The notes below the pieces were generated by a model. The model had not been told where the DNA came from and did not search any database. It saw only the letters and a list, made by a program, of their open reading frames with translations. This document shows positions 1-64,000 of a DNA stretch of 64,000 bases, piece after piece. The DNA comes from Sedimentisphaerales bacterium. Its GTDB lineage: Bacteria; Planctomycetota; Phycisphaerae; Sedimentisphaerales; Anaerobacaceae. Where the stretch lies: assembly GCA_963708075.1 (NCBI GenBank), contig OY970194.1, forward strand, positions 4,064,001-4,128,000, given 5' to 3'. Every line of letters starts with the position of its first letter. Position 1 is the stretch's first letter. Both the position numbers and the translations under genes were made by a program.

Positions 1-2033
1 GGCTGGACCGAATAGATCGAGTCCTTTACGACCGGGGCGTCGGCCCAATCACAGATGTCATCGGGCGAATCAAGGAAGGTATCGATGCAACGCCGCCAAG
101 GCTCGCGCCCCACTTCAACCGGCGGGATCTCGAAATCGAGGGCTTCCCAGTAGGCGTTGGCCATCACGTGAATCATGACCCGTCCCTCAAGTGCGCGGAT
201 GGTTGCCGAGAGGATGTGAACCTCATTACTCCACTCAGCAGGATACAATGTGACTCCATACCATTGAACCGGTACCTGGCGCAGGAGTTCGTTCAGCGTC
301 ATGCCAAGTCGATTGGCCGGGAGGTTCCGATTGACGCGCAGCGCAATGAGCATTTGGGTGAATCGCTTCACATCGGCATGCTTGCCGACGAGACTCCAGT
401 CAAACCAACTGGTCTCGTTGTCCTGACAATACGCGTTATTGTTGCCGCTCTGGGAGCGTCGCACCTCGTCGCCCATCAGGAGCATGGGGGTCCCCGCCGA
501 AAACAGGGTCAAGGCGAGGAAGTTCTTCACCTGACGGTTGCGCAGCCGTTCCACGTGTGGATCATCCGTGGGACCTTCGACGCCGCAATTCCAACTGCGG
601 TTATCGTCCGCTCCGTCACGATTGGCTTCCCGATTCGCCTCGTTGTGCTTGTGATTATAGGAGACAACGTCGTTCAGGGTGAAACCATCGTGGCAGGTCA
701 CGAAGTTGATGCTGACCTCCGGCTCGCGCTGTCTATACTGGTAGATGTCCGGACTGCCCAACAACCGGTGCGCGACAGCCCCGGCCATCCCATTGTCGCC
801 TTTGACGAATGATCGCACGTCGTCGCGATAACGCCCGTTCCATTCCTTCCAGCTTTCACCGGGGAAACGGCCGACCTGGTAGAGGCCCGCGGCATCCCAG
901 GCTTCCGCAATCAATTTGACGTTCGCCAGCACCGGATCGGACTCAATGTCCGAGAGAACCGGCGGGGACGGTATGGGGGCACCCTGTTTGTCACGGGAAA
1001 GGATGGACGCCAGGTCGAAGCGAAAACCGTCCACGTGCATCTCGCTGACCCAATAACGAAGACTGTCGAGAATCAGCCGGCGGCAAATCGGCTCGTTGCC
1101 GTTCAGCGTGTTGCCACAGCCCGTGTAGTTGGCATAATGCGCCTGATTGCTCTCAAGAATATAGTAGGTATCATTTGCCAGACCGCGGTAACAAAACGTG
1201 GGGCCATCCTCTCCGCCTTCGGCCGTGTGGTTGTAAACGACGTCCAGGATGACCTCCAAGCCGGCCGCGTGGAGTGCCTTGACCATATCCCGGAATTCAT
1301 CGAGAACCCCGAGCGGATCGCGGCGGGAACTGTATTGCGCATGCGGCGCAAAGAACGAGATGGGGGAATAGCCCCAGTAGTTGGTGAGACCCGGGGGGCA
1401 GTCCTGTTCGTCAAAGGCGTAAACCGGCAGCAGCTCGACCGCGGTCACACCAAGATCATGAAGATAGGGGATTTTTTCAACCAGGCCGGCATAGGTTCCA
1501 CGACGGTCCGGCGCGACGCCGGAAGTGGGATGCTTTGTAAAGCCGCCAATATGCAATTCGTACAAAACGCTCCTGGTAAAGGGTATGCGCAGCGGAACAT
1601 CGTCCCCCCAATCGTAGGCGCCGGAGTCAACAACCACGCTTTTCATTGCCGGGACATGGCTTCTCGGTTTGCGTGCAGCTTGGCGATTGTAGCCGTCCGG
1701 CCGTGCAATGCACTTTCCGTACGGATCAAGGAGCACTTTGACCGGGTTGAATCGATGTCCCTTTTCAGGCTCGAAAGGCCCGTGCACGCGGTAACCGTAC
1801 AGTTGGCCCGCAGTGATACCCGGAACGAGAACATGCCAGTAGTAGTATGTGCGATTCAACTGCGGATCAAGGGGGATCTCGCTTGAAGGCGTCAGATCAT
1901 CGACGTTTTCGAACAGGAGCAACTCCAGCGCCGTGCCGTACCTGGAGAATACGCTGAAATTGACGCCATCCGGGCAAACCGTGGTACCAAGCGGGAAGCT
2001 TCGACCTTGATGATAGCTGGTGATCTGGACCAT
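1..2033 (-). CDS. glgX: Glycogen debranching enzyme (isoamylase, GH13); 3' end runs off the window
   Basis: Manual translation from ATG at 2033: MVQITSYHQGRSFPLGTTVCPDGVNFSVFS...YYWHV...YGYRVHGPFEPEKGHRFNPVKVLLDPY. Absent from the ORF track because there is no stop inside the window. Confidence 0.93.
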   Translation of the reverse strand, partial: MVQITSYHQGRSFPLGTTVCPDGVNFSVFSRYGTALELLLFENVDDLTPSSEIPLDPQLNRTYYYWHVLVPGITAGQLYGYRVHGPFEPEKGHRFNPVKVLLDPYGKCIARPDGYNRQAARKPRSHVPAMKSVVVDSGAYDWGDDVPLRIPFTRSVLYELHIGGFTKHPTSGVAPDRRGTYAGLVEKIPYLHDLGVTAVELLPVYAFDEQDCPPGLTNYWGYSPISFFAPHAQYSSRRDPLGVLDEFRDMVKALHAAGLEVILDVVYNHTAEGGEDGPTFCYRGLANDTYYILESNQAHYANYTGCGNTLNGNEPICRRLILDSLRYWVSEMHVDGFRFDLASILSRDKQGAPIPSPPVLSDIESDPVLANVKLIAEAWDAAGLYQVGRFPGESWKEWNGRYRDDVRSFVKGDNGMAGAVAHRLLGSPDIYQYRQREPEVSINFVTCHDGFTLNDVVSYNHKHNEANREANRDGADDNRSWNCGVEGPTDDPHVERLRNRQVKNFLALTLFSAGTPMLLMGDEVRRSQSGNNNAYCQDNETSWFDWSLVGKHADVKRFTQMLIALRVNRNLPANRLGMTLNELLRQVPVQWYGVTLYPAEWSNEVHILSATIRALEGRVMIHVMANAYWEALDFEIPPVEVGREPWRRCIDTFLDSPDDICDWADAPVVKDSIYSVQ

Positions 2034-2049
2034 AGAGTGAGTCCTCACA

Positions 2050-3732
2050 TTATGAGGTTGCTCCGACTTTTGTCTTGAGCATCCGGTATCGGCGGATCAG
2101 GTTATTCGTCGAACCATCGTGCTTGAGACTGGGGGAGCTCTGGGTATCGAGTTCCGGAATGATGCGCTGGGCGAGCACCTTGCCCAGTTCCACGCCCCAC
2201 TGGTCAAATGAGTCCAGATTCCAGATCACGCCCTGGGTGAAGACATAGTGCTCGTAAAGGGCAATGAGTTTGCCGAGCGTTTCCGGCGTCAATCGCTGGA
2301 CAAGAATCATGTTGGAGGGCCGATTGCCTGGGAAGGACCGATGAGGAACGAGCCAGGCGGGTACGCCTTCGGCCTCCACCTCTTCCCGCGTCTTGCCGAA
2401 GGCCAGCGCCTCCGCCTGAGCAAAAGCATTCGCCAAAAGTATATCGTGATGCCGGCCAAACGGGTGGAGTGGCTCGATGAATGCGATAAAGTCACAAGGG
2501 ATGAGCTTGGTTCCCTGATGAATCAACTGGTAGAAAGAATGCTGACCATTGGTTCCCGGCTCGCCCCAGTAGACAGGACTGGTCTGGTACGCAACTTCGG
2601 TCCCATCGAGCGTGACGTGTTTGCCATTGCTTTCCATGATCAACTGCTGCAGGTATGCGGGGAATCGTTTCAGGTACTGCTCGTACGGCAAAACCGCAAC
2701 AGCCTGTGCGCCGAAGAAATTATTGTACCAGATGCCAAGAAGGGCCATGAGCACCGGCAGGTTGCGCTCGAACGGCGTTGTGCGGAAGTGCTCGTCCATC
2801 TGGTGAAGGCCATCCAGCATGGCGCGGAAGTTGTCCGGGCCAATGGCAAGCATCGTGGAAAGGCCTATCGCCGAATCCATGGAATAGCGCCCACCAACCC
2901 AATCCCAGAACTCGAACATATTGGCGGTATCAATGCCGAATTTCGCCACTTCCACCGCGTTCGTCGACACCGCGACAAAATGTTTGGCGACCGACTTTTC
3001 ATCGCCCCCTAAGCAGGCAAGCAACCATTCGCGGGCCGTGCGCGCATTCGTCATCGTTTCGAGCGTCGTGAAGGTCTTTGAAGAGACGATGAAGAGCGTT
3101 TCCGCGGGATCACAGTCATGCACTGCTTCGGCGAAGTCGGTGCCATCGACGTTGGAGATGAACCTGAAGATTCTACCGCGGTCGCTGTAATTTCTCAGTG
3201 CCTCGTAGGCCATCACCGGCCCAAGGTCGGAGCCCCCGATACCAATGTTGATTATGTTGCGAATGGGCTTGCCGGTATGACCCTTCCATTCGCCACTGCG
3301 GATGCGATTGGAGAAGTCCGTCATCCTATCAAGTACGGCGTGCACCTGCGGCACCACGTTCTGGCCATCCACGATGATGGATGTCCCTCCGGGGGCGCGC
3401 AGGGCCACGTGCAAGACAGCGCGGTTTTCCGTAGTGTTTATCGTTTCACCGTGAAACATCGCGTCAATCCGCTCCCGGAGGCCGGACTGCTCGGCAAGCT
3501 CAATGAGCAATCTGAGGGTTTCATCGGTAATGCGATTCTTAGAGTAATCCAGGTAGATACCCACAGCTTCGACCGTCAGGCGTTCGCCGCGGTCTGGGTC
3601 ATCAGCAAAAAGGTTTCGCAGATGTAATTGGCGGACTTCTCTATAATGGGCTTCGAGGGCCTTCCATGCCTTGCGTCTAGTCAGCGGTGGGATACGTGCT
3701 TTCTTAGTTTTGACGTATGTTGTCATATTCAT
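2050..3732 (-). CDS. pgi: Glucose-6-phosphate isomerase
   Basis: Motifs [56 protein letters not shown]. Confidence 0.97.
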
Positions 3733-5399
3733 TACCCTTTTCTCGTATCCACATCAACGGTCCCCAACGCATTGTTTACGATTTGCTGGGCCTCATTGAC
3801 AATGGCATTCAGGTGTGCCTGGCTTTTGAAACTCTCTGCGTAAATCTTGTAGATGTTCTCCGTGCCGGATGGCCTGGCCGCAAACCAGCCGTTGGCGGCC
3901 GTAACCTTCAAGCCGCCGATGGATGCCCCGTTGCCTGGGGCGCGGGTCAGTTTGGCCACTATCTGCTCACCGGCCAGTTTCGATTCCTTGACAGCATCAG
4001 ACGACAGGCTTTGCAGTCTCGCTTTCTGTTCCGGTGTCGCCGGCGCATCGATGCGAGTGTAATAGGGCGTGCCGAACTGGGCGGTGAGTTCGCGATAGTG
4101 TTCGCCCGGGTCTTTTTCTGTGCGAGCGGTGATTTCGGCGGCGAGCAGGTTCATGATTATACCGTCCTTGTCAGTCGTCCACACGGTGCCGTCGCGCCGC
4201 AGGAAACTTGCCCCGGCACTTTCCTCGCCGCCGAAACAATATGAACCGTCAAACAATCCCGGTGTGAACCATTTGAAGCCTACCGGAACTTCAGACAGCT
4301 TGCGGCCGAGCTTTTGCACTACCCGGTCAATAATGCTGCTGCTGACCAGCGTCTTGCCGACGGCGGAGTCCGTGGGCCAGTCGGGACGGTGCGTTAAGAG
4401 GTAGTTTATGGCCACAGCCAGGTAGTGATTTGGATTCATCAGCCCGGCTGACGGCGTGACGATTCCATGCCGGTCCGCATCCGGGTCGTTGGCAAAGGCG
4501 AGTTGGTACTTGTCCTTGAGGCCGACGAGCCGTGCCATCGCGTATGGGCTGGAGCAGTCCATGCGAATCCTGCCGTCGTGGTCGACAGTCATGAACGAGA
4601 AAGTCGGGTCTACTGTCGAATTCACGATGGTAGTATTCAGTTTGTACACGGAGTGTATTTGTTCCCAATAGGGCCCCGATGCACCTCCGAGTGGGTCAAT
4701 ACCAAGTGCGAGGCCGGCGGCACGAATGACTTCCATGTCGACGACGCTCTGCAGATCGTCAACATAGGGCGTGACGAAATCTTCCTGATGAGTGCTCGCC
4801 GCTTTGATGGCCGATGAGAACGGTACACGCTTTATATCCGCATTGCCTTTTCGCAGCAATTCGTTGGCGCGGTCCTGAACCCACGCCGTCACATCGGTGT
4901 CGGCGGGACCGCCATTGGTCGAGTCATACTTGAAGCCGCCATCCTCCGGCGGGTTGTGCGACGGTGTGACTACGATGCCGTCAGCAAGATGCTCTTTGCG
5001 GGCGCGGTTATAAACGAGGATAGCCCACGAGACGACCGGTGTCGGTGTTACACCGTCATTTTGATGGATGAGCGTTTCCACATGGTTGGCCGCCAGCACC
5101 TCCAGAGCGGTACGCTGGGCCGGCCCGGACAATGCGTGTGTGTCCTTACCCATATAGAGCGGACCGTCAACACCCTGGCGGCGCCGATAGTCGCAAATGG
5201 CCTGAGTGATCGCCAGGATGTGGGCTTCAGTAAACGTACCTCGCAGCGATGAGCCTCGATGTCCGCTGGTGCCGAAGCTGACTCGCTGGTTGGCATCCGT
5301 CATGTCCGGCCGACGCTCGTAATAGTCCCGTTCGAGCTGGGACAGGTCAACCAGCATTTCTTTGGGAGCCGCTTTGCCTGCCAGAGGTGAAATTGCCAT
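3732..5399 (-). CDS. pgm: Phosphoglucomutase (alpha-D-glucose-1,6-bisphosphate dependent)
   Basis: [35 protein letters not shown] motifs. Confidence 0.97.
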
Positions 5400-5517
5400 A
5401 GGTATCCTTTTCTATCTGCCGCTTATCCCGAATAGTACTTCAGTGCCTGCCATCACCAGGGTGCACTGCCGCTGATGCGGCTTTGCCATCATATCCGCGA
5501 TCACAAGGCGGCTCCAT

Positions 5518-6018
5518 TCAATCCGTAAGAAGGTGTGCAGGGACACCCTGTGATTCGTCCACCGGCAGAGGCTCCAACGAGCACTTATCGAGGGCGGTGA
5601 TCTTCTGGACGCGGCGGGTATGCCGGCCACCGTCGAAAGGCGTAGTGAGCCAGACGTCGATGATCTTCATGGCCAGTTCCGCGGGCACCGCTCGGGCGCC
5701 GAGAGAAATGGCGTTGGCATCGTTATGGGCCCGGCCGAGCCTGGCGCCGACCTCGCCCCGGCAGATCACACAGCGGATGCCGCGAACCTTGTTGGCGACG
5801 ATGGCCTCGCCGTTGCCGCTGCCGCCCAGGACGATGGTCCGGTCGCACTCGCCTTTGGCCGTCGCCAGAGCCGCCGGATAGACGAAATCCGGGTAATCGC
5901 ACGGCTCGGCCGAGTACGTCCCGAAGTCCTTGACCTCGTGTCCTTCCTCGATCAGGTACTGCTTGATGCGTTCCTTGAGCTCATACCCGGCGTGATCCGT
6001 ACCCAGTGCAATTCTCAT
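5518..6018 (-). CDS. rpiB: Ribose-5-phosphate isomerase B
   Basis: MRIALGTDHAG...GGSGNGE...ANKVRGIR...HNDANAISLG...FDGGRHTRRV; start moved to ATG at 6018. Confidence 0.93.
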   Translation of the reverse strand: MRIALGTDHAGYELKERIKQYLIEEGHEVKDFGTYSAEPCDYPDFVYPAALATAKGECDRTIVLGGSGNGEAIVANKVRGIRCVICRGEVGARLGRAHNDANAISLGARAVPAELAMKIIDVWLTTPFDGGRHTRRVQKITALDKCSLEPLPVDESQGVPAHLLTD

Positions 6019-6062
6019 CGTGACTCCTTCAAACCAGTTAGCCGCGCGGCCAAGGTTTGTGT

Positions 6063-8576
6063 TCAGGTTACCGGACACGGCTTTGCATTCCAGACATCCG
6101 ACGCATACTCCGCAATCGTGCGGTCGCTGGAGAACTTGCCGGAGCCGGCAACATTCAGGATGGCCTTGTAAGCCCATCCGTCCGGGTCGGCATACAAATC
6201 ACACAACTGCTGATCCGCCTCGAGATAGGACTTGAGGTCCGCCAGGTGCATGTAGTGGTCACCAAAAGTCAGAAGCGTGTCGTATAATTGAGTGAAAACA
6301 CCCGGTTCATAGCGGCTAAAGTAATTGGATACAATCATATCCAGCGCCTCGCGAGTCTCCGGTTCGTTTTCATAGTGCCAGTAGGGATTGTACCAGCCTC
6401 GGCTATGGGCCACTTGTTCGGCGGTCAGACCAAACAGGAAGAAGTTGTCCTCCCCCGCTTCTTCCGCCATCTCGATGGTAGCGCCATCGCGCGTACCTAT
6501 GGTCAGCGCCCCATTCATCATGAATTTCATATTGCCCGTGCCACTGGCTTCATAGCCTGCGGTCGATATCTGATTGGAGACATCACTGGCGGGAATTAGC
6601 CGTTCTGCCAGAGAAACACGGTAATCCGGCAAAAACATGACTTTGAGCCGACCTTGTACCGCCGGGTCGCCGTCAATGGTGCCTGCCAGATTGTTGATGA
6701 ACTTAATGATGAGTTTGGCCAAGTGATAGGCCGGTGCGGCCTTACCGGCGAAAAAGAAAGTCCGCGGCGCCATATCGAGGTTGGGGTTCTTTCGCAAGCG
6801 GTTGTAAAGCACCACGATGCGCAACGCATTGAGCAACTGTCTCTTGTATTCGTGGATACGCTTGACCTGGGAATCGAAGATGCTGTCCGGATCCACAGTC
6901 TGGCCGGTCGTTGATTTCAGCCAGTCGGCAAATTGAGACTTGGCCTGACGCTTGGCCTGGAGGAAGGCATCGCGAAAACCCTTGTCAGCGGCAAGCGGCT
7001 TGAGTTCGCTCAATTGGTCGAGATCGCTAATCCAGCCATCCCCTATGGCCTCGGTGATAGTACTTGCAAGCACCGGGTTGGCCAGCAGCAGCCACCGTCT
7101 CGGAGTAACGCCGTTGGTCTTGTTGTTGAAACGCTCGGGGAACATCTCCGCCAGGTCTTTGACCGTCGTCGTGCGCAGCAGTTCGGAATGGATGGCAGCC
7201 ACACCGTTCGTGCTGTGCGAACCCACGATGGCCAGATTGGCCATGCGAATCTTACGATGGGCACCTTCCTCAACGAGGCTTACTCTCGCGATGCGTCCGT
7301 CGTCACCGGAGAACCTGGTACGGACCGTATCGAGAAGGCGGCGATTGATCTCGAAGATGATTTCCAAAAGACGCGGCTTCAACATTTCAAACCAGGCGAC
7401 CGGCCATTTTTCGAGAGCTTCAGGCAAAAGTGTGTGGTTCGTGTAGGCCAGGGCCTTTTGTGTAATGTCCCACGCCTGATCCCATCCGAGGTTGGCTTCG
7501 TCAAGCAGAATGCGCATCAATTCAGGGACAGCCATAGATGGGTGCGTATCGTTAAGCTGCATGGCAACCTTCTCGGGAAACTTGCTCCAATCGGCATTGC
7601 TGCGACGGAAACGCCGAACCAGGTCTGCCAGCGAGCAGGCCACAAGAAAATACTCCTGCACAAAGCGCAGTCCCTGTCCCAGACTCGTGGTGTCATCTGG
7701 ATAGAGTACCCGCGTGAGAGATTCTGCGCTAAGGGTTTCCGCCAACGCACCCACGAAATCCCCGCGGCTGAATCTTTGAAAATCGAAGTAATCCGGTGCC
7801 GCGGCGGCCCAAAGGCGAAGGGTGTTGATGGTCTTGCCGCCATAACCGACTACGGGTCGGTCAAACGGGATACCCAGCAGGCTGGATGCCTGGCCTCGTA
7901 CTCCCCGCAAGCTTCCGCCGTGCATCTCAAATGAGCAGTTCAGCTTTACTTCCACCATGTCCTGCAGACGAGCCACTTCCCACGGGTCCGGGCGCCGGAG
8001 CCAGTTGTCCGGCTGTTCCTGCTGCCAGCCGTCCCTGATGGCCTGTTTGAAAATGCCGTATTCGTAACGAAGGCCGTATCCCATAGCCGGCAATTGCATC
8101 GTGGCCATCGAGTCGAGGAAACAAGCCGCCAAACGCCCAAGTCCGCCGTTGCCCAAGCCGGCATCGGGTTCTTGTTCGAGTACTCCGAGCAAATCAATAT
8201 GCTTTTGCTCGACCGTCTGCTGGGCAAGTTGCTCAAGCAAGAGATTGGTGACGTTGTTGGCAAGGGAGCGGCCGATGAGAAACTCCATCGACAGATAGTA
8301 AATGCGTTTGGGGTTCGCACGATCGTACGTCTGCTCCGTGCGCACCCATCGCTGGGAAAGAACATCACGCACGGAACGGGCCAGGGCCTCAAATTGTTCC
8401 CGTCCGCCGGCGGCGTTCAGGTCGATGACATTGTCAAAGATGAAATGCCTTTCATAGAGAGCATTGTCGGTACCTGAAAACTGAATCGGACCGCATCCGT
8501 ATTGTTTCAACAGTTCCGACACGTCCGCTCGCTCCTTGGACGTCGCTGGCGGAGCCGCAATACCTGTTCCACTCAT
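6063..8576 (-). CDS. glgP: Glycogen/starch phosphorylase
   Basis: LGNGGLGRLAACF, QLNDTHP, KRIHEYKRQ, EASGTGNMKF (PLP lysine). Confidence 0.97.
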   Translation of the reverse strand: MSGTGIAAPPATSKERADVSELLKQYGCGPIQFSGTDNALYERHFIFDNVIDLNAAGGREQFEALARSVRDVLSQRWVRTEQTYDRANPKRIYYLSMEFLIGRSLANNVTNLLLEQLAQQTVEQKHIDLLGVLEQEPDAGLGNGGLGRLAACFLDSMATMQLPAMGYGLRYEYGIFKQAIRDGWQQEQPDNWLRRPDPWEVARLQDMVEVKLNCSFEMHGGSLRGVRGQASSLLGIPFDRPVVGYGGKTINTLRLWAAAAPDYFDFQRFSRGDFVGALAETLSAESLTRVLYPDDTTSLGQGLRFVQEYFLVACSLADLVRRFRRSNADWSKFPEKVAMQLNDTHPSMAVPELMRILLDEANLGWDQAWDITQKALAYTNHTLLPEALEKWPVAWFEMLKPRLLEIIFEINRRLLDTVRTRFSGDDGRIARVSLVEEGAHRKIRMANLAIVGSHSTNGVAAIHSELLRTTTVKDLAEMFPERFNNKTNGVTPRRWLLLANPVLASTITEAIGDGWISDLDQLSELKPLAADKGFRDAFLQAKRQAKSQFADWLKSTTGQTVDPDSIFDSQVKRIHEYKRQLLNALRIVVLYNRLRKNPNLDMAPRTFFFAGKAAPAYHLAKLIIKFINNLAGTIDGDPAVQGRLKVMFLPDYRVSLAERLIPASDVSNQISTAGYEASGTGNMKFMMNGALTIGTRDGATIEMAEEAGEDNFFLFGLTAEQVAHSRGWYNPYWHYENEPETREALDMIVSNYFSRYEPGVFTQLYDTLLTFGDHYMHLADLKSYLEADQQLCDLYADPDGWAYKAILNVAGSGKFSSDRTIAEYASDVWNAKPCPVT

Positions 8577-8658
8577 CTTAATCCCCTTTCGGTTAGATTC
8601 CTTCTTATGATTCCGCGTCACTTGATTTCTAGCGAGCCGGCCGGACTGCTGAATTGAG

Positions 8659-9258
8659 TCATAGGCCCACATGACGAGTCTCATTCCACAGGACAATAGC
8701 CGGCCGGGAAAGGCTTCCTTCATAGCCGAGCGCGCTGAGGCTCGCGGTGCTCAGCTTAAAGGACCTGCTGTTGACTGAAGGCTCGAGCCCTATCCATCGG
8801 GTGGCCAGCACCCGTATGAAATGACCGCTCGAAAACAGCAGCACGCTTCCATTCACCGCGCGCACGCGGCTCACCACGCGGTCAGCACGCGCAGCCACCT
8901 GAGCCGGCGTCTCACCGCCGGGGCAGCCGTCACGGAACAGCAGCCAGCCTGGACGTTCAGCAAGGATTTCCGCGGTGCGGCGTCCTTCATAGTCGCCGTA
9001 GTTCCACTCCACAAGGTCGCGGTCAATTTCCGCAACCGCGCCGAAGCCCGCCAGTTCACAGGTCCGCACCGCGCGCTGTAACGGGCTGGTAAACACCTTG
9101 GCAAAAGCTATCCCTTTGAGCCGCTCTCCGAGCTGCCGCGCATTACGCTCCCCTTGGTCGGTCAGCGGTAGATCGGTAAGTCCCGTGTACTGGCCCGTGA
9201 GACTCCATGCTGTCTCACCATGTCTTGCCAAATAGACAACCGGAAGTTCCTCACCCAC
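8659..9258 (-). CDS. Histidine phosphatase family protein (phosphoglycerate mutase-like)
   Basis: RHGET motif, SPLQRA, EWNYGDYEG; probable GTG start at 9258. Confidence 0.88.
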   Translation of the reverse strand: MGEELPVVYLARHGETAWSLTGQYTGLTDLPLTDQGERNARQLGERLKGIAFAKVFTSPLQRAVRTCELAGFGAVAEIDRDLVEWNYGDYEGRRTAEILAERPGWLLFRDGCPGGETPAQVAARADRVVSRVRAVNGSVLLFSSGHFIRVLATRWIGLEPSVNSRSFKLSTASLSALGYEGSLSRPAIVLWNETRHVGL

Positions 9259-9608
9259 GATATCGCCCTTTCTGCCATAATTCCTTTGGCTGATGCCCGT
9301 CTGCCCCACCCGTGATGCATCAGAGCTGTCTCACTACCGAGCCACTCCTGACCCAAGATATGAGGGGGTGCGAATCGTTTCAATCAGAAAGAGTCCTATT
9401 TTGTGTCGGGATACTGCCCTCGGGGGGCGAAGTTAAACACCTACGGCAAAAGCAGTAATTGCCGGAGTATGCATGCTTGCGCTCGGGCTGTATCGTGTCA
9501 AGAAGTGATCTGCAGAGTAGGCAAGAAGTCACGAAGCGATATGCAACAGCTACTATTTGTGGGTCTTCTGGATCCTATTTAGTAAATGCAGTTTCAAGGA
9601 ATTGTTCA

Positions 9609-10589
9609 ATGGGACTGGTGACAACCAAGAAGATGTTTGAAATGGCCTACAAGCACGGCTATGCCATCGGGGCCTTCAACGTCAATAACATGGAGATTAC
9701 GCAGGGGATCATGTCGGCAGCAGCCGAGGAAGAAGCCCCGGTGATTCTGCAGGTATCTCGCGGGGCGCGGAAATACGCCAGTATGAGATACCTCAGGGGG
9801 ATCATCGATGCCGCCGTGGATGAGAACCCGGACATTCCGATTTGCATGCACCTCGATCACGGCGACACCTTCGAAACATGCAAGCAGTGCGTCGATGATG
9901 GCTTTACATCGGTCATGATTGACGGGTCGCATCATTCGTTCGAGGATAATATCGCGCTGACAAAACGAGTGGTCAAGTACGCCCACGACCACGGCGTGGT
10001 AGTAGAAGCCGAACTGGGGCAGCTTGGCGGCATCGAAGAGGACGTTATCGGGGTCAGTGCCGACGCTATCAGCGAGCACCTGACGGACCCGAATCAGGTG
10101 GCCGAATTCGTCGCCAGGACCGATGTGGATTCGCTGGCCATAGCGATCGGAACAAGCCACGGGGCATACAAATTCAAAACCGAGCCGAAACTGGCCTTTG
10201 ACGTGATCGAGCAGGTTTCAAAGAAACTGCCGGGCTTTCCACTGGTGATGCACGGTTCAAGCAGCGTGCCGAAGGAATACAGGGACCTCATAAACACGTA
10301 TGGCGGCAAGATGCCTGACGCCAAAGGGGTGCCGGAAGACGCGATAAGCAAAGCGGCGCGCATGGCCATCTGCAAGGTCAATTTCGATACGGACCTGAGA
10401 ATGGCAATGACGGCTTCGATTCGGCAGGTACTTTGGGAAAACCCCTCCGAGTTCGATCCGCGCAATTACCTCGGTCCGGCGAGAGACGAGATAAAGACAA
10501 TGATAAAGCGCAGATTCCATGTTCTGGGATGCGCCGGCAAAGCCGCTGAATGCAGCGCACGCCCATCAATGGTCACTGTGCATTCTTAA
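9609..10589 (+). CDS. fba: Class II fructose-bisphosphate aldolase
   Basis: [38 protein letters not shown]. Confidence 0.95.
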
Positions 10590-10617
10590 GTGCAATGTTG
10601 CAGAAAGGGAGACTGTC

Positions 10618-13017
10618 ATGGCTAAGCAAGCAGTGCAAGAAAAGGCAGCGCCTCTGTCTCAGACGGAACTGGAGCAAATGAACGCGTACTGGCGTGCTGC
10701 CAATTACCTCGCGGTCGGACAGATCTATCTGCTGGATAATCCTTTGTTGCGCGAACCGCTCACGCGAGAGCATATAAAGTCCAGACTGCTTGGGCATTGG
10801 GGGACGACGCCCGGGCTGAATTTCATTTACGTCCACCTGAACCGTTTGATCAATAAGTATGATCTCAACGTCATATACGTCGCGGGTCCGGGACACGGCG
10901 GCCCGGCTTTGGTGTCCAACGTCTATCTGGAAGGAACGTACAGCGAGTACTATTCGGATATCCCACAAGATGCAGATGGGATGAGGAAGTTGTTCAGACA
11001 GTTTTCTTTTCCGTACGGGATTCCCAGCCATGTGGCGGCCGAAACGCCGGGGTCAATCCACGAAGGCGGCGAATTAGGTTATGCTGTATCTCACGCATAT
11101 GGTGCGGCCTTTGACAATCCCGACCTGATCGTCGCGTGCGTCGTCGGTGATGGAGAAGCGGAAACCGGGCCCCTGGCGGCAGCCTGGCATTCCAACAAAT
11201 TCCTGAATCCGGCGCGTGACGGCGCCGTGCTTCCCATCCTGCATCTCAATGGATACAAGATCGCTAATCCCACGATCCTGGCGCGAATACCTCACGAAGA
11301 ACTGGAAAGCCTGTTCATCGGCTATGGGTATAAACCCTATTTTGTGGAAGGCTCTGACCCGGAAACGATGCACCAACTGATGGCCGGCACAATGGAAGAC
11401 ATAGTCGCGGAAATTACGTCCATACAGGACGACGCGCGGGTCAGGGGCAAGACGGCGCGTCCTCAATGGCCCATACTCATCCTGAGGTCTCCCAAGGGTT
11501 GGACAGGTCCGAAGGAAGTGGACGGGCTCAAGACGGAAGATTTCTGGCGTTCGCATCAGGTGCCGTTCTCGAAGATGGATGACGATCACATCAAATTGCT
11601 TGAAAACTGGATGAAGAGTTATAAACCTGAGGAATTGTTTGACGCCAATGGGAAACTGATACCGGAACTCGCGGAACTGGCGCCGAAAGGCAAGCGACGA
11701 ATGGGAGACAACCCGCACACGAACGGCGGACAACTGCTGAAAGATCTTCGAATGCCCGATTTCAGGGATTACGCAGTCGAGGTCCCTGCCCCCGGAGAGG
11801 TGATTGGAGAGGCGACTCGCACCATGGGCAAGTTCCTGCGGGACGTCATGAAACTCAATCTGGATGCCGCAAATTTCAGGGTGGTGGGTCCGGATGAGGT
11901 CGCCTCGAACCGGTTGGGAAATCTTTTCGAAGTGACGGACCGCACCTGGATGGAACCGACGATTCCTGAAGACGACCACCTTTCTCCCAACGGCCGAGTG
12001 ATGGAGATCTTGAGTGAGCATACCTGCCAGGGGTGGCTGGAAGGGTACCTGCTCACCGGCCGCCACGGCCTGTTCACGTCCTATGAGGCGTTCATACACC
12101 TGGTGGATTCCATGTTCAATCAGCACGCCAAATGGCTGAAGGTATCGCGAGAGATTCCCTGGCGAAGGGCCATTGCCTCGCTCAATTACCTGCTGTCGTC
12201 TCACGTGTGGCGACAAGACCATAACGGTTTCAGTCATCAGGACCCGGGATTCATCGACCATGTGGTGAATAAGAAGGCGGATATCATCAGGGTGTATTTC
12301 CCGCCGGACGCGAATTGCCTGTTGTCGGTCACCGACCACTGTCTGCGAAGTCGCAACTATGTCAATGTCATCGTCGCCGGCAAACAGCCCCTGCCTCAGT
12401 GGCTGAATATGGACCAGGCGATCAAGCACTGCACGGCGGGCATCGGAATCTGGGAATGGGCCAGTAATGACAAGGGCTCAGAGCCCGATATTGTGATGGC
12501 GTGCTGTGGCGACGCTCCGACCATAGAGACCCTTGCGGCGGTCGATATCCTGAGAAAACACATTCCTCAACTGAAAATCAGAGTGATCAACGTTGTGGAC
12601 CTGATGACCCTTCAGCCCAAAGAGGAACATCCGCACGGTCTGACGGATTTCGACTTTGATTCGTTATTCACGAAGGACAAGCCCATTATCTTCGCCTATC
12701 ATGGCTATCCCTGGCTGATCCACCGTTTAGCGTACCGACGCACCAATCACAAGAATCTGCACGTTCGCGGCTATAAGGAAGAAGGAACCACGACGACTCC
12801 GTTTGACATCATGGTGATGAACGATCTGAGCCGCTTGAATCTCGTCTCCGATGTGATCGACCGGCTTCCACAACTCGGTTCGAGCGCGGCCTACGCCAAA
12901 CAAGCCATCCGCGATAAGCTGATTGACCATAAGGAGTATGTCTCCGAGTATGGTGTAGACATGCCTGAGATACGCGACTGGAAATGGCCCTACGCTACGG
13001 AAGGAGACGCCAGTTAG
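10618..13017 (+). CDS. xfp: Phosphoketolase (XFP)
   Basis: [43 protein letters not shown]. Confidence 0.97.
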
Positions 13018-13030
13018 TGCGAGAGCCGAC

Positions 13031-14260
13031 ATGAACATATTAGCCATAAACTGCGGTTCGAGCAGCATCAAACTCAGGCTGTTCGATGTCAACCGGGACT
13101 TTCGATTGATCGCCAAAGGGCTGGCGGAGCGCATCGGCCAGGAATCCGGGTCCATTTACCGCATTCTTGAGGACAAACAGGAATTCAGAAGGGAACTGCC
13201 TTTGCCCGACCACCGCGCCGCCATGCACGCGCTGCATCACGCGATGGTCGAGGACGATTCGGATCTCGCGGGAAATGCCGTCGGAATAGATGGTGTAGGG
13301 CATAGAATAGTCCACGGCGGAGAACGATTCAGAAATCCCGTCCTGATCGATGCGGAAGTGATTGACGGCATAAAAGAGGCCGCACGGTTCGCTCCTCTGC
13401 ACTGTCAGCCCAATATCATCGGCATCGAGGTCGCACAGGAGGTGCTGCCGGATATTCCTCATGTGGCTGTCTTTGACACCGCCGCTCATCAGACAATCCC
13501 GCCCAAGGCATTTCTGTACGGCCTTCCGGCAGAGCTCTATGAAAAGTCCAAGATTCGCAAGTACGGTTTTCACGGAATCAATCACAGTTATGTTGCGAAC
13601 GAGGCTGCGCAGATTCTAGGACAACCACTCCCCGACCTCAAAGTCATAACCTGTCATCTGGGCAACGGCTGCTCAATTACAGCCTTTGAACGGGGTAGAA
13701 GCATCGATACTTCCATGGGACTTACACCTTTGGAAGGGCTGATCATGGGGAGTCGATGCGGGGATCTGGACCCCGCCATAGTCCTGTACCTGATTGACGA
13801 ACTGGGTTTAACCACTTCAGAGGTAACGGATTTGCTCAACACCAAGAGCGGCCTGTTAGGGCTCTGCGGCAACAACGATATGCGTGACATCATCGCAATG
13901 GCTGAAAAGGGAGAACTCCGTTCGCAAGTTGCGATCGATGTGTTTGTCTACCGAATCCAGAAGTATATCGGGGCGTATGTCGCAGCGATGAACGGAATTG
14001 ACGTCATCGTGTTTACCGGAGGGATTGGAGAGAACAGTCCGTATATACGACAACGTGTGGCAGCCAATTTGGGATATCTGGGTGTCAGTATAGATCCAGA
14101 GAGGAATGATAACGGTGAGACTGTGTTTTCCTCCGACAATTCATCTGTCGCACTCATGACAATTCCCGCGAATGAAGAAATGGTCATTGCGCAGCAAACA
14201 TATGGCATGCTGACTAGGAGCATGGAGACACTCGTACAGAAGTCGGACGTGACATCATAG
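13031..14260 (+). CDS. ackA: Acetate kinase (copy 1)
   Basis: INCGSSSIK, GHRIVHGG, VFDTA, YGFHG, HLGNGCS, DTSMGLTPLEG, FTGGIGEN. Confidence 0.95.
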   Translation: MNILAINCGSSSIKLRLFDVNRDFRLIAKGLAERIGQESGSIYRILEDKQEFRRELPLPDHRAAMHALHHAMVEDDSDLAGNAVGIDGVGHRIVHGGERFRNPVLIDAEVIDGIKEAARFAPLHCQPNIIGIEVAQEVLPDIPHVAVFDTAAHQTIPPKAFLYGLPAELYEKSKIRKYGFHGINHSYVANEAAQILGQPLPDLKVITCHLGNGCSITAFERGRSIDTSMGLTPLEGLIMGSRCGDLDPAIVLYLIDELGLTTSEVTDLLNTKSGLLGLCGNNDMRDIIAMAEKGELRSQVAIDVFVYRIQKYIGAYVAAMNGIDVIVFTGGIGENSPYIRQRVAANLGYLGVSIDPERNDNGETVFSSDNSSVALMTIPANEEMVIAQQTYGMLTRSMETLVQKSDVTS

Positions 14261-14269
14261 GAGCCTCCT

Positions 14270-15295
14270 ATGTCCAAGAAATCATTGATGCGGATTCTTC
14301 TGGTGGTCGTTGTCGTGGGTGTCGCTGCATTCCTTGGCTTTAAGTATTGGAAGGCAAGGCAATCCGCGCTGCCCAAGGGAATTGTCTCGGGTAACGGCCG
14401 GATCGAGGCCAAACTGGTCGATGTCGCCGCCAGGGAACCGCTGAGGGTCAAGGAAATCCTCGTTGACGAAGGCGATCTAGTCCAGCCGGACCAGGTGGTA
14501 GTACAGATGGACACTGTTACTCTTGAGGCCGAACTGGCCGAGGCTCAGCAAAAGGTCGCCGCCGCGAGGGAGGGTGTGGCCGTCGCCAATGCCGCCATTG
14601 TCAAGGTGAAAAGTCAGATCGAACTTGCCAAGATCGAGGTCGAACGCGCCCGAAAGCTCGTCGAGGAACGCGCCGCCTCGCAGCGGGAACTCGATCTCCG
14701 CCAGACGGCCGTACAAACAACCACGGCCGCCCTCGCGGAGGAGGTAGCGAGACTGCAAACCGCTGAGCAAGAGGTCAAAGTCGCACAGGCAAACGTGGCA
14801 ACCATCCAGACCCGCATCGATGACGCGACGCTCAAGTCCCCCGTCCGTGGAAGAGTGCTCTATCGCTTGGCCGAAGTGGGCGAGGTCCTGGCTGCCGGCG
14901 GGAAAGCATTGACGCTGGTGAATCTGCAAGACGTCTACATGGAGATCTTCCTTCCCTCCGAAGAGGCCGCGAGACTTCAGATTGGCTCCGAAGCGAGGAT
15001 TACCCTTGACTATACTCCTCCCAACCGCGCCGCCGCCGGATACGTCAGCTTCGTGTCCCCGGAAGCCCAGTTCACTCCCAAACAGGTCGAGACACGCAGC
15101 GAGCGCAGCAAGCTGATGTTTCGTGTCAAGATCCGGCTGCCGGAAGAGTTGGTCACCTCGTACATCCAGTACATCAAGACAGGCGTCCGAGGCGTCGGGT
15201 ATGTCAAGGTGGATCAATACGCTGTCTGGCCGGACAGGTTGCAGAACCTCTTGGCGCCGTCCCAAGAAGTCGCACGGCAGGATACCCTTAAGTGA
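14270..15295 (+). CDS. HlyD-family membrane fusion protein (YhiI-like)
   Basis: N-terminal TM, GNGRIEA, coiled coil, AQFTPKQVET...LMFRVK. Confidence 0.9.
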   Translation: MSKKSLMRILLVVVVVGVAAFLGFKYWKARQSALPKGIVSGNGRIEAKLVDVAAREPLRVKEILVDEGDLVQPDQVVVQMDTVTLEAELAEAQQKVAAAREGVAVANAAIVKVKSQIELAKIEVERARKLVEERAASQRELDLRQTAVQTTTAALAEEVARLQTAEQEVKVAQANVATIQTRIDDATLKSPVRGRVLYRLAEVGEVLAAGGKALTLVNLQDVYMEIFLPSEEAARLQIGSEARITLDYTPPNRAAAGYVSFVSPEAQFTPKQVETRSERSKLMFRVKIRLPEELVTSYIQYIKTGVRGVGYVKVDQYAVWPDRLQNLLAPSQEVARQDTLK

Positions 15296-15316
15296 ACGAC
15301 CCAAGGAGGTGTCTTG

Positions 15317-16955
15317 ATGGGCAGCCATAACGATGCAAAGCCAACGATGTCCAGAGAGCCTTTGGCCGTTGCCGGTGTGATTTCACTGCTGAGCGGGGTG
15401 TTGGCGTTGGGCGGGTGTACGGTGGGTCCTGACTTCATGACACCCGAGGCCAGAATCCAGGAAAACTGGAGCGAGGCAGGTGATGCGCGGGTCGTGACTC
15501 AGACCGTAATTGCCAGGGAATGGTGGAGGGCCTTCCATGACCCAACACTCGATGAATTAATACAATCGGCCTACCGGCAGAATTTGCCGCTGCAGATCGC
15601 CGGTTCTCAGAATTCTGGAAGCACGAGCCCGGTTGGGAATTGCCCTTGGCCAGCAGTATCCCCAGCAACAAGAGGTCTTCGGCAGTGCAGCGCAGGTGGG
15701 CCTTAGTCAAAACGCGCCCAACGGCGCCCTGCCCGAGCACAATTATTGGGATTATCAGTTGGGCTTTGATGCGGTCTGGGAATTGGATTTCTGGGGCAAG
15801 TTTCGCAGGGATGTCGAAGCAGCCCAGGCGGACTGGCTGGCCTCGGCGGCCGATTATGATAATGCCCTGGTATCGCTTACCGCGGAAGTCGCCCGCACCT
15901 ATACCGTGGTTCGCACCTCTGAGGTGCTCATCCAAATAACGCTCGCAAACGTCAAGGTGCAGGAGGATGGGCTCGCCATTGCCGAGTCCCGTTTCCGCAA
16001 TGGCGCCACCACGGAACTGGATGTGACACAGGCTCGCACCTTGTTGGAGAGTACCCGGGCTTCCATCCCACGGCTGCAAACCCAACTGCAGCAGGCGCAG
16101 AACGCCTTGAGCACGCTGTTAGGACAGCCGACGGGCGTCGTCCGGGCATTGCTGGATAAACAGAGAGGGATTCCGACGGCACCTGCGCAGGTTGCAGTCA
16201 GCGTTCCGGCTGAACTGCTTCGACGGCGTCCCGATATCCGTAGCGCCGAGCTTTTTGCCGCCGCACAAAGTGCCCGCATTGGCATTGCCAAAGCGGATTT
16301 GTATCCACGTTTCACACTCTTTGGTGAGATCGGGTTTCAAACCAGCAGCCAGGGTGGGGCGCGGTCCAACAATGCTGATGTGGGAAATATATTTGATAGC
16401 GACAGCTTGTTCTATTCCTTTGGCCCGGGATTTCAGTGGCCCATTTTCAATTACGGCCGCATAGAGAATAATGTGCGCGTCCAGGACGCGAGATTTCAGC
16501 AGTTGCTGGTCAATTACCAGGACACCGTTCTCAGGGCGGCCCAGGAAGTGGAAGACGCTCTCATCGGCTTTCTCAACGAACAGGAAGCCAGAGTCTTTGA
16601 CCAAAACGCCGTAAATGCTGCACAGCGGTCGGTGGAGATTGCCTTGGCACAATATCGGGAAGGCGCCGTAGATTATCAGCGGGTACTAGATACGCAACGT
16701 GCCTTATTACTGGAGGAAAGTAATCTGGCCCGGACGTATTCATCCATTGCCACGAATTTGATTGCCCTTTACAAGGCGTTGGGCGGGGGTTGGGAATTGC
16801 GCCAGGGCCAACCCATCGTAGCGGAAAGCACGCAAGCCGAGATGCAACAACGGACCGACTGGGGCCGTTTGTTGCCGCCGCCACCGGCGCCTGAAACCTT
16901 GAACCCGCCACCGCCGGCTCGTGATATACCCATTTTGCAGAAACCTGATTGGTAA
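15317..16955 (+). CDS. Outer-membrane efflux lipoprotein (NodT/OprM family), one +1 frameshift near 15604
   Basis: Lipobox [10 protein letters not shown] and [10 protein letters not shown] in ORF 15314-15706; [28 protein letters not shown] in ORF 15633-16955. Removing one T gives [17 protein letters not shown]. Confidence 0.88.
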
Positions 16956-17053
16956 GTCCGGCAAAGTCTGTCCCGCGTTCGGTGGGAGTGCACGCGTCAC
17001 GTGGTGATTGTATCAAACTACTGCCAAAGAGTGTTGTATGGAAGGCTCAATCC

Positions 17054-19833
17054 ATGCTATCCCCCGCACCTGAATCGGCCGGCACGCCGGTGGTCACGAT
17101 CAAAGACGTCACCCACCGTTATGGGAGCGTTGTGGCGCTCGATGGCATTAGCCTCGATATCCCCAGAGGCCGCATGGTCGGCATCATCGGCCCTGACGGC
17201 GTCGGCAAGTCGACGCTCATGGCCCTGATCGCCGGATCCAAGAAGATGCAGCAGGGGAAAGTGATTGTCCTGGATGGGGACATCGCTGATGCCCGACATC
17301 GAGGCGCCGTATGCCCGCGGATCGCCTACATGCCCCAGGGTTTGGGCAAGAACCTCTACTTGGAACTCAGCGTCCATGAGAACGTCGACTTCATGGCAAG
17401 ACTCTTCGGACTCTCCGCCGCGGAGCGTCCGATCCGCATTAAGGAATTGCTGGATGCCACCGGGCTGGGCCCGTTTCCCGGACGTCCCGCCGGCAAACTC
17501 TCCGGCGGGATGAAACAGAAGGTGGGGCTCTGCGGCGCCTTGGTGCACGAACCGGATCTTCTGGTTCTCGATGAGCCCACCACCGGCGTCGATCCGCTCT
17601 CCCGGCGCCAATTTTGGACGCTCATTGACGATATTCGTGCAGGCCGCCCCAGCATGAGTGTCGTCATTTCCACCGCCTACATGGACGAGGCGCAGCGGTG
17701 GGACTGGATCGTCGCCATGGACGCCGGACGTGTGCTGGCGACGGGAACACCGGCGGAGCTGATGCAGCGGACAGGCACCAAAGATTTGGAGCAATGCTTC
17801 GTCGCCCTGCTGCCGGAGGAAAAACGCGCGGGGCATAAGGAGCTGACCATCCCGCCGCGTACGGCCGCTACATCGGAGATCGCCATCGATGCCAAGGGCC
17901 TGACGAAACGCTTCGGCAGCTTCACCGCAGTCGACCACGTTACGCTGTCGGTCGAGCGCGGCGAGATCTTCGGCTTCCTCGGCTCCAATGGCTGCGGCAA
18001 GTCCACGACCATGAAGATGTTGACGGGACTGCTGCCGCCCACCGAGGGGACCGCGACGCTCTTTGGCCAGTCGGTCGAAGCCGGAAGCCTCGAAGTGCGC
18101 GAGCAGCTCGGCTACATGACCCAGGCGTTCTCCCTCTGGGGGGAACTGACCGTCCGCCAGAACCTGGCCCTGGATGCTCGCCTCTATCACATTCCGCCTG
18201 ATCAGGCGAAAGCACGTCTCGAGGAGCTGGTCGAGAAATTCGGATTGGGTCCCTATCTCGATGCTTTGGCCGAGGATCTGCCGTTGGGGATGCGCCAGCG
18301 ACTTTCGCTGGCGGTCGCCGTTCTGCATGACCCGGAAATGCTGATTCTGGATGAACCCACCTCGGGGGTCGATCCGGTCGCGCGGGACAGTTTCTGGGAA
18401 TTGCTGATCGAGCTTTCGCGCCGGGAGGGCGTGACCATCTTCATCACGACGCACTTCATGAACGAAGGAATGCGCTGTGACCGGATCTCGCTCATGAACG
18501 CGGGCAAGGTGCTGGCGTGTGATGCGCCCAGAAGCTAATCGAAGCGCGTGGCGCCGCCAGCCTGGAGGACGCATTCATCGCTTACATGGAGGATTCGATC
18601 GCCAGTGTCGCGCCCAGCGGCGAAAGAAAGGACAAGGCACCAGCCGACGCCCCCGTAGTGAAACCGGCCGTGCTCCCGTCCCCACCCCCGGCGCAGCACT
18701 CCGGTGGGTTCAGCCTGGGGCGGATGCTCGCCTACACCGCGAACGAAACCATGCAGATCCGTCGCGATCCGGTGCGCTTGGCCTTCGCCTTCATTGGTTC
18801 GTTATTGCTGATGCTCGTCTTCGGCTTTGGAATTACTACCGACGTCGAACACATTCGCTACGCCTCAATCGATCTCGACCAGTCGCCGGAAAGCCGCGCT
18901 TACCTCGAGCAATTCGCCAGCTCGAATCGTTATTTTACCGGTACTCCACCGGTATTTTCCGCCGACGATGCCCTATCGCGACTGCAATCGAATGACATCG
19001 CGCTGGTCCTTGAGATTCCGCCGAGTCTCGGCAGGGATGTCCGCAGGGATTCCAAACCGGATGTCTCGGCGCAAGTGGATGGCGCCAATCCATACCGTGG
19101 CGAAACCATTGCGCAGTATGCCCAAGGTGTCCACAATACCATGCTGCGCGATCCCGCGAGCGGACTATACGCCGGCCCTGAGAAATACACTGCCGACATC
19201 CAGGAGCGGTACATGTACAATCCCACGTTCGAGAGCATCTACTCGATCGTGCCGAGCGTCCCCGCCCTGCTGCTGGTCCTGATCCCGGCGATTCTCATGG
19301 CCGTCAGCGTGGTCCGCGAAAAGGAATTGGGCTCCATCATCAACTTCTATGTCACGCCGACAGGGAGGCTGGAGTACCTCCTGGGAAAACAGATTCCCTA
19401 CATCGTCATCGGCATGCTGAACTATTTCATTCTGGTTGCCATGGCGCTGGTCGTCTTCGGCGTCCCGATCAAGGGAAGCTTTCTGATGTTGACGTTGTGC
19501 ACACTGCTCTACGTTACCGCGACAACCGGCATCGGGTTGGTGACTTCGACCTTCACCAGCAGTCAGGTCGCGGCGGTCTTTGTCACCGCGATCCTGACCA
19601 TTTTGCCGACCACCCAGTTCTCCGGCTTGTTGCAGCCGGTCTCGACACTTCAGGGTCAAGCCCGGCTTATCGGTTCCATCTGGCCGACATCGTATTACAT
19701 GCACTCCAGCGTGGGCGCGTATACCAAGGGGCTCGCACCCGGTCTCATGATGCAGGACATCATCTTTCTGGCCTGTTGTATCCCAATTCTGTTGGCGGTG
19801 GGTGTCATTGGCCTGAGAAAGCAGGAGAAATAG
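17054..19833 (+). CDS. rbbA: RbbA-like ABC protein (two ATPase domains plus ABC-2 permease), -1 frameshift near 18528
   Basis: [36 protein letters not shown]. Adding one C at CCC gives [24 protein letters not shown], joining ORF 18586-19833. Confidence 0.9.
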
Positions 19834-19835
19834 CG

Positions 19836-20960
19836 ATGGGGTCATTCCTGAACGTCTTTTGGCTGGGGCTGAAGGAAATGGCCAGCCTGTTGAGTGATGT
19901 GGTGATGGTCCTGTTCGTCGCCTATGCGTTTACCATGGCGATCTACGTCCAGGCGACAGGGACTTCGACTCAGGTGAACAACGCCTCGATCGCCTTTGTG
20001 GACGAGGACGGGTCGGCCTTGTCCAAAGAACTGATGAATGCTTTCTATCCGCCGTATTTCCAGTTGCCTGAGATCATCGCGGCCACGCAGGTCGACGACG
20101 CGATGGACAAAGGTCAGTTCATGTTCGTCGTGGCGATCCCGCCCCGGTTCGAAGGAGACCTTCGCGCCGGCCGCCGACCGGATCTCCAGGTGAACATCGA
20201 CGCGACCGCAATGCAGCAAGCAGGTATCGGCGCGGGCTACATTAAGAATATCATTAACGATCGTATCGCCAGTTTCTTCACGCGCACGGACGTGATTCCG
20301 CCTCAGCCGATCAACCTGGTCGTTCGCAGACTGTTCAATCCGAACGGAATCTCCGCATGGTTTTCCAGTGTAGTGGCCATCATCAATCAAATCACTCTGC
20401 TGACCGTCGTTTTGACGGGCGCCGCGGTGATCCGCGAACGCGAGCACGGGACGTTGGAACACCTGCTGGTGATGCCACTGTCGGCCTTCGAAATCGCCAT
20501 GGCGAAGGTTTGGGCCAATGGCCTGATCATCCTTATCGCCACGGCGGTTTCGCTTTTCCTGATTGTGAGAATGGTGCTGCAAGTGCCGTTCGCCGGCTCG
20601 ATCCCGCTGTGGTTCGGCGGCGTCGTGCTTTATCTGTTCTTCACGACGGCGCTTGGGATCTTCCTCGGGACGATTTCGCGGTCGATGGCGCAGTTCGCAC
20701 TTTTGATCATTCTGGTAATCCTCGTGCTGATGCTGCTTTCGGGCGGGAATACACCGATCGAGAGCCAGCCGCGATGGCTGCAGTACCTTACGTTCTTCCT
20801 GCCTTCACGGCATTTTGTCAGCTTTTCGCAAGTGATTATTTATCGCGGCGGCGGCCTTAGTGCGGTCTGGCCTAATTTTCTGATGGTCGCTGCAATCGGT
20901 CTTGGGTTCTTCGTGTACAGCCTGGCGCTCTTCCGGAAATCAATCGCGGTAACGAAGTAA
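19836..20960 (+). CDS. ABC-2 type permease (YhhJ-like)
   Basis: LGLKE...D, IREREHGTLEHLLVMP, LSGGNTPIES; follows rbbA. Confidence 0.9.
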   Translation: MGSFLNVFWLGLKEMASLLSDVVMVLFVAYAFTMAIYVQATGTSTQVNNASIAFVDEDGSALSKELMNAFYPPYFQLPEIIAATQVDDAMDKGQFMFVVAIPPRFEGDLRAGRRPDLQVNIDATAMQQAGIGAGYIKNIINDRIASFFTRTDVIPPQPINLVVRRLFNPNGISAWFSSVVAIINQITLLTVVLTGAAVIREREHGTLEHLLVMPLSAFEIAMAKVWANGLIILIATAVSLFLIVRMVLQVPFAGSIPLWFGGVVLYLFFTTALGIFLGTISRSMAQFALLIILVILVLMLLSGGNTPIESQPRWLQYLTFFLPSRHFVSFSQVIIYRGGGLSAVWPNFLMVAAIGLGFFVYSLALFRKSIAVTK

Positions 20961-21054
20961 GTTCCGGGCCTGAGATCCCGATGGCTGAGCGGGACTGTGA
21001 AATTCTGTATCCTGCTTTCACGATTCATGACAGACTCGAATAGGGAAGACACCT

Positions 21055-21903
21055 ATGACACCCATGGCAAAGTCCAAATCAACCAAACAGACAAAACCGA
21101 GGAGAATTCCTGAGCTTACGCCTGATGAATGGGAGTACGGGTGGCAATCCTATTGGAAGAAGGCTGGTTTCACGCCTTATGAACTGCCTCCCGCTGAAAC
21201 GGCGAAGACGAATCCCGAGTATGAGTTCCTGATGACGACCCGCACGGTAGAGCGAGAAACGGAGCGGCTTGCGCGCATTGACGCCGAGTTTGTGCGGGGC
21301 TTCAAGGGATTGGGGAGACTGGGGCCCGCCGTCACGGTGTTCGGCTCCGCCCGATTCAAGCATGACCATCCGTACTACGGACTCGCCCGCCAGGTTGGCC
21401 GCGAACTGGCAAGACGAGGTTTTGCGACGCTTACCGGAGGCGGCCCCGGCATTATGGAGGCGGCCAACCGCGGAGCCCATGAAGCCGGCGGCGTCAGTTA
21501 CGGGCTGAATATCATTCTGCCGCATGAGCAATCCGCCAACCCTTATGTCGATAAGCAGATCGAGTTTCATTACTTCTTCGTCCGAAAAGTGATGCTCGTA
21601 AAATACTCCTGCGCGTATGTGGTGATGCCGGGCGGGTTGGGGACGCTGGATGAACTTTTTGAAGCCGCCACCCTCATCCAGTGCAGAAAAATAGGTCCGT
21701 TCCCGCTGGTGCTCATGGGCACCGAGTTCTGGGACGGCCTGCGCAGCTTCGGACGGTTCATGATGGATCAGGGCGTGTTCAATGCCAACGAACTCGGTTT
21801 CGGACGTATCACGGATTCCCCCGAAGAAGCGGTGGATCTGATCGTACGAAGTCAGCCGCCCGCCGTCCGCGATCGGCTGGTACCCGCCACACCCACAAGA
21901 TAG
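21055..21903 (+). CDS. LOG-family (TIGR00730-like) Rossmann-fold protein
   Basis: VTVFGSAR, TGGGPGIMEAANRG, FFVRKVMLVK, PGGLGTLDE. Confidence 0.9.
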   Translation: MTPMAKSKSTKQTKPRRIPELTPDEWEYGWQSYWKKAGFTPYELPPAETAKTNPEYEFLMTTRTVERETERLARIDAEFVRGFKGLGRLGPAVTVFGSARFKHDHPYYGLARQVGRELARRGFATLTGGGPGIMEAANRGAHEAGGVSYGLNIILPHEQSANPYVDKQIEFHYFFVRKVMLVKYSCAYVVMPGGLGTLDELFEAATLIQCRKIGPFPLVLMGTEFWDGLRSFGRFMMDQGVFNANELGFGRITDSPEEAVDLIVRSQPPAVRDRLVPATPTR

Positions 21904-21962
21904 ATGCCGCGGCACCGGCTTCTTCGGGCAGGAACATCCGGCTCTGTCAAGGAGAGTGTCAT

Positions 21963-23354
21963 ATGAAGATCACGCTCATAGGCGCGTCTGGGGGGGAAGT
22001 AACCGGCTCGGCCTACGTGGTTCAAACCCGAAAGGCTCGTGTCCTTGTGGATTGCGGGCTCTTTCAAGGCAGCAAACGGGCGGAAGCCAAGAATCGTCTG
22101 CCGGTCAGAGCAGGGACCAGGCTCGATGCGGTGGTTATCACGCACGGCCATCTGGACCATACAGGCCGTCTGCCGGTCCTGGCAAAGCTGGGGTATCGCG
22201 GTCCCGTCTTTGCCACCCAGGCTACCCACGAAATGACAAGTCTTGTGCTGCGCGATAGCGCCAAAATCCAGGAACAGGATACCGAGCGGGTAAATAGGAA
22301 ACGGATGCGCGCGGGTCAGCCGCCCATCGAACCGCTCTACACGACGGAAGATGCGGAGGCGATTCTCGGAGCCTTTCAAGCCGTACCCTACCAGGAACCG
22401 GTACCGATCGCGCCCGGTATCAAGGCCAGCTTTGCGGAGGCCGGGCACATGCTCGGCTCCGCCAGCATCCAATTGATTGTCGAAGAAGAGGGCCGGGAAA
22501 AGAAGGTGGTGTTCTCGGGCGACATCGGGCCCATAAGCGCCTCCCTGTTGCGCCGCTTTGAACCCTTTCATACGGCGGATATGGTGTTCATGGAATCGAC
22601 CTACGGCAACCGCGACCATCGTCCGTTTCGCCGCACGGTCGATGAATTTGTGGAGATCATCCAGGCTGCGGCCGCTTCCCGAAGCAAGATCCTGATCCCC
22701 ACATTTGCGGTCGGTCGGGCACAACTGCTTGTCACTCTGCTGAGCTTGATGTTCCGAAAGAAGAAGGTCGAGCCGTTTCCGGTCTTCCTCGACAGCCCGA
22801 TGGCGATCGAGGCGACGCGCATCTACAGCCGACATCCCGAACTCTTCGATGAAGAGATGCGCAAGTACATCGAGGAAAGGCCCCTGCGGGAAGATCTGAA
22901 AACGCTCACCGCCTGCGTGACGGCCGAGCAATCCAAAGCGATCAATGAAACCCCCGGGCCTTGTCTGGTGATGGCCGGGTCCGGGATGTGCAATGCCGGC
23001 CGGATTCTGTATCATTTGAAACAGAACCTCTGGAAGCCGGAGACTTATGTTCTCATGGTTGGGTACCAGGCGCACGGTACAGTGGGACGTCAACTGGTAG
23101 ACGGGGCCACTCACGTGAAGATATTCGGCGAAACGATCGCGGTCAAAGCAACCATACGTAATCTGGGCGGCTTCAGCGCACATGCCGGACAAACCGATCT
23201 GCTGCGCTGGGTCGGTACCGTTGCCTCCAGCAAACCGGTGATAGTATTGACGCATGGTGAAGACCCTCAACGCCGGTCGCTGGCTCAGAGTATCAAGAAA
23301 CAATATCGGCTCAGGACTCTGTTGCCGATGCAGGGAGACACCATCGAGCTGTGA
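21963..23354 (+). CDS. MBL-fold beta-CASP metallo-hydrolase (RNA-processing type)
   Basis: GEVTGS, THGHLDHTG, AGHMLGS, ESTYG, AVGRAQ, FSAHAG, HGE. Confidence 0.92.
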   Translation: MKITLIGASGGEVTGSAYVVQTRKARVLVDCGLFQGSKRAEAKNRLPVRAGTRLDAVVITHGHLDHTGRLPVLAKLGYRGPVFATQATHEMTSLVLRDSAKIQEQDTERVNRKRMRAGQPPIEPLYTTEDAEAILGAFQAVPYQEPVPIAPGIKASFAEAGHMLGSASIQLIVEEEGREKKVVFSGDIGPISASLLRRFEPFHTADMVFMESTYGNRDHRPFRRTVDEFVEIIQAAAASRSKILIPTFAVGRAQLLVTLLSLMFRKKKVEPFPVFLDSPMAIEATRIYSRHPELFDEEMRKYIEERPLREDLKTLTACVTAEQSKAINETPGPCLVMAGSGMCNAGRILYHLKQNLWKPETYVLMVGYQAHGTVGRQLVDGATHVKIFGETIAVKATIRNLGGFSAHAGQTDLLRWVGTVASSKPVIVLTHGEDPQRRSLAQSIKKQYRLRTLLPMQGDTIEL

Positions 23355-23534
23355 GATATTCCCGGGCGTCTGAAATGCCCATCGATCCTCACATCAACGG
23401 ACTTGGCCAAAGCGCATCTTCGCGATCAAGGCTCTCATCTTGGGATTGTTTGATGATGCGCCAGGACCGGTCCGCCGCGGCTCCGATGCTGAGCCTCCTT
23501 CGAGGTCCCAACCGGCACAGACGGCTCTGGGGAG

Positions 23535-23567
23535 TGGACACCTAAATGGACACCTGAATTGGCACCT
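23535..23567 (+). repeat. Three 9-bp direct repeats with 12-bp period (TGGACACCT x2, TTGGCACCT)
   Basis: Seen at 23535, 23547 and 23559; related TGACACCC pair at 23679 and 23691. Confidence 0.7.
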
Positions 23568-23587
23568 ACGGCTTTCCCCGGAAGTAA

Positions 23588-23605
23588 CCTGAACCAGCGA
23601 CACAC
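23588..23605 (+). repeat. 18-bp repeat CCTGAACCAGCGACACAC, copy 1
   Basis: Identical copies at 26393 and 29983. Confidence 0.85.
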
Positions 23606-23703
23606 GGATTTTCAGTCTGCTGCGCGCAGAACGCAACCCACGCATTTACAAGCACTTACGAGAGAGAGGAAGGCGAGGTGACACCCCAGATGACACCCGA
23701 AAT

Positions 23704-24213
23704 TCAGAAACCAGGTGAAGGCGACCTCAGGAACTCCGACCAGCGGGTCTCTCGTGCTCGGTCCGGACCAGGGGTGAAGCCATTTCGCTTGAGGACGTTG
23801 TCGATGGTCGTGTGGCAGATGTTATGCCCCAGGTACTTCAACTGTCCCTTGATCCGCCGCGAGCCCCAGGTTTTATTCTTGCGGGCGATCTGGACGATGA
23901 GCTGCTCTACCTCCTCGGAGATTCGCTTCCTGCCCGGCTTGCTCTTCTTCTTGCTGCCGTCGTACTTGCGGGCAATGAGATTGCGGTGCCAGCGGAGAAT
24001 CGTGTCTGGGGAGAAGACGCCGCAGGCATCGTTCAGGACGGATCGTCCCAAGCGTATGCCCAACCGTGCCAGTCGCATTCGCTTGGTGCCGAGTTTCTCC
24101 CGCAGAATCCTGTTCTCTTCCTTGAGGTACACGATCCCATCCTGCTGATGCCGGTTGATCCATCCCGCCAGCATCATCAAAAGCATGCCCATGAGTTTTA
24201 CTTTCATCACCAC
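23704..24213 (-). mobile_element. Truncated transposase (N-terminal part of an rve/integrase-core IS)
   Basis: LAGWINRHQQD..YLKEENRILREKLG, PDTILRWHRNLIARKYDGS, WGSRRIKGQL, TRWSEFL; catalytic core missing. Confidence 0.8.
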
Positions 24214-24493
24214 TCCACCCTTTTACCTTCCAACCTTCCAGCCGGAGAATCAAGGTGAGTTATTATAGCCGGGATGCTCGGTAAGAGCGACCACTTTGCC
24301 GCCCGCTTCACTGTGCCCATAGGGCCGAGATTTGTTGACGCTACAACGAAAACGCACTCGTGTAAACCATGAAGTGGGCCGACAGGGCCGTGTGAGGCGG
24401 GAATTGAGTTTGCGCGGCGGGCGTGGTAGAATGGCGGGGGTATGGTCGCTGACGGAACCCTGGAATCGACATGATGCGGGATTGTTCTATACG

Positions 24494-26389
24494 ATGGCAT
24501 TGGTATCGCTGCAAGAGATCAGTATCGCCTTTGGCGGGCCCCCGCTGCTGGATGGGGTCAGTCTTCAAATCGACAAGCAACAGCGGATCGGTCTGCTGGG
24601 CCGCAATGGGACCGGCAAGTCGACGCTGATGAAAATCCTCGCCGGACAGGTCGTCCCGGATGCGGGGACCGTGCAGGCGGAATCGGGACTGAAGATCGCG
24701 TACTTCTCGCAGACGATCCCGCATGACCTCGATGGCTCGGTCTTCGAGATCATCGCGCGGGGCCTGGGCCAACGCGGCGAGTTGATGGTGCGCTATCATC
24801 GCGAGGAAGCGCGGCTGGCGGCGCATCCCGATCCCGACCACAGCCGGCTTCACCAGTTGCACGAACAACTGGACGCCCATCGTGCGTGGTCGGTGCTCGA
24901 GGAAATCGCGAGCATCACGACACGCATGAGCCTGGACCCCGACGGGGACTATCCTGCCCTTTCGGGCGGTCAGAAGCGGCGTGTGCTGCTGGCGGCGGCG
25001 CTGGTGTGCGAGCCCGACCTGCTCCTGCTGGATGAGCCGACGAACCATTTGGATATCGACTCGATCGCCTGGCTGGAGAGCTATCTGCTCGGGATGGGCA
25101 AGACGTTGCTGTTCGTCACGCACGACCGCATGCTGCTGCGCAGGCTGGCCACGCGGATCATCGAGATCGACCGGGGGCAGTTGTTCGACTGGTCGTGCGA
25201 CTACGACACGTTCCTCGAACGAAAGCAGGCGACGCTCGAGGCGCAGGAGAAGGAGTGGGAACGATTCGACAAGAAGCTGGCCCAGGAAGAGGTCTGGATT
25301 CGCCAGGGAATCAAGGCCCGGCGCCACCGCAACGAAGGGCGCGTGCAGGCCCTGCTGAAGATGCGAGCCGAGCGTCAGGTGCGGCGCGAGAAGCTGGGGA
25401 CCGCCACGTTGAAGCTGGCCGAGGCCCAGAACTCGGGCACGATGGTGCTGGAGGCCAAGGGCGTCGGCTACAGCTACGACAACAAGCCGCTGATCAAGGA
25501 TTTCGACGTGATGGTCGCGCGGGGTGACAAGATCGGCATCATCGGACCCAATGGGTGCGGCAAGACCACGCTGGTTCGGCTGCTGCTGGGCGAGCTGTCG
25601 CCGCAGACGGGCACGGTCCGGCAGGGAACGCAACTGTCGATCACGTACTTCGATCAGTTGCGACGGCAGCTCGACGAGGACAAGAGCGTCTGGGAGAACG
25701 TGCTGCCCAACGGGAGCACCGTGACCATCGACGGCAAGAGCAAGCACATCATCGGCTATCTCCAGGACTTTCTTTTCACGCCGGAGCGGGCCAAGACGCG
25801 CGTCCGCTGCCTCTCCGGCGGGGAACGCAACCGGCTGCTGCTGGCCCAGCTCTTCACCCAACCCGCCAACCTGCTGGTCCTCGACGAGCCAACCAACGAT
25901 CTGGACAGCGAGACGCTGGAACTGCTCGAAGAGCTGCTGGTCAACTTCAAGGGGACCGTGCTGCTGATCTGCCACGATCGGGCGTTTCTCGACAACGTCG
26001 TCACCAGCACATGGGTCTTCACGGGCGACGGCGCGATCGAAGAATACGTCGGCGGCTACAAGGACTGGCGCCGGCAGCAGAGCCAGGAAGCGCCCGAGCC
26101 CGAGACGCCCAAGGTCGACAAGAAGAAGCTCTACAAGGAAGCCCGCAAGGCCAGCCAAACGCGGAAGCTCTCGTTCAAGGAGTCCAGAGAGTTGGAGTCG
26201 CTGCCGGCGCTGATCGAGTCGCTGGAAGGCGAGCTGGAGGTCGTGCACAACCAACTGGCCGATCCGGCGTTCTATCGCAACCGGGACAACGCCATACTCA
26301 TCAAGAAGCGACTGGCCGAGATCGAAGCCCAACACGCCCAAGCCTTCGAGCGCTGGGAGCATCTCGAATCCATCGCCTCGGCGTCCTAA
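24494..26389 (+). CDS. uup: ABC-F ATPase, Uup family
   Basis: Two NBDs (GRNGTGKST/LSGGQ and GPNGCGKTT/LSGGER), EEVWIRQGIKARRHRNEGRV linker, C-terminal KLSFKE coiled coil. Confidence 0.92.
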   Translation: MALVSLQEISIAFGGPPLLDGVSLQIDKQQRIGLLGRNGTGKSTLMKILAGQVVPDAGTVQAESGLKIAYFSQTIPHDLDGSVFEIIARGLGQRGELMVRYHREEARLAAHPDPDHSRLHQLHEQLDAHRAWSVLEEIASITTRMSLDPDGDYPALSGGQKRRVLLAAALVCEPDLLLLDEPTNHLDIDSIAWLESYLLGMGKTLLFVTHDRMLLRRLATRIIEIDRGQLFDWSCDYDTFLERKQATLEAQEKEWERFDKKLAQEEVWIRQGIKARRHRNEGRVQALLKMRAERQVRREKLGTATLKLAEAQNSGTMVLEAKGVGYSYDNKPLIKDFDVMVARGDKIGIIGPNGCGKTTLVRLLLGELSPQTGTVRQGTQLSITYFDQLRRQLDEDKSVWENVLPNGSTVTIDGKSKHIIGYLQDFLFTPERAKTRVRCLSGGERNRLLLAQLFTQPANLLVLDEPTNDLDSETLELLEELLVNFKGTVLLICHDRAFLDNVVTSTWVFTGDGAIEEYVGGYKDWRRQQSQEAPEPETPKVDKKKLYKEARKASQTRKLSFKESRELESLPALIESLEGELEVVHNQLADPAFYRNRDNAILIKKRLAEIEAQHAQAFERWEHLESIASAS

Positions 26390-26392
26390 GAA

Positions 26393-26410
26393 CCTGAACC
26401 AGCGACACAC
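26393..26410 (+). repeat. 18-bp repeat CCTGAACCAGCGACACAC, copy 2
   Basis: Starts 3 bp after the uup stop; similarity to copy 1 continues as GG(A/G)TTTTCAGT. Confidence 0.85.
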
Positions 26411-27043
26411 GGGTTTTCAGTTCGGAGCTTGCAATTGTCAGTGCTTGTGCAATAAGGGTTTATGCTTGTAAAATAGAGGCCTATGACGCTGGCCGTAGCG
26501 TGGCAGAAGCGTGCGCGAAGCGCAACCGAAGGTCGTTGTTGCGCATTCTGTTGCGCACCCCGGCTTGGGTTGATCCATTCCATGCATCCTGTTTGGCTCC
26601 GGCTTCGGCGGGGCCTTCGCCTACGCCAAACAGGCGGCGACGTTCGTCGCCGACATCATATAGCCTAAGGAGCTGTCGCTGCTGGCCAGCCTCCCCGACC
26701 TGCCCCTCTGCCGCGGCACCCCCAATACCCCGCACGGCGTCGTCCAGAAGCGTAAACTTATTCGTCCACGTCATCAGATGCCCCTGCGGCAGGGCTCTTA
26801 GAGCCCGCCAAGCTACTGCCAGCAGACGATTTCGCCGTCCTGCCGGCATCATCCAGAGCATTCCTATGGGGTTTACTTTTACCGCCACTCCAAGCTCTCT
26901 AGTCTTGAGCGATCTTTCACAACTGCAGGGCCTTGGTAGTGTAACCACAGTGCCTATGAGAATCGACCGGTTTCCTGTCAATTCAGCCGCCACTGGGCGG
27001 TCCGATGGCCGCTTGACAGGCACAGCCTCTCTGCTCGGAGAGT

Positions 27044-28416
27044 TCAAAGATAGCCGATGCGGTCTTTGAACGTCATTCGCTGCTTGTCGAACATCAGTGT
27101 GACGTGGCCCGCAGGGCCATTGCGATGCTTGGCGATGTCGATCTCGCAGGCCTCGGTGTGCCCATAACTCATGTCCTTGCGACGGTAATAGTCTTCTCGG
27201 AACAGCAGCATGATCACATCGGCGTCCTGGTCGAGGGACCCAAACGCGCGCAGGTCGCTGAGCCGGGGGCATACGTTCTCTCGGCCCTCCGCCTCGGGGC
27301 TCAACTGACTCGCCAAAAGGACCGGCACGTCGGCCGTCTGCGCCATCCTCTTGACCGCCCGACTCAGTTCCGTCGCCAGCTGCCCGAGGTTCTGGTGATT
27401 GTCCTCCGTCATCATCAACTGGAAATAGTCGATGACCACCAGACCGATCTTGTGACGCCGCCCATATTGCTTCAAAAGCATCGCCTGTTCCGTTGGTGTA
27501 TGTCCCCCGCTGGTGAAGAACAAAGGCGGGCTTTGCTTCTCGTATTTGGCCGCGGCGGTGAACAAGGCCTCCTTCTTCTCGATGTCCAGACGAGGATTAT
27601 GCCGGACTTCAGACAGCGGCAGGCCGGCCAGCATGCACAGGGCCCGGTTCCGGAGTTGCGGCACCGTCATCTCCAGACTGATGAACAGAACGCCGGTGCC
27701 GGCCATCGCCGCGTTCAGGGCCATGTGGAGGGCCAGCGAGGTCTTGCCCATGGAGGGACGCGCCCCGATCACTACCAAGTCTCCGGGATAGAAGCCTCGG
27801 ATCTGGTCGTCGATCCCTATAAAGCCGGAGCCCACGCGTCGCGCCGATTCAGCGTGCAACGCGTGGGCATGCTGAACCAGGCCGTCCCCCAAGCCGACGA
27901 GACTCTGGTCGGCTCTCGGCGTGTCCAGTTGTAGGACCCGCTCCGTGATCTGTTTGATCTTCTCGCTGGACGGCCCCGGTTCGCGGGCCATCTTCTCGAT
28001 GTCCGCGCTGAGCAGCAGCAGCGCGCGGTCCTTGCTGCGTTCGAGCACAAGGTCCGCATAGTAAGTGATATCGGGGATCGAGGGACCCAGCTCGGCGATG
28101 TGCTGCAAGTAGGACCAACTGACCTCTACGTCGTCGGCCTTGGTATCCTTGTCGGAATACTTGCCCATGCGCCAAGCTCTTCGCGAAGGGCGGCGGCGTC
28201 GATCTGGCTTTGGTCCGCCATCGAAGGTCTCGTGCACAGAGCCACCAGGGCGTCGTAGATGGTCCGGTGAGCGGGGTAGTAGAAGGCCTCTTCGGTGATC
28301 CGCCCCATGATGCTGCCAATCTGGCGCGGCTCGGACATCATCGCGCTGAGCAGATTGCCTTCCGCGTCTTTATCGGCCGCCAACTCCTTGACGCCACGCC
28401 TTGTCTTTCTTGCCAT
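27044..28416 (-). CDS. DnaB-like helicase paralogue, -1 frameshift near 28172
   Basis: N-terminal AE..LLSAMM...FYYPAHRTIY in ORF 28126-28416; GARPSMGKT, SLEM, VIDYFQLM, SQLS, DQDAD, KHRNGP in ORF 27044-28237. Confidence 0.85.
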
Positions 28417-28530
28417 AAGTGGATTTCCTCAGGCTGTATTTCCCCCTTGCACCGTCAAATGGGGTAGGGCATGACGATATTTGCACCCTACGGGCAAAAA
28501 GGCAGATGTAGCCCGCCCAGTGCACCCTTG

Positions 28531-28833
28531 CTATTCATCGTTCTCCATTGGCACTCGGACGCGGTTCACGGTATGCACCTTGCCCGTCTTCTTGGAAAGC
28601 TCCGAGGCCCGTGCCTCCGCCTCAGATTGTCCCTGATATGGGAAAGATGCAACCTCCTTGGAATTCGCGTCAACGACTTTCCAAATGAATTTCATACGCT
28701 TCTGTGTTGGCGAGGTCTTTCTGGAGCCGGACGCCTTTCGGACATCTTTTTTCGGTTCCTTATCCTCGACCTCTATCGAAGCTTCCTCGGCCATCCGTTC
28801 AATTCGTTGCTTATTAGACAGTCGCTTCGCCAT
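28531..28833 (-). CDS. Small basic hypothetical protein
   Basis: 100-aa Lys/Arg-rich ORF, no recognised motif. Confidence 0.6.
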   Translation of the reverse strand: MAKRLSNKQRIERMAEEASIEVEDKEPKKDVRKASGSRKTSPTQKRMKFIWKVVDANSKEVASFPYQGQSEAEARASELSKKTGKVHTVNRVRVPMENDE

Positions 28834-29019
28834 AGGATCATCCATTTCTCAGAGTCGCCTGATAGAACATTTTGCGTACCCATACTACAGGCGGGACTTT
28901 ATCAGATATACCGTGGCTGTGCAAATCCTTTTGACAGCTTCTGGAAGTCAGCCTGCACAAACCATCAAATGGCAGGCAAAGGCCATTCATCGTCTCTTGG
29001 AGTATGCTCCTGGAGGAAA

Positions 29020-29213
29020 TGCGTGGTGGAGCGTTGGCGGATGGACTACAATTACTACCGGCCCCACAGTAGCTTGGACTATGCGACCTCGGCAGGCTTT
29101 GCTGGACGGTGTCAGCAGGCCGGTTATATCAGGTCGCATCAGCCGGTGCTCGCTGGAGTGCACGCTTGTGCATTCCTCTCGTAGACACTGGACCCACAAA
29201 AGGGGGCAGACCA
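29020..29213 (+). mobile_element. IS3-family remnant (integrase C-terminus and right end)
   Basis: VERWRMDYNYYRPHSSLDY followed by terminal-like TGGACCCACAAAAGGGGGCAGACCA. Confidence 0.75.
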
Positions 29214-29273
29214 TGATCGATGGCTGTGATGGTATGGGCCCAAAGGAAAGGCTGAAAGAATCTTAAACGGCTG

Positions 29274-29912
29274 ATGACGGATTCAACAATGACAGAGCGG
29301 AATACACCCAAGGAATGTGCCGCGTCTTCTGACACAGCACGGCCTCGGATGACCAAGGAGCAGATCAATGCGCATCCGATTAGAAAATATCAGGGACGCA
29401 TCCATTTGATTCACAGATCCGAACAAATCGAGCAGGCGGTCAGGCAGTTGGAAAAGGAGAAGGTCCTGGGGTTTGACACGGAAACACGGCCCACGTTTCG
29501 AGTGGGGCAGAGCTACCTGCCTGCGGTCCTGCAATTGGTCGGGGAACAAGCGGCCTACATCTTTCAATTGCAGCATTGCCGTTTGTCCAAGGCTTTATGT
29601 CGGCTGCTGGCCAATCCAAAGATCATTAAGGCGGGCGTCGCTTTGGATCGTGATGTGAAGGAATTGAATAAGTTGGCCTCGTTCAAACCTGCGGGATTTG
29701 TGGATGTGGGAGAACTTGCCAAGCAGGCAGGTTGTATGAATCATGGTCTTCGTGGGCTGGCCACGCTGTTGCTGGGATTCCGGGTGTCCAAGAAGTTCCA
29801 GACTTCAAACTGGGCCAACGGAACATTGACTCGTGCGCAGCTCGAATATGCTGCAACGGACGCCTGGGTGGGGCGAGAGCTGTATCAGAAGCTGCAACCG
29901 CTGTTGCCTTGA
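29274..29912 (+). CDS. 3'-5' exonuclease (DEDDy, WRN-exo-like)
   Basis: LGFDTETRP, LQL, DRDVKEL, SNW...LT.AQLEYAATDAW. Confidence 0.9.
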   Translation: MTDSTMTERNTPKECAASSDTARPRMTKEQINAHPIRKYQGRIHLIHRSEQIEQAVRQLEKEKVLGFDTETRPTFRVGQSYLPAVLQLVGEQAAYIFQLQHCRLSKALCRLLANPKIIKAGVALDRDVKELNKLASFKPAGFVDVGELAKQAGCMNHGLRGLATLLLGFRVSKKFQTSNWANGTLTRAQLEYAATDAWVGRELYQKLQPLLP

Positions 29913-29982
29913 TCGCCATAACAGGGCCCGATTCATAACGTGGCAGTCAAGATGGCTATTGGCGTATGGTGCAAATATCATC

Positions 29983-30092
29983 CCTGAACCAGCGACACAC
30001 AGATTCTTCACGATCACATCCTGCTGATGCCGGTTGATCCAGTCAGCCAGCATCATCAAGAGCATGCCCATCGGTTTGACTTTCATCACCAT
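29983..30092 (-). mobile_element. Second short remnant of the same transposase N-terminus, ending at copy 3 of the 18-bp repeat
   Basis: MVMKVKPMGMLLMMLADWINRHQQDVI closely matches 24130-24213; CCTGAACCAGCGACACAC at 29983-30000. Confidence 0.75.
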
Positions 30093-30508
30093 CCGTCCTT
30101 TCACACTCCAACCATCCATCCAGGGAACCAAGACGAGCCATTATAGTGGAAAGCGTTGGTGAGAACGATGGCCTTCGGCAGCTTTTTTCATCCCGTGTGA
30201 AAACAGGATCATCGAACTGCAGCACGAGAGCTGTCACAACAAGATCATCTGCGTTGAGCATTTGCGCGAATCGTCAAAATCCTGCCGCCCCAAGGCTGCG
30301 CGACACCCTGCAATCACTCGTGTTACACATAGATGATCTTGCGCACCATGCGACATCTTTTGTGCTTGGCAGCGGGTGCTGGCGGGTCGGTCCACACAAA
30401 GATCAATACGCGTGGATACGTTCTGAAGACATGATTTCCGGGCTGGTAGTGTTTCATTATCCGGCAGATGGATAGGGTGTGGCGTGGTTGTCCTTTTATG
30501 GTTCTCCA

Positions 30509-31100
30509 TCACTTCTGACCGGGTTGCATGAGCCGGGCCCGACGCATCAACTCGCCTGCAATCGCGATGATGCTGATATGGCTGCGCTCGACGTGCAGGG
30601 AGGCCGAGACCTTGTCGGCCACTTCCTTTTCGGCGGCCATGAACTTGCCCGCGGCGTCGGTGAGTCTCCCTGTGACGGAGCACCGGCCGGCCTTGGCCAC
30701 CTGGACCGCTGCGTACTTGAACGTCGGCTGCTTACTGACAGGATCCCAACCGGTGAACGTCAATTCGTTGGCGGCCCGGGCCCGCCCGTCGGGTCCGCCA
30801 TGCTCGGACCCGGGCTCGTCCCAGTAGCCGTAGTGGAATGGAATGAACACGTGGCCGGGGAGGATGTCGCCGATCTGAGCCAGGGCGGTGATCGTGGCCC
30901 GACGGGAAGCAACCTCCACCATGTCACCCTCATGGATGCCCAGCCGTCGCGCATCCTCTTCGTTGATCTGGACAAACGCATCGGGCGCCGCATCGTAAAG
31001 TTCCCGTGATTGACCGGTCTTGGTGCGCGTGTGGAAATGGTACACGATCCGGCCCGTGGTCGCCCAGAACGGATACTTGTCGTCGGGCACTTCAGGGTAA
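30509..31100 (-). pseudogene. C-terminal fragment of a molybdopterin oxidoreductase (dinucleotide-binding domain)
   Basis: YPFWATTGRIVYHFHTRTKT, VQINEEDARRLGI.EGD.V.V.SRR, FIPFHY, AANELT...DPVSKQPTFK; catalytic N-terminal part absent. Confidence 0.8.
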
Positions 31101-31131
31101 ACGGTCAACCAGTCCGTTACCCGGCCCGATA

Positions 31132-31159
31132 AATCGCAAAAACCACGCTTTTTGCGATT
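31132..31159. repeat. Perfect 11-bp inverted repeat AATCGCAAAAA-N6-TTTTTGCGATT
   Basis: Read directly; lies next to the truncation point of the molybdopterin gene. Confidence 0.65.
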
Positions 31160-31492
31160 GACAGAGGGTTCCACCCTGCCGGTTTTGACCGAAAGGGATG
31201 CGGGTGGAGACAAAATGGAGACAGAGTGCCCCGGGCTGTCACAAGTAACATTTTGTCTTTCCCTCTGGATGCAACCGTGAACGAACGCAGCGCCACGAAT
31301 GGCTCTGCCACTGGAAACCCGCAACGACAGTCCGCCAAATGTGTGCACTGTTCCACGCGTTGGCCAAGTCGTTGGCGTCCGACAACCTGTGGCCTGCCCT
31401 CGTGTTTCTCACAGCTCTCGTGATTACGGCCAGTCTCAGAGCTGCGGGAAGTCACATCGCCAAGTGGCGACGCGGAAAACGGCGGAGAGCCG

Positions 31493-32170
31493 TTAGATGA
31501 TGGTCACCTGAACGCGGCTTTCGATGATCCCCGCTGCGATGGCGTAGCGCGTGAGCCCCGCGGTGTCGTGGAGGTCCAGCTTGCTCATGAGATGCTGCCG
31601 ATGCTTCTCCACCGTCTTGATGCTGATGCCGAGCTCCCGTGCGACTTGTTTGTTGGCTTTGCCTTCGGCAATCAATTGCAGCACCTCTACTTCGCGTGAA
31701 CTCAAGGCAGTTTGTTTTTTCTTGAGCACTCCGCACCCATCCGGCGACTCCAAAGAAAGACTGTGCAGGCGATTGGCAATGGAGGGACTGAAGAATGTGT
31801 TTCCTTTTTGGACTTCCCGGATCGCCCTGGACAGGAGATCGGCGGACGTTTCTTTGATCAGATATCCCGCCGCGCCCAACAGGACTACTTGCCGGATGTA
31901 CTCGTCGTCACCATGTGCGGAGAGTATGAGCACCCTGGTAGTGGGGACAGCTTTCCGAATTCGTCGGGTGGCTTCCAGACCATTGAGCAGCGGCATCGCG
32001 ATGTCCATGAGGACCACGGCGGGGCGAAGTCTCTTGACCAGTTGAATCGCCTGACGGCCGGTTTCCGCCTCGCCGACCACCTCGATATCGTCTTCCGCCT
32101 CCAATAATGCTCGAATCCCCTCTCGGACGATCATGTGGTCGTCAGCCAGTAGGACGGTGATTCGCTCCAT
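31493..32170 (-). CDS. NarL/FixJ-family response regulator (REC + LuxR HTH)
   Basis: VLLADDH, LMDIAMP.LNG, GYLIK, LSSREVEVLQLIAEG..NKQVA..LGIS.KTVEKHR..LM.KL. Confidence 0.95.
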   Translation of the reverse strand: MERITVLLADDHMIVREGIRALLEAEDDIEVVGEAETGRQAIQLVKRLRPAVVLMDIAMPLLNGLEATRRIRKAVPTTRVLILSAHGDDEYIRQVVLLGAAGYLIKETSADLLSRAIREVQKGNTFFSPSIANRLHSLSLESPDGCGVLKKKQTALSSREVEVLQLIAEGKANKQVARELGISIKTVEKHRQHLMSKLDLHDTAGLTRYAIAAGIIESRVQVTII

Positions 32171-32202
32171 AGAAACTTGCCCCTGTAGAATCCCTGAGAG
32201 AT

Positions 32203-33591
32203 CTAAACCTTGGTGCCATTGCCGAAGGGGATGTCCGCTCGGATCGTCGTGCCTTTGCCGGGCGAGGATTCGACGGTAAAGCGGCCGCCGACCATCTCCA
32301 CTCGCTCGCGCATGCCGAGCAGCCCCAAGCCCTTGTTCCTTTGGGTGGACAACACGCCTTGCACCTGAAAGGATTTGCCGTCGTCTTGCACTTCCATGCA
32401 AATGACGCCCCGGAGTTTCTGGATGCTCACCGTCACGAGGCTGGCTTTCGCGTGCTTGGCAACGTTGGTGAGGGCTTCCTGGACGACGCGATAGAGCACC
32501 GTTCGCTTGTCACCGTCCAGAAGTTCCGTCCGATCACGAGTAAAGCTCGTGAAGCGAACGGAGAGGCCCGTCCGCTTGGCAAAGTCCTTCACATGGGAGC
32601 GGAGGGCGGGAACCAACCCCAGGTCGTCCAAGGCCGGCGGGCGCAATTGGCCGGCAAACTGATGCACGATGTTCACCGATCTTTGCACCAGCCGCTGTGT
32701 GTGAGCAATCTTTCTCTTGAGGCCTTTGCCGTTGGATGCGGCCTCCTTTCCCAATACCGCCAGATGGAAACTGATTGCCGTCAAGACTTGGGCGATATCA
32801 TCATGCAGCTCGCGGCTGACTCGCTTTCGCTCTTCCTCCTGCGCCTGTAGAACTTGATGGGACAGATGCTGCAATTGTTTCTGCAACTGAAGGGACTCCG
32901 CCAACAACTGGCGGGCGTATGTCTCGCTTTTCTGGAGGGCCTTTTCCACCGCCTTCCGCCGGACGATTTCCTGTTTCAATTCCCGGTTCGCGGCATCCAG
33001 AGCCTCCATGCGGCGTTGCGCCTCTTCAGCCCGCTTGAGCGCGGAGATGTCTGAAACCGCCAGCCGGCACCATTTGCGCACGCCGCTGAGGGAGGCAGCC
33101 GATGCGCCCTGAAGGTTAGCCCAGAAAGAAGTACCGTCCTCGTTCCGAAGTGACGCCTCGCAGATCTGTTTTCCGGGCTCTGCGAATATCTTTTCAAGGA
33201 AAGCCAAAAAGACTGGCCGACTCATCGAGGCCACAAAGCGCGGCAAGCGGCAGTTGATCAGTCGGGAGCGTTCAACGCCCAACAAGGCGGCTCCCGTCAA
33301 GTTCACATCCAGAATCAAGCCCTGTTCATCAATGGAGAAATAGCCGACCGGGGCGAAATCGTAGAGGTCGGTGTATTTTTCCAGCATCACCTCCATCTGG
33401 TCCCAAGCTCCCTGGAGTTCCGCGTTCTGCATCTCCAGTTCAACCTGGTGGACCTGCAATTCGTGGACGAGCCTGTGTGCGTCGGGGTCTGTTCGGGGCG
33501 GGGCCGTGCTTCTCCGTTGCGCTTTGAGCCGGGCTTCGGCGCGGCGGCGCAGTTCAGCGGCATCGGCTGAGGCGTTCGGTTTCTTCTGCAT
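32203..33591 (-). CDS. Cytoplasmic PAS-domain sensor histidine kinase (HisKA_3)
   Basis: ELQVHQVELEMQN coil, YDFAPVGY PAS, EEERKRVSRELHDDIAQ, QEALTNVAKHA, DDG, GLGLLGMRER; no TM segment. Confidence 0.93.
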   Translation of the reverse strand: MQKKPNASADAAELRRRAEARLKAQRRSTAPPRTDPDAHRLVHELQVHQVELEMQNAELQGAWDQMEVMLEKYTDLYDFAPVGYFSIDEQGLILDVNLTGAALLGVERSRLINCRLPRFVASMSRPVFLAFLEKIFAEPGKQICEASLRNEDGTSFWANLQGASAASLSGVRKWCRLAVSDISALKRAEEAQRRMEALDAANRELKQEIVRRKAVEKALQKSETYARQLLAESLQLQKQLQHLSHQVLQAQEEERKRVSRELHDDIAQVLTAISFHLAVLGKEAASNGKGLKRKIAHTQRLVQRSVNIVHQFAGQLRPPALDDLGLVPALRSHVKDFAKRTGLSVRFTSFTRDRTELLDGDKRTVLYRVVQEALTNVAKHAKASLVTVSIQKLRGVICMEVQDDGKSFQVQGVLSTQRNKGLGLLGMRERVEMVGGRFTVESSPGKGTTIRADIPFGNGTKV

Positions 33592-33602
33592 GGCAAGACC
33601 TT

Positions 33603-36348
33603 CTATGTTTTGTCGGACCTGGGTGATTTTCCGGCACGCGTCTCGACATGCTTGCGTGCGAGCGCATCCGTCTGCGAACTCTTCTTTTCCTTGTCCAGCT
33701 TCGCGGATTGTTCCGCTATGCGTTTTTCCAGACCAGCGTGCTTGCCACGCAACCTCGCCTCCAGCGCCTTGGCCGTAGTAATGTCCGCGAAGGTGATCAC
33801 CACGCCGTCAATCCGGTCGTCCAGCGTGCGGTAGGGCGTGATCCGTACCGTAAACCATCGCCCGTCGTGCGCGGCAATCGGTTTCTCCTTAGACGCCAGT
33901 GCCCGCAGCACCTCGCGGGCGTCCTCGGCCAGCTCCGGGTAACGCAGATCCGAGGCGAGGTCGGTGATGGGCCGGCCCTCATCGGCGGGGATGAGCTTGA
34001 TGATCTTCGACGCCTGGGGGGTGAACCGGCGCACATGAAGGTCGCTGTCCAGGAACACGGTGGCCACGTCCGTGCTGTTGAGCAGGTTCTTCAAGTCGCT
34101 GTTCGTCCTGGAAAGATCGTCCATCTTGGCCTGCAGCTCGGTGTTGACCGTCTGGAGCTCCTCATTCAGCGATTGCATCTCTTCCTTGGAGGTGGTAAGT
34201 TCCTCGTTGGTGGACTGCAGTTCTTCGTTGGTCGATTGGAATTCCTCGTTGATGGACGTGAGTTCCTCCTGTGAGGTCTCCATCTCTTCACGGGTGGTCT
34301 GCAGCTCGTCACGGGCCTGCTGGAGTTCCAGCTCCAGTTCCGCCACCCGGGCATCGCGGGTGGCAGTCTTCCGCAACCGGCCCGACGCTTTCGCTTCTGC
34401 TTCCGTGGGCGCGGCCACGTCGGTAAAAACGACCATCACCAACCCCCGCAGCGGCTCCGCTTCATCGAGGGTCTGGACGGAAAGATCCACGAAGTATTCC
34501 CCGCCGTTGGTCTCGACCTTGAGTCTCCGGACCGTCACGGGTCCCTTTTGGCGGAGTGCTTTGCGGAAGGCGCTGGCGAGCTCGAGGCGCAGCCCTTCGC
34601 GGGCCATGGCGAAGATGTTCCAGTTGGCCTTGCCGGCCGCGGGCTCCAGGTATTTGCCGGTCCTGCCGTTGATGTAAAGGATGTCGCCTTTGTCGTTGGC
34701 GAGAACGGCCGCCGGTGAGTAACGCTGCAGGACCAACTGATCCGCCAGCGATTGGAGACTGAGCGGTGGTTTCGACACCCCGTGTGCCTCCGGCCCGCCG
34801 CGCGGGGTAAAGCCGAATGCCGGGGGAAAACCGCGAGGTTCCGGCCGCACGGTGGACTCAGTCCGCCGAAAGATCCTCGATTTGCTGCTGACGGGGGCAA
34901 ACCGGTCGGTGAAGCCGCCGATCGTCTCCGCGTTGCCGAGAAACAGGATGCCGCCCGGATTGAGGCTGTAGTGAAAGAGCGGAAAGAGTTTCTTCTGCAT
35001 CTCCGGGGCCAGGTAGATCAGCAGGTTCCGGCAACTCAAGATATCCAGTTTGGTAAAGGGTGGGTCCATGATGAGGTTCTGCGGCGCGAAGATCACCATC
35101 TCCCGGATCTCTTTGCACACCCGGTAGCCGTGTTCTTCTTTGGAAAAGAACCGGCTCAGTCGCTCCGGCGACGACATCTGCGGCGATATTGTCGGGATAG
35201 ACGCCCTGACGGGCCTTGGCAATGGCGTCCCGGTCCAGGTCGGTGGCAAAGACCTGCAGGGTAAAACTCCCCTCAGGCCTGACTTGCTCCAGCGCCTCCT
35301 TGAACACGATGGCCAGAGAATAGGCCTCCTCCCCGGTTGAGCAGCCGGGCACCCACGCCCGCAGTGCCTGGTCGGGCGACCGGCCGGCGATCAGCTCCGG
35401 GATGGCCTTTTCGCGCAACTGCTCCCAGGCAGTGGGGTCGCGGAAGAAGCTCGTCACGCCGATCAACAACTCCTTGAAGAGCAGATCCAGCTCCTGGGAG
35501 TTTTCATGCAGGTACCGGATATAGTCGGCAATCTTGGCAATCTGGTGGATGCCCATGCGGCGCTCGATCCGGCGGTAAAGGGTATTCCTCTTGTACAGGG
35601 AAAAGTCGTGGCCGGTGTGGGCTCGCAGCAGGATGACAGCCTTATCCATGGCGCTCTGCGTCTTGTCTTCCAGGGCTAGTTCCGGCGTGACAACGAGGGG
35701 GGTGCGCTGCAGATAGGTGATGATCTTGCCAGGCAGCTCGTCCACCGGGGCCACAATATCAGCCAGGCCCGCGTCAATCGCGCTGCGCGGCATGCCGTCG
35801 AATTTGGCCGTCGCAGGCTCCTGCACCAGCACGACTCCCGCCTTCTCCTTGATGGCCCGCAGGCCCAACGTGCCGTCGGAGCCCATGCCCGAGAGAATGA
35901 CGCCGATGCTCCTTTCCTGCTGATCTTCTGCCAGGGAGCAGAGGAAAGAGTCGATCGGCAGGCGCAGTCCGCGAGGCGCCGTCGGCGTAAACAAGTGCAG
36001 GACCCCGTGCAGGATGGACATGTCTTTGTTCGGCGGGATCACATAGACGCAGTCCGGCCGGACCCTGGTGCGATCCTTGACCTGGATCACTTTCATGTGA
36101 GTGACGCGCTGGAGCAGTTCGCACATGATACCCTTGTGCGTCGGGTCCAGGTGTTGGACAATGACAAAGGCCATGCCGCTGCCCGCCGGCACGTGCCCGA
36201 GGAACTGCTCCAAGGCCTCGAGTCCCCCGGCGGAGGCGCCGATGCCGACGATGGGGAACGAAACGCTCGCCTGCGGGTATGGTGTTGCTTGTTGAACAGC
36301 CTTGGCGGGTTTTTTCCGCCGGTGTTCCGGTGCAGACTTCCTTTTCAT
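33603..36348 (-). CDS. CheB-CheR-coiled-coil-PAS fusion (CheBR), +1 frameshift near 35171
   Basis: GIGASAGG, VQHL, GMGSDG (CheB); GVTSFFRD, CSTGEEAYS, ATDLD, CRNLLIY (CheR); EELQSTNEEL repeats; PAS. One-base correction gives NIAADVSPERLSRFF. Confidence 0.92.
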
Positions 36349-36591
36349 GATCCTGTCTCCTGCGCTCGTTCAATCATGGCGTCTCTGGTTCCGGGTGAGT
36401 AGCTCGGCGACACCAGTGCAATCAGCGCTTGCTCATGAATCCTGGCCAAGTCCAACGTCTCCAGCCCGATGGCCAGGGCTCGGCGTCCCAGCCCATCCGC
36501 GGACTGCGTGGCTCGCCTGCGGCCCTTGCTCAATGTGTTTTTGCGGTGCGGCCTGATATCGCCGCGACAAGCCGGTTAACTTGGTCTCCAT
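36345..36591 (-). CDS. Stand-alone RsbU N-terminal-like domain protein (~81 aa), +1 frameshift near 36508
   Basis: METKLTGLSRRYQAA..KHIEQGPQAS joins QSADGLGRRALAIGLETLDLARIHEQAL; its stop overlaps the cheBR start (ATGA). Confidence 0.6.
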
Positions 36592-36693
36592 AAGGCACCG
36601 CGAATTTACGCGCCACCGTCTGGGCAAGCATCCGCTGTTGCCCCAACATCAGGGATGCCCGACCCTTTGCCGCCGAGCCACGAATACGCTGGC

Positions 36694-36738
36694 ATTATCT
36701 GACTTCTGCTTCCATCTGTCTATAGATTAAAATCAGGG
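36694..36738 (-). promoter_or_regulatory. Sigma70-like promoter of the signalling operon (TAGACA-17-GATAAT) with a degenerate box
   Basis: -35 at 36717-36722, -10 at 36694-36699; paralogous to the boxed promoter at 37278-37322. Confidence 0.6.
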
Positions 36739-36918
36739 CAACTCATTTGATCCATCCGACGACGTGGATGATGGGTTGCCGATTCCCCAAGAACGTGGGA
36801 ACAAGCGCCGCGAGGATCTGGCTCGGCATCCGTCTGGGATGGCCCGAAACCTCACCCGGCCTGTCAACCTGGCCCGGTGACCGGGTCCATTTGTGGGGAG
36901 TACGTCCAATAATTGCAG

Positions 36919-36963
36919 GTAGGGTTATACCCCATAGAGAATAATCGGCCCATGGCGCAATAT
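36919..36963 (+). promoter_or_regulatory. Palindromic box plus promoter
   Basis: GTAGGGTTATACCCCAT (36919-36935), TAGAGA-17-CAATAT. Confidence 0.75.
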
Positions 36964-37065
36964 GTCACGCTGGTCCGGTGGGCCCCAAGACACAATAAGG
37001 ACAACAAGGAAGGCTGGAGAACCAGATGACCATAAAGGAAACCGTGGGCAAGGAGGCTCACTGAT

Positions 37066-37103
37066 CGCTGCCGGCTGGTGCATGGAGGCACCAGTCGGCG
37101 GTG
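37066..37103 (+). ncRNA. Conserved 16-bp RNA hairpin with ATGGAG loop (copy 1)
   Basis: All 16 pairs Watson-Crick or G.U on the + strand; homologues at 37654 and 42714. Confidence 0.55.
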
Positions 37104-37104
37104 C

Positions 37105-37185
37105 GTGGCCCTTGCCCGGGTGTCTTTGCAGTGCTGCCTGATATCGCCGCGACAAGCCGGGCAGTTCACTCTCGGCAAAGCACCC
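37105..37185 (-). pseudogene. Degenerate duplicate of the RsbU_N-like gene 5' end
   Basis: SELPGLSRRYQAALQRH compared with TKLTGLSRRYQAAPQKH; start codon lost. Confidence 0.6.
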
Positions 37186-37277
37186 CGAGTTTACACGCAG
37201 CCGCTCGGCCAGCATCCGTTGTTGTCACGCCACCAGGGATGCTCGACCCTTTGTTAGCGAGCCACGAATCCACTGTC

Positions 37278-37322
37278 ATCGTCCGACGGTCGTGTCCATC
37301 TGTCTATGGGGTAAAACCCCAC
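37278..37322 (-). promoter_or_regulatory. Palindromic box plus promoter
   Basis: GTGGGGTTTTACCCCAT (minus strand, 37306-37322), TAGACA-17-GACGAT. Confidence 0.7.
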
Positions 37323-37500
37323 CTGCTCATTTGTTCCATGTGGCCATGTGGATGAGGGGTCGCCCAATTCGTTGAGACCTCCAGACCAAGTACCACAAAG
37401 GTCTGGCTCAGCGTCCTTCGGGGATCGCCCGACCTGTCCGGCCTGTCGAGCTCTCCTGGCGGCCGGGTCCCCTTCCGGGGAGCGAGGCCAACAATCCCAG

Positions 37501-37546
37501 GTAGGGTTACACCCCATAGATCAAGGACTGACTCACGACGTAGTAT
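37501..37546 (+). promoter_or_regulatory. Palindromic box plus promoter
   Basis: GTAGGGTTACACCCCAT, TAGATC-18-TAGTAT. Confidence 0.78.
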
Positions 37547-37653
37547 CTCTGAAATGACAGGCCGAAGAACGCGGCAACAGAAAGAAGCAAGTGTGACAAG
37601 TGTGAAGGACTGAATGGCCATGCAGGGGGGCAAGAGCAAGGAGGCTCGTCGAT

Positions 37654-37691
37654 CACTTCCGGCTGGCGCACGGATGCGCCAACCGGCAGTG
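37654..37691 (+). promoter_or_regulatory. 5'-UTR hairpin with ACGGAT loop (copy 2)
   Basis: CACTTCCGGCTGGCGC-ACGGAT-GCGCCAACCGGCAGTG, ending 29 nt before the ATG at 37721. Confidence 0.55.
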
Positions 37692-37720
37692 AAACCACAG
37701 CCAATGGAAAGGAGAATCTT

Positions 37721-37924
37721 ATGTTGTGGATGATTGCCGCCCTACTGGTATACCTGTGGCTGCTGGGGCTGGTGAGTAGTTACTTGATCGGAGGGTTCAT
37801 TCACCTCCTGGTGACGCTTGCCGTTGTCATCGTGCTGGTCAAAATCATTCAGGGACGACGACTAGTGTGGTGTAAGAAGCCGTTAGTCTGTCGTATTGAG
37901 GCAAGGAAGCTGGAGGTTCCATGA
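37721..37924 (+). CDS. lmo0937-family small membrane protein (copy 1, C-terminally extended)
   Basis: MLWMIAALLVYLWLLGLVSSYLIGGFIHLL; AGGAG RBS. Confidence 0.8.
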   Translation: MLWMIAALLVYLWLLGLVSSYLIGGFIHLLVTLAVVIVLVKIIQGRRLVWCKKPLVCRIEARKLEVP

Positions 37925-38136
37925 GATCCAAAACCATCATTGCCGGCATACTGATTGTTGTCGGCATCGTGGTGCTTGCTTACTCGGGCATCACTTACAA
38001 GACCAGAGGAAAGCCCGTCGATATCGGCCCACTGCACGTAGAGACCACAAAGAGCCACTTCATTCCCCCGGTCGTCGGAGCGGTCGCGCTGGTCGGCGGC
38101 ATCATGTTGCTCGTCCTGGACGCCAGGAAGGCATGA
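37921..38136 (+). CDS. Small two-TM membrane protein (DUF3185-like, copy 1)
   Basis: GILIVVGIVVLAYSGITY...VDIGPL......IPPVVGAVALVGG. Confidence 0.75.
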   Translation: MRSKTIIAGILIVVGIVVLAYSGITYKTRGKPVDIGPLHVETTKSHFIPPVVGAVALVGGIMLLVLDARKA

Positions 38137-38203
38137 TGGGAGAGACCACAGAACTCTCGGAAATTCCTGAACAATATCATCTTTTTTACGGAAGGAAAAG
38201 AAA

Positions 38204-38611
38204 ATGAAGACTGCAATTACGATCATGATGACATTAGCTTTGGCCGCCATCTCCGGCTGCCAATCGAGCAGCCCCCGAGGCGGCGGCATGACCAAAGACG
38301 TAGGATTCAAGATCGCTGTTCCGACCTTGGGCACGGACGTCAAACAGGGCGAAGTCCGTGCCGTTACCGTCTCCCTGCAAAGGGGCGAGTCTTTCAAGCA
38401 AGACGTGAAGCTGCAAATCCAAGCGTCCAAGGGCATCAGCGTCGAACCGACCGACGTTCTGGTCAAAGCGAGCGAAAGTCCTGATGTACAAGTCCGGCTT
38501 GCAGCGACCAAGGACACTGCCCTCGGTGCATATATTGTCTCTGTGAAGGGGACGCCGAAAACCGGCGAGCCGACCTCGACGGCATTCACGGTGAAGGTTG
38601 TCGCTCCCTAG
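38204..38611 (+). CDS. Lipoprotein with Ig-like beta domain
   Basis: Lipobox ISGC; beta-rich mature region; RBS upstream. Confidence 0.75.
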   Translation: MKTAITIMMTLALAAISGCQSSSPRGGGMTKDVGFKIAVPTLGTDVKQGEVRAVTVSLQRGESFKQDVKLQIQASKGISVEPTDVLVKASESPDVQVRLAATKDTALGAYIVSVKGTPKTGEPTSTAFTVKVVAP

Positions 38612-38716
38612 TCTCCGGGCCTTCCGTGAAAGCATATCTGAACCAACACAATTTCGTGATCCCCTGCTGACGATGGGTATTGGCAACTGAAGAACAGTTG
38701 CTGGTTGTTTGACGGC

Positions 38717-38752
38717 GGGTTCTTAGGTGGGCCCTTGCCCACCTAGGAACCC
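38717..38752. repeat. 16-bp inverted repeat hairpin
   Basis: GGGTTCTTAGGTGGGC-CCTT-GCCCACCTAGGAACCC. Confidence 0.6.
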
Positions 38753-38925
38753 AAATACTCGCGGCAGCATTGATGAACCGAGTGATGGTGATGCACTCCC
38801 TCAGCACGGGTGCGAGCCGGGGGTATAAGACTCACCCAGTTCTCATAATTCTCCGATGACCGCTGCACCATGCGTCTATGGGCGGCTGGCAGTACACATA
38901 GAGTTCTTTTTGAAAGGACGGGAAG

Positions 38926-40857
38926 ATGAATCTGCGAAGCGTGGCAATCAATGTATCGGTGCTGCTCCTGATGTCATGGAGCACGGCGGGCGCCGCCAAT
39001 GTCTCATGGATATCCGGCAGTACTGCCCCGAAAGAATGGGTCATTGGTCCTGCCAATCCCACCCCGTTGGACGTCATCCGGTTCTCCGGGCCGACGCTGG
39101 TCTACTCCAATTCGTGCATGGGAGAGAAGGCCTTGAACGGCACGCCTGAGCTTTTGGTCGACCCGAAGGCCAAGGTGATCACGCTGTGGTTCAAGGGTCC
39201 GGCCCCGCAGTCCTGCTCCATGATCTTCAGCCCGGTGGCGGGCCTGGAGGGCGAGTTTGGCCCATTGCCGGCTGGGGACTGGATGTTCACGTGCCTTTCC
39301 AGGGATGCCGGTTTTGAGATTCCTTTCACCATCAGGGACAAGCTCGCGTATCACGTGGATGCTGACGTCCGTGGTTCGGTCCACAACGGCAGGACTTGGG
39401 AGACAGCCATGCTCACCCTTCAGGATGCCTTGGCGGTGGCCGGCAGCGGCGATGAGATTCTCGTTGCGGCCGGTGTGTACAGGCCGGACCAGGGCGGACG
39501 CGTGTCACGCGGCGACCGCACGGCCTCCTTCGACCTGTTCGAGGGCGTGGCATTGAAGGGTGGGTACGCCGGGGACGGGGCCATCAATCCGGATATGCGT
39601 GACCCCAACCAATATCCGACCATCCTCAGTGGCGACCTGCTGGGCGACGACCTGCGGGGGACGCTGAATCGGGACGACAACAGCTACCATGTGGTCACGG
39701 CCCAAGGTCTGCTCTCATCCCCACGTCTGGATGGCTTTACGATCCAGTCCGGCCAGGCGGATGGGGCCGATCCGAACCAGTTTGGCGGCGGCCTGTATGT
39801 CACGGCCGGCTCGCCCGAGGTGCTCAACTGCACGTTCAAGTCCAATGCCGCGGTGTTCGGCGGAGCGATCGCCACCGTCCAGGCCGCACCGGTTCTGGCC
39901 AACTGCAAGCTGACCGGCAACGAGGCGCTGCTGTTCGGTGGGGCCTTGTACAACGAGGATGGCGCCGTGGTCCTGACCAACGTTCTGATCGCGGGCAACT
40001 CGGCGGGCCTGGCGACGGCCTTGGGGAGTTCCGCCCTCTACAACATGGGAGGGAGCATCACCCTCAACGACTGTACGGTGGCTGATAACGTGGCCCCCAA
40101 AGGCATGGCCATTACCAGTCTGGTCTGGGGCTCACCGGCCATGGGGCAGATCATGGTCACTAACAGCATCCTGTACAACGGCGGAGATGAGATCTTCAGT
40201 ACCGATCCTTGCGCCGTCGTGGTCGCATACAGTGATGTCCAAGGCGGCTGGTCCGGGATTGGCAACCTCAACACAGACCCGCATTTCATCAACCCGGGCC
40301 GGTGGAGCATTGGGGGCGACTGGATCGACGGAGACTATCGCCTGATGTCTGATTCAGCGTGCATCGACAAGGGCGACAAGACCCGTCTTCCGGCGGATAC
40401 CCTGGACCTGGACGGCGACGGCACCACCAGTGAGGCCCTGCCGGTCGACCTGAACGGAAACCCTCGCGTCCTGGGTTTGCAGGTAGATATGGGAGCCTGT
40501 GAGCAGCTCGGTTCAGGTCCTGGGCCTGGACCCGGTTGGGTGATGCTGGTGACCGAGGATCTGACCTATGATGTCTCGGCCAATCCGCCTACTTTCCCCA
40601 TCAATGTCTCGGCTTCCAGTCAGAACACAGTCCAACTCAACTTCAAGGCCGAACTGAGGATCGATGTCACGGCGGCATCGCTCGCTGGGGGTGTCTGGAC
40701 GGCCTCGTTCGACCCGGACCCCAACCCCGTGGGACCTGGGACTGTCACCTTCGCCTACAGCATCCACGGTGTCGGCCTGGAGGTCTGGAAGCTCCCGGCC
40801 AACACCCCGGAGGTCAAGGTCGCGACCCTGACCATCTCGGTCCGGCCGGCACCCTAA
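38926..40857 (+). CDS. Secreted right-handed beta-helix repeat protein (choice-of-anchor Q-like)
   Basis: Signal peptide, G.TWETA...LQDAL, TILSGDL.GDD, GGG/GGAI repeats, GNLNTDP.F...DYRL..DS.CID.G, DL.GNPR....VDMGA.E. Confidence 0.82.
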   Translation: MNLRSVAINVSVLLLMSWSTAGAANVSWISGSTAPKEWVIGPANPTPLDVIRFSGPTLVYSNSCMGEKALNGTPELLVDPKAKVITLWFKGPAPQSCSMIFSPVAGLEGEFGPLPAGDWMFTCLSRDAGFEIPFTIRDKLAYHVDADVRGSVHNGRTWETAMLTLQDALAVAGSGDEILVAAGVYRPDQGGRVSRGDRTASFDLFEGVALKGGYAGDGAINPDMRDPNQYPTILSGDLLGDDLRGTLNRDDNSYHVVTAQGLLSSPRLDGFTIQSGQADGADPNQFGGGLYVTAGSPEVLNCTFKSNAAVFGGAIATVQAAPVLANCKLTGNEALLFGGALYNEDGAVVLTNVLIAGNSAGLATALGSSALYNMGGSITLNDCTVADNVAPKGMAITSLVWGSPAMGQIMVTNSILYNGGDEIFSTDPCAVVVAYSDVQGGWSGIGNLNTDPHFINPGRWSIGGDWIDGDYRLMSDSACIDKGDKTRLPADTLDLDGDGTTSEALPVDLNGNPRVLGLQVDMGACEQLGSGPGPGPGWVMLVTEDLTYDVSANPPTFPINVSASSQNTVQLNFKAELRIDVTAASLAGGVWTASFDPDPNPVGPGTVTFAYSIHGVGLEVWKLPANTPEVKVATLTISVRPAP

Positions 40858-40957
40858 TCGACCTGGGCAACACGGTGGTATATCGAGAAATCTGCAGGGG
40901 GCACCCATTGGGGGGTGCTCCCTACCTCAAGTGATCCTGTCTGTGCCCCATACAAGG

Positions 40958-41002
40958 GTAGGGTTACACCCCATAGATAAGGACCGGCACATGGTGTAGG
41001 AA
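40958..41002 (+). promoter_or_regulatory. Palindromic box plus promoter
   Basis: GTAGGGTTACACCCCAT, TAGATA-17-TAGGAA. Confidence 0.72.
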
Positions 41003-41600
41003 TCGCAGACAAGAAAATACAACAACAATCGAAAGAAGAAAGTGCGACGCGTGCGAAGAACAGGAGCGTCAACAAGGGAATGATTCCATTGTTGCAGTAG
41101 AGGTAGCAGCGAGGTGGGCGTGGCAAGGAAAGAGTTGGTCGGCGTCGATCTGATACTTCCGACGGCCGGAGCGGCAGGTCTTGCCGTGGAACCTGTCCGG
41201 AAGAAAGGATCTATCGGGGCAACGGCGAAAGAGGCAATCCCCGTTGTGAATTATGTAATGGCTTCGTCGAGGGTGTTTCTGATGGGCGCGCCAATCGAAG
41301 GCACTGACGAACTGGCCACGGTCGGGGCGCAGAGAACTTCCCATGTGCCGATGGGATTCGAGATATCCCCATGGGCACCCGCGCGATCGTCTTTGTGGCC
41401 ACAGCGCGAGCCCCGCCCTGACGGTCATCGAGAGGAGTGTGTTTGAAGCATTGGAGGCGGAAAGGTCATTCCGGCCGTTGTGCCGGAGAAAAGATATGAT
41501 TGGAGATTAGGATATGAAACGGATTTCACTAGCCATGTTCCACAACTCACGTGGTCACCCGTGCTCATTGAACATAGGGTACTCTAAACGGGGAAGATTG

Positions 41601-42311
41601 ATGAAGACGCTGGTATTAACACTCATGATTGCTGCGTTGGCACTGGTCACCAACACTGCAACGGCAAGTTGGACGATGACCAGCGACGTCGGGACTTGGA
41701 CCGGGACCAACGGTGGTACGAACGTACAAAATCAGACAGTGACCGTTGCCTACGGCAACACGGCGCAAAACCAGGTCCGCTGGGGTGTGCCTTATCCTGG
41801 TTCCGTACCGAATGTCATTGACAACCAGAGTGGGCTCGGTTTCACCGGCAAAGCAGCGCCGGCCCTGACCTTTGAGCTTGGCGATCCCTTCGAAATCGGC
41901 CAGCTCGTACACTTCAACCACGAGATCGGCAACGATGGTTCGCCCACGGAGGCTTATCTGCAGCTCGTGATGAACTTCACCACCCCGGATGCTGTCCTGG
42001 GGACATTCAACTTCACATTTGCGGTCAACGAGACACCAGGACTGGGCGTGGATGACATTATCACCTTTCCCATCTCCACCCCACACGAGTCCGCGGATGT
42101 CGGAGGCACACTGTATACGCTGGAGTTGTTAGGGTTCGGAGACAGCCCCAATGCGCTGGTTAAGGAGTTCGTGTCGGTTGAGAATGGTTTGCCGAACACT
42201 ACTCTGCTTTGGGGAAGAGTCACGCCGACGGTTCCCGCCCCTGGCGCTGTTCTGCTCGGCGGGATAGGTACGGCTCTCGTAGGTTGGCTCAGGCGAAGGC
42301 GGATTGTATAG
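41601..42311 (+). CDS. Choice-of-anchor K-like surface protein with PEP-CTERM-like (VPAPG) sorting signal
   Basis: Signal peptide, VRWG.P, QSGLGF.G, GQLVHFN; C-terminal VPAPGAVLLGGIGTALVGWLRRRR. Confidence 0.82.
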   Translation: MKTLVLTLMIAALALVTNTATASWTMTSDVGTWTGTNGGTNVQNQTVTVAYGNTAQNQVRWGVPYPGSVPNVIDNQSGLGFTGKAAPALTFELGDPFEIGQLVHFNHEIGNDGSPTEAYLQLVMNFTTPDAVLGTFNFTFAVNETPGLGVDDIITFPISTPHESADVGGTLYTLELLGFGDSPNALVKEFVSVENGLPNTTLLWGRVTPTVPAPGAVLLGGIGTALVGWLRRRRIV

Positions 42312-42567
42312 GTAGGTGGGAGTTTGCCTTGAATTCGGCGCAAGCATCTGGATGGTCATGGTGGTCAACCTGATGCAAGGCAGGAGGGGGGAGTCACAAG
42401 GATGTGACGCCTCCACAAGGATGTGACCTCCTCCTGTCGCACCGAGGGACTGAATCGGAATACGGTTGCGATTCTCCCCCATATATGCCAGAGGTTAATC
42501 CAGATCCCATCTGACAACTGCCATCATCTGCCCATTGGGTAAGGCCCGACCCACCCGGTAATCCGAA

Positions 42568-42612
42568 GTAGGGTTACACCCCACAGACAAGGAACTACCC
42601 ACGACGTAGTAT
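42568..42612 (+). promoter_or_regulatory. Palindromic box plus promoter
   Basis: GTAGGGTTACACCCCAC, CAGACA-17-TAGTAT. Confidence 0.8.
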
Positions 42613-42713
42613 CTCTGATAAGGACAGGCCGAAGAACGCGGCAAAAGAAGAATGTGAAGAGCGTGACGAAACAAATGACTATGGAGGTGGGCAAGAGCAG
42701 GGACGCTCGCCGA

Positions 42714-42750
42714 TCGCTGCCGCCTGGTGACGGAGGTACCAGCCGGCAGT
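42714..42750 (+). promoter_or_regulatory. 5'-UTR hairpin with ACGGAGG loop (copy 3)
   Basis: CGCTGCCGCCTGGTG-ACGGAGG-TACCAGCCGGCAGTG, ending 30 nt before the ATG at 42781. Confidence 0.55.
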
Positions 42751-42780
42751 GAAACCATGGCCAACCGAAAGGAGAATCTT

Positions 42781-42930
42781 ATGTTGTGGACGATTGCTGT
42801 CATACTGATAGTTCTGTGGCTGCTGGGGCTGGTGAGCAGTTACACGATGGGAGGATTCATTCACCTCCTGCTGGTGCTTGCCGTTGTCATGGTGCTGGTC
42901 AGGATCATTCAGGGACGACGACTGGTGTAA
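42781..42930 (+). CDS. lmo0937-family small membrane protein (copy 2)
   Basis: MLWTIAVILIVLWLLGLVSSYTMGGFIHLLLVLAVVMVLVRIIQGRR; AGGAG RBS. Confidence 0.88.
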   Translation: MLWTIAVILIVLWLLGLVSSYTMGGFIHLLLVLAVVMVLVRIIQGRRLV

Positions 42931-42975
42931 GAAGCCGTTAGTCTGTCGTAGTGAGGCAAGGAAGCTGGAGGTTCC

Positions 42976-43191
42976 ATGAGACCTAAAACCATCATTGCCG
43001 GCATACTGATCGTTGTCGGCATCGTGGTGCTCGCTTACTCGGGCATCACTTACAAGACCAGAGGAAAGCCCGTCGATATCGGTCCGCTGCACGTAGAGAC
43101 CACAAAGAGCCACTTCATTCCCCCGGTCGTCGGAGCGGTCGCGCTGGTCGGCGGCATCATGCTGCTTGTCCTGGACACCAGGAGGGCATGA
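42976..43191 (+). CDS. Small two-TM membrane protein (DUF3185-like, copy 2)
   Basis: Near-identical to 37921-38136; GGAGG RBS. Confidence 0.78.
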   Translation: MRPKTIIAGILIVVGIVVLAYSGITYKTRGKPVDIGPLHVETTKSHFIPPVVGAVALVGGIMLLVLDTRRA

Positions 43192-43321
43192 TGAGAGAGA
43201 CCATAAAGGAGACGAGCCATGAGTTGGCACTAAGTCAAAGGACATGTGCCGCTAACCTGTCAAGTATCGGCATTGAACCACAACCAACCCACAATCATCA
43301 AGATTCAGATGGAGATGTAAC

Positions 43322-43420
43322 ATGAAATCACAACGGATTTGCAACTGTGTCTTAGTAGCTGTGGCCGCCCTTTTGGCACTTGCGGTTTTTGTCGGCGGCT
43401 GCCATGGCGTTACCTGGTAG
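43322..43420 (+). CDS. Putative 32-aa micro-lipoprotein
   Basis: MKSQRICNCVLVAVAALLALAVFVGGCHGVTW; GGAG RBS; lipobox-like VGGC. Confidence 0.45.
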   Translation: MKSQRICNCVLVAVAALLALAVFVGGCHGVTW

Positions 43421-43462
43421 AGTGTTTTCCGTCGTTCTTGAGAACATCGAAAGGAGTCTATT

Positions 43463-43627
43463 ATGGGATTCATACTACTACTTGTGCTGATCCTGCTTCT
43501 CGTGGGCGGCCTGCCCAGGTGGGGCTACAGCCGTAATTGGGGCTACACCCCCAGCGGCGTCTTGGGGCTGCTACTGATGGTCGTGCTGGTGCTCCTGCTC
43601 GCGGGGTATATCCCCCGCGGCTTCTGA
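43463..43627 (+). CDS. DUF3309-family small membrane protein (copy 1)
   Basis: MGFILLLVLILLLVGGLPRWGYSRNWGYTPSGVLGLLL; AGGAG RBS; too short for the ORF track. Confidence 0.85.
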   Translation: MGFILLLVLILLLVGGLPRWGYSRNWGYTPSGVLGLLLMVVLVLLLAGYIPRGF

Positions 43628-43809
43628 GCCGCCGATCACCGGCACGCCGGCCAATTTGGGGTAAGCGGGAGGTCGGCCCCCCGCCCAAGCCGGCCGAGGA
43701 GCGTCAGAGGACGCGCGAAAGCAAGAACCAGGGTGGATACAAGAATAAAGAGAAGGATAAGAACAGATGAGCCGACTTCGCAAGGCTCTGACTCGTAAAG
43801 GAAGATTCC

Positions 43810-44049
43810 ATGAGTAAGTACACAACTCAGTCGAAAACGACGCAGATGTCCGCAATGCAACAGGGGCAAAGGGCCTCGCATCCCGGGCCGGCTGCTGCCG
43901 CCATGCCTACGCACAAAGACATTGCCAAGCGGGCGTATGAGATTTACGTCGAGAAGGCTTGCCGACAGGGCCAGAGTGAACAGGACTGGCTGCAAGCCGA
44001 ACAGGAGTTGAAGAACCAAGAGAACTGGCTGCACGCTGAACAGAAATGA
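43810..44049 (+). CDS. DUF2934-domain protein (copy 1)
   Basis: IAKRAYEIY...G.SEQDWLQAEQEL. Confidence 0.85.
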   Translation: MSKYTTQSKTTQMSAMQQGQRASHPGPAAAAMPTHKDIAKRAYEIYVEKACRQGQSEQDWLQAEQELKNQENWLHAEQK

Positions 44050-44214
44050 AAGTAGGACACAACGCAACCTCAGCCCTTGGGCATCTTGGATTCACACGCT
44101 CTGCGCAAAGCGGCAGTCCACGAACCACGGCGTAGCAGCTTCGACATGAAGAAATGATTGATCATCGGCATACGAAGACAAGGCTGTTTGCGTTGAACAC
44201 TGAAGGAGAACTGT

Positions 44215-44334
44215 ATGGAGATGGTTCTATTGACTGTAGTGTATGTGCTTTCTTTGTTCCTTAGCGAAGAGCATGGGCGGCTGGGGGAGCGACGGGATCA
44301 GGACATGGACAGGAACTCGCAGTCCCGGGAGTAA
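44215..44334 (+). CDS. Possible 39-aa membrane micropeptide
   Basis: AAGGAG RBS, hydrophobic N-terminus MEMVLLTVVYVLSLFL. Confidence 0.35.
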   Translation: MEMVLLTVVYVLSLFLSEEHGRLGERRDQDMDRNSQSRE

Positions 44335-44493
44335 CAGCACGACGGCGGCGGTGATAGTGGGTGTGCCGCCGGGGTCAACAACATGACCATCGAGGAGACC
44401 AGGTCGAAGAACAACTATACATTAACAACGACCACCGTACGCCACCGGCTTTGCCACTTGCGTGCGTTGTTTGCAGGAAAAGGAGTCGGCATC

Positions 44494-44721
44494 ATGAAGG
44501 GCTCAACAGAGGTAGTGAAGGGTCGCATCGAGGAAGCAGCGGGCGTGCTGACCGGCGACGAGAGACTGCGCGCCAAGGGCCAGACGCATCAGGCCGAAGG
44601 GCATGTCAAGCAAGCCGCCGAAAAGGGCGTCCGGCAAGCCAGGGAGTGCGGCCGGAAGATCGTGGACAATGCGAGGAATATCGTTCACAAGGCAGTCGAA
44701 AAAGCAAAAAGAAGGTCTTAG
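44494..44721 (+). CDS. CsbD-family general stress protein
   Basis: VKGRIEEAAGVLTGDERLRAKGQTHQAEG.VKQ. Confidence 0.85.
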   Translation: MKGSTEVVKGRIEEAAGVLTGDERLRAKGQTHQAEGHVKQAAEKGVRQARECGRKIVDNARNIVHKAVEKAKRRS

Positions 44722-44815
44722 CGGATCGTTGCCAGCGGGTACGGAACGTGTCCACTGGCAGCAATTCCAGGCCCATTAACAGGAACATGGTATGCGAAGG
44801 TAGGTGAGGTTCGTC

Positions 44816-45157
44816 ATGGAACGCAAAAGCAGTGAGAACATTGCGGCAGCTTTGAAACTCCTTGAGGAGGCGGCCAAGCAGAAGAAGGACGAGTTGAGGA
44901 CGCTCATGTCTGATAAGTACACAAATCTGCGGAGCCTGATCATGGAGGACGAAGGCAGTCTCATGGAATCGCTGACCACCGCCAAAGACCACGCGGTCGA
45001 GGCGACCACTCATGTCAAGGAGGCCGGCGTCGAGAAGGCCCGTGAAATCGCCCGCGACGTGGACAAGGGCGTGCATCAGAATCCGTGGCCCTACATCGCA
45101 GGATCGGCGGTGGTCGGTGTGCTACTAGGCTACATTCTGGGCGACAGTCGCAAGTAG
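44816..45157 (+). CDS. DUF883/ElaB/YqjD-family protein
   Basis: Helical N-terminus; C-terminal VHQNPWPYIAGSAVVGVLLGYILG tail anchor. Confidence 0.82.
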   Translation: MERKSSENIAAALKLLEEAAKQKKDELRTLMSDKYTNLRSLIMEDEGSLMESLTTAKDHAVEATTHVKEAGVEKAREIARDVDKGVHQNPWPYIAGSAVVGVLLGYILGDSRK

Positions 45158-45178
45158 CATCGTCCGACAGGAGGGCCT

Positions 45179-45598
45179 ATGTTCAAGTACCTGACCAAGG
45201 GGCTTCTGGCCGGAATTGTGATCCACCTGCTGGACAACTGCCGGCATCTGTCGATTCAAGTGCTCAAGATCGAGGCAGCGAAGTGCTACTTGCACGGCGT
45301 ACGGATGGCCAGGTTGTCGGCAATCGGTCTGATGCGGATGGGGCTCGTGATCGGTCTCATCGGCGTTGGTGTGCTGCTATTCCACGCGGGGCTGTTCATC
45401 CTTCTGCCTTGGACCGCGGAAACCAAAGCGATTCTCGGCATGTTCCTGGGTTTGGCCTACGTGGCCATCGGTTGTGTTGCGCTTCATGCGGCCATGGTTG
45501 AGAAGACGTGGATGGAGAAGTCGGGTGTCGCTGAGATGCTGGACGAAGCGATCGGTCAGTCCAACAAGGACTCACCCGACGGCAAAGGTTCTACCTAA
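45179..45598 (+). CDS. Two-TM membrane protein (YqjE/holin-like position after DUF883)
   Basis: Two hydrophobic segments; GGAG RBS; synteny with the DUF883 gene. Confidence 0.65.
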   Translation: MFKYLTKGLLAGIVIHLLDNCRHLSIQVLKIEAAKCYLHGVRMARLSAIGLMRMGLVIGLIGVGVLLFHAGLFILLPWTAETKAILGMFLGLAYVAIGCVALHAAMVEKTWMEKSGVAEMLDEAIGQSNKDSPDGKGST

Positions 45599-45654
45599 AG
45601 CGGCTCGGTGTGTTCCGACAGGAAGACACGAGTACAAGTTCGTTGTCAGCGTGT

Positions 45655-45800
45655 CCGAGCGGATGGTTCGCAACACGTCCGTCCGGGATGGAAGACATCC
45701 ACACGACCCATGCGGAGAGCTTCCGTGGAGTTGATCATCTGCGCCACATCCTCGAGGAAACACGGGCAATCGTCAGCGATACTCTGGCAGCACCGGGACC
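45655..45800 (+). pseudogene. Phosphoglucomutase C-terminal remnant
   Basis: GWFATRPSGMEDIHTTHAESFRGVDHLRHILEETRAIV compared with [38 protein letters not shown] of intact pgm. Confidence 0.75.
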
Positions 45801-46054
45801 TCAGAAGCCGGGAAACGAAGCTGTGGAATCCTGGCGCAATGAGGGGAACCCTAATGGATGCATTCGGGGATCAGGTCCGAGACAAATGTGAGGGACAGAT
45901 CCTGGGCGAACAAACCCGTGCCGGCCACCCCATATACAATCTTCTACCGTCCGCATTGCAGTCCTGGGTATATGATGCCGGTGGCGTTCCCGGCGGGTTG
46001 CACTTGGGCAGACCATTTCACTACTAATCCAGAACAGAGATGAAATGCCGAGCC

Positions 46055-47005
46055 ATGACAAAGGAAGCTGAACACGCAATCCACGTCGAGAGACTGACGA
46101 AACGTTACGGGGATCTGCTGGCAGTCAACGACATATCGTTCACCGTCAGGAAGGGCGAAGTGTTCGCTTTTCTGGGTCCGAACGGCGCCGGCAAGACCAC
46201 TACCGTTGAGATCATCGAGACAATACGCACGCCAACGTCGGGAAAGGTGAGCCTTCTCGATATGGATGTCACAAGAAAGAAGCACAAAATCGTTCGCCGC
46301 ATCGGCGTTCTCCCACAGGGGTTCAGCTCGTTTGACAGGATAACGGTCAGGGAGACCATCCAGTACTACTCGAGACTTTTCTGCCGCAGGGACACCGATA
46401 TCGATGGGCTGATAGAACTCGCGAACCTCACGGACAAAAGCACAGAGCAGTTCAAGAACCTCTCTGGAGGTTTGAAGCAGCGCCTCGGAATTGCAATTGC
46501 GCTCGTGAACAATCCCGAGGTCGTGTTCCTCGACGAGCCGACGACAGGGCTCGATCCCCGCGCAAGGCGTGAGGTGTGGGATGTCCTGCTGGGCCTGAAG
46601 AAGAAGGGAAAGACGGTATTTCTCACCACACACTACATGGAGGAAGCAGAGCTTCTTGCAGACACTGTAGCCATAATCTCCAAGGGAAGTATCGTCGCGA
46701 TGGGCTCTCCCGGGGAGCTTATCGAAAGGAACGCAAACTATCTGGTCCTCACGCTACTGTCCGTCGATGAAAAAGTCTTTGAGATCGTCCAGAAGATGGG
46801 CTTCGAGCCGGCCCATACCAACCACAAGAACATCAAGGTCCGGGTGGAGCACCAGGACGACGTTCGGAGAATATTGAATGGCATCAAGGACATCGGGGCA
46901 TCATTCCTCAGCTTGGACGTTCGCAAACCCAATCTTGAAGAGGTTTTCCTGAAGCTCACCGGTGCCGCACTCCGCGAAGACCCTGCCGAGGAGGTGGCCG
47001 AATGA
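46055..47005 (+). CDS. ABC exporter ATP-binding subunit
   Basis: GPNGAGKTT, LSGGLKQR, LDEPTTGLD, TTHYMEEA. Confidence 0.92.
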   Translation: MTKEAEHAIHVERLTKRYGDLLAVNDISFTVRKGEVFAFLGPNGAGKTTTVEIIETIRTPTSGKVSLLDMDVTRKKHKIVRRIGVLPQGFSSFDRITVRETIQYYSRLFCRRDTDIDGLIELANLTDKSTEQFKNLSGGLKQRLGIAIALVNNPEVVFLDEPTTGLDPRARREVWDVLLGLKKKGKTVFLTTHYMEEAELLADTVAIISKGSIVAMGSPGELIERNANYLVLTLLSVDEKVFEIVQKMGFEPAHTNHKNIKVRVEHQDDVRRILNGIKDIGASFLSLDVRKPNLEEVFLKLTGAALREDPAEEVAE

Positions 47006-48115
47006 GTCCACGTGTTATCGGCGCCAATCTCATCGTGAGCATCAAGAGCTTCTACCGCGAGAAAACGGCAGTGTTCTTCAGAATTGCCTTCCCTGTACTC
47101 CTGATACTCGTGTTCGGCACGATTTTCATGAACCAGGATAATGTGCGTTTCGACTTTTATGTGCAGGACCTCGATCAGACTAATTCGTCGGCAGAGCTCG
47201 TCAAGACCCTCGAGCTCAACGATAAGTTCAAGATAACCACGGTTGATCCGGCCATCAATGCCACGCAGTACGCCAAACACAACAAGCTAAACTTGGTCGT
47301 GGTTATTCCGCAAAGACTATGAAACGTCCCTCATACAGAGGATGAAACGCAAGGACCTCAACGCTTCCGTTACCATTACATACATATACGACCCCAGCTC
47401 TACTTCGGTGTCCACGAAGATGCAAATCCTGAACTCGGTCTTCGCCGAGATAAACCAGAGGATGTCCGGGAAGCCACCGTTCATCACGCCAGCCGAGACA
47501 TCGATACTCAACAGAAAATACCGGTTCATCGATTTCTTCGTCCCAGGCATTATCGCGATGACGGTGATGACGGCGAGCCTGTTCGGTGCGGTAAACGTTA
47601 ATGCGGAGCTTCGTCAGAAAGGCGTCATCAAGAAGCTGTCCACCACCCCCATCACCCGCACCGACTGGATACTGTCGAACGTTCTGTACCAGTTCATACT
47701 TTCGGTCATAGCCACGATTGCGATACTACTAGTGAGCTACGGCGTGTTCAACGTTAGCCTTCAGATGAATGTTTGGCTCCCTGTGTTCGTGGTGCTTGAC
47801 GTCTTTGCGTTCGTCGGGATAGGGATGATCCTCACCCGCGTCGCGAAAGAGGCGGAGAGCGCCGCCGCTGCGGCAAACGCCATCATGTTCCCGATGATGT
47901 TCCTCTCGGGGACCTTCTTTCCTGTCGAGATGATGCCGGGGTTCCTGCAGAAGTTCTCCAGGATACTGCCTCTGTACTATGTGAACGAGGGTCTCCGAGC
48001 ATCCATGATATTTGGCGACCACATGATCGCATTGCGTTGCTCTCTGATCATAGGGGTTTTCGCCGCCGTGGTCTTCGTCCTGGGCATGATGACCACCAAA
48101 TGGGAGGAGGGGTAG
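47002..48115 (+). CDS. ABC-2 permease, +1 frameshift near 47310
   Basis: ORFs 47002-47322 and 47342-48115 join as VVIPKDYETSLIQRMKRK; DFFVPGIIAM, FLSGTFFP. Confidence 0.85.
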
Positions 48116-48280
48116 GGATATCATAGTGCCCACGTCGTGCTATTACAGCCTTGCTTGCAGCAACGTCTGCCGCCCCCATCGACACCATTGTCAGGTGCAA
48201 CGCTTATCGCCCTTTACTACATTGAAAGCACCAGATCATTCAGGTGACATGATGTGTTGTACGGTGCAGGAGTAACGTTT

Positions 48281-49243
48281 ATGTTGGCAGGTTGGACGTC
48301 CCGGCTCACAACACAAGGCAAGACAACCCGGTACTTGTTGTCATTAGCCAGGACTCCCCTGGCCTTTAATGCGTACTACAAATATCATTTTCCGTTGCCC
48401 TCTGTCATAATGATCGAGAATACAAATTGCTGCAACTCACACTGTGTCATGTGCCCTCGTGAGAAGCTCACCAGAAAACCCGGCTTCATGGATTTTGGGC
48501 TGTTCGAGAAGATCATTAAAGAAGTGTCCAACATGAGGCGCACACCCGTTACGCATTTACACGGGTTTGGGGAGCCGCTTTTGGATCCACTGCTATCAGA
48601 GAGAATCGAGCTCGCAAAGGCGTGTGGAATACAGCATACCTATATTGTGACCAATGCTTCATTACTTTCTCCCGAGACATCGAGAAAGATCATTACTGCG
48701 GGATTAGACAAGATGAAGATCAGTTTTTACGGAACCGACGAAGAATCGTATGATGCAACCATGAGAAGGTTGAGTTTTAAGGTTACTTTTCAAAATGTCA
48801 TAGATTTCTTGAGGATAAGGAAAGAAATGAAGAGGAAGAACCCGCAGCTAATACTGCAATATCTTCCTCACCCAACAAATCATGCCAAGACGGAGGAGTT
48901 TAGGGCTCTGTGGCGATCTGTGATGGATAAGACGGTTGGTGATTGTCTGAATATCACATCTTTGCATAACTATGGCGGCGGGAGAGCCTATAACCGTGTA
49001 GGGGATAAGATAGTGTCAATCTGTTTTTACCCTTGGACAGCCATGTCCGTGCTCTACGATGGCAGGGTCGTTAGCTGTTGTATGGATTATAATGGTGCTC
49101 AGGTCTTGGGCGATCTGAATTGCCAGACTGTCATGGAACTGTGGAATGGGCCTGTGTTATCCTCGACCAGGAGGACATTTGGAAAGTTGGAGTATAGCGG
49201 GTTTCCGACCTGCATGGGCTGCGATTGGGTGCACAGGCGTTAA
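48281..49243 (+). CDS. Radical SAM protein with SPASM/twitch domain
   Basis: CNSHCVMC (CxxxCxxC), GFGEPLL, TNA; C-terminal CFYPW...DG.V..CC.D...C..C; start uncertain. Confidence 0.88.
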   Translation: MLAGWTSRLTTQGKTTRYLLSLARTPLAFNAYYKYHFPLPSVIMIENTNCCNSHCVMCPREKLTRKPGFMDFGLFEKIIKEVSNMRRTPVTHLHGFGEPLLDPLLSERIELAKACGIQHTYIVTNASLLSPETSRKIITAGLDKMKISFYGTDEESYDATMRRLSFKVTFQNVIDFLRIRKEMKRKNPQLILQYLPHPTNHAKTEEFRALWRSVMDKTVGDCLNITSLHNYGGGRAYNRVGDKIVSICFYPWTAMSVLYDGRVVSCCMDYNGAQVLGDLNCQTVMELWNGPVLSSTRRTFGKLEYSGFPTCMGCDWVHRR

Positions 49244-49310
49244 ACCAATATGCAGAGTATCAGAATGATAAGTCCCCACATGGTAACGGTGATAAGGATG
49301 TGATGTGCGA

Positions 49311-50270
49311 ATGAGAAAACGAATCCTCTTTATTTGTGGTTCGATGAATCAGACGACCCAGATGCATCAGATATCCAAGCACCTTCCCGAGTATGAGCAC
49401 TCCTTCTCACCCTACTACTGCGACGGCCTGCACGAGATGTGGCGAAGACTCGGGTTGATGGAGTTCACTATCATAGGTGACAAGCTGGCGAGCAGATGCC
49501 GGACGTATCTGCAGAATCATAACCTTCCCATCGACTACCAGGGGAAGAATCGGCCTTACGACCTTGTAGTTACCTGCTCGGACGTGTACCTGCAGAAGAA
49601 CATTCGAAACAACAGGATCGTGCTGGTTCAGGAGGGGATTACGGACGCAGAATCTATCTTGTTTCGCCTCGTCAAGCGTTTCCGATTCCTTCCTCGCTGG
49701 CTGGCGGGTACATCGGCTACCGGCCTCAGCGATGCATACCGTGCTTTCTGCGTCGCAAGCGACGGATATCGCGATTTCTTCATCCGCAAAGGTGCACGCC
49801 CCGAGAAGATCATCGTTACGGGAATACCCAATTTCGATGACTGCCAACGGTATTGCAGCAACGACTTTCCCTACAGGCACTACGTGCTGGTCTGCACATC
49901 GCCGCTGCGGGAGATATTCCAGGGCGAGGACCGCGAGGCTTTTCTCCGGAAGGCTGTCGAGATCGCCGGCGGCAGGCAACTGATCTTCAAGCTTCACCCG
50001 AACGAAAATGTGGAGCGTGCTACCCGGGAAATCCACCAGCATACATCTGGAGCCATGGTGTTCTCGACCGGCAGCGCCGAAGAAATGATAGCGAACTGCG
50101 ATGTCCTGATTACCCGTTTTTCGTCGACTGCCTTCGTCGGCATTGCACTCGGCAAGGAAACCCACTCGGACTTCGACATGGACGAACTGCGTCGGCTGAC
50201 GCCGGTTCAGAACGGCTCAGCGGCGCTCAACATCGCGAATGTCTGCCGCAGGTTTCTTGAAGAGGATTGA
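49311..50270 (+). CDS. Putative GT-B-fold protein (glycosyltransferase/epimerase-like), function unknown
   Basis: LVQEG, G..PEKIIVTG.PNFD, IFKLHP.E, CDVLIT.FSS pattern typical of GT-B C-terminal domains. Confidence 0.6.
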   Translation: MRKRILFICGSMNQTTQMHQISKHLPEYEHSFSPYYCDGLHEMWRRLGLMEFTIIGDKLASRCRTYLQNHNLPIDYQGKNRPYDLVVTCSDVYLQKNIRNNRIVLVQEGITDAESILFRLVKRFRFLPRWLAGTSATGLSDAYRAFCVASDGYRDFFIRKGARPEKIIVTGIPNFDDCQRYCSNDFPYRHYVLVCTSPLREIFQGEDREAFLRKAVEIAGGRQLIFKLHPNENVERATREIHQHTSGAMVFSTGSAEEMIANCDVLITRFSSTAFVGIALGKETHSDFDMDELRRLTPVQNGSAALNIANVCRRFLEED

Positions 50271-50696
50271 CGGCCGTTCGTCCTCATTCTATCCTGGCGA
50301 TTCCGCCGAAGGTGTAGGAAGCCGGGTTTTGACGATTTCAAGCTGCGAATAACCAATCCGAAATAAGTCCCGAATCGTTCGCAACTGCGAACAGGATATT
50401 GCACACTGCGAAATGACCGTTTGAAAGACGCCGTAGTAGGGCTACCGGGATAGATTCATGATCTGCCGGGGTCCAGTCCGTTAAGTCCTCTGGAGGAGTA
50501 GGAATCCTGCGAGGGAACATCCAGATGACTGGACCTGGACAATACACATCGGATCCGACGGAGGGCATTATTGACTTCAAAAGGCAGGGGTACAATAAGA
50601 AACAGGCATGCCCTCAAGCCGCACATTGATCACCGCTTCACGGGCGCTGAGATTGTCGCGACATTGACCCTACGTCAGTGTCTGTCCTACAGCAAG

Positions 50697-50741
50697 GTAG
50701 GGTTATACCCCATAGAGTAGGGGCGACCCATGGCGTAGCAT
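50697..50741 (+). promoter_or_regulatory. Palindromic box plus promoter
   Basis: GTAGGGTTATACCCCAT, TAGAGT-17-TAGCAT. Confidence 0.78.
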
Positions 50742-50843
50742 GCCTGCAATGCAGCAGCAAGCCCAAAGACTCAGCCAAAGCAATGGGGCTCCAATATGCG
50801 AAGGCGGCAGTACTAGCCACGATGATGGTCATAGAAAGTATAT

Positions 50844-54195
<3,352 letters not shown>

Positions 54196-54221
54196 CCCGT
54201 GAAACCCATGAAAGATGTCCC

Positions 54222-54788
54222 ATGAAAGAGGCCATGTGGTGGTTCGCTGCTCTCACGTTGCTGGCCGCGGCAGGCTGTGCCCGAGACCAAACTCGGCTGC
54301 CGTTGACCATCGAGCAAAGCAAGGCCGCGCCGGACGGTGCCCTGGCAGAAACTCGTCCGCTGTTCATCATCGAGCGGAGCAAGAACGCCAACGTCGTGCA
54401 TTACGACGCCCAGCTTACCGCCGACGGCAATCTGGATCCCGAGGAACCGGTGATCGCCTACTATGTCATGCTAGCCGAGGACGGCCGCCGGAAGGAACTC
54501 AATTGGATCGAGAAGAAAATGGCCTACGGCTTCGACATTAGACCGGACCCGTCGGTAGGCGGGTACAAAATGATCATCGTGGCTGCCCCCCAGGGGCCAA
54601 TCACCGTGAAGAAGGAGGGGAACGCCGTCCGTGCCGAGCTGGTCATCGACAGCCACCCGGCTGTTGTCGAGAAGATGTACATCAATGCCTCCGACGGGCT
54701 GCCCTGGCCCAAAGTCCACTATATCGAGCTCTACGGAGTAGATCTGCAAACGGGAGAGAAGCGATTTGAAAAGATCATACCGAAGTAG
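54222..54788 (+). CDS. DUF4833-like lipoprotein
   Basis: Lipobox AAGC; LFIIERSKNANVVHYD, ELNWIEKKMAYG, V.YIELYG.D..TGE. Confidence 0.75.
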   Translation: MKEAMWWFAALTLLAAAGCARDQTRLPLTIEQSKAAPDGALAETRPLFIIERSKNANVVHYDAQLTADGNLDPEEPVIAYYVMLAEDGRRKELNWIEKKMAYGFDIRPDPSVGGYKMIIVAAPQGPITVKKEGNAVRAELVIDSHPAVVEKMYINASDGLPWPKVHYIELYGVDLQTGEKRFEKIIPK

Positions 54789-54819
54789 CCCCCTCGTCGT
54801 GCCACAAAACAGAGGAGAA

Positions 54820-55022
54820 ACGCGGAAGAGATGATTGCGACTTGCGATGTCTTGGTCACTCGTTCTTCATCGACTGCCTTCGTCGGTCTGGCGCTCGGCA
54901 AGGGAACTCACTCCGACTTCGACATGGACGAAATGCGTCGGCTGATGCCGGTTCAGAATGGCTCGGGGGCTTCCAACATCGCGGATATTTGCCGCGGCTT
55001 GATCGAGGAGCGACGGCAATGA
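54820..55022 (+). pseudogene. 3' fragment paralogous to the GT-B-like gene at 49311-50270
   Basis: EEMIATCDVLVTRSSSTAFVGLALGKGTHSDFDMDEMRRL compared with EEMIANCDVLITRFSSTAFVGIALGKETHSDFDMDELRRL. Confidence 0.85.
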
Positions 55023-56146
55023 GCGACCATGTTGTGGTCAGACCGGTGGTTTCGTGGCGGGATCGCAGGCGTTTTCAGCGGCTCGCCTGGTCAATTTATG
55101 CCGGCGACCTCAACTGGGTGCCGCCGATTCTCGCCCAAGAGCGCCAACTCCTGGGCTGGGGACAACATCCCTTCTTTGACAATGCGGAGATCGTAACGCT
55201 GTTGGCGGAGCGAGGTGGCCGGGTGGTGGGTCGGCTGGCGGCGATCGTCAACCACATACATAATAGCAAATACAACGAACGTCGTGGGTTCTTCGGGTTC
55301 TTCGAGTGCGTGAACGATGCAATGGTCGCTCGCTCGTTGTTCGAGGCCGCCCATGCGTGGTTGCGGCAGCGCGGGATGACGGCGGTGCGCGGGCCAGTGA
55401 ATCCGTCGCTCAATTACACCTGTGGATTGCTCGTCGATGGCTTCGATCGGCCCCCTTGCTTCCTGATGACCTACAACCCACCTTACTATGCGGCCCTGGT
55501 GGAATCCTGCGGGTTCGCCAAGTCGCAGGACATGTATGCCTATGAAATGGACATGGGCCGGTTGGCGGCATTGACGGCGCGATACAAGCCCGCGGTGCTG
55601 GCGGCGCTTGAATCGTCCAAACTGGTGTTCCGGCCGTTCGACCCGGGGAAGTATCAGCAGCAGACCGAGACGTACCTCGATATCTACAACCGTTCGCTGG
55701 AAGGCACCTGGGGCTTCACGCCTCTACAGCCGCACGAAGCACGGCACATCGCCGGCGAGCTTCGACAGGTCATCGTACCGGAGTTGGCCGTGTTTGCCGA
55801 GATTGGCGGCCAGCCGATCGGGGCGGTGCTCGCCCTCCTCGACTATAACCAGATCCTCCGCAAGCTCAATGGCCGATTGTTCCCGTTCGGCTTCGTACGC
55901 CTCTTGACCGAACGACGGCACATCACGGCGGCTCGCGTCATGGCAATCAACATGGTGCCCGGCTACCAGAGCGCGGGGCTCGGCATTGTGTTGCTGGACA
56001 ACCTGGTGGGGGCGGTGGCAAAATGGGGCATCGAGCGCTACGAGTTCTCGTGGGTTCTGGAGAGCAATGTCCGTTCCCGCGGCACCCTCGAGCGCGCCGA
56101 GACGAAGATTACCAGCACTTACCGCCTCTATGACAAAGCCTTGTGA
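55019..56146 (+). CDS. GNAT-fold N-acyltransferase, YghO/bacterial ceramide synthase-like
   Basis: IY.GD.NWVPP, HPFF, VGRLAAI, GFFGFFEC, RGPVNPS.N..CGLLVDGF..PP..LM.YNPPYY, E.SWVLESN, YRLY. Confidence 0.82.
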   Translation: MSDHVVVRPVVSWRDRRRFQRLAWSIYAGDLNWVPPILAQERQLLGWGQHPFFDNAEIVTLLAERGGRVVGRLAAIVNHIHNSKYNERRGFFGFFECVNDAMVARSLFEAAHAWLRQRGMTAVRGPVNPSLNYTCGLLVDGFDRPPCFLMTYNPPYYAALVESCGFAKSQDMYAYEMDMGRLAALTARYKPAVLAALESSKLVFRPFDPGKYQQQTETYLDIYNRSLEGTWGFTPLQPHEARHIAGELRQVIVPELAVFAEIGGQPIGAVLALLDYNQILRKLNGRLFPFGFVRLLTERRHITAARVMAINMVPGYQSAGLGIVLLDNLVGAVAKWGIERYEFSWVLESNVRSRGTLERAETKITSTYRLYDKAL

Positions 56147-56423
56147 CGCCGACCGGGATGCGTTACGACTGAACCAGGGTCGCGCGCTGGCAGTGGATGC
56201 GTAAACGGCGGATGCCACGACCCAGCGCCCGCCACGGACTGAACTGGAGCGTGCCCCAGATGCTGAGCATGGCGTGAAGCGGGCGCAGCGACGCCTTCGG
56301 CCAGACGCTGCAGTAGCGGTTTTCGGACCGGGGCCGGAAGCGAGTCTTGAAGTGATAGATGCCCGGCGTATCAAGGATGAAGTTTAGATAGTGGTGCGCG
56401 ATCCGGATATAGGTGTGGATCAG

Positions 56424-57517
56424 TCATGGCAGCATCCTGCCCGGGTCGCCGGGAGTTCCGAGAACCCCTGGTATAGGAGCAATACGCTCAAAGCCACCCC
56501 GCTTGGCATACCATTGGGCCGTTTCGCGCAGGCGTTCAGCCAGGGCGGCCGCGGGCGACCAGCTCAGGTGTGTGCGAGCTTTCGCGGATGAGCACATCCA
56601 CGACCCGGCCAGGGCTTCAGTCATCTTGTCGCTGTTCACCCAAGCGGGGCGCTGCCGGATCCGCCCTATCGCGTCACCGCAGAGCCCAGCCAGTCGCACC
56701 AGTGGCCCGGGCAGGTGTACTACGACGGTGCACGCTTCTTTCCCAATGCTGTGGCCATTACCTGTCCGAGTTCGGCGTATGTCGGATAGTCATCCGCTGC
56801 CATGAAGTAGATGCCTTGCCCAGGCGATCCATTGGGGTGCAGGCGCTCGCCTTTCTCGGCTGCAAGGAGCAAACCCTCGACCAGGTCGGCTACGTGGATC
56901 AGCGAGAAGCATCGCTCGTCCAGACCCGGCACAACATGGATACCCCAGCGTGCGATCGGCCGGAACATTTTAAGCATGCCCCTGTCACCGGGACCAAAGA
57001 CCATCGGCGGACGTACAATACTGATCGGCACCGCTGTGGCATATCTGGCTGTGGCCTGTTCTCCGGCCAGCTTGCTGCAACCGTAAGCTGAAACAGGCAT
57101 CGGCGCATCGCTTTCTACCCGAGGTCGGCCAACGGCGCAAGGCCCCGCTGCGGCCAGCGAGGACACCACTACTAACACCGGCTTGTCAGTGCAGTCAGCG
57201 CAGGCGGCAGCGACGGATTCGATACCACCTGCGTTCACACGCAGGAAATCGTCTGTCCGCAGCGCCTTCGTCAGCCCGGCCAGGTGGAACACAATACCGG
57301 CCTGCGACACCGCCAGTGCCCGTCCAATGCTGGCCCCATCGGTCACATCGCCAGTGACCAACTGAGCGCCGGCCGACCTCAGATCCTCGATGCACGAGGT
57401 GGCTCGCACCAGACATGACACCCGATCGCCAAGCTCGGTCAGCCGTTGTACCAGGTGCCGCCCGATGAAGCCACTGGCCCCTGTCACCAGCACGGGTTTT
57501 GGAACCCTATTGTTCAT
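56424..57517 (-). CDS. NAD(P)-dependent epimerase/dehydratase-family SDR (CerR candidate), -1 frameshift near 56731
   Basis: TGASGFIG, VFHLAG, VSSLAA, YGCSKLAGE (YxxxK), RPP.VFGP.D; continues into ORF 56424-56699. Confidence 0.85.
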
Positions 57518-57899
57518 AGTCGTATAAGACACCTTTCAAAGGGCGTCAAGTGCTTGGTGTTGCGAGCTTAGTCTGATACCATATCGTCTTGCTGACCACG
57601 AGGCACGGGCCGCGAGGGACCATGAACGTACACCCTCGGGCTCTGGGACAGTCGCACCGGGGTTTAGAGAGAGGCAAAGATGTTGAAGTCTGCTCATGCG
57701 AAGCACTTTAGCCACACTCGTCCATGGGCTTCGGTTCCCCCGACCCCTCGCTCGTCCAGTGCGGCTATGACTCCAATGCATTTGCAGAGCCCGCCCGAAC
57801 CCGCGGGCTTTGTGAAAGCCTCTCCGCCCCATTCCTTGTAAAAAGGTAGCTCGTCGAGAACGGCCGTCATACAACCGGAAAACCACGGACAGATTGATT

Positions 57900-57968
57900 G
57901 CTGTGGCACTCATCTCCATTCCCGTACTTCGAGGTTTGCATTACAGGTATGTCCGCATAGCCGCATAG
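57900..57968 (+). mobile_element. Tiny C-terminal remnant of an rve-type transposase
   Basis: IPVLRGLHYRYVRIAA-stop resembles the P.LGGLHH.Y.R.A terminus of these transposases. Confidence 0.5.
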
Positions 57969-58070
57969 ACTGTCGAACAGATGTTTACTCTCGTCTCGAC
58001 ACTCCCCCCGATTCCTCGACGTGTTGTGCGAAAAGCGCCCTGTTGGCTCATTAGGCGCCATTCGAATGGG

Positions 58071-58430
58071 TCAACGCGCTGCCAACTTCGCCGGTCCTGA
58101 TCTCACATCGCCGTCAAGACAGGGTTTTTTGGAGGGACATGTGATCGCTTCCAGCGCCCCATCTATCGCTCCGTCCAACCGATCTGCGATCTCGTAGGTG
58201 CCCTCGGTAATCTGACGACGGATGCTCAGCACTTTGCCTCGCCGGATGTGGGGCGAGCATGCGATCCTCTTCAACACCCCCTCCCAAGGCGTGCTACTCA
58301 TATTCTCAAGGATCTGCTCCATCAATCCATCGTCGTTTGGCGAAGCATCACGCCCTTGGTTGTTTCCTGCGTCCTGCGATTTACGGCGACCTGTGGATTG
58401 CAGCCTCGGCATCTCGAATAGTGTTGCCAT
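58071..58430 (-). CDS. FlgM-like (anti-sigma28 C-terminal motif) protein
   Basis: IRRGKVLSIRRQITEGTYEI matches the FlgM R..KV..IK..I..G.Y pattern; GAGG RBS. Confidence 0.62.
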   Translation of the reverse strand: MATLFEMPRLQSTGRRKSQDAGNNQGRDASPNDDGLMEQILENMSSTPWEGVLKRIACSPHIRRGKVLSIRRQITEGTYEIADRLDGAIDGALEAITCPSKKPCLDGDVRSGPAKLAAR

Positions 58431-58564
58431 AATTGCCTCTTAGCTTATCATCCAAATGTGTGGTTCGCGGCCTGATCCCACAATACCTTGTAGCCCATCC
58501 AAATCCGCCCCCTGGGCCCAAAATCAACTCAGCAGCGAGAGTGCAAAGCATAGAACACAGCCAT

Positions 58565-58639
58565 TCTCTATCCTTTTCTCTTTTGGCTTTCTATGGGGTA
58601 TAACCCTACCAGGGACTGTTTTATAGGATGTATCCCCAC
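58565..58639 (-). promoter_or_regulatory. Two palindromic boxes plus promoter
   Basis: Minus strand: GTGGGGATACATCCTAT (58623-58639), GTAGGGTTATACCCCAT (58593-58609), TAGAAA-17-TAGAGA. Confidence 0.72.
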
Positions 58640-59027
58640 CGGGTGAGCGGTCCGGACTCAAAGCCCCGGCCATGACTCTGTCCGCATGACGTGACGAATC
58701 GGCAGGCTTGGCCGTCACTCCATCGCTCATCACGGGCGGCTGTCACTCCAACGCGTCGGTCAGCCAGCGGCGAACCCGTCGCCAATTGAAGACGAGAACC
58801 CCCGCGTTGTCTCGCTGCGTCTCCCTTGCCAAAGAAACGCGGGGCTCTTCGTTGCGCTGAGCAGCATGAAACCCCCGATAGAGAAGAGAACTGACTTCGT
58901 CGCTTTACAGGCAATCACTTCCGGACGGCGGGCAACCCAAGCTCGTTGGGCTTTCGTCAACCTGTCCAGTTCGTCGCACTTTTGCGGCTGGGGGGCCCTT
59001 TTCGGGGAGTGCATCCAACAAGTCCAG

Positions 59028-59072
59028 GTAGGGTTACACCCCACAGACGGGAAACGACCCACGACGTAGTAT
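59028..59072 (+). promoter_or_regulatory. Palindromic box plus promoter
   Basis: GTAGGGTTACACCCCAC, CAGACG-17-TAGTAT. Confidence 0.8.
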
Positions 59073-59148
59073 ATCTGAAAGGATAGGGCGAAGAACGCAG
59101 CAAAGGAACAAAGTGTGAAGCGTGTTATGATTCTTGAAGGAAGATTCC

Positions 59149-59427
59149 ATGAGTAAGTACATGACTCAGTCGAAAACGACGCAGATGTCCGCAATGCAAC
59201 AGGGGCACAAAGCCTCGCATCCCGGGCCGGCTGCTGCTGCCATGCCTACGCACAAAGAAATTGCCAAGCGGGCATATGAGATTTACGTCGAGAGGGATTG
59301 CCGGCAGGGCCAAAGTGAACTGAACTGGCTGCAAGCCGAACAGGAGTTGAAGAACCAAGAGAACTGGCTGCAATCCGGACCAGATATGGAAAACCAAGAC
59401 CAGGTTGGGGACCCTGCGGCCTATTGA
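59149..59427 (+). CDS. DUF2934-domain protein (copy 2)
   Basis: Near-identical to 43810-44049 with a different C-terminus. Confidence 0.85.
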   Translation: MSKYMTQSKTTQMSAMQQGHKASHPGPAAAAMPTHKEIAKRAYEIYVERDCRQGQSELNWLQAEQELKNQENWLQSGPDMENQDQVGDPAAY

Positions 59428-59504
59428 ACCATACAGGCGGGGCCACGCGTGACGTCCACGGCAGTGGCCTCCGTCGTTATTGAGAACATCGAAAGGAGTC
59501 TATC

Positions 59505-59669
59505 ATGGGATTTATACTATTACTTGTGTTGATCGTGCTGCTCTTGGGTGGCCTGCCCAGGTGGGGCTACAGCCGCAATTGGGGTTATGCCCCCAGCAGC
59601 GTCTTGGGGCTGCTATTGGCGGTCGTGCTGTTGCTCCTACTTATGGGGTACATCCCCCGCAGCTTCTGA
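59505..59669 (+). CDS. DUF3309-family small membrane protein (copy 2)
   Basis: MGFILLLVLIVLLLGGLPRWGYSRNWGYAPSS; AGGAG RBS. Confidence 0.85.
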   Translation: MGFILLLVLIVLLLGGLPRWGYSRNWGYAPSSVLGLLLAVVLLLLLMGYIPRSF

Positions 59670-59724
59670 GCCGCTGGTCCCTGACTCGGCTAAAACTCTA
59701 TCCAGACTCATTGGTGGTATATTT

Positions 59725-59961
59725 ATGGCACGCATGCTTCTCGCGCTCGTTCTGATCGTGGCCGTTGTCGCCGGCCTGGGCTTCTACATGGGGTGGTTCC
59801 ATTTCTCGTCGGGCAGCGACAGCAACAGTGCGCACGTCACTATGTCGATGGACAAAGGCCAAATCCAAAAGGACAAGGACAAAGCGGTGGACAAGGTGCA
59901 AGACCTGGGACAACAAGCGAAGGACAAGGTCGCAACGACGACCCCGAAAGGTCAGGAATAG
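59725..59961 (+). CDS. Small membrane-anchored hydrophilic protein
   Basis: TM (LLALVLIVAVVAGLGFYMGWF) plus Lys/Asp-rich tail. Confidence 0.7.
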   Translation: MARMLLALVLIVAVVAGLGFYMGWFHFSSGSDSNSAHVTMSMDKGQIQKDKDKAVDKVQDLGQQAKDKVATTTPKGQE

Positions 59962-60094
59962 GCCGCCTCCCTCGTGTTCCGTTTGCAGTACGATCCGCTC
60001 ACCAACAACCTCATGGGGGAAGTACGGATCCGTCGGGACGCCATGGTCGCCGCTTGGCCAAAGTGGCGGAACTCGAAAGCCGGGAGGCACCCTA

Positions 60095-60190
60095 ATGAAG
60101 AACAATCCTCTGACGATATTGGGAACGCTGAGCCAATCCATCCGGCTGGACTACATCCGGCGAGATCTGACCGCCAGCGGCGGGCTTCCA
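60095..60190 (+). pseudogene. Transaldolase N-terminal remnant
   Basis: MKNNPLTILGTLSQSIRLDYIRRDL resembles the Tal start (..GQSIWLD.I.R.L); GGAGG RBS. Confidence 0.65.
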
Positions 60191-60191
60191 C

Positions 60192-60524
60192 CAAAAGCGA
60201 CCGTTTACCCGGGCTCAGTTTCGGCACTTCATGTTCGCGCAATCGAAACCTTACCCCGAGATGATCGCGCTGGTCGCTCAGCTCAAGGCCCGGCACGGGC
60301 TGAAGGTCGCCGTGGTCAGCAACGAAGGGCGCGAACTGAATGCGTATCGGATTCGCAAGTTCAAACTGAACGGGTTTGTGGATTCCTTTATTTCCTCCTG
60401 CTTCGTCCAAGTCGCGGAAGGTCTGGGGATTCGAAGCATTCTTCACACGGATTACAGGTCCACGTGCGCCAAACTGGCTTCGTTCGGACTACAGAATGAC
60501 GAAGGAGTCAGCCATGCCCGTTGA
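60192..60524 (+). pseudogene. HAD-family phosphatase remnant with internal deletion
   Basis: FMFAQSKPYPEMI, VVSNEGRELN, FISSCFV then directly VAEGLGI; the KP motif region and the N-terminus are missing. Confidence 0.65.
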
Positions 60525-61485
60525 ATTCAAGGACTACTACGACGTCCTCGGTGTGGCTCGAGACGCGAGCGGCGAGGAAATCAAGAAGGCATTCCGAAAG
60601 CTCGCCCACAAGTATCACCCTGACGTTGCCAAAGATAAGATCACGGGCGAGGCAAAGTTCAAGGAAATCAACGAGGCCAACGAAGTCCTCAGCGACCCGG
60701 AGAAACGGCGAAAGTATGATCAGTTGGGAGCAAACTGGAACCATCCGGAACGGCAGCCGCCGCCACCGCGGGGGGGATTCGGTGGAGGTTACGAAGAGGC
60801 TTCGGAAGTCCATTTCGATGGCACGGGCTTCAGCGATTTCTTCGAGCAGTTCTTCGGCAGTCGCGGTCGTCCATCCGGTGGTTTCGGCCAAACACGGGGG
60901 GATGTCACGGGAGGAGGGACCGTCGCCCAGCGCGGCCAGGATATTGAGGCCGACATCCTGGTGACGCTGGACGAGATCCTGCATGGTTCGACGCGCACGA
61001 TCCAACTGCAGCGTGCCGATCCACGCACCGGGCAATCGGTCAAGCAGACTCTGCGGGTGAAAATCCCACCCGGCGTTCGGGAAACGCAGCTCATCCGTCT
61101 CGCGGGCAAAGGCCAGGAAGGCATTGGCGGAGGCGACTCGGGAAACCTGTATTTGAGGGTGAAATTCGCCCAGCACCCCGATTTCCGTGTGCGCGGCGCC
61201 GACCTGTATTACGATTTGGATCTGGCCCCGTGGGAAGCGGTGCTGGGTACTACCGTCCACATCCCCACTGTGGATGGAACGGTGTCCTTGAAAATCCCGG
61301 CGGGCACCATGGCTGAACGGCAATTACGTTTACGCGGGAAAGGTTTGCCCACGAGCAACGGAGCACGGGGCGATCTGTATGCCGTCGTGTCCATCCAGGT
61401 CCCGGTGCATCTGACGCCGGAACAAAAAGTCCTCTGGGAACAGTTGGCCACAAGATCGACCTTCAACCCGAGGCAACTCTCATGA
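60514..61485 (+). CDS. cbpA: DnaJ class B chaperone (CbpA-like)
   Basis: [23 protein letters not shown], no Zn finger, APWEAVLG. Confidence 0.9.
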
Positions 61486-61819
61486 GCAAGCGATTTGTTC
61501 CGGACAGCCCCCCCACCCCTGGCGATGGAGTTGTTTCAGCCGCAGCCAAACGTTTTGTACAACCTCGATGCGACTGCACATCTCGCGGGTGTCCCACGCC
61601 GTTCCATTCTGATCTATTGTCGCGCCGGCCTTGTACGACCTGTCGTTCAACCGCCGTATGGGGTGATGGGATTCACGGAAGAGGCGATTTATACCATGCG
61701 GCGAATCGAGGGCTTGCGAACCGTTTACGGCCTCGATTTAGCCTGGATCAAAACCATGTTCGATCTGCTCGACGAGGTGGAGCGCCTGCGCCGAGTTGCG
61801 CTTTTTGCGCAGCCATTGA
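61482..61819 (+). CDS. CbpM/MerR-like modulator, apparent frameshifts near 61510 and 61790
   Basis: ATGA overlap with cbpA; YC..GLV.P, RRIE.LR..YG.DL; corrected end [15 protein letters not shown]. Confidence 0.65.
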
Positions 61820-61849
61820 CAAGGCGAACATACACGAGGCTTATACTCT

Positions 61850-63130
61850 ATGGCGACGAAACTCGACCAAACCTGTGTCTTGGCGATCAACGGCGGCTCG
61901 TCGAGCATCAGGTTCGCTCTGTACGAGGTGGGTGAGGCGCTGGAGCAAAGGCTTCATGGGAAGGTTGACCGCATCGGCCTGAGCGGGACGAATCTAACGT
62001 TTCATGACCCGGATGGCAAGCCGCAGGCCAGTTGCAGCCTCGCCGCCGCCGATCACAAATCGGCCGCGAGTTTCCTGATTGATTGGTTTGAAGGGCAGAA
62101 GGCCTTCGCTTCGGTCAAGGCTGTGGGACACCGAGTGGTGCATGGCATGACGCATTCCGAGCCGGAACGGGTCACGCCGGGGTTGATTGATGAATTGCAT
62201 CGTATCACGCCGTATGACCCGGATCATTTGCCCCGCGAGATTGAACTGATTGAGGCGTTCCGCCAGCGTCATCCGAAACTGCCCCAGGTGGCCTGTTTTG
62301 ACACGGCGTTTCATCACACCATGCCGCGTGTCGCCAAGTTGCTGCCGATTCCGCGACGCTTCGACACAAAAGGAGTCAAGCGCTACGGTTTTCACGGTTT
62401 GTCCTATGCCTATCTGATGGAAGAACTCGCGCGCCTCGGCGACCCGGCGGCAACGACTGGCCGTGTGATCCTCGCGCATCTCGGCAATGGCGCCAGCCTG
62501 GCTGCCGTGCGTGACGGCAAAAGCATCGATACCAGCATGGGCTTCACGCCCACGGCAGGATTGGTGATGAGCACCCGCTCCGGCGATTTGGATCCTGGCC
62601 TGGCGCCGTATCTGGCGCGAACTGAGCAGATGACCACAGAACAGTTTTACGAAATGGTGAACCACGAGTCCGGGCTGCTCGGCGTTTCGGAGACCAGTTC
62701 CGACATGCGGGACCTGCTCGCGCGGGAAGCCGATGACGTGCGTGCGGCGGAAGCCGTGGCGATGTTCTGCTACCAGGCGAAGAAATGGATCGGCTCCTTC
62801 GCCGCCGCGCTCGGTGGATTGGACACGCTCGTCTTCGCGGGAGGTATCGGCGAAAATGCGCCACTCGTCCGCGCTCGCATTTGTGAAGGGTTGAGCTTCC
62901 TCGGCATTGAACTGAATGAGTCGCGCAACGCGGAAACTGCGGGGGTGATTTCCACGGACGCCAGCCGGGTTGCGGTCCGCGTCATTCGCACGGACGAAGA
63001 ACTGATGATCGCCCGCTCGGCGTGCCGTGTATTCCGACTTGGCATGGCCAGTGAAAGAGGGAATTCCGACCATGCAACGAAATACATCTGTCGGCTGGAT
63101 CCGTTGTCAGAGGGCGGTGTGCCCCCATAA
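61850..63130 (+). CDS. ackA: Acetate kinase (copy 2)
   Basis: INGGSSS, GHRVVHG, CFDTAFH, YGFHGLSY, HLGNGAS, DTSMGFTP, FAGGIGEN, TDEELMIA. Confidence 0.93.
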   Translation: MATKLDQTCVLAINGGSSSIRFALYEVGEALEQRLHGKVDRIGLSGTNLTFHDPDGKPQASCSLAAADHKSAASFLIDWFEGQKAFASVKAVGHRVVHGMTHSEPERVTPGLIDELHRITPYDPDHLPREIELIEAFRQRHPKLPQVACFDTAFHHTMPRVAKLLPIPRRFDTKGVKRYGFHGLSYAYLMEELARLGDPAATTGRVILAHLGNGASLAAVRDGKSIDTSMGFTPTAGLVMSTRSGDLDPGLAPYLARTEQMTTEQFYEMVNHESGLLGVSETSSDMRDLLAREADDVRAAEAVAMFCYQAKKWIGSFAAALGGLDTLVFAGGIGENAPLVRARICEGLSFLGIELNESRNAETAGVISTDASRVAVRVIRTDEELMIARSACRVFRLGMASERGNSDHATKYICRLDPLSEGGVPP

Positions 63131-63136
63131 TCCACG

Positions 63137-63181
63137 GTAGGTGTATACCCCATAACGAAGCCGCCCCGGCCGGCGCAATAT
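63137..63181 (+). promoter_or_regulatory. Palindromic box plus promoter
   Basis: GTAGGTGTATACCCCAT, TAACGA-17-CAATAT. Confidence 0.68.
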
Positions 63182-63253
63182 AGGTGATGGCACCAGCCTC
63201 AGCCGGACGCCAACAGCAAACAAGAACGAAAAACATAAAGAAAGGAATAGTAC

Positions 63254-63715
63254 ATGAAGAACCACACGACTACGAACCTCGTCATCTGTTCAAGCCTGGC
63301 ACTGGCCTTGGCCCTGGTCATCTGGTCTCCAGTCCAAGTGCGATCCGCCGAGCCTGCGGAGCGGAAGAACGTGACGGAGGCCAAAATGATGGAACGCTGC
63401 CAGGCGATGAAGGAACAGAAACAGAAAATGATGGCAGAAATGAAGACGCAGGACGCCGAACTCACCGCGCAGGTCGCCAAGATGAACAGCGCGCCGGAGG
63501 ACAAGAAGTTAGACCTGATAGCCGCCGTGGTCACCCGCATGGTGGAGCAGCGGACTGCCATGAATGTGCGAATGGCAAAGATGCAGGAGGAGATGATGCA
63601 GCACATGATGCAGCACATGCAGATGGGCAAGGAATCCATGTCGCAGTGCCCGATGATGAAGGGCATGAAGGACATGGACGAAAAATCGGGGGCTGGTCAA
63701 AAAGAACAGAAATGA
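63254..63715 (+). CDS. Exported Met-rich helical protein
   Basis: Signal peptide; about 23 Met in 153 aa (MMQHMMQHMQM, CPMM); AAGGA RBS. Confidence 0.8.
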   Translation: MKNHTTTNLVICSSLALALALVIWSPVQVRSAEPAERKNVTEAKMMERCQAMKEQKQKMMAEMKTQDAELTAQVAKMNSAPEDKKLDLIAAVVTRMVEQRTAMNVRMAKMQEEMMQHMMQHMQMGKESMSQCPMMKGMKDMDEKSGAGQKEQK

Positions 63716-63853
63716 TTGCTGAGCACCACGATGCCCTGCGACGAACGGTTGCTGCGGGGCATCGTGGCGGCTACATCAAGTGACACGCCTGCCTCCGGTC
63801 ACGGCCTGGATTGTCTGGTGGTGGGCTGGTCGCTGCGCAACGAAAAGTGCTTT

Positions 63854-63967
63854 ATGATGAATCATACAGACGGATGGATGGGCGGAGGGATGTGGATTTG
63901 GGCGGTGATCAGCGTAGCGGTGGTGGCCCTGCTGGTCGTCGTGATTATCAAGCTGTACAAGAAATAA
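63854..63967 (+). CDS. 37-aa single-TM micropeptide
   Basis: MMNHTDGWMGGGMWIWAVISVAVVALLVVVIIKLYKK. Confidence 0.55.
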   Translation: MMNHTDGWMGGGMWIWAVISVAVVALLVVVIIKLYKK

Positions 63968-64000
63968 TCGAGCGTTCACGATCCACCTGTGAAGTAAACC

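Follow-up and report, generated by a model that had tools for sequence, protein, structure and literature searches.

A candidate DosR-like activator regulon of general-stress genes marked by a 17-bp box in a planctomycete and several other phyla

Introduction

In Mycobacterium tuberculosis, the NarL-family regulator DosR/DevR is served by more than one HisKA_3 kinase (DosS and DosT). The DosR system controls its own operon, and its Dev boxes are G-rich/C-rich palindromes that lie beside the -35 element of some tens of stress-survival genes. NarL itself binds TACYYMT heptamers in a 7-2-7 layout. The regulon that DosRS controls in M. tuberculosis is described as comprising about 50 genes, and regulons have also been predicted from DosR motifs (PMC10034137).

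General stress regulons elsewhere are described as being run by the sigma factors RpoS, SigB and EcfG. In Bacillus cereus, the methyltransferase RsbM is described as methylating the sensor kinase RsbK (PMC4574943). Here we describe a planctomycete genome in which a nearly invariant 17-base box, GTAGGGTTAYACCCCAY, lies at a fixed distance upstream of 17 promoters, and we compare the box and the regulator beside it with these systems. The window refers throughout to the whole stretch of 64,000 nucleotides that was analysed.

Results

Sequence and occurrence of the box

The box is an imperfect 17-bp dyad, GTAGGGT-TAC-ACCCCAT, in a 7-3-7 layout. Its upstream and downstream halves are equally conserved, and its variability is far below that of typical regulator sites, which counts against reading it as one. 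The initial annotation had reported repeated copies of RTRGGG-N5-CCCCAY, and a pattern search of the window bore this out with nine matches at eight sites (36919+, 37306 on both strands, 37501+, 40958+, 42568+, 50697+, 58593- and 59028+), whereas 100 shuffles of the window averaged 0.12 matches and never exceeded 2. The further copy at 63137+ was recovered with two mismatches. All window sites fall between long ORFs, as had been claimed. Two weaker copies had been listed as well. At 36722-, the box has decayed, while the -35-like and -10-like hexamers and a 180-nt leader align with those of 37306- and of genome 68619-. The extra box at 58623-58639 is present with five mismatches to the consensus, although probably not as a second full box; a corresponding upstream element precedes about half of the genus box promoters.

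The proposed matrix scan of this genome and its relatives was also carried out. Using a matrix trained on relatives only, we obtained 17 sites in the 7.5-Mb genome, nine of them inside the window and every one facing a gene. A clear score gap separated these sites from the rest, with none between 14 bits and the 23.9 bits of 63137+, the weakest of the 17. Several promoters in the genome are evident duplicates that share flanks or kinase gene remnants, so part of the similarity among boxes within this genome reflects common descent rather than selection.

Geometry of the box promoters

A -10-like hexamer starts 23 nt past the box at 8 of the 11 window sites and 24 nt past it at 37501, and its position is ambiguous at 58593 and 58623. 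The -35-like hexamer therefore starts on the last box base, and a spacer of 17 nt (18 nt at one site) separates it from the -10-like hexamer, in agreement with the fixed spacing noticed at the outset. Throughout the genome, a TAnnnT -10-like element lies 23-24 nt after the box. Among the 69 sites of this genome and its genus relatives, the -10 start falls 23-24 nt past the box at 50, and TANNNT starts at +22 to +24 at 51 versus 5 on the mirror side. AGA directly follows the box at 46 sites and at none on the mirror side of the dyad. The sequence itself shows a weak -35-like T-A/G-G element that begins on the last base of the box, with the TAnnnT -10 element 23 nt past the box. This geometry puts the box centre at about -44 from the predicted start. 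Class II activator sites touch or overlap the -35 region, with a centre near -41 to -44, and keep a constant distance to the -10 element, and the box has this geometry.

A REP- or MITE-like repeat with no regulatory role would fit the nearly invariant sequence and the duplication of some copies along with their flanks. However, the 7.5-Mb genome holds just 17 copies, all of which face genes, the -10 spacing is asymmetric and missing on the mirror side, and the box is conserved in other phyla although the flanks are unrelated. The orientation and spacing of the 17 copies contradict an intergenic repeat of this kind, the REP-like pattern that the initial annotation had named as refuting its reading is absent, and we give this explanation next to no probability.

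Genes behind the box promoters

The promoter at 36919-36963 (+; box, TAGAGA and CAATAT) has no clear gene after it, and its leader is homologous to the leader of a DUF5670-Dps operon in a second box cluster of the genome. Behind the copy at 37278-37322 (-), with a TTTTA centre, lies a second remnant of a kinase 5' end (36925-37215). At 37501-37546 (+), the promoter with the 18-nt spacer precedes a DUF5670 small membrane protein (37721-37924) and then small ORFs, and the promoter at 40958-41002 (+) precedes a 110-aa protein (41114-41446) and a PEP-CTERM/choice-of-anchor K protein (41514-42311). A string of small stress proteins follows the promoter at 42568-42612 (+), including DUF5670 (42727-42930), DUF202-like, DUF2934 (43810-44049) and DUF883 (44804-45157) members, and after it an ABC transporter and a radical-SAM/SPASM gene continue on the same strand to about 50270. 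RNA-library contigs from three studies cover both DUF5670 operons (37693-38685 and 42658-43650); this coverage means no more than that RNA libraries contain relatives of these genes, and it does not bear on induction.

Lipid synthesis is represented behind the promoter at 50697-50741 (+) by a fatty-acyl-AMP ligase-ACP-oxoamine synthase fusion (50844-53984), followed by DUF4833 (54192-54788) and GNAT (54842-56146) proteins; the upstream flank of this promoter is paralogous to that of a YflT promoter at genome 77586. On the minus strand, the promoter at 58563-58639, made up of the box at 58593-58609 and the degenerate element 58623-58639, precedes an FlgM-like protein (58071-58430) and also serves a 127-aa protein and an NAD-dependent epimerase (56720-57532). 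Orthologous promoters in relatives likewise precede FlgM-domain proteins. The promoter at 59028-59072 (+) heads a DUF2934 protein (59134-59427), with unrecognised proteins, DnaJ (60376-61485) and acetate kinase (61850-63130) after it on the same strand. Finally, the two-mismatch box with CAATAT at 63137-63181 (+) precedes an unrecognised protein, either 63254-63715 or 63184-63783.

Over the whole genome, the box targets comprise DUF5670, CsbD, DUF883, DUF2934, YflT, Dps/ferritin, Band 7 and FlgM-like proteins together with the lipid-synthesis fusion enzyme and surface proteins, and many box-preceded proteins match no protein of known function. The families CsbD, YflT, Dps, DUF883/ElaB-like, OsmY-like BON and OsmC are members of the RpoS and SigB regulons. 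The targets thus include hallmark stress-protection families, and the proposal of a general-stress-like regulon agrees with this set.

The box and its downstream hexamer might instead form the promoter of an alternative sigma factor, with the two-component system merely one member of its regulon. The box precedes an ECF sigma gene in the genus genome G005 and a sigma-70-family gene at one locus of another organism (L096), and FlgM-like anti-sigma domains are frequent among the targets. On the other hand, the equally conserved dyad halves fit binding by a dimer rather than by sigma region 4, and the -10 element is an ordinary TAnnnT. The clusters have no conserved sigma gene, the present genome's ortholog of the G005 sigma gene (77%) is 57 kb away from the closest box, and the scanned ORFs of the window held no sigma domain. 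With a dyad element and no cluster-conserved sigma gene, we rejected a separate sigma promoter class as very unlikely.

The adjoining regulator and its kinases

The box had been assigned to the adjacent NarL/FixJ-type response regulator (31493-32170, minus strand; Pfam Response_reg 2.3e-27, GerE 1.9e-19). Its GerE match is above the Pfam cut-off, and in a full-length alignment to VraR its receiver keeps the DD and LMD motifs. The closest solved structures are VraR, NarL, DesR and DevR, with VraR the best at 1.6e-42, and none of the NCBIfam equivalogs (NarL, NarP, UhpA, MctR and others) reaches its cut-off. We rejected orthology to DosR/DevR, because DevR ranks only sixth among the solved matches (2.6e-28 versus 1.6e-42 for VraR) and no equivalog applies. 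The genome holds about seven full-length NarL-type regulators.

Directly upstream of the regulator lies a PAS and HisKA_3 sensor histidine kinase (32203-33591, minus strand), likely its cognate kinase. The first gene of the operon encodes a CheB-CheR-PAS_10 fusion (33603-36348, minus strand) with one frameshift near 35172: in tblastn, residues 6-433 align in frame -3 and residues 434-948 in frame -1, while relatives carry the fusion as a single ORF of 948-956 aa. An RsbU_N-type kinase gene is represented at 36433-36627 (-) by a 5' remnant of about 30 codons. The operon is headed by the degenerate promoter at 36694-36738 (-), whose decayed box at 36722-36738 is followed by TAGACA and GATAAT; it aligns with the box promoters at 37306- and at position 4619 (-) of locus L001. 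The regulator ends this operon, which supports its link to the box.

Further support comes from a paralog, 92% identical, at genome 66643-67317. Each of the two regulators adjoins one of the two box clusters, within an operon headed by a box variant. HisKA_3 and HATPase_c kinases lie directly upstream of the regulator in both paralogous operons, and the same holds in other phyla. The catalytic core of the window kinase is 71% identical to that of the second cluster's kinase, which we call RsbU_N-type although its RsbU_N match stays under the Pfam cut-off (22.6 versus 25.5 bits), and the sensor parts differ. These kinase-regulator operons bear a variant box of their own, centred on TTTYA, through which the system would amplify its own expression.

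Co-occurrence of regulator and box

We compared 24 genomes of the genus. Regulator orthologs (81-85%) were present in five other genomes, all five of which carry boxes, and were found in none of the 13 genomes without true boxes. RecA identity to genome G000 was 87-92% in genomes with and without boxes alike, so distance from G000 is not the cause of this pattern. Neither a regulator nor a kinase ortholog was found in G005 (about 10 boxes, 86% complete) or in G004 and G008 (two boxes each, 98% complete). In G016 and G012 the operon is cut at a contig end, and these genomes are uninformative on regulator absence.

From other organisms, we collected 80 loci (1.01 Mb) picked only by regulator homology (63-85% identity), with taxa given in the records as Verrucomicrobiota, Kiritimatiellota, Acidobacteriota, Omnitrophota and Sedimentisphaerales. 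At up to two mismatches, 39 of the 80 loci held 95 boxes (31 exact), compared with 0 in the reversed control, and 41 held none within the flank examined. Box variants stand upstream of the RsbU_N/HisKA_3 kinase-regulator operon in L042, L043, L047, L048, L059, L075, L089 and L107. Conservation of the recognition helix, KTVEKHR.HLM.KL, is 90% or higher in all 80 loci, and the targets elsewhere are BON/OsmY-like, CsbD, YflT, DUF883, DUF3185, OsmC, entericidin, MlaA and ice-binding-like proteins. These loci again tie regulator, box and -10 spacing together; because they were chosen by regulator, taken alone they are also compatible with a co-inherited second regulator.

A prospective sample of 100 genomes from another phylum strengthened the link. 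In all four genomes with at least three boxes, the contig that bears them also encodes the regulator (58-69%), while four of five large box-less genomes lack it; one genome, G480, has a 61% relative with no box nearby. Five genomes of other lineages carry nearly all their boxes on the same contig as the regulator. Site and regulator thus co-occur. The exceptions are G005, G004 and G008, in which boxes but no regulator were found, and G480, whose relative (61%) has no box nearby. The same regulator, box, spacing and kinds of targets recur patchily in several phyla as a compact cluster round the regulator gene; the regulon proposed for this genome is not private to it.

A different DNA-binding protein, encoded elsewhere, could also bind the box. 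The three box-carrying genus genomes without a detectable regulator would speak for it, as would the many target proteins that match nothing of known function. Against it, the boxes track the regulator across phyla and cluster round it, and Pfam and NCBIfam revealed no other DNA-binding domain in the genome's two box clusters. We consider such a protein quite improbable.

The sites from other phyla also bear on the direction of control. Positions conserved over the 95 sites are G at -1, the box, G at +2, C at +3, A at +24 and T at +28; TANNNT starts at +23 in 53, and the -10 start lies 23-24 nt past the box in 57. An operator overlapping the -35 element is a common repressor layout, and the same regulator might sit at the box and block RNA polymerase until stress releases it. 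The genus hexamers (TAGACA, CAGACA) match TTGACA at 4-5 of 6 positions and come with a 17-nt spacer and a fair -10 element, so that these promoters might function without an activator. Outside the genus, however, AGC or GGC follows the box and no good -35 element is kept, whereas the distance from box to -10 is, a combination typical of activator-dependent promoters. The TAGACA-like -35 element of the initial annotation therefore holds for the genus but is not a general feature, since T-A/G-G-C follows the box elsewhere. NarL-family regulators with kinase partners usually activate once phosphorylated, and box self-control of the kinase-regulator operon fits positive feedback. Repression is, in our view, unlikely; activation we infer only from the geometry and the weak -35 element.

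Discussion

A nearly invariant box at a fixed promoter distance, with the same regulator adjoining it across phyla, makes the box likely to be the site of that regulator. We conclude that GTAGGGT-TAC-ACCCCAT is probably the site at which the phosphorylated regulator 31493-32170 and its 92% paralog would activate the promoters that it abuts. In the mechanism that we propose, the regulator would be phosphorylated by at least two sensor kinases that differ in their input domains, among them the PAS/HisKA_3 kinase encoded behind the CheB-CheR-PAS protein in the window and the RsbU_N-like/HisKA_3 kinase of the second cluster. A dimer of the regulator would then occupy both heptamer half-sites and bring RNA polymerase to the promoter, and the 17 promoters of the genome would drive general-stress-type genes.

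Judged from its sequence features, the system would be a DosR-like activator regulon in kind. Unlike DosR, it has a box with other half-sites in 7-3-7 spacing, its targets are osmotic and general-stress families and not hypoxia genes, its kinase inputs are PAS, RsbU_N-like, CheB/CheR-linked or KaiBC-linked and not GAF-haem domains, and its presence is patchy over several phyla. With NarL and the dimer sites of the GerE/LuxR family it shares a GerE-type helix-turn-helix and inverted heptamers about one helical turn apart, whereas its spacer is 3 bp and its half-sites point the other way from those of NarL.

As in the RpoS, SigB and EcfG responses, the targets include CsbD, YflT, Dps, DUF883/ElaB-like, OsmY-like BON and OsmC proteins and more than one sensory input is present; the N-terminal domain of RsbU is common to this system and the SigB pathway. 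In contrast to those responses, the output here is a putative DNA-binding response regulator at ordinary -10 promoters. The system also resembles RsbK-RsbM-RsbY of B. cereus in pairing a CheR-type methyltransferase with a stress sensor kinase, the CheB-CheR-PAS fusion being encoded directly ahead of the PAS kinase, but the B. cereus output is a phosphatase acting on SigB partner switching. That the kinase may be methylated here as well is a guess by analogy.

A literature search found no paper describing a general stress response based on this regulator and box. Between phyla the regulator is 69-74% identical, compared with 60-64% for RecA, and this better conservation fits transfer of the whole module. 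We tentatively suggest, as a reading about which we are nearly evenly divided, a mobile, self-contained stress island that would move horizontally. Its OsmY-, CsbD-, YflT- and Dps-type genes would be activated by a two-component regulator, in place of a sigma factor, through a single, almost invariant 17-bp operator, and the island would integrate RsbU_N-type, CheB/CheR-linked PAS and KaiBC-linked kinases. In these little-studied phyla, the regulon is a candidate master switch of the stress response.

The box and its promoter layout

The initial annotation had listed copies of a 17-bp palindrome, RTRGGG-N5-CCCCAY, each joined to a promoter at fixed spacing. Searching the window with this pattern gave 9 matches at 8 sites, with 0.12 expected from shuffled sequence, which bears out the listed sites; the one at 63137 was recovered at two mismatches. 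The box is a 7-3-7 imperfect dyad with half-sites GTAGGGT and ATGGGGT. At the window sites, its final base is the start of a T/C-AGA-n-A hexamer, a weak -35-like element, and a -10-like hexamer begins 23 nt after the box (24 nt at 37501), in agreement with the proposed alignment of the flanks.

A matrix scan of the genome and its relatives had also been proposed. We built the position matrix from 53 sites in relatives only, leaving out those of the genome holding the window (G000, a single 7.52-Mb contig of 60.4% G+C, on which the window occupies positions 4,064,001-4,128,000), so that the scan of G000 is not circular. Exactly 17 places scored above 14 bits, the lowest at 23.9 bits with a gap below it: 9 in the window, 5 in a second cluster at genome 68.6-81.3 kb, 2 at 2.06 Mb and 1 at 5.13 Mb. 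The box could also be a functionless repeat, for which a spread free of spacing or orientation bias would speak, and no such spread is seen. Among 69 sites of G000 and its genus relatives, TANNNT starts at +22 to +24 in 51, compared with 5 on the mirror side of the dyad, and AGA directly follows the box in 46, compared with 0 on the mirror side. We therefore consider the repeat real, rare, oriented and bound to a promoter-like layout, and the functionless reading less likely.

About half of the box promoters in the genus share an upstream element (..GGAGTACRTCC-AATAAT..), which ends 11 or 16 nt 5' of the box, often behind a short GC-rich hairpin-like stretch. In the window it occurs at 36880-36918, 37462-37500, 58610-58639 and 58990-59027, and it is found at many sites in relatives. 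The sequence noticed earlier at 58623 as an extra box is indeed present, and it belongs to this shared element. Since the spacing to the box is not rigid, we dropped the idea of a second operator; the polymerase alpha subunit or a second factor might contact the element, or it might be a piece of terminator that was copied along.

Regulator operons and box-driven genes in G000

The degenerate box at 36722(-) heads an operon encoding a CheB-CheR-PAS fusion, a PAS/HisKA_3 kinase (32203-33591) and the NarL-type regulator (31493-32170), the putative box-binding protein. The fusion gene, CheB-CheR-PAS_10 at 33603-36348(-), consists of two overlapping ORFs with one frameshift near 35172, and relatives have a single ORF of 948-956 aa; the frameshift could have arisen as a sequencing error, or the gene could be a recent pseudogene. 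Decay is also seen in the box of the operon's promoter (36722). Mobile-element remnants at 23704-29184 (an HTH_32 transposase-like gene, a DnaB-like helicase and an rve_3 integrase fragment) separate the sugar-metabolism genes from the regulator operon.

In the second cluster, a variant box with a TTTYA centre at genome 68619(-) heads another kinase and regulator, and a divergent box at 68653(+) faces an MlaE gene. Besides HisKA_3, this kinase has a weak match to RsbU_N, at 22.6 bits where the cut-off is 25.5. Identity is 92% between the two regulators and 71% between the catalytic cores of the two kinases, whose sensor parts are unlike; only about 7 full-length regulators of this type are encoded in G000. 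A dedicated sigma factor reading the box promoters would be another explanation, which we rank as less likely; neither of the two G000 clusters nor the window's first 30 kb yielded a sigma factor or another DNA-binding protein.

Between 36.4 and 37.6 kb, duplicated promoter modules form a patchwork. Two RsbU_N-type 5' remnants of the kinase gene, about 30 codons each, lie at 36433-36627(-) and 36925-37215(-), each behind a copy of the kinase box promoter, and together with the box at 36919(+) transcription is predicted to be convergent. The leader behind the boxes at 36722(-), 37306(-) and 68619(-) was considered as an RNA element or leader peptide and rejected: it comprises the 5' UTR and opening codons of the gene for the RsbU_N-type kinase, and its two window copies are gene remnants. 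Rfam gave no match at the gathering threshold in the whole window, so the conserved leaders are not explained by a known RNA family. The upstream flank of the 50697 promoter is shared with the YflT promoter at 77586. The regulon seems to grow partly by copying promoter-bearing segments.

Small proteins feature among the genes behind the G000 boxes. DUF5670 small membrane proteins account for four modules, three of them in the window and the fourth at the second cluster, and DUF2934, DUF883 and DUF202-like are further families of small proteins; CsbD, Dps/ferritin, YflT, Band 7, FlgM-like and a PEP-CTERM surface protein also occur. The segment 50844-56146(+) encodes a fatty-acyl-AMP ligase-ACP-oxoamine synthase fusion of 1046 aa, whose synthase part is serine-palmitoyltransferase-like, followed by DUF4833 and GNAT genes, and it is a candidate stress-induced pathway for amino-lipids or sphingoid bases under box control.

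The RNA data comprise assembled contigs of 4 RNA-library runs, and contigs from three studies cover both DUF5670 operons; they derive from relatives and are silent on induction, and starts, strand and level are not readable from them. Contig cover is low in the box-holding bins 37362-37692 and 42327-42657, which carry no weight as evidence. At 37849-38589 the longest ORF (246 aa, minus strand, no family) overlaps small plus-strand ORFs at 37921-38136 and 38204-38611, which would prolong the box-driven DUF5670 operon; RNA-library contigs span this stretch. An ABC-2 permease occupies two ORFs, 47002-47322 and 47342-48115(+), matching successive parts of one Pfam model, possibly through a second frameshift or a stop. 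There are also two acetate kinase genes, one adjoining phosphoketolase (13031-14260) and the other ending the gene string after box 59028 (61850-63130).

Distribution within the genus

Of the 23 other genus genomes, 8 contain the exact 15-mer. Once the dyad pattern was loosened and a different palindrome (GTGGGGT-AAG-ACCCCAC) discounted, true boxes were counted in ten: G004, G005, G007, G008, G009, G012, G013, G015, G016 and G019. All ten loose-dyad matches of genus member G021 were discarded as this different palindrome. It is perfect over 17 bp, has 8 copies each in G021 and G007, is absent from G000, and was found in G021, G007, G005, G019 and G002 (e.g. at 3280 of locus L034 and 2759 of locus L035).

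Orthologs of the regulator, 81-85% identical, occur in G007, G009, G013, G015 and G019, all of which carry boxes, and none was found in the 13 box-less genus genomes. Neither regulator nor kinase was found in G005 (about 10 boxes, 86% complete) or in G004 and G008 (2 boxes each, 98% complete), and these boxes without a regulator count against the link between the two. Binding of the box by an unlinked regulator is the reading to be weighed here, and we judge it less likely than binding by the NarL-type regulator. In G016 and G012, the absence of the regulator is not judgeable since the box-headed operon is cut by the contig end; our guess is that a near-identical two-copy gene makes a likely assembly break point.

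As a relatedness marker we used RecA, PGI being too patchily distributed. RecA identity to G000 is 87-92% in carriers and non-carriers alike, so by RecA identity alone the carrier split is not simply closeness to G000. Within the genus, the YflT target gene is confined to box carriers. The variant box stands on the kinase-regulator or CheBR operon in every genome with a visible operon start, often paired with a divergent box about 20 bp away. An ECF sigma gene behind a G005 box is not a conserved feature of the regulon, since its G000 ortholog has no box nearby.

Distribution in other phyla

A scan for the exact 15-mer in 400 other genomes of the class returned 1 match, from which the system appeared private to the genus. 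A search of public genomes with the regulator protein overturned this view. It yielded 80 loci at 63-85% identity, mostly labelled Verrucomicrobiota, the rest Kiritimatiellota (including a Pontiella MAG), Acidobacteriota/Terriglobia, Omnitrophota and one Sedimentisphaerales MAG; the closest named loci are labelled Sedimentisphaerales and Pirellulales. In 39 of the 80 loci (1.01 Mb) we found 95 boxes with at most two mismatches, 31 of them exact, and the reversed pattern gave 0. Of these 95 boxes, 53 have a TANNNT beginning at +23. In 95 sites from the 78 loci L039-L116, conservation is found at -1 (G, 75), in the box itself, at +2 (G, 81) and +3 (C, 66), and in the -10 region at +24 (A, 83) and +28 (T, 81), so the spacing from box to -10 is conserved across phyla. 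These boxes are followed by AGC or GGC, not AGA, which makes the TTGACA-like look of the hexamer local to the genus.

The flanking genes recur as well. Variant boxes precede an RsbU_N/HisKA_3 kinase-regulator operon in at least 8 loci, and BON-domain (OsmY-like) proteins stand behind boxes in at least 8 cross-phylum loci. Further targets are CsbD, YflT, DUF883, DUF3185, OsmC, entericidin, MlaA, PRC-barrel/BON and ice-binding-like proteins, glycogen-binding modules, large glycosyltransferases, GroEL and one sigma-70-family gene. The window's layout of CheB-CheR-PAS, PAS kinase and regulator was found again in Sedimentisphaerales and Pontiella loci. In several Verrucomicrobiota and Kiritimatiellota loci, the first gene behind the variant box, just ahead of the full kinase, encodes a 230-250 aa RsbU_N + HisKA_3 protein with no ATPase domain (L041 6123-6857, L043 6151-6843, L047 6145-6843, L075 6165-6872, L107 6074-6832). 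Two Acidobacteriota loci carry a KaiC-KaiB-PAS/HisKA_3 operon convergent with the regulator gene (L048 8861-12564, L096 9747-13409), which suggests a timer input into the regulator.

Five carriers from the regulator search have 4-8 boxes per whole genome, nearly all on the regulator's contig. Among 100 further genomes from the phylum of one verrucomicrobial carrier, 7 contain the box and 4 have at least 3 boxes (reversed control, 1 match in total), and all 4 encode the regulator (58-69%) on the box-bearing contig. The regulator is missing from 4 of 5 large box-less genomes; the fifth, G480, encodes a 61% relative whose surroundings are box-free out to 10 kb. The system is thus patchy within the phyla sampled, in the class as in the verrucomicrobial sample. 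Whether or not a box lies in the flank, all 80 loci keep the recognition helix and a characteristic C-terminal tail at 90% conservation or more. In the comparison genomes (G432, G433, G434), regulator identity exceeds that of RecA (Terriglobia 69% vs 64%, Kiritimatiellota 74% vs 60%, Pontiella 69% vs 60%), which would fit a transferred module and exceptionally strong constraint equally well.

Discussion

The association of regulator and box supports the initial annotation, which took the boxes as class II-type activator sites of the nearby NarL-type regulator in a general-stress-like regulon; binding itself we infer. A phosphorylated regulator dimer would bind the dyad, centred near -44, and help RNA polymerase with the housekeeping sigma factor to start. 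Several kinases with different sensors would feed the regulator, and the variant box ahead of the kinase-regulator operons would provide positive feedback, raising the level of the system. The main alternative is repression by the same regulator through the box, against which the poor conservation of the -35 speaks. We keep activation as the preferred reading.

Textbook general stress responses are under sigma-factor control (RpoS, SigB, EcfG). RpoS and SigB govern a target set like that of the box regulon; here the output would be a response regulator. In the DosR/DevR dormancy regulon, a regulator of the NarL family works with HisKA_3 kinases, a G/C-rich palindrome lies at the -35, and the system controls itself. 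We regard this regulon, which is treated in PMC10034137, as the closest working model; the G000 regulator is not a DosR ortholog, and the two systems are unlike in box, targets and sensors. An RsbU N-terminal domain in histidine kinases is on record in PMC12143880 and PMC9237108, and our literature search found no site or regulon for a regulator partnering such kinases. Nor did it find a published description of the box motif (including exact strings) or the system, with the proviso that a motif given only in a picture or supplement would escape it, or of a general-stress regulator for Verrucomicrobiota, Acidobacteriota, Planctomycetota and their relatives.

In kind, the box system would be an ordinary activator regulon of the two-component type. 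In scope it crosses phyla and is sharply defined; it appears to be undescribed and is a candidate for general-stress control in phyla that have received little study. Soil, sediment and fresh water are rich in Verrucomicrobiota, Acidobacteriota, Planctomycetota and their relatives, which are seldom brought into culture. With so sharp a box, the regulon can be read directly from any genome or metagenome, the box genes form a marker set for the stress state in metatranscriptomes, and the system points experimenters to a single protein for purification and a single site for mutation. New with this window are a planctomycete carrier that has the regulator in two copies, 17 genome sites and visible growth of the regulon through promoter duplication. 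Its duplicated promoter modules show how a regulon of this sort gains members, and the patchy, clustered spread, together with the high conservation of regulator and site, raises the question of whether whole regulons, promoters included, can cross phyla.
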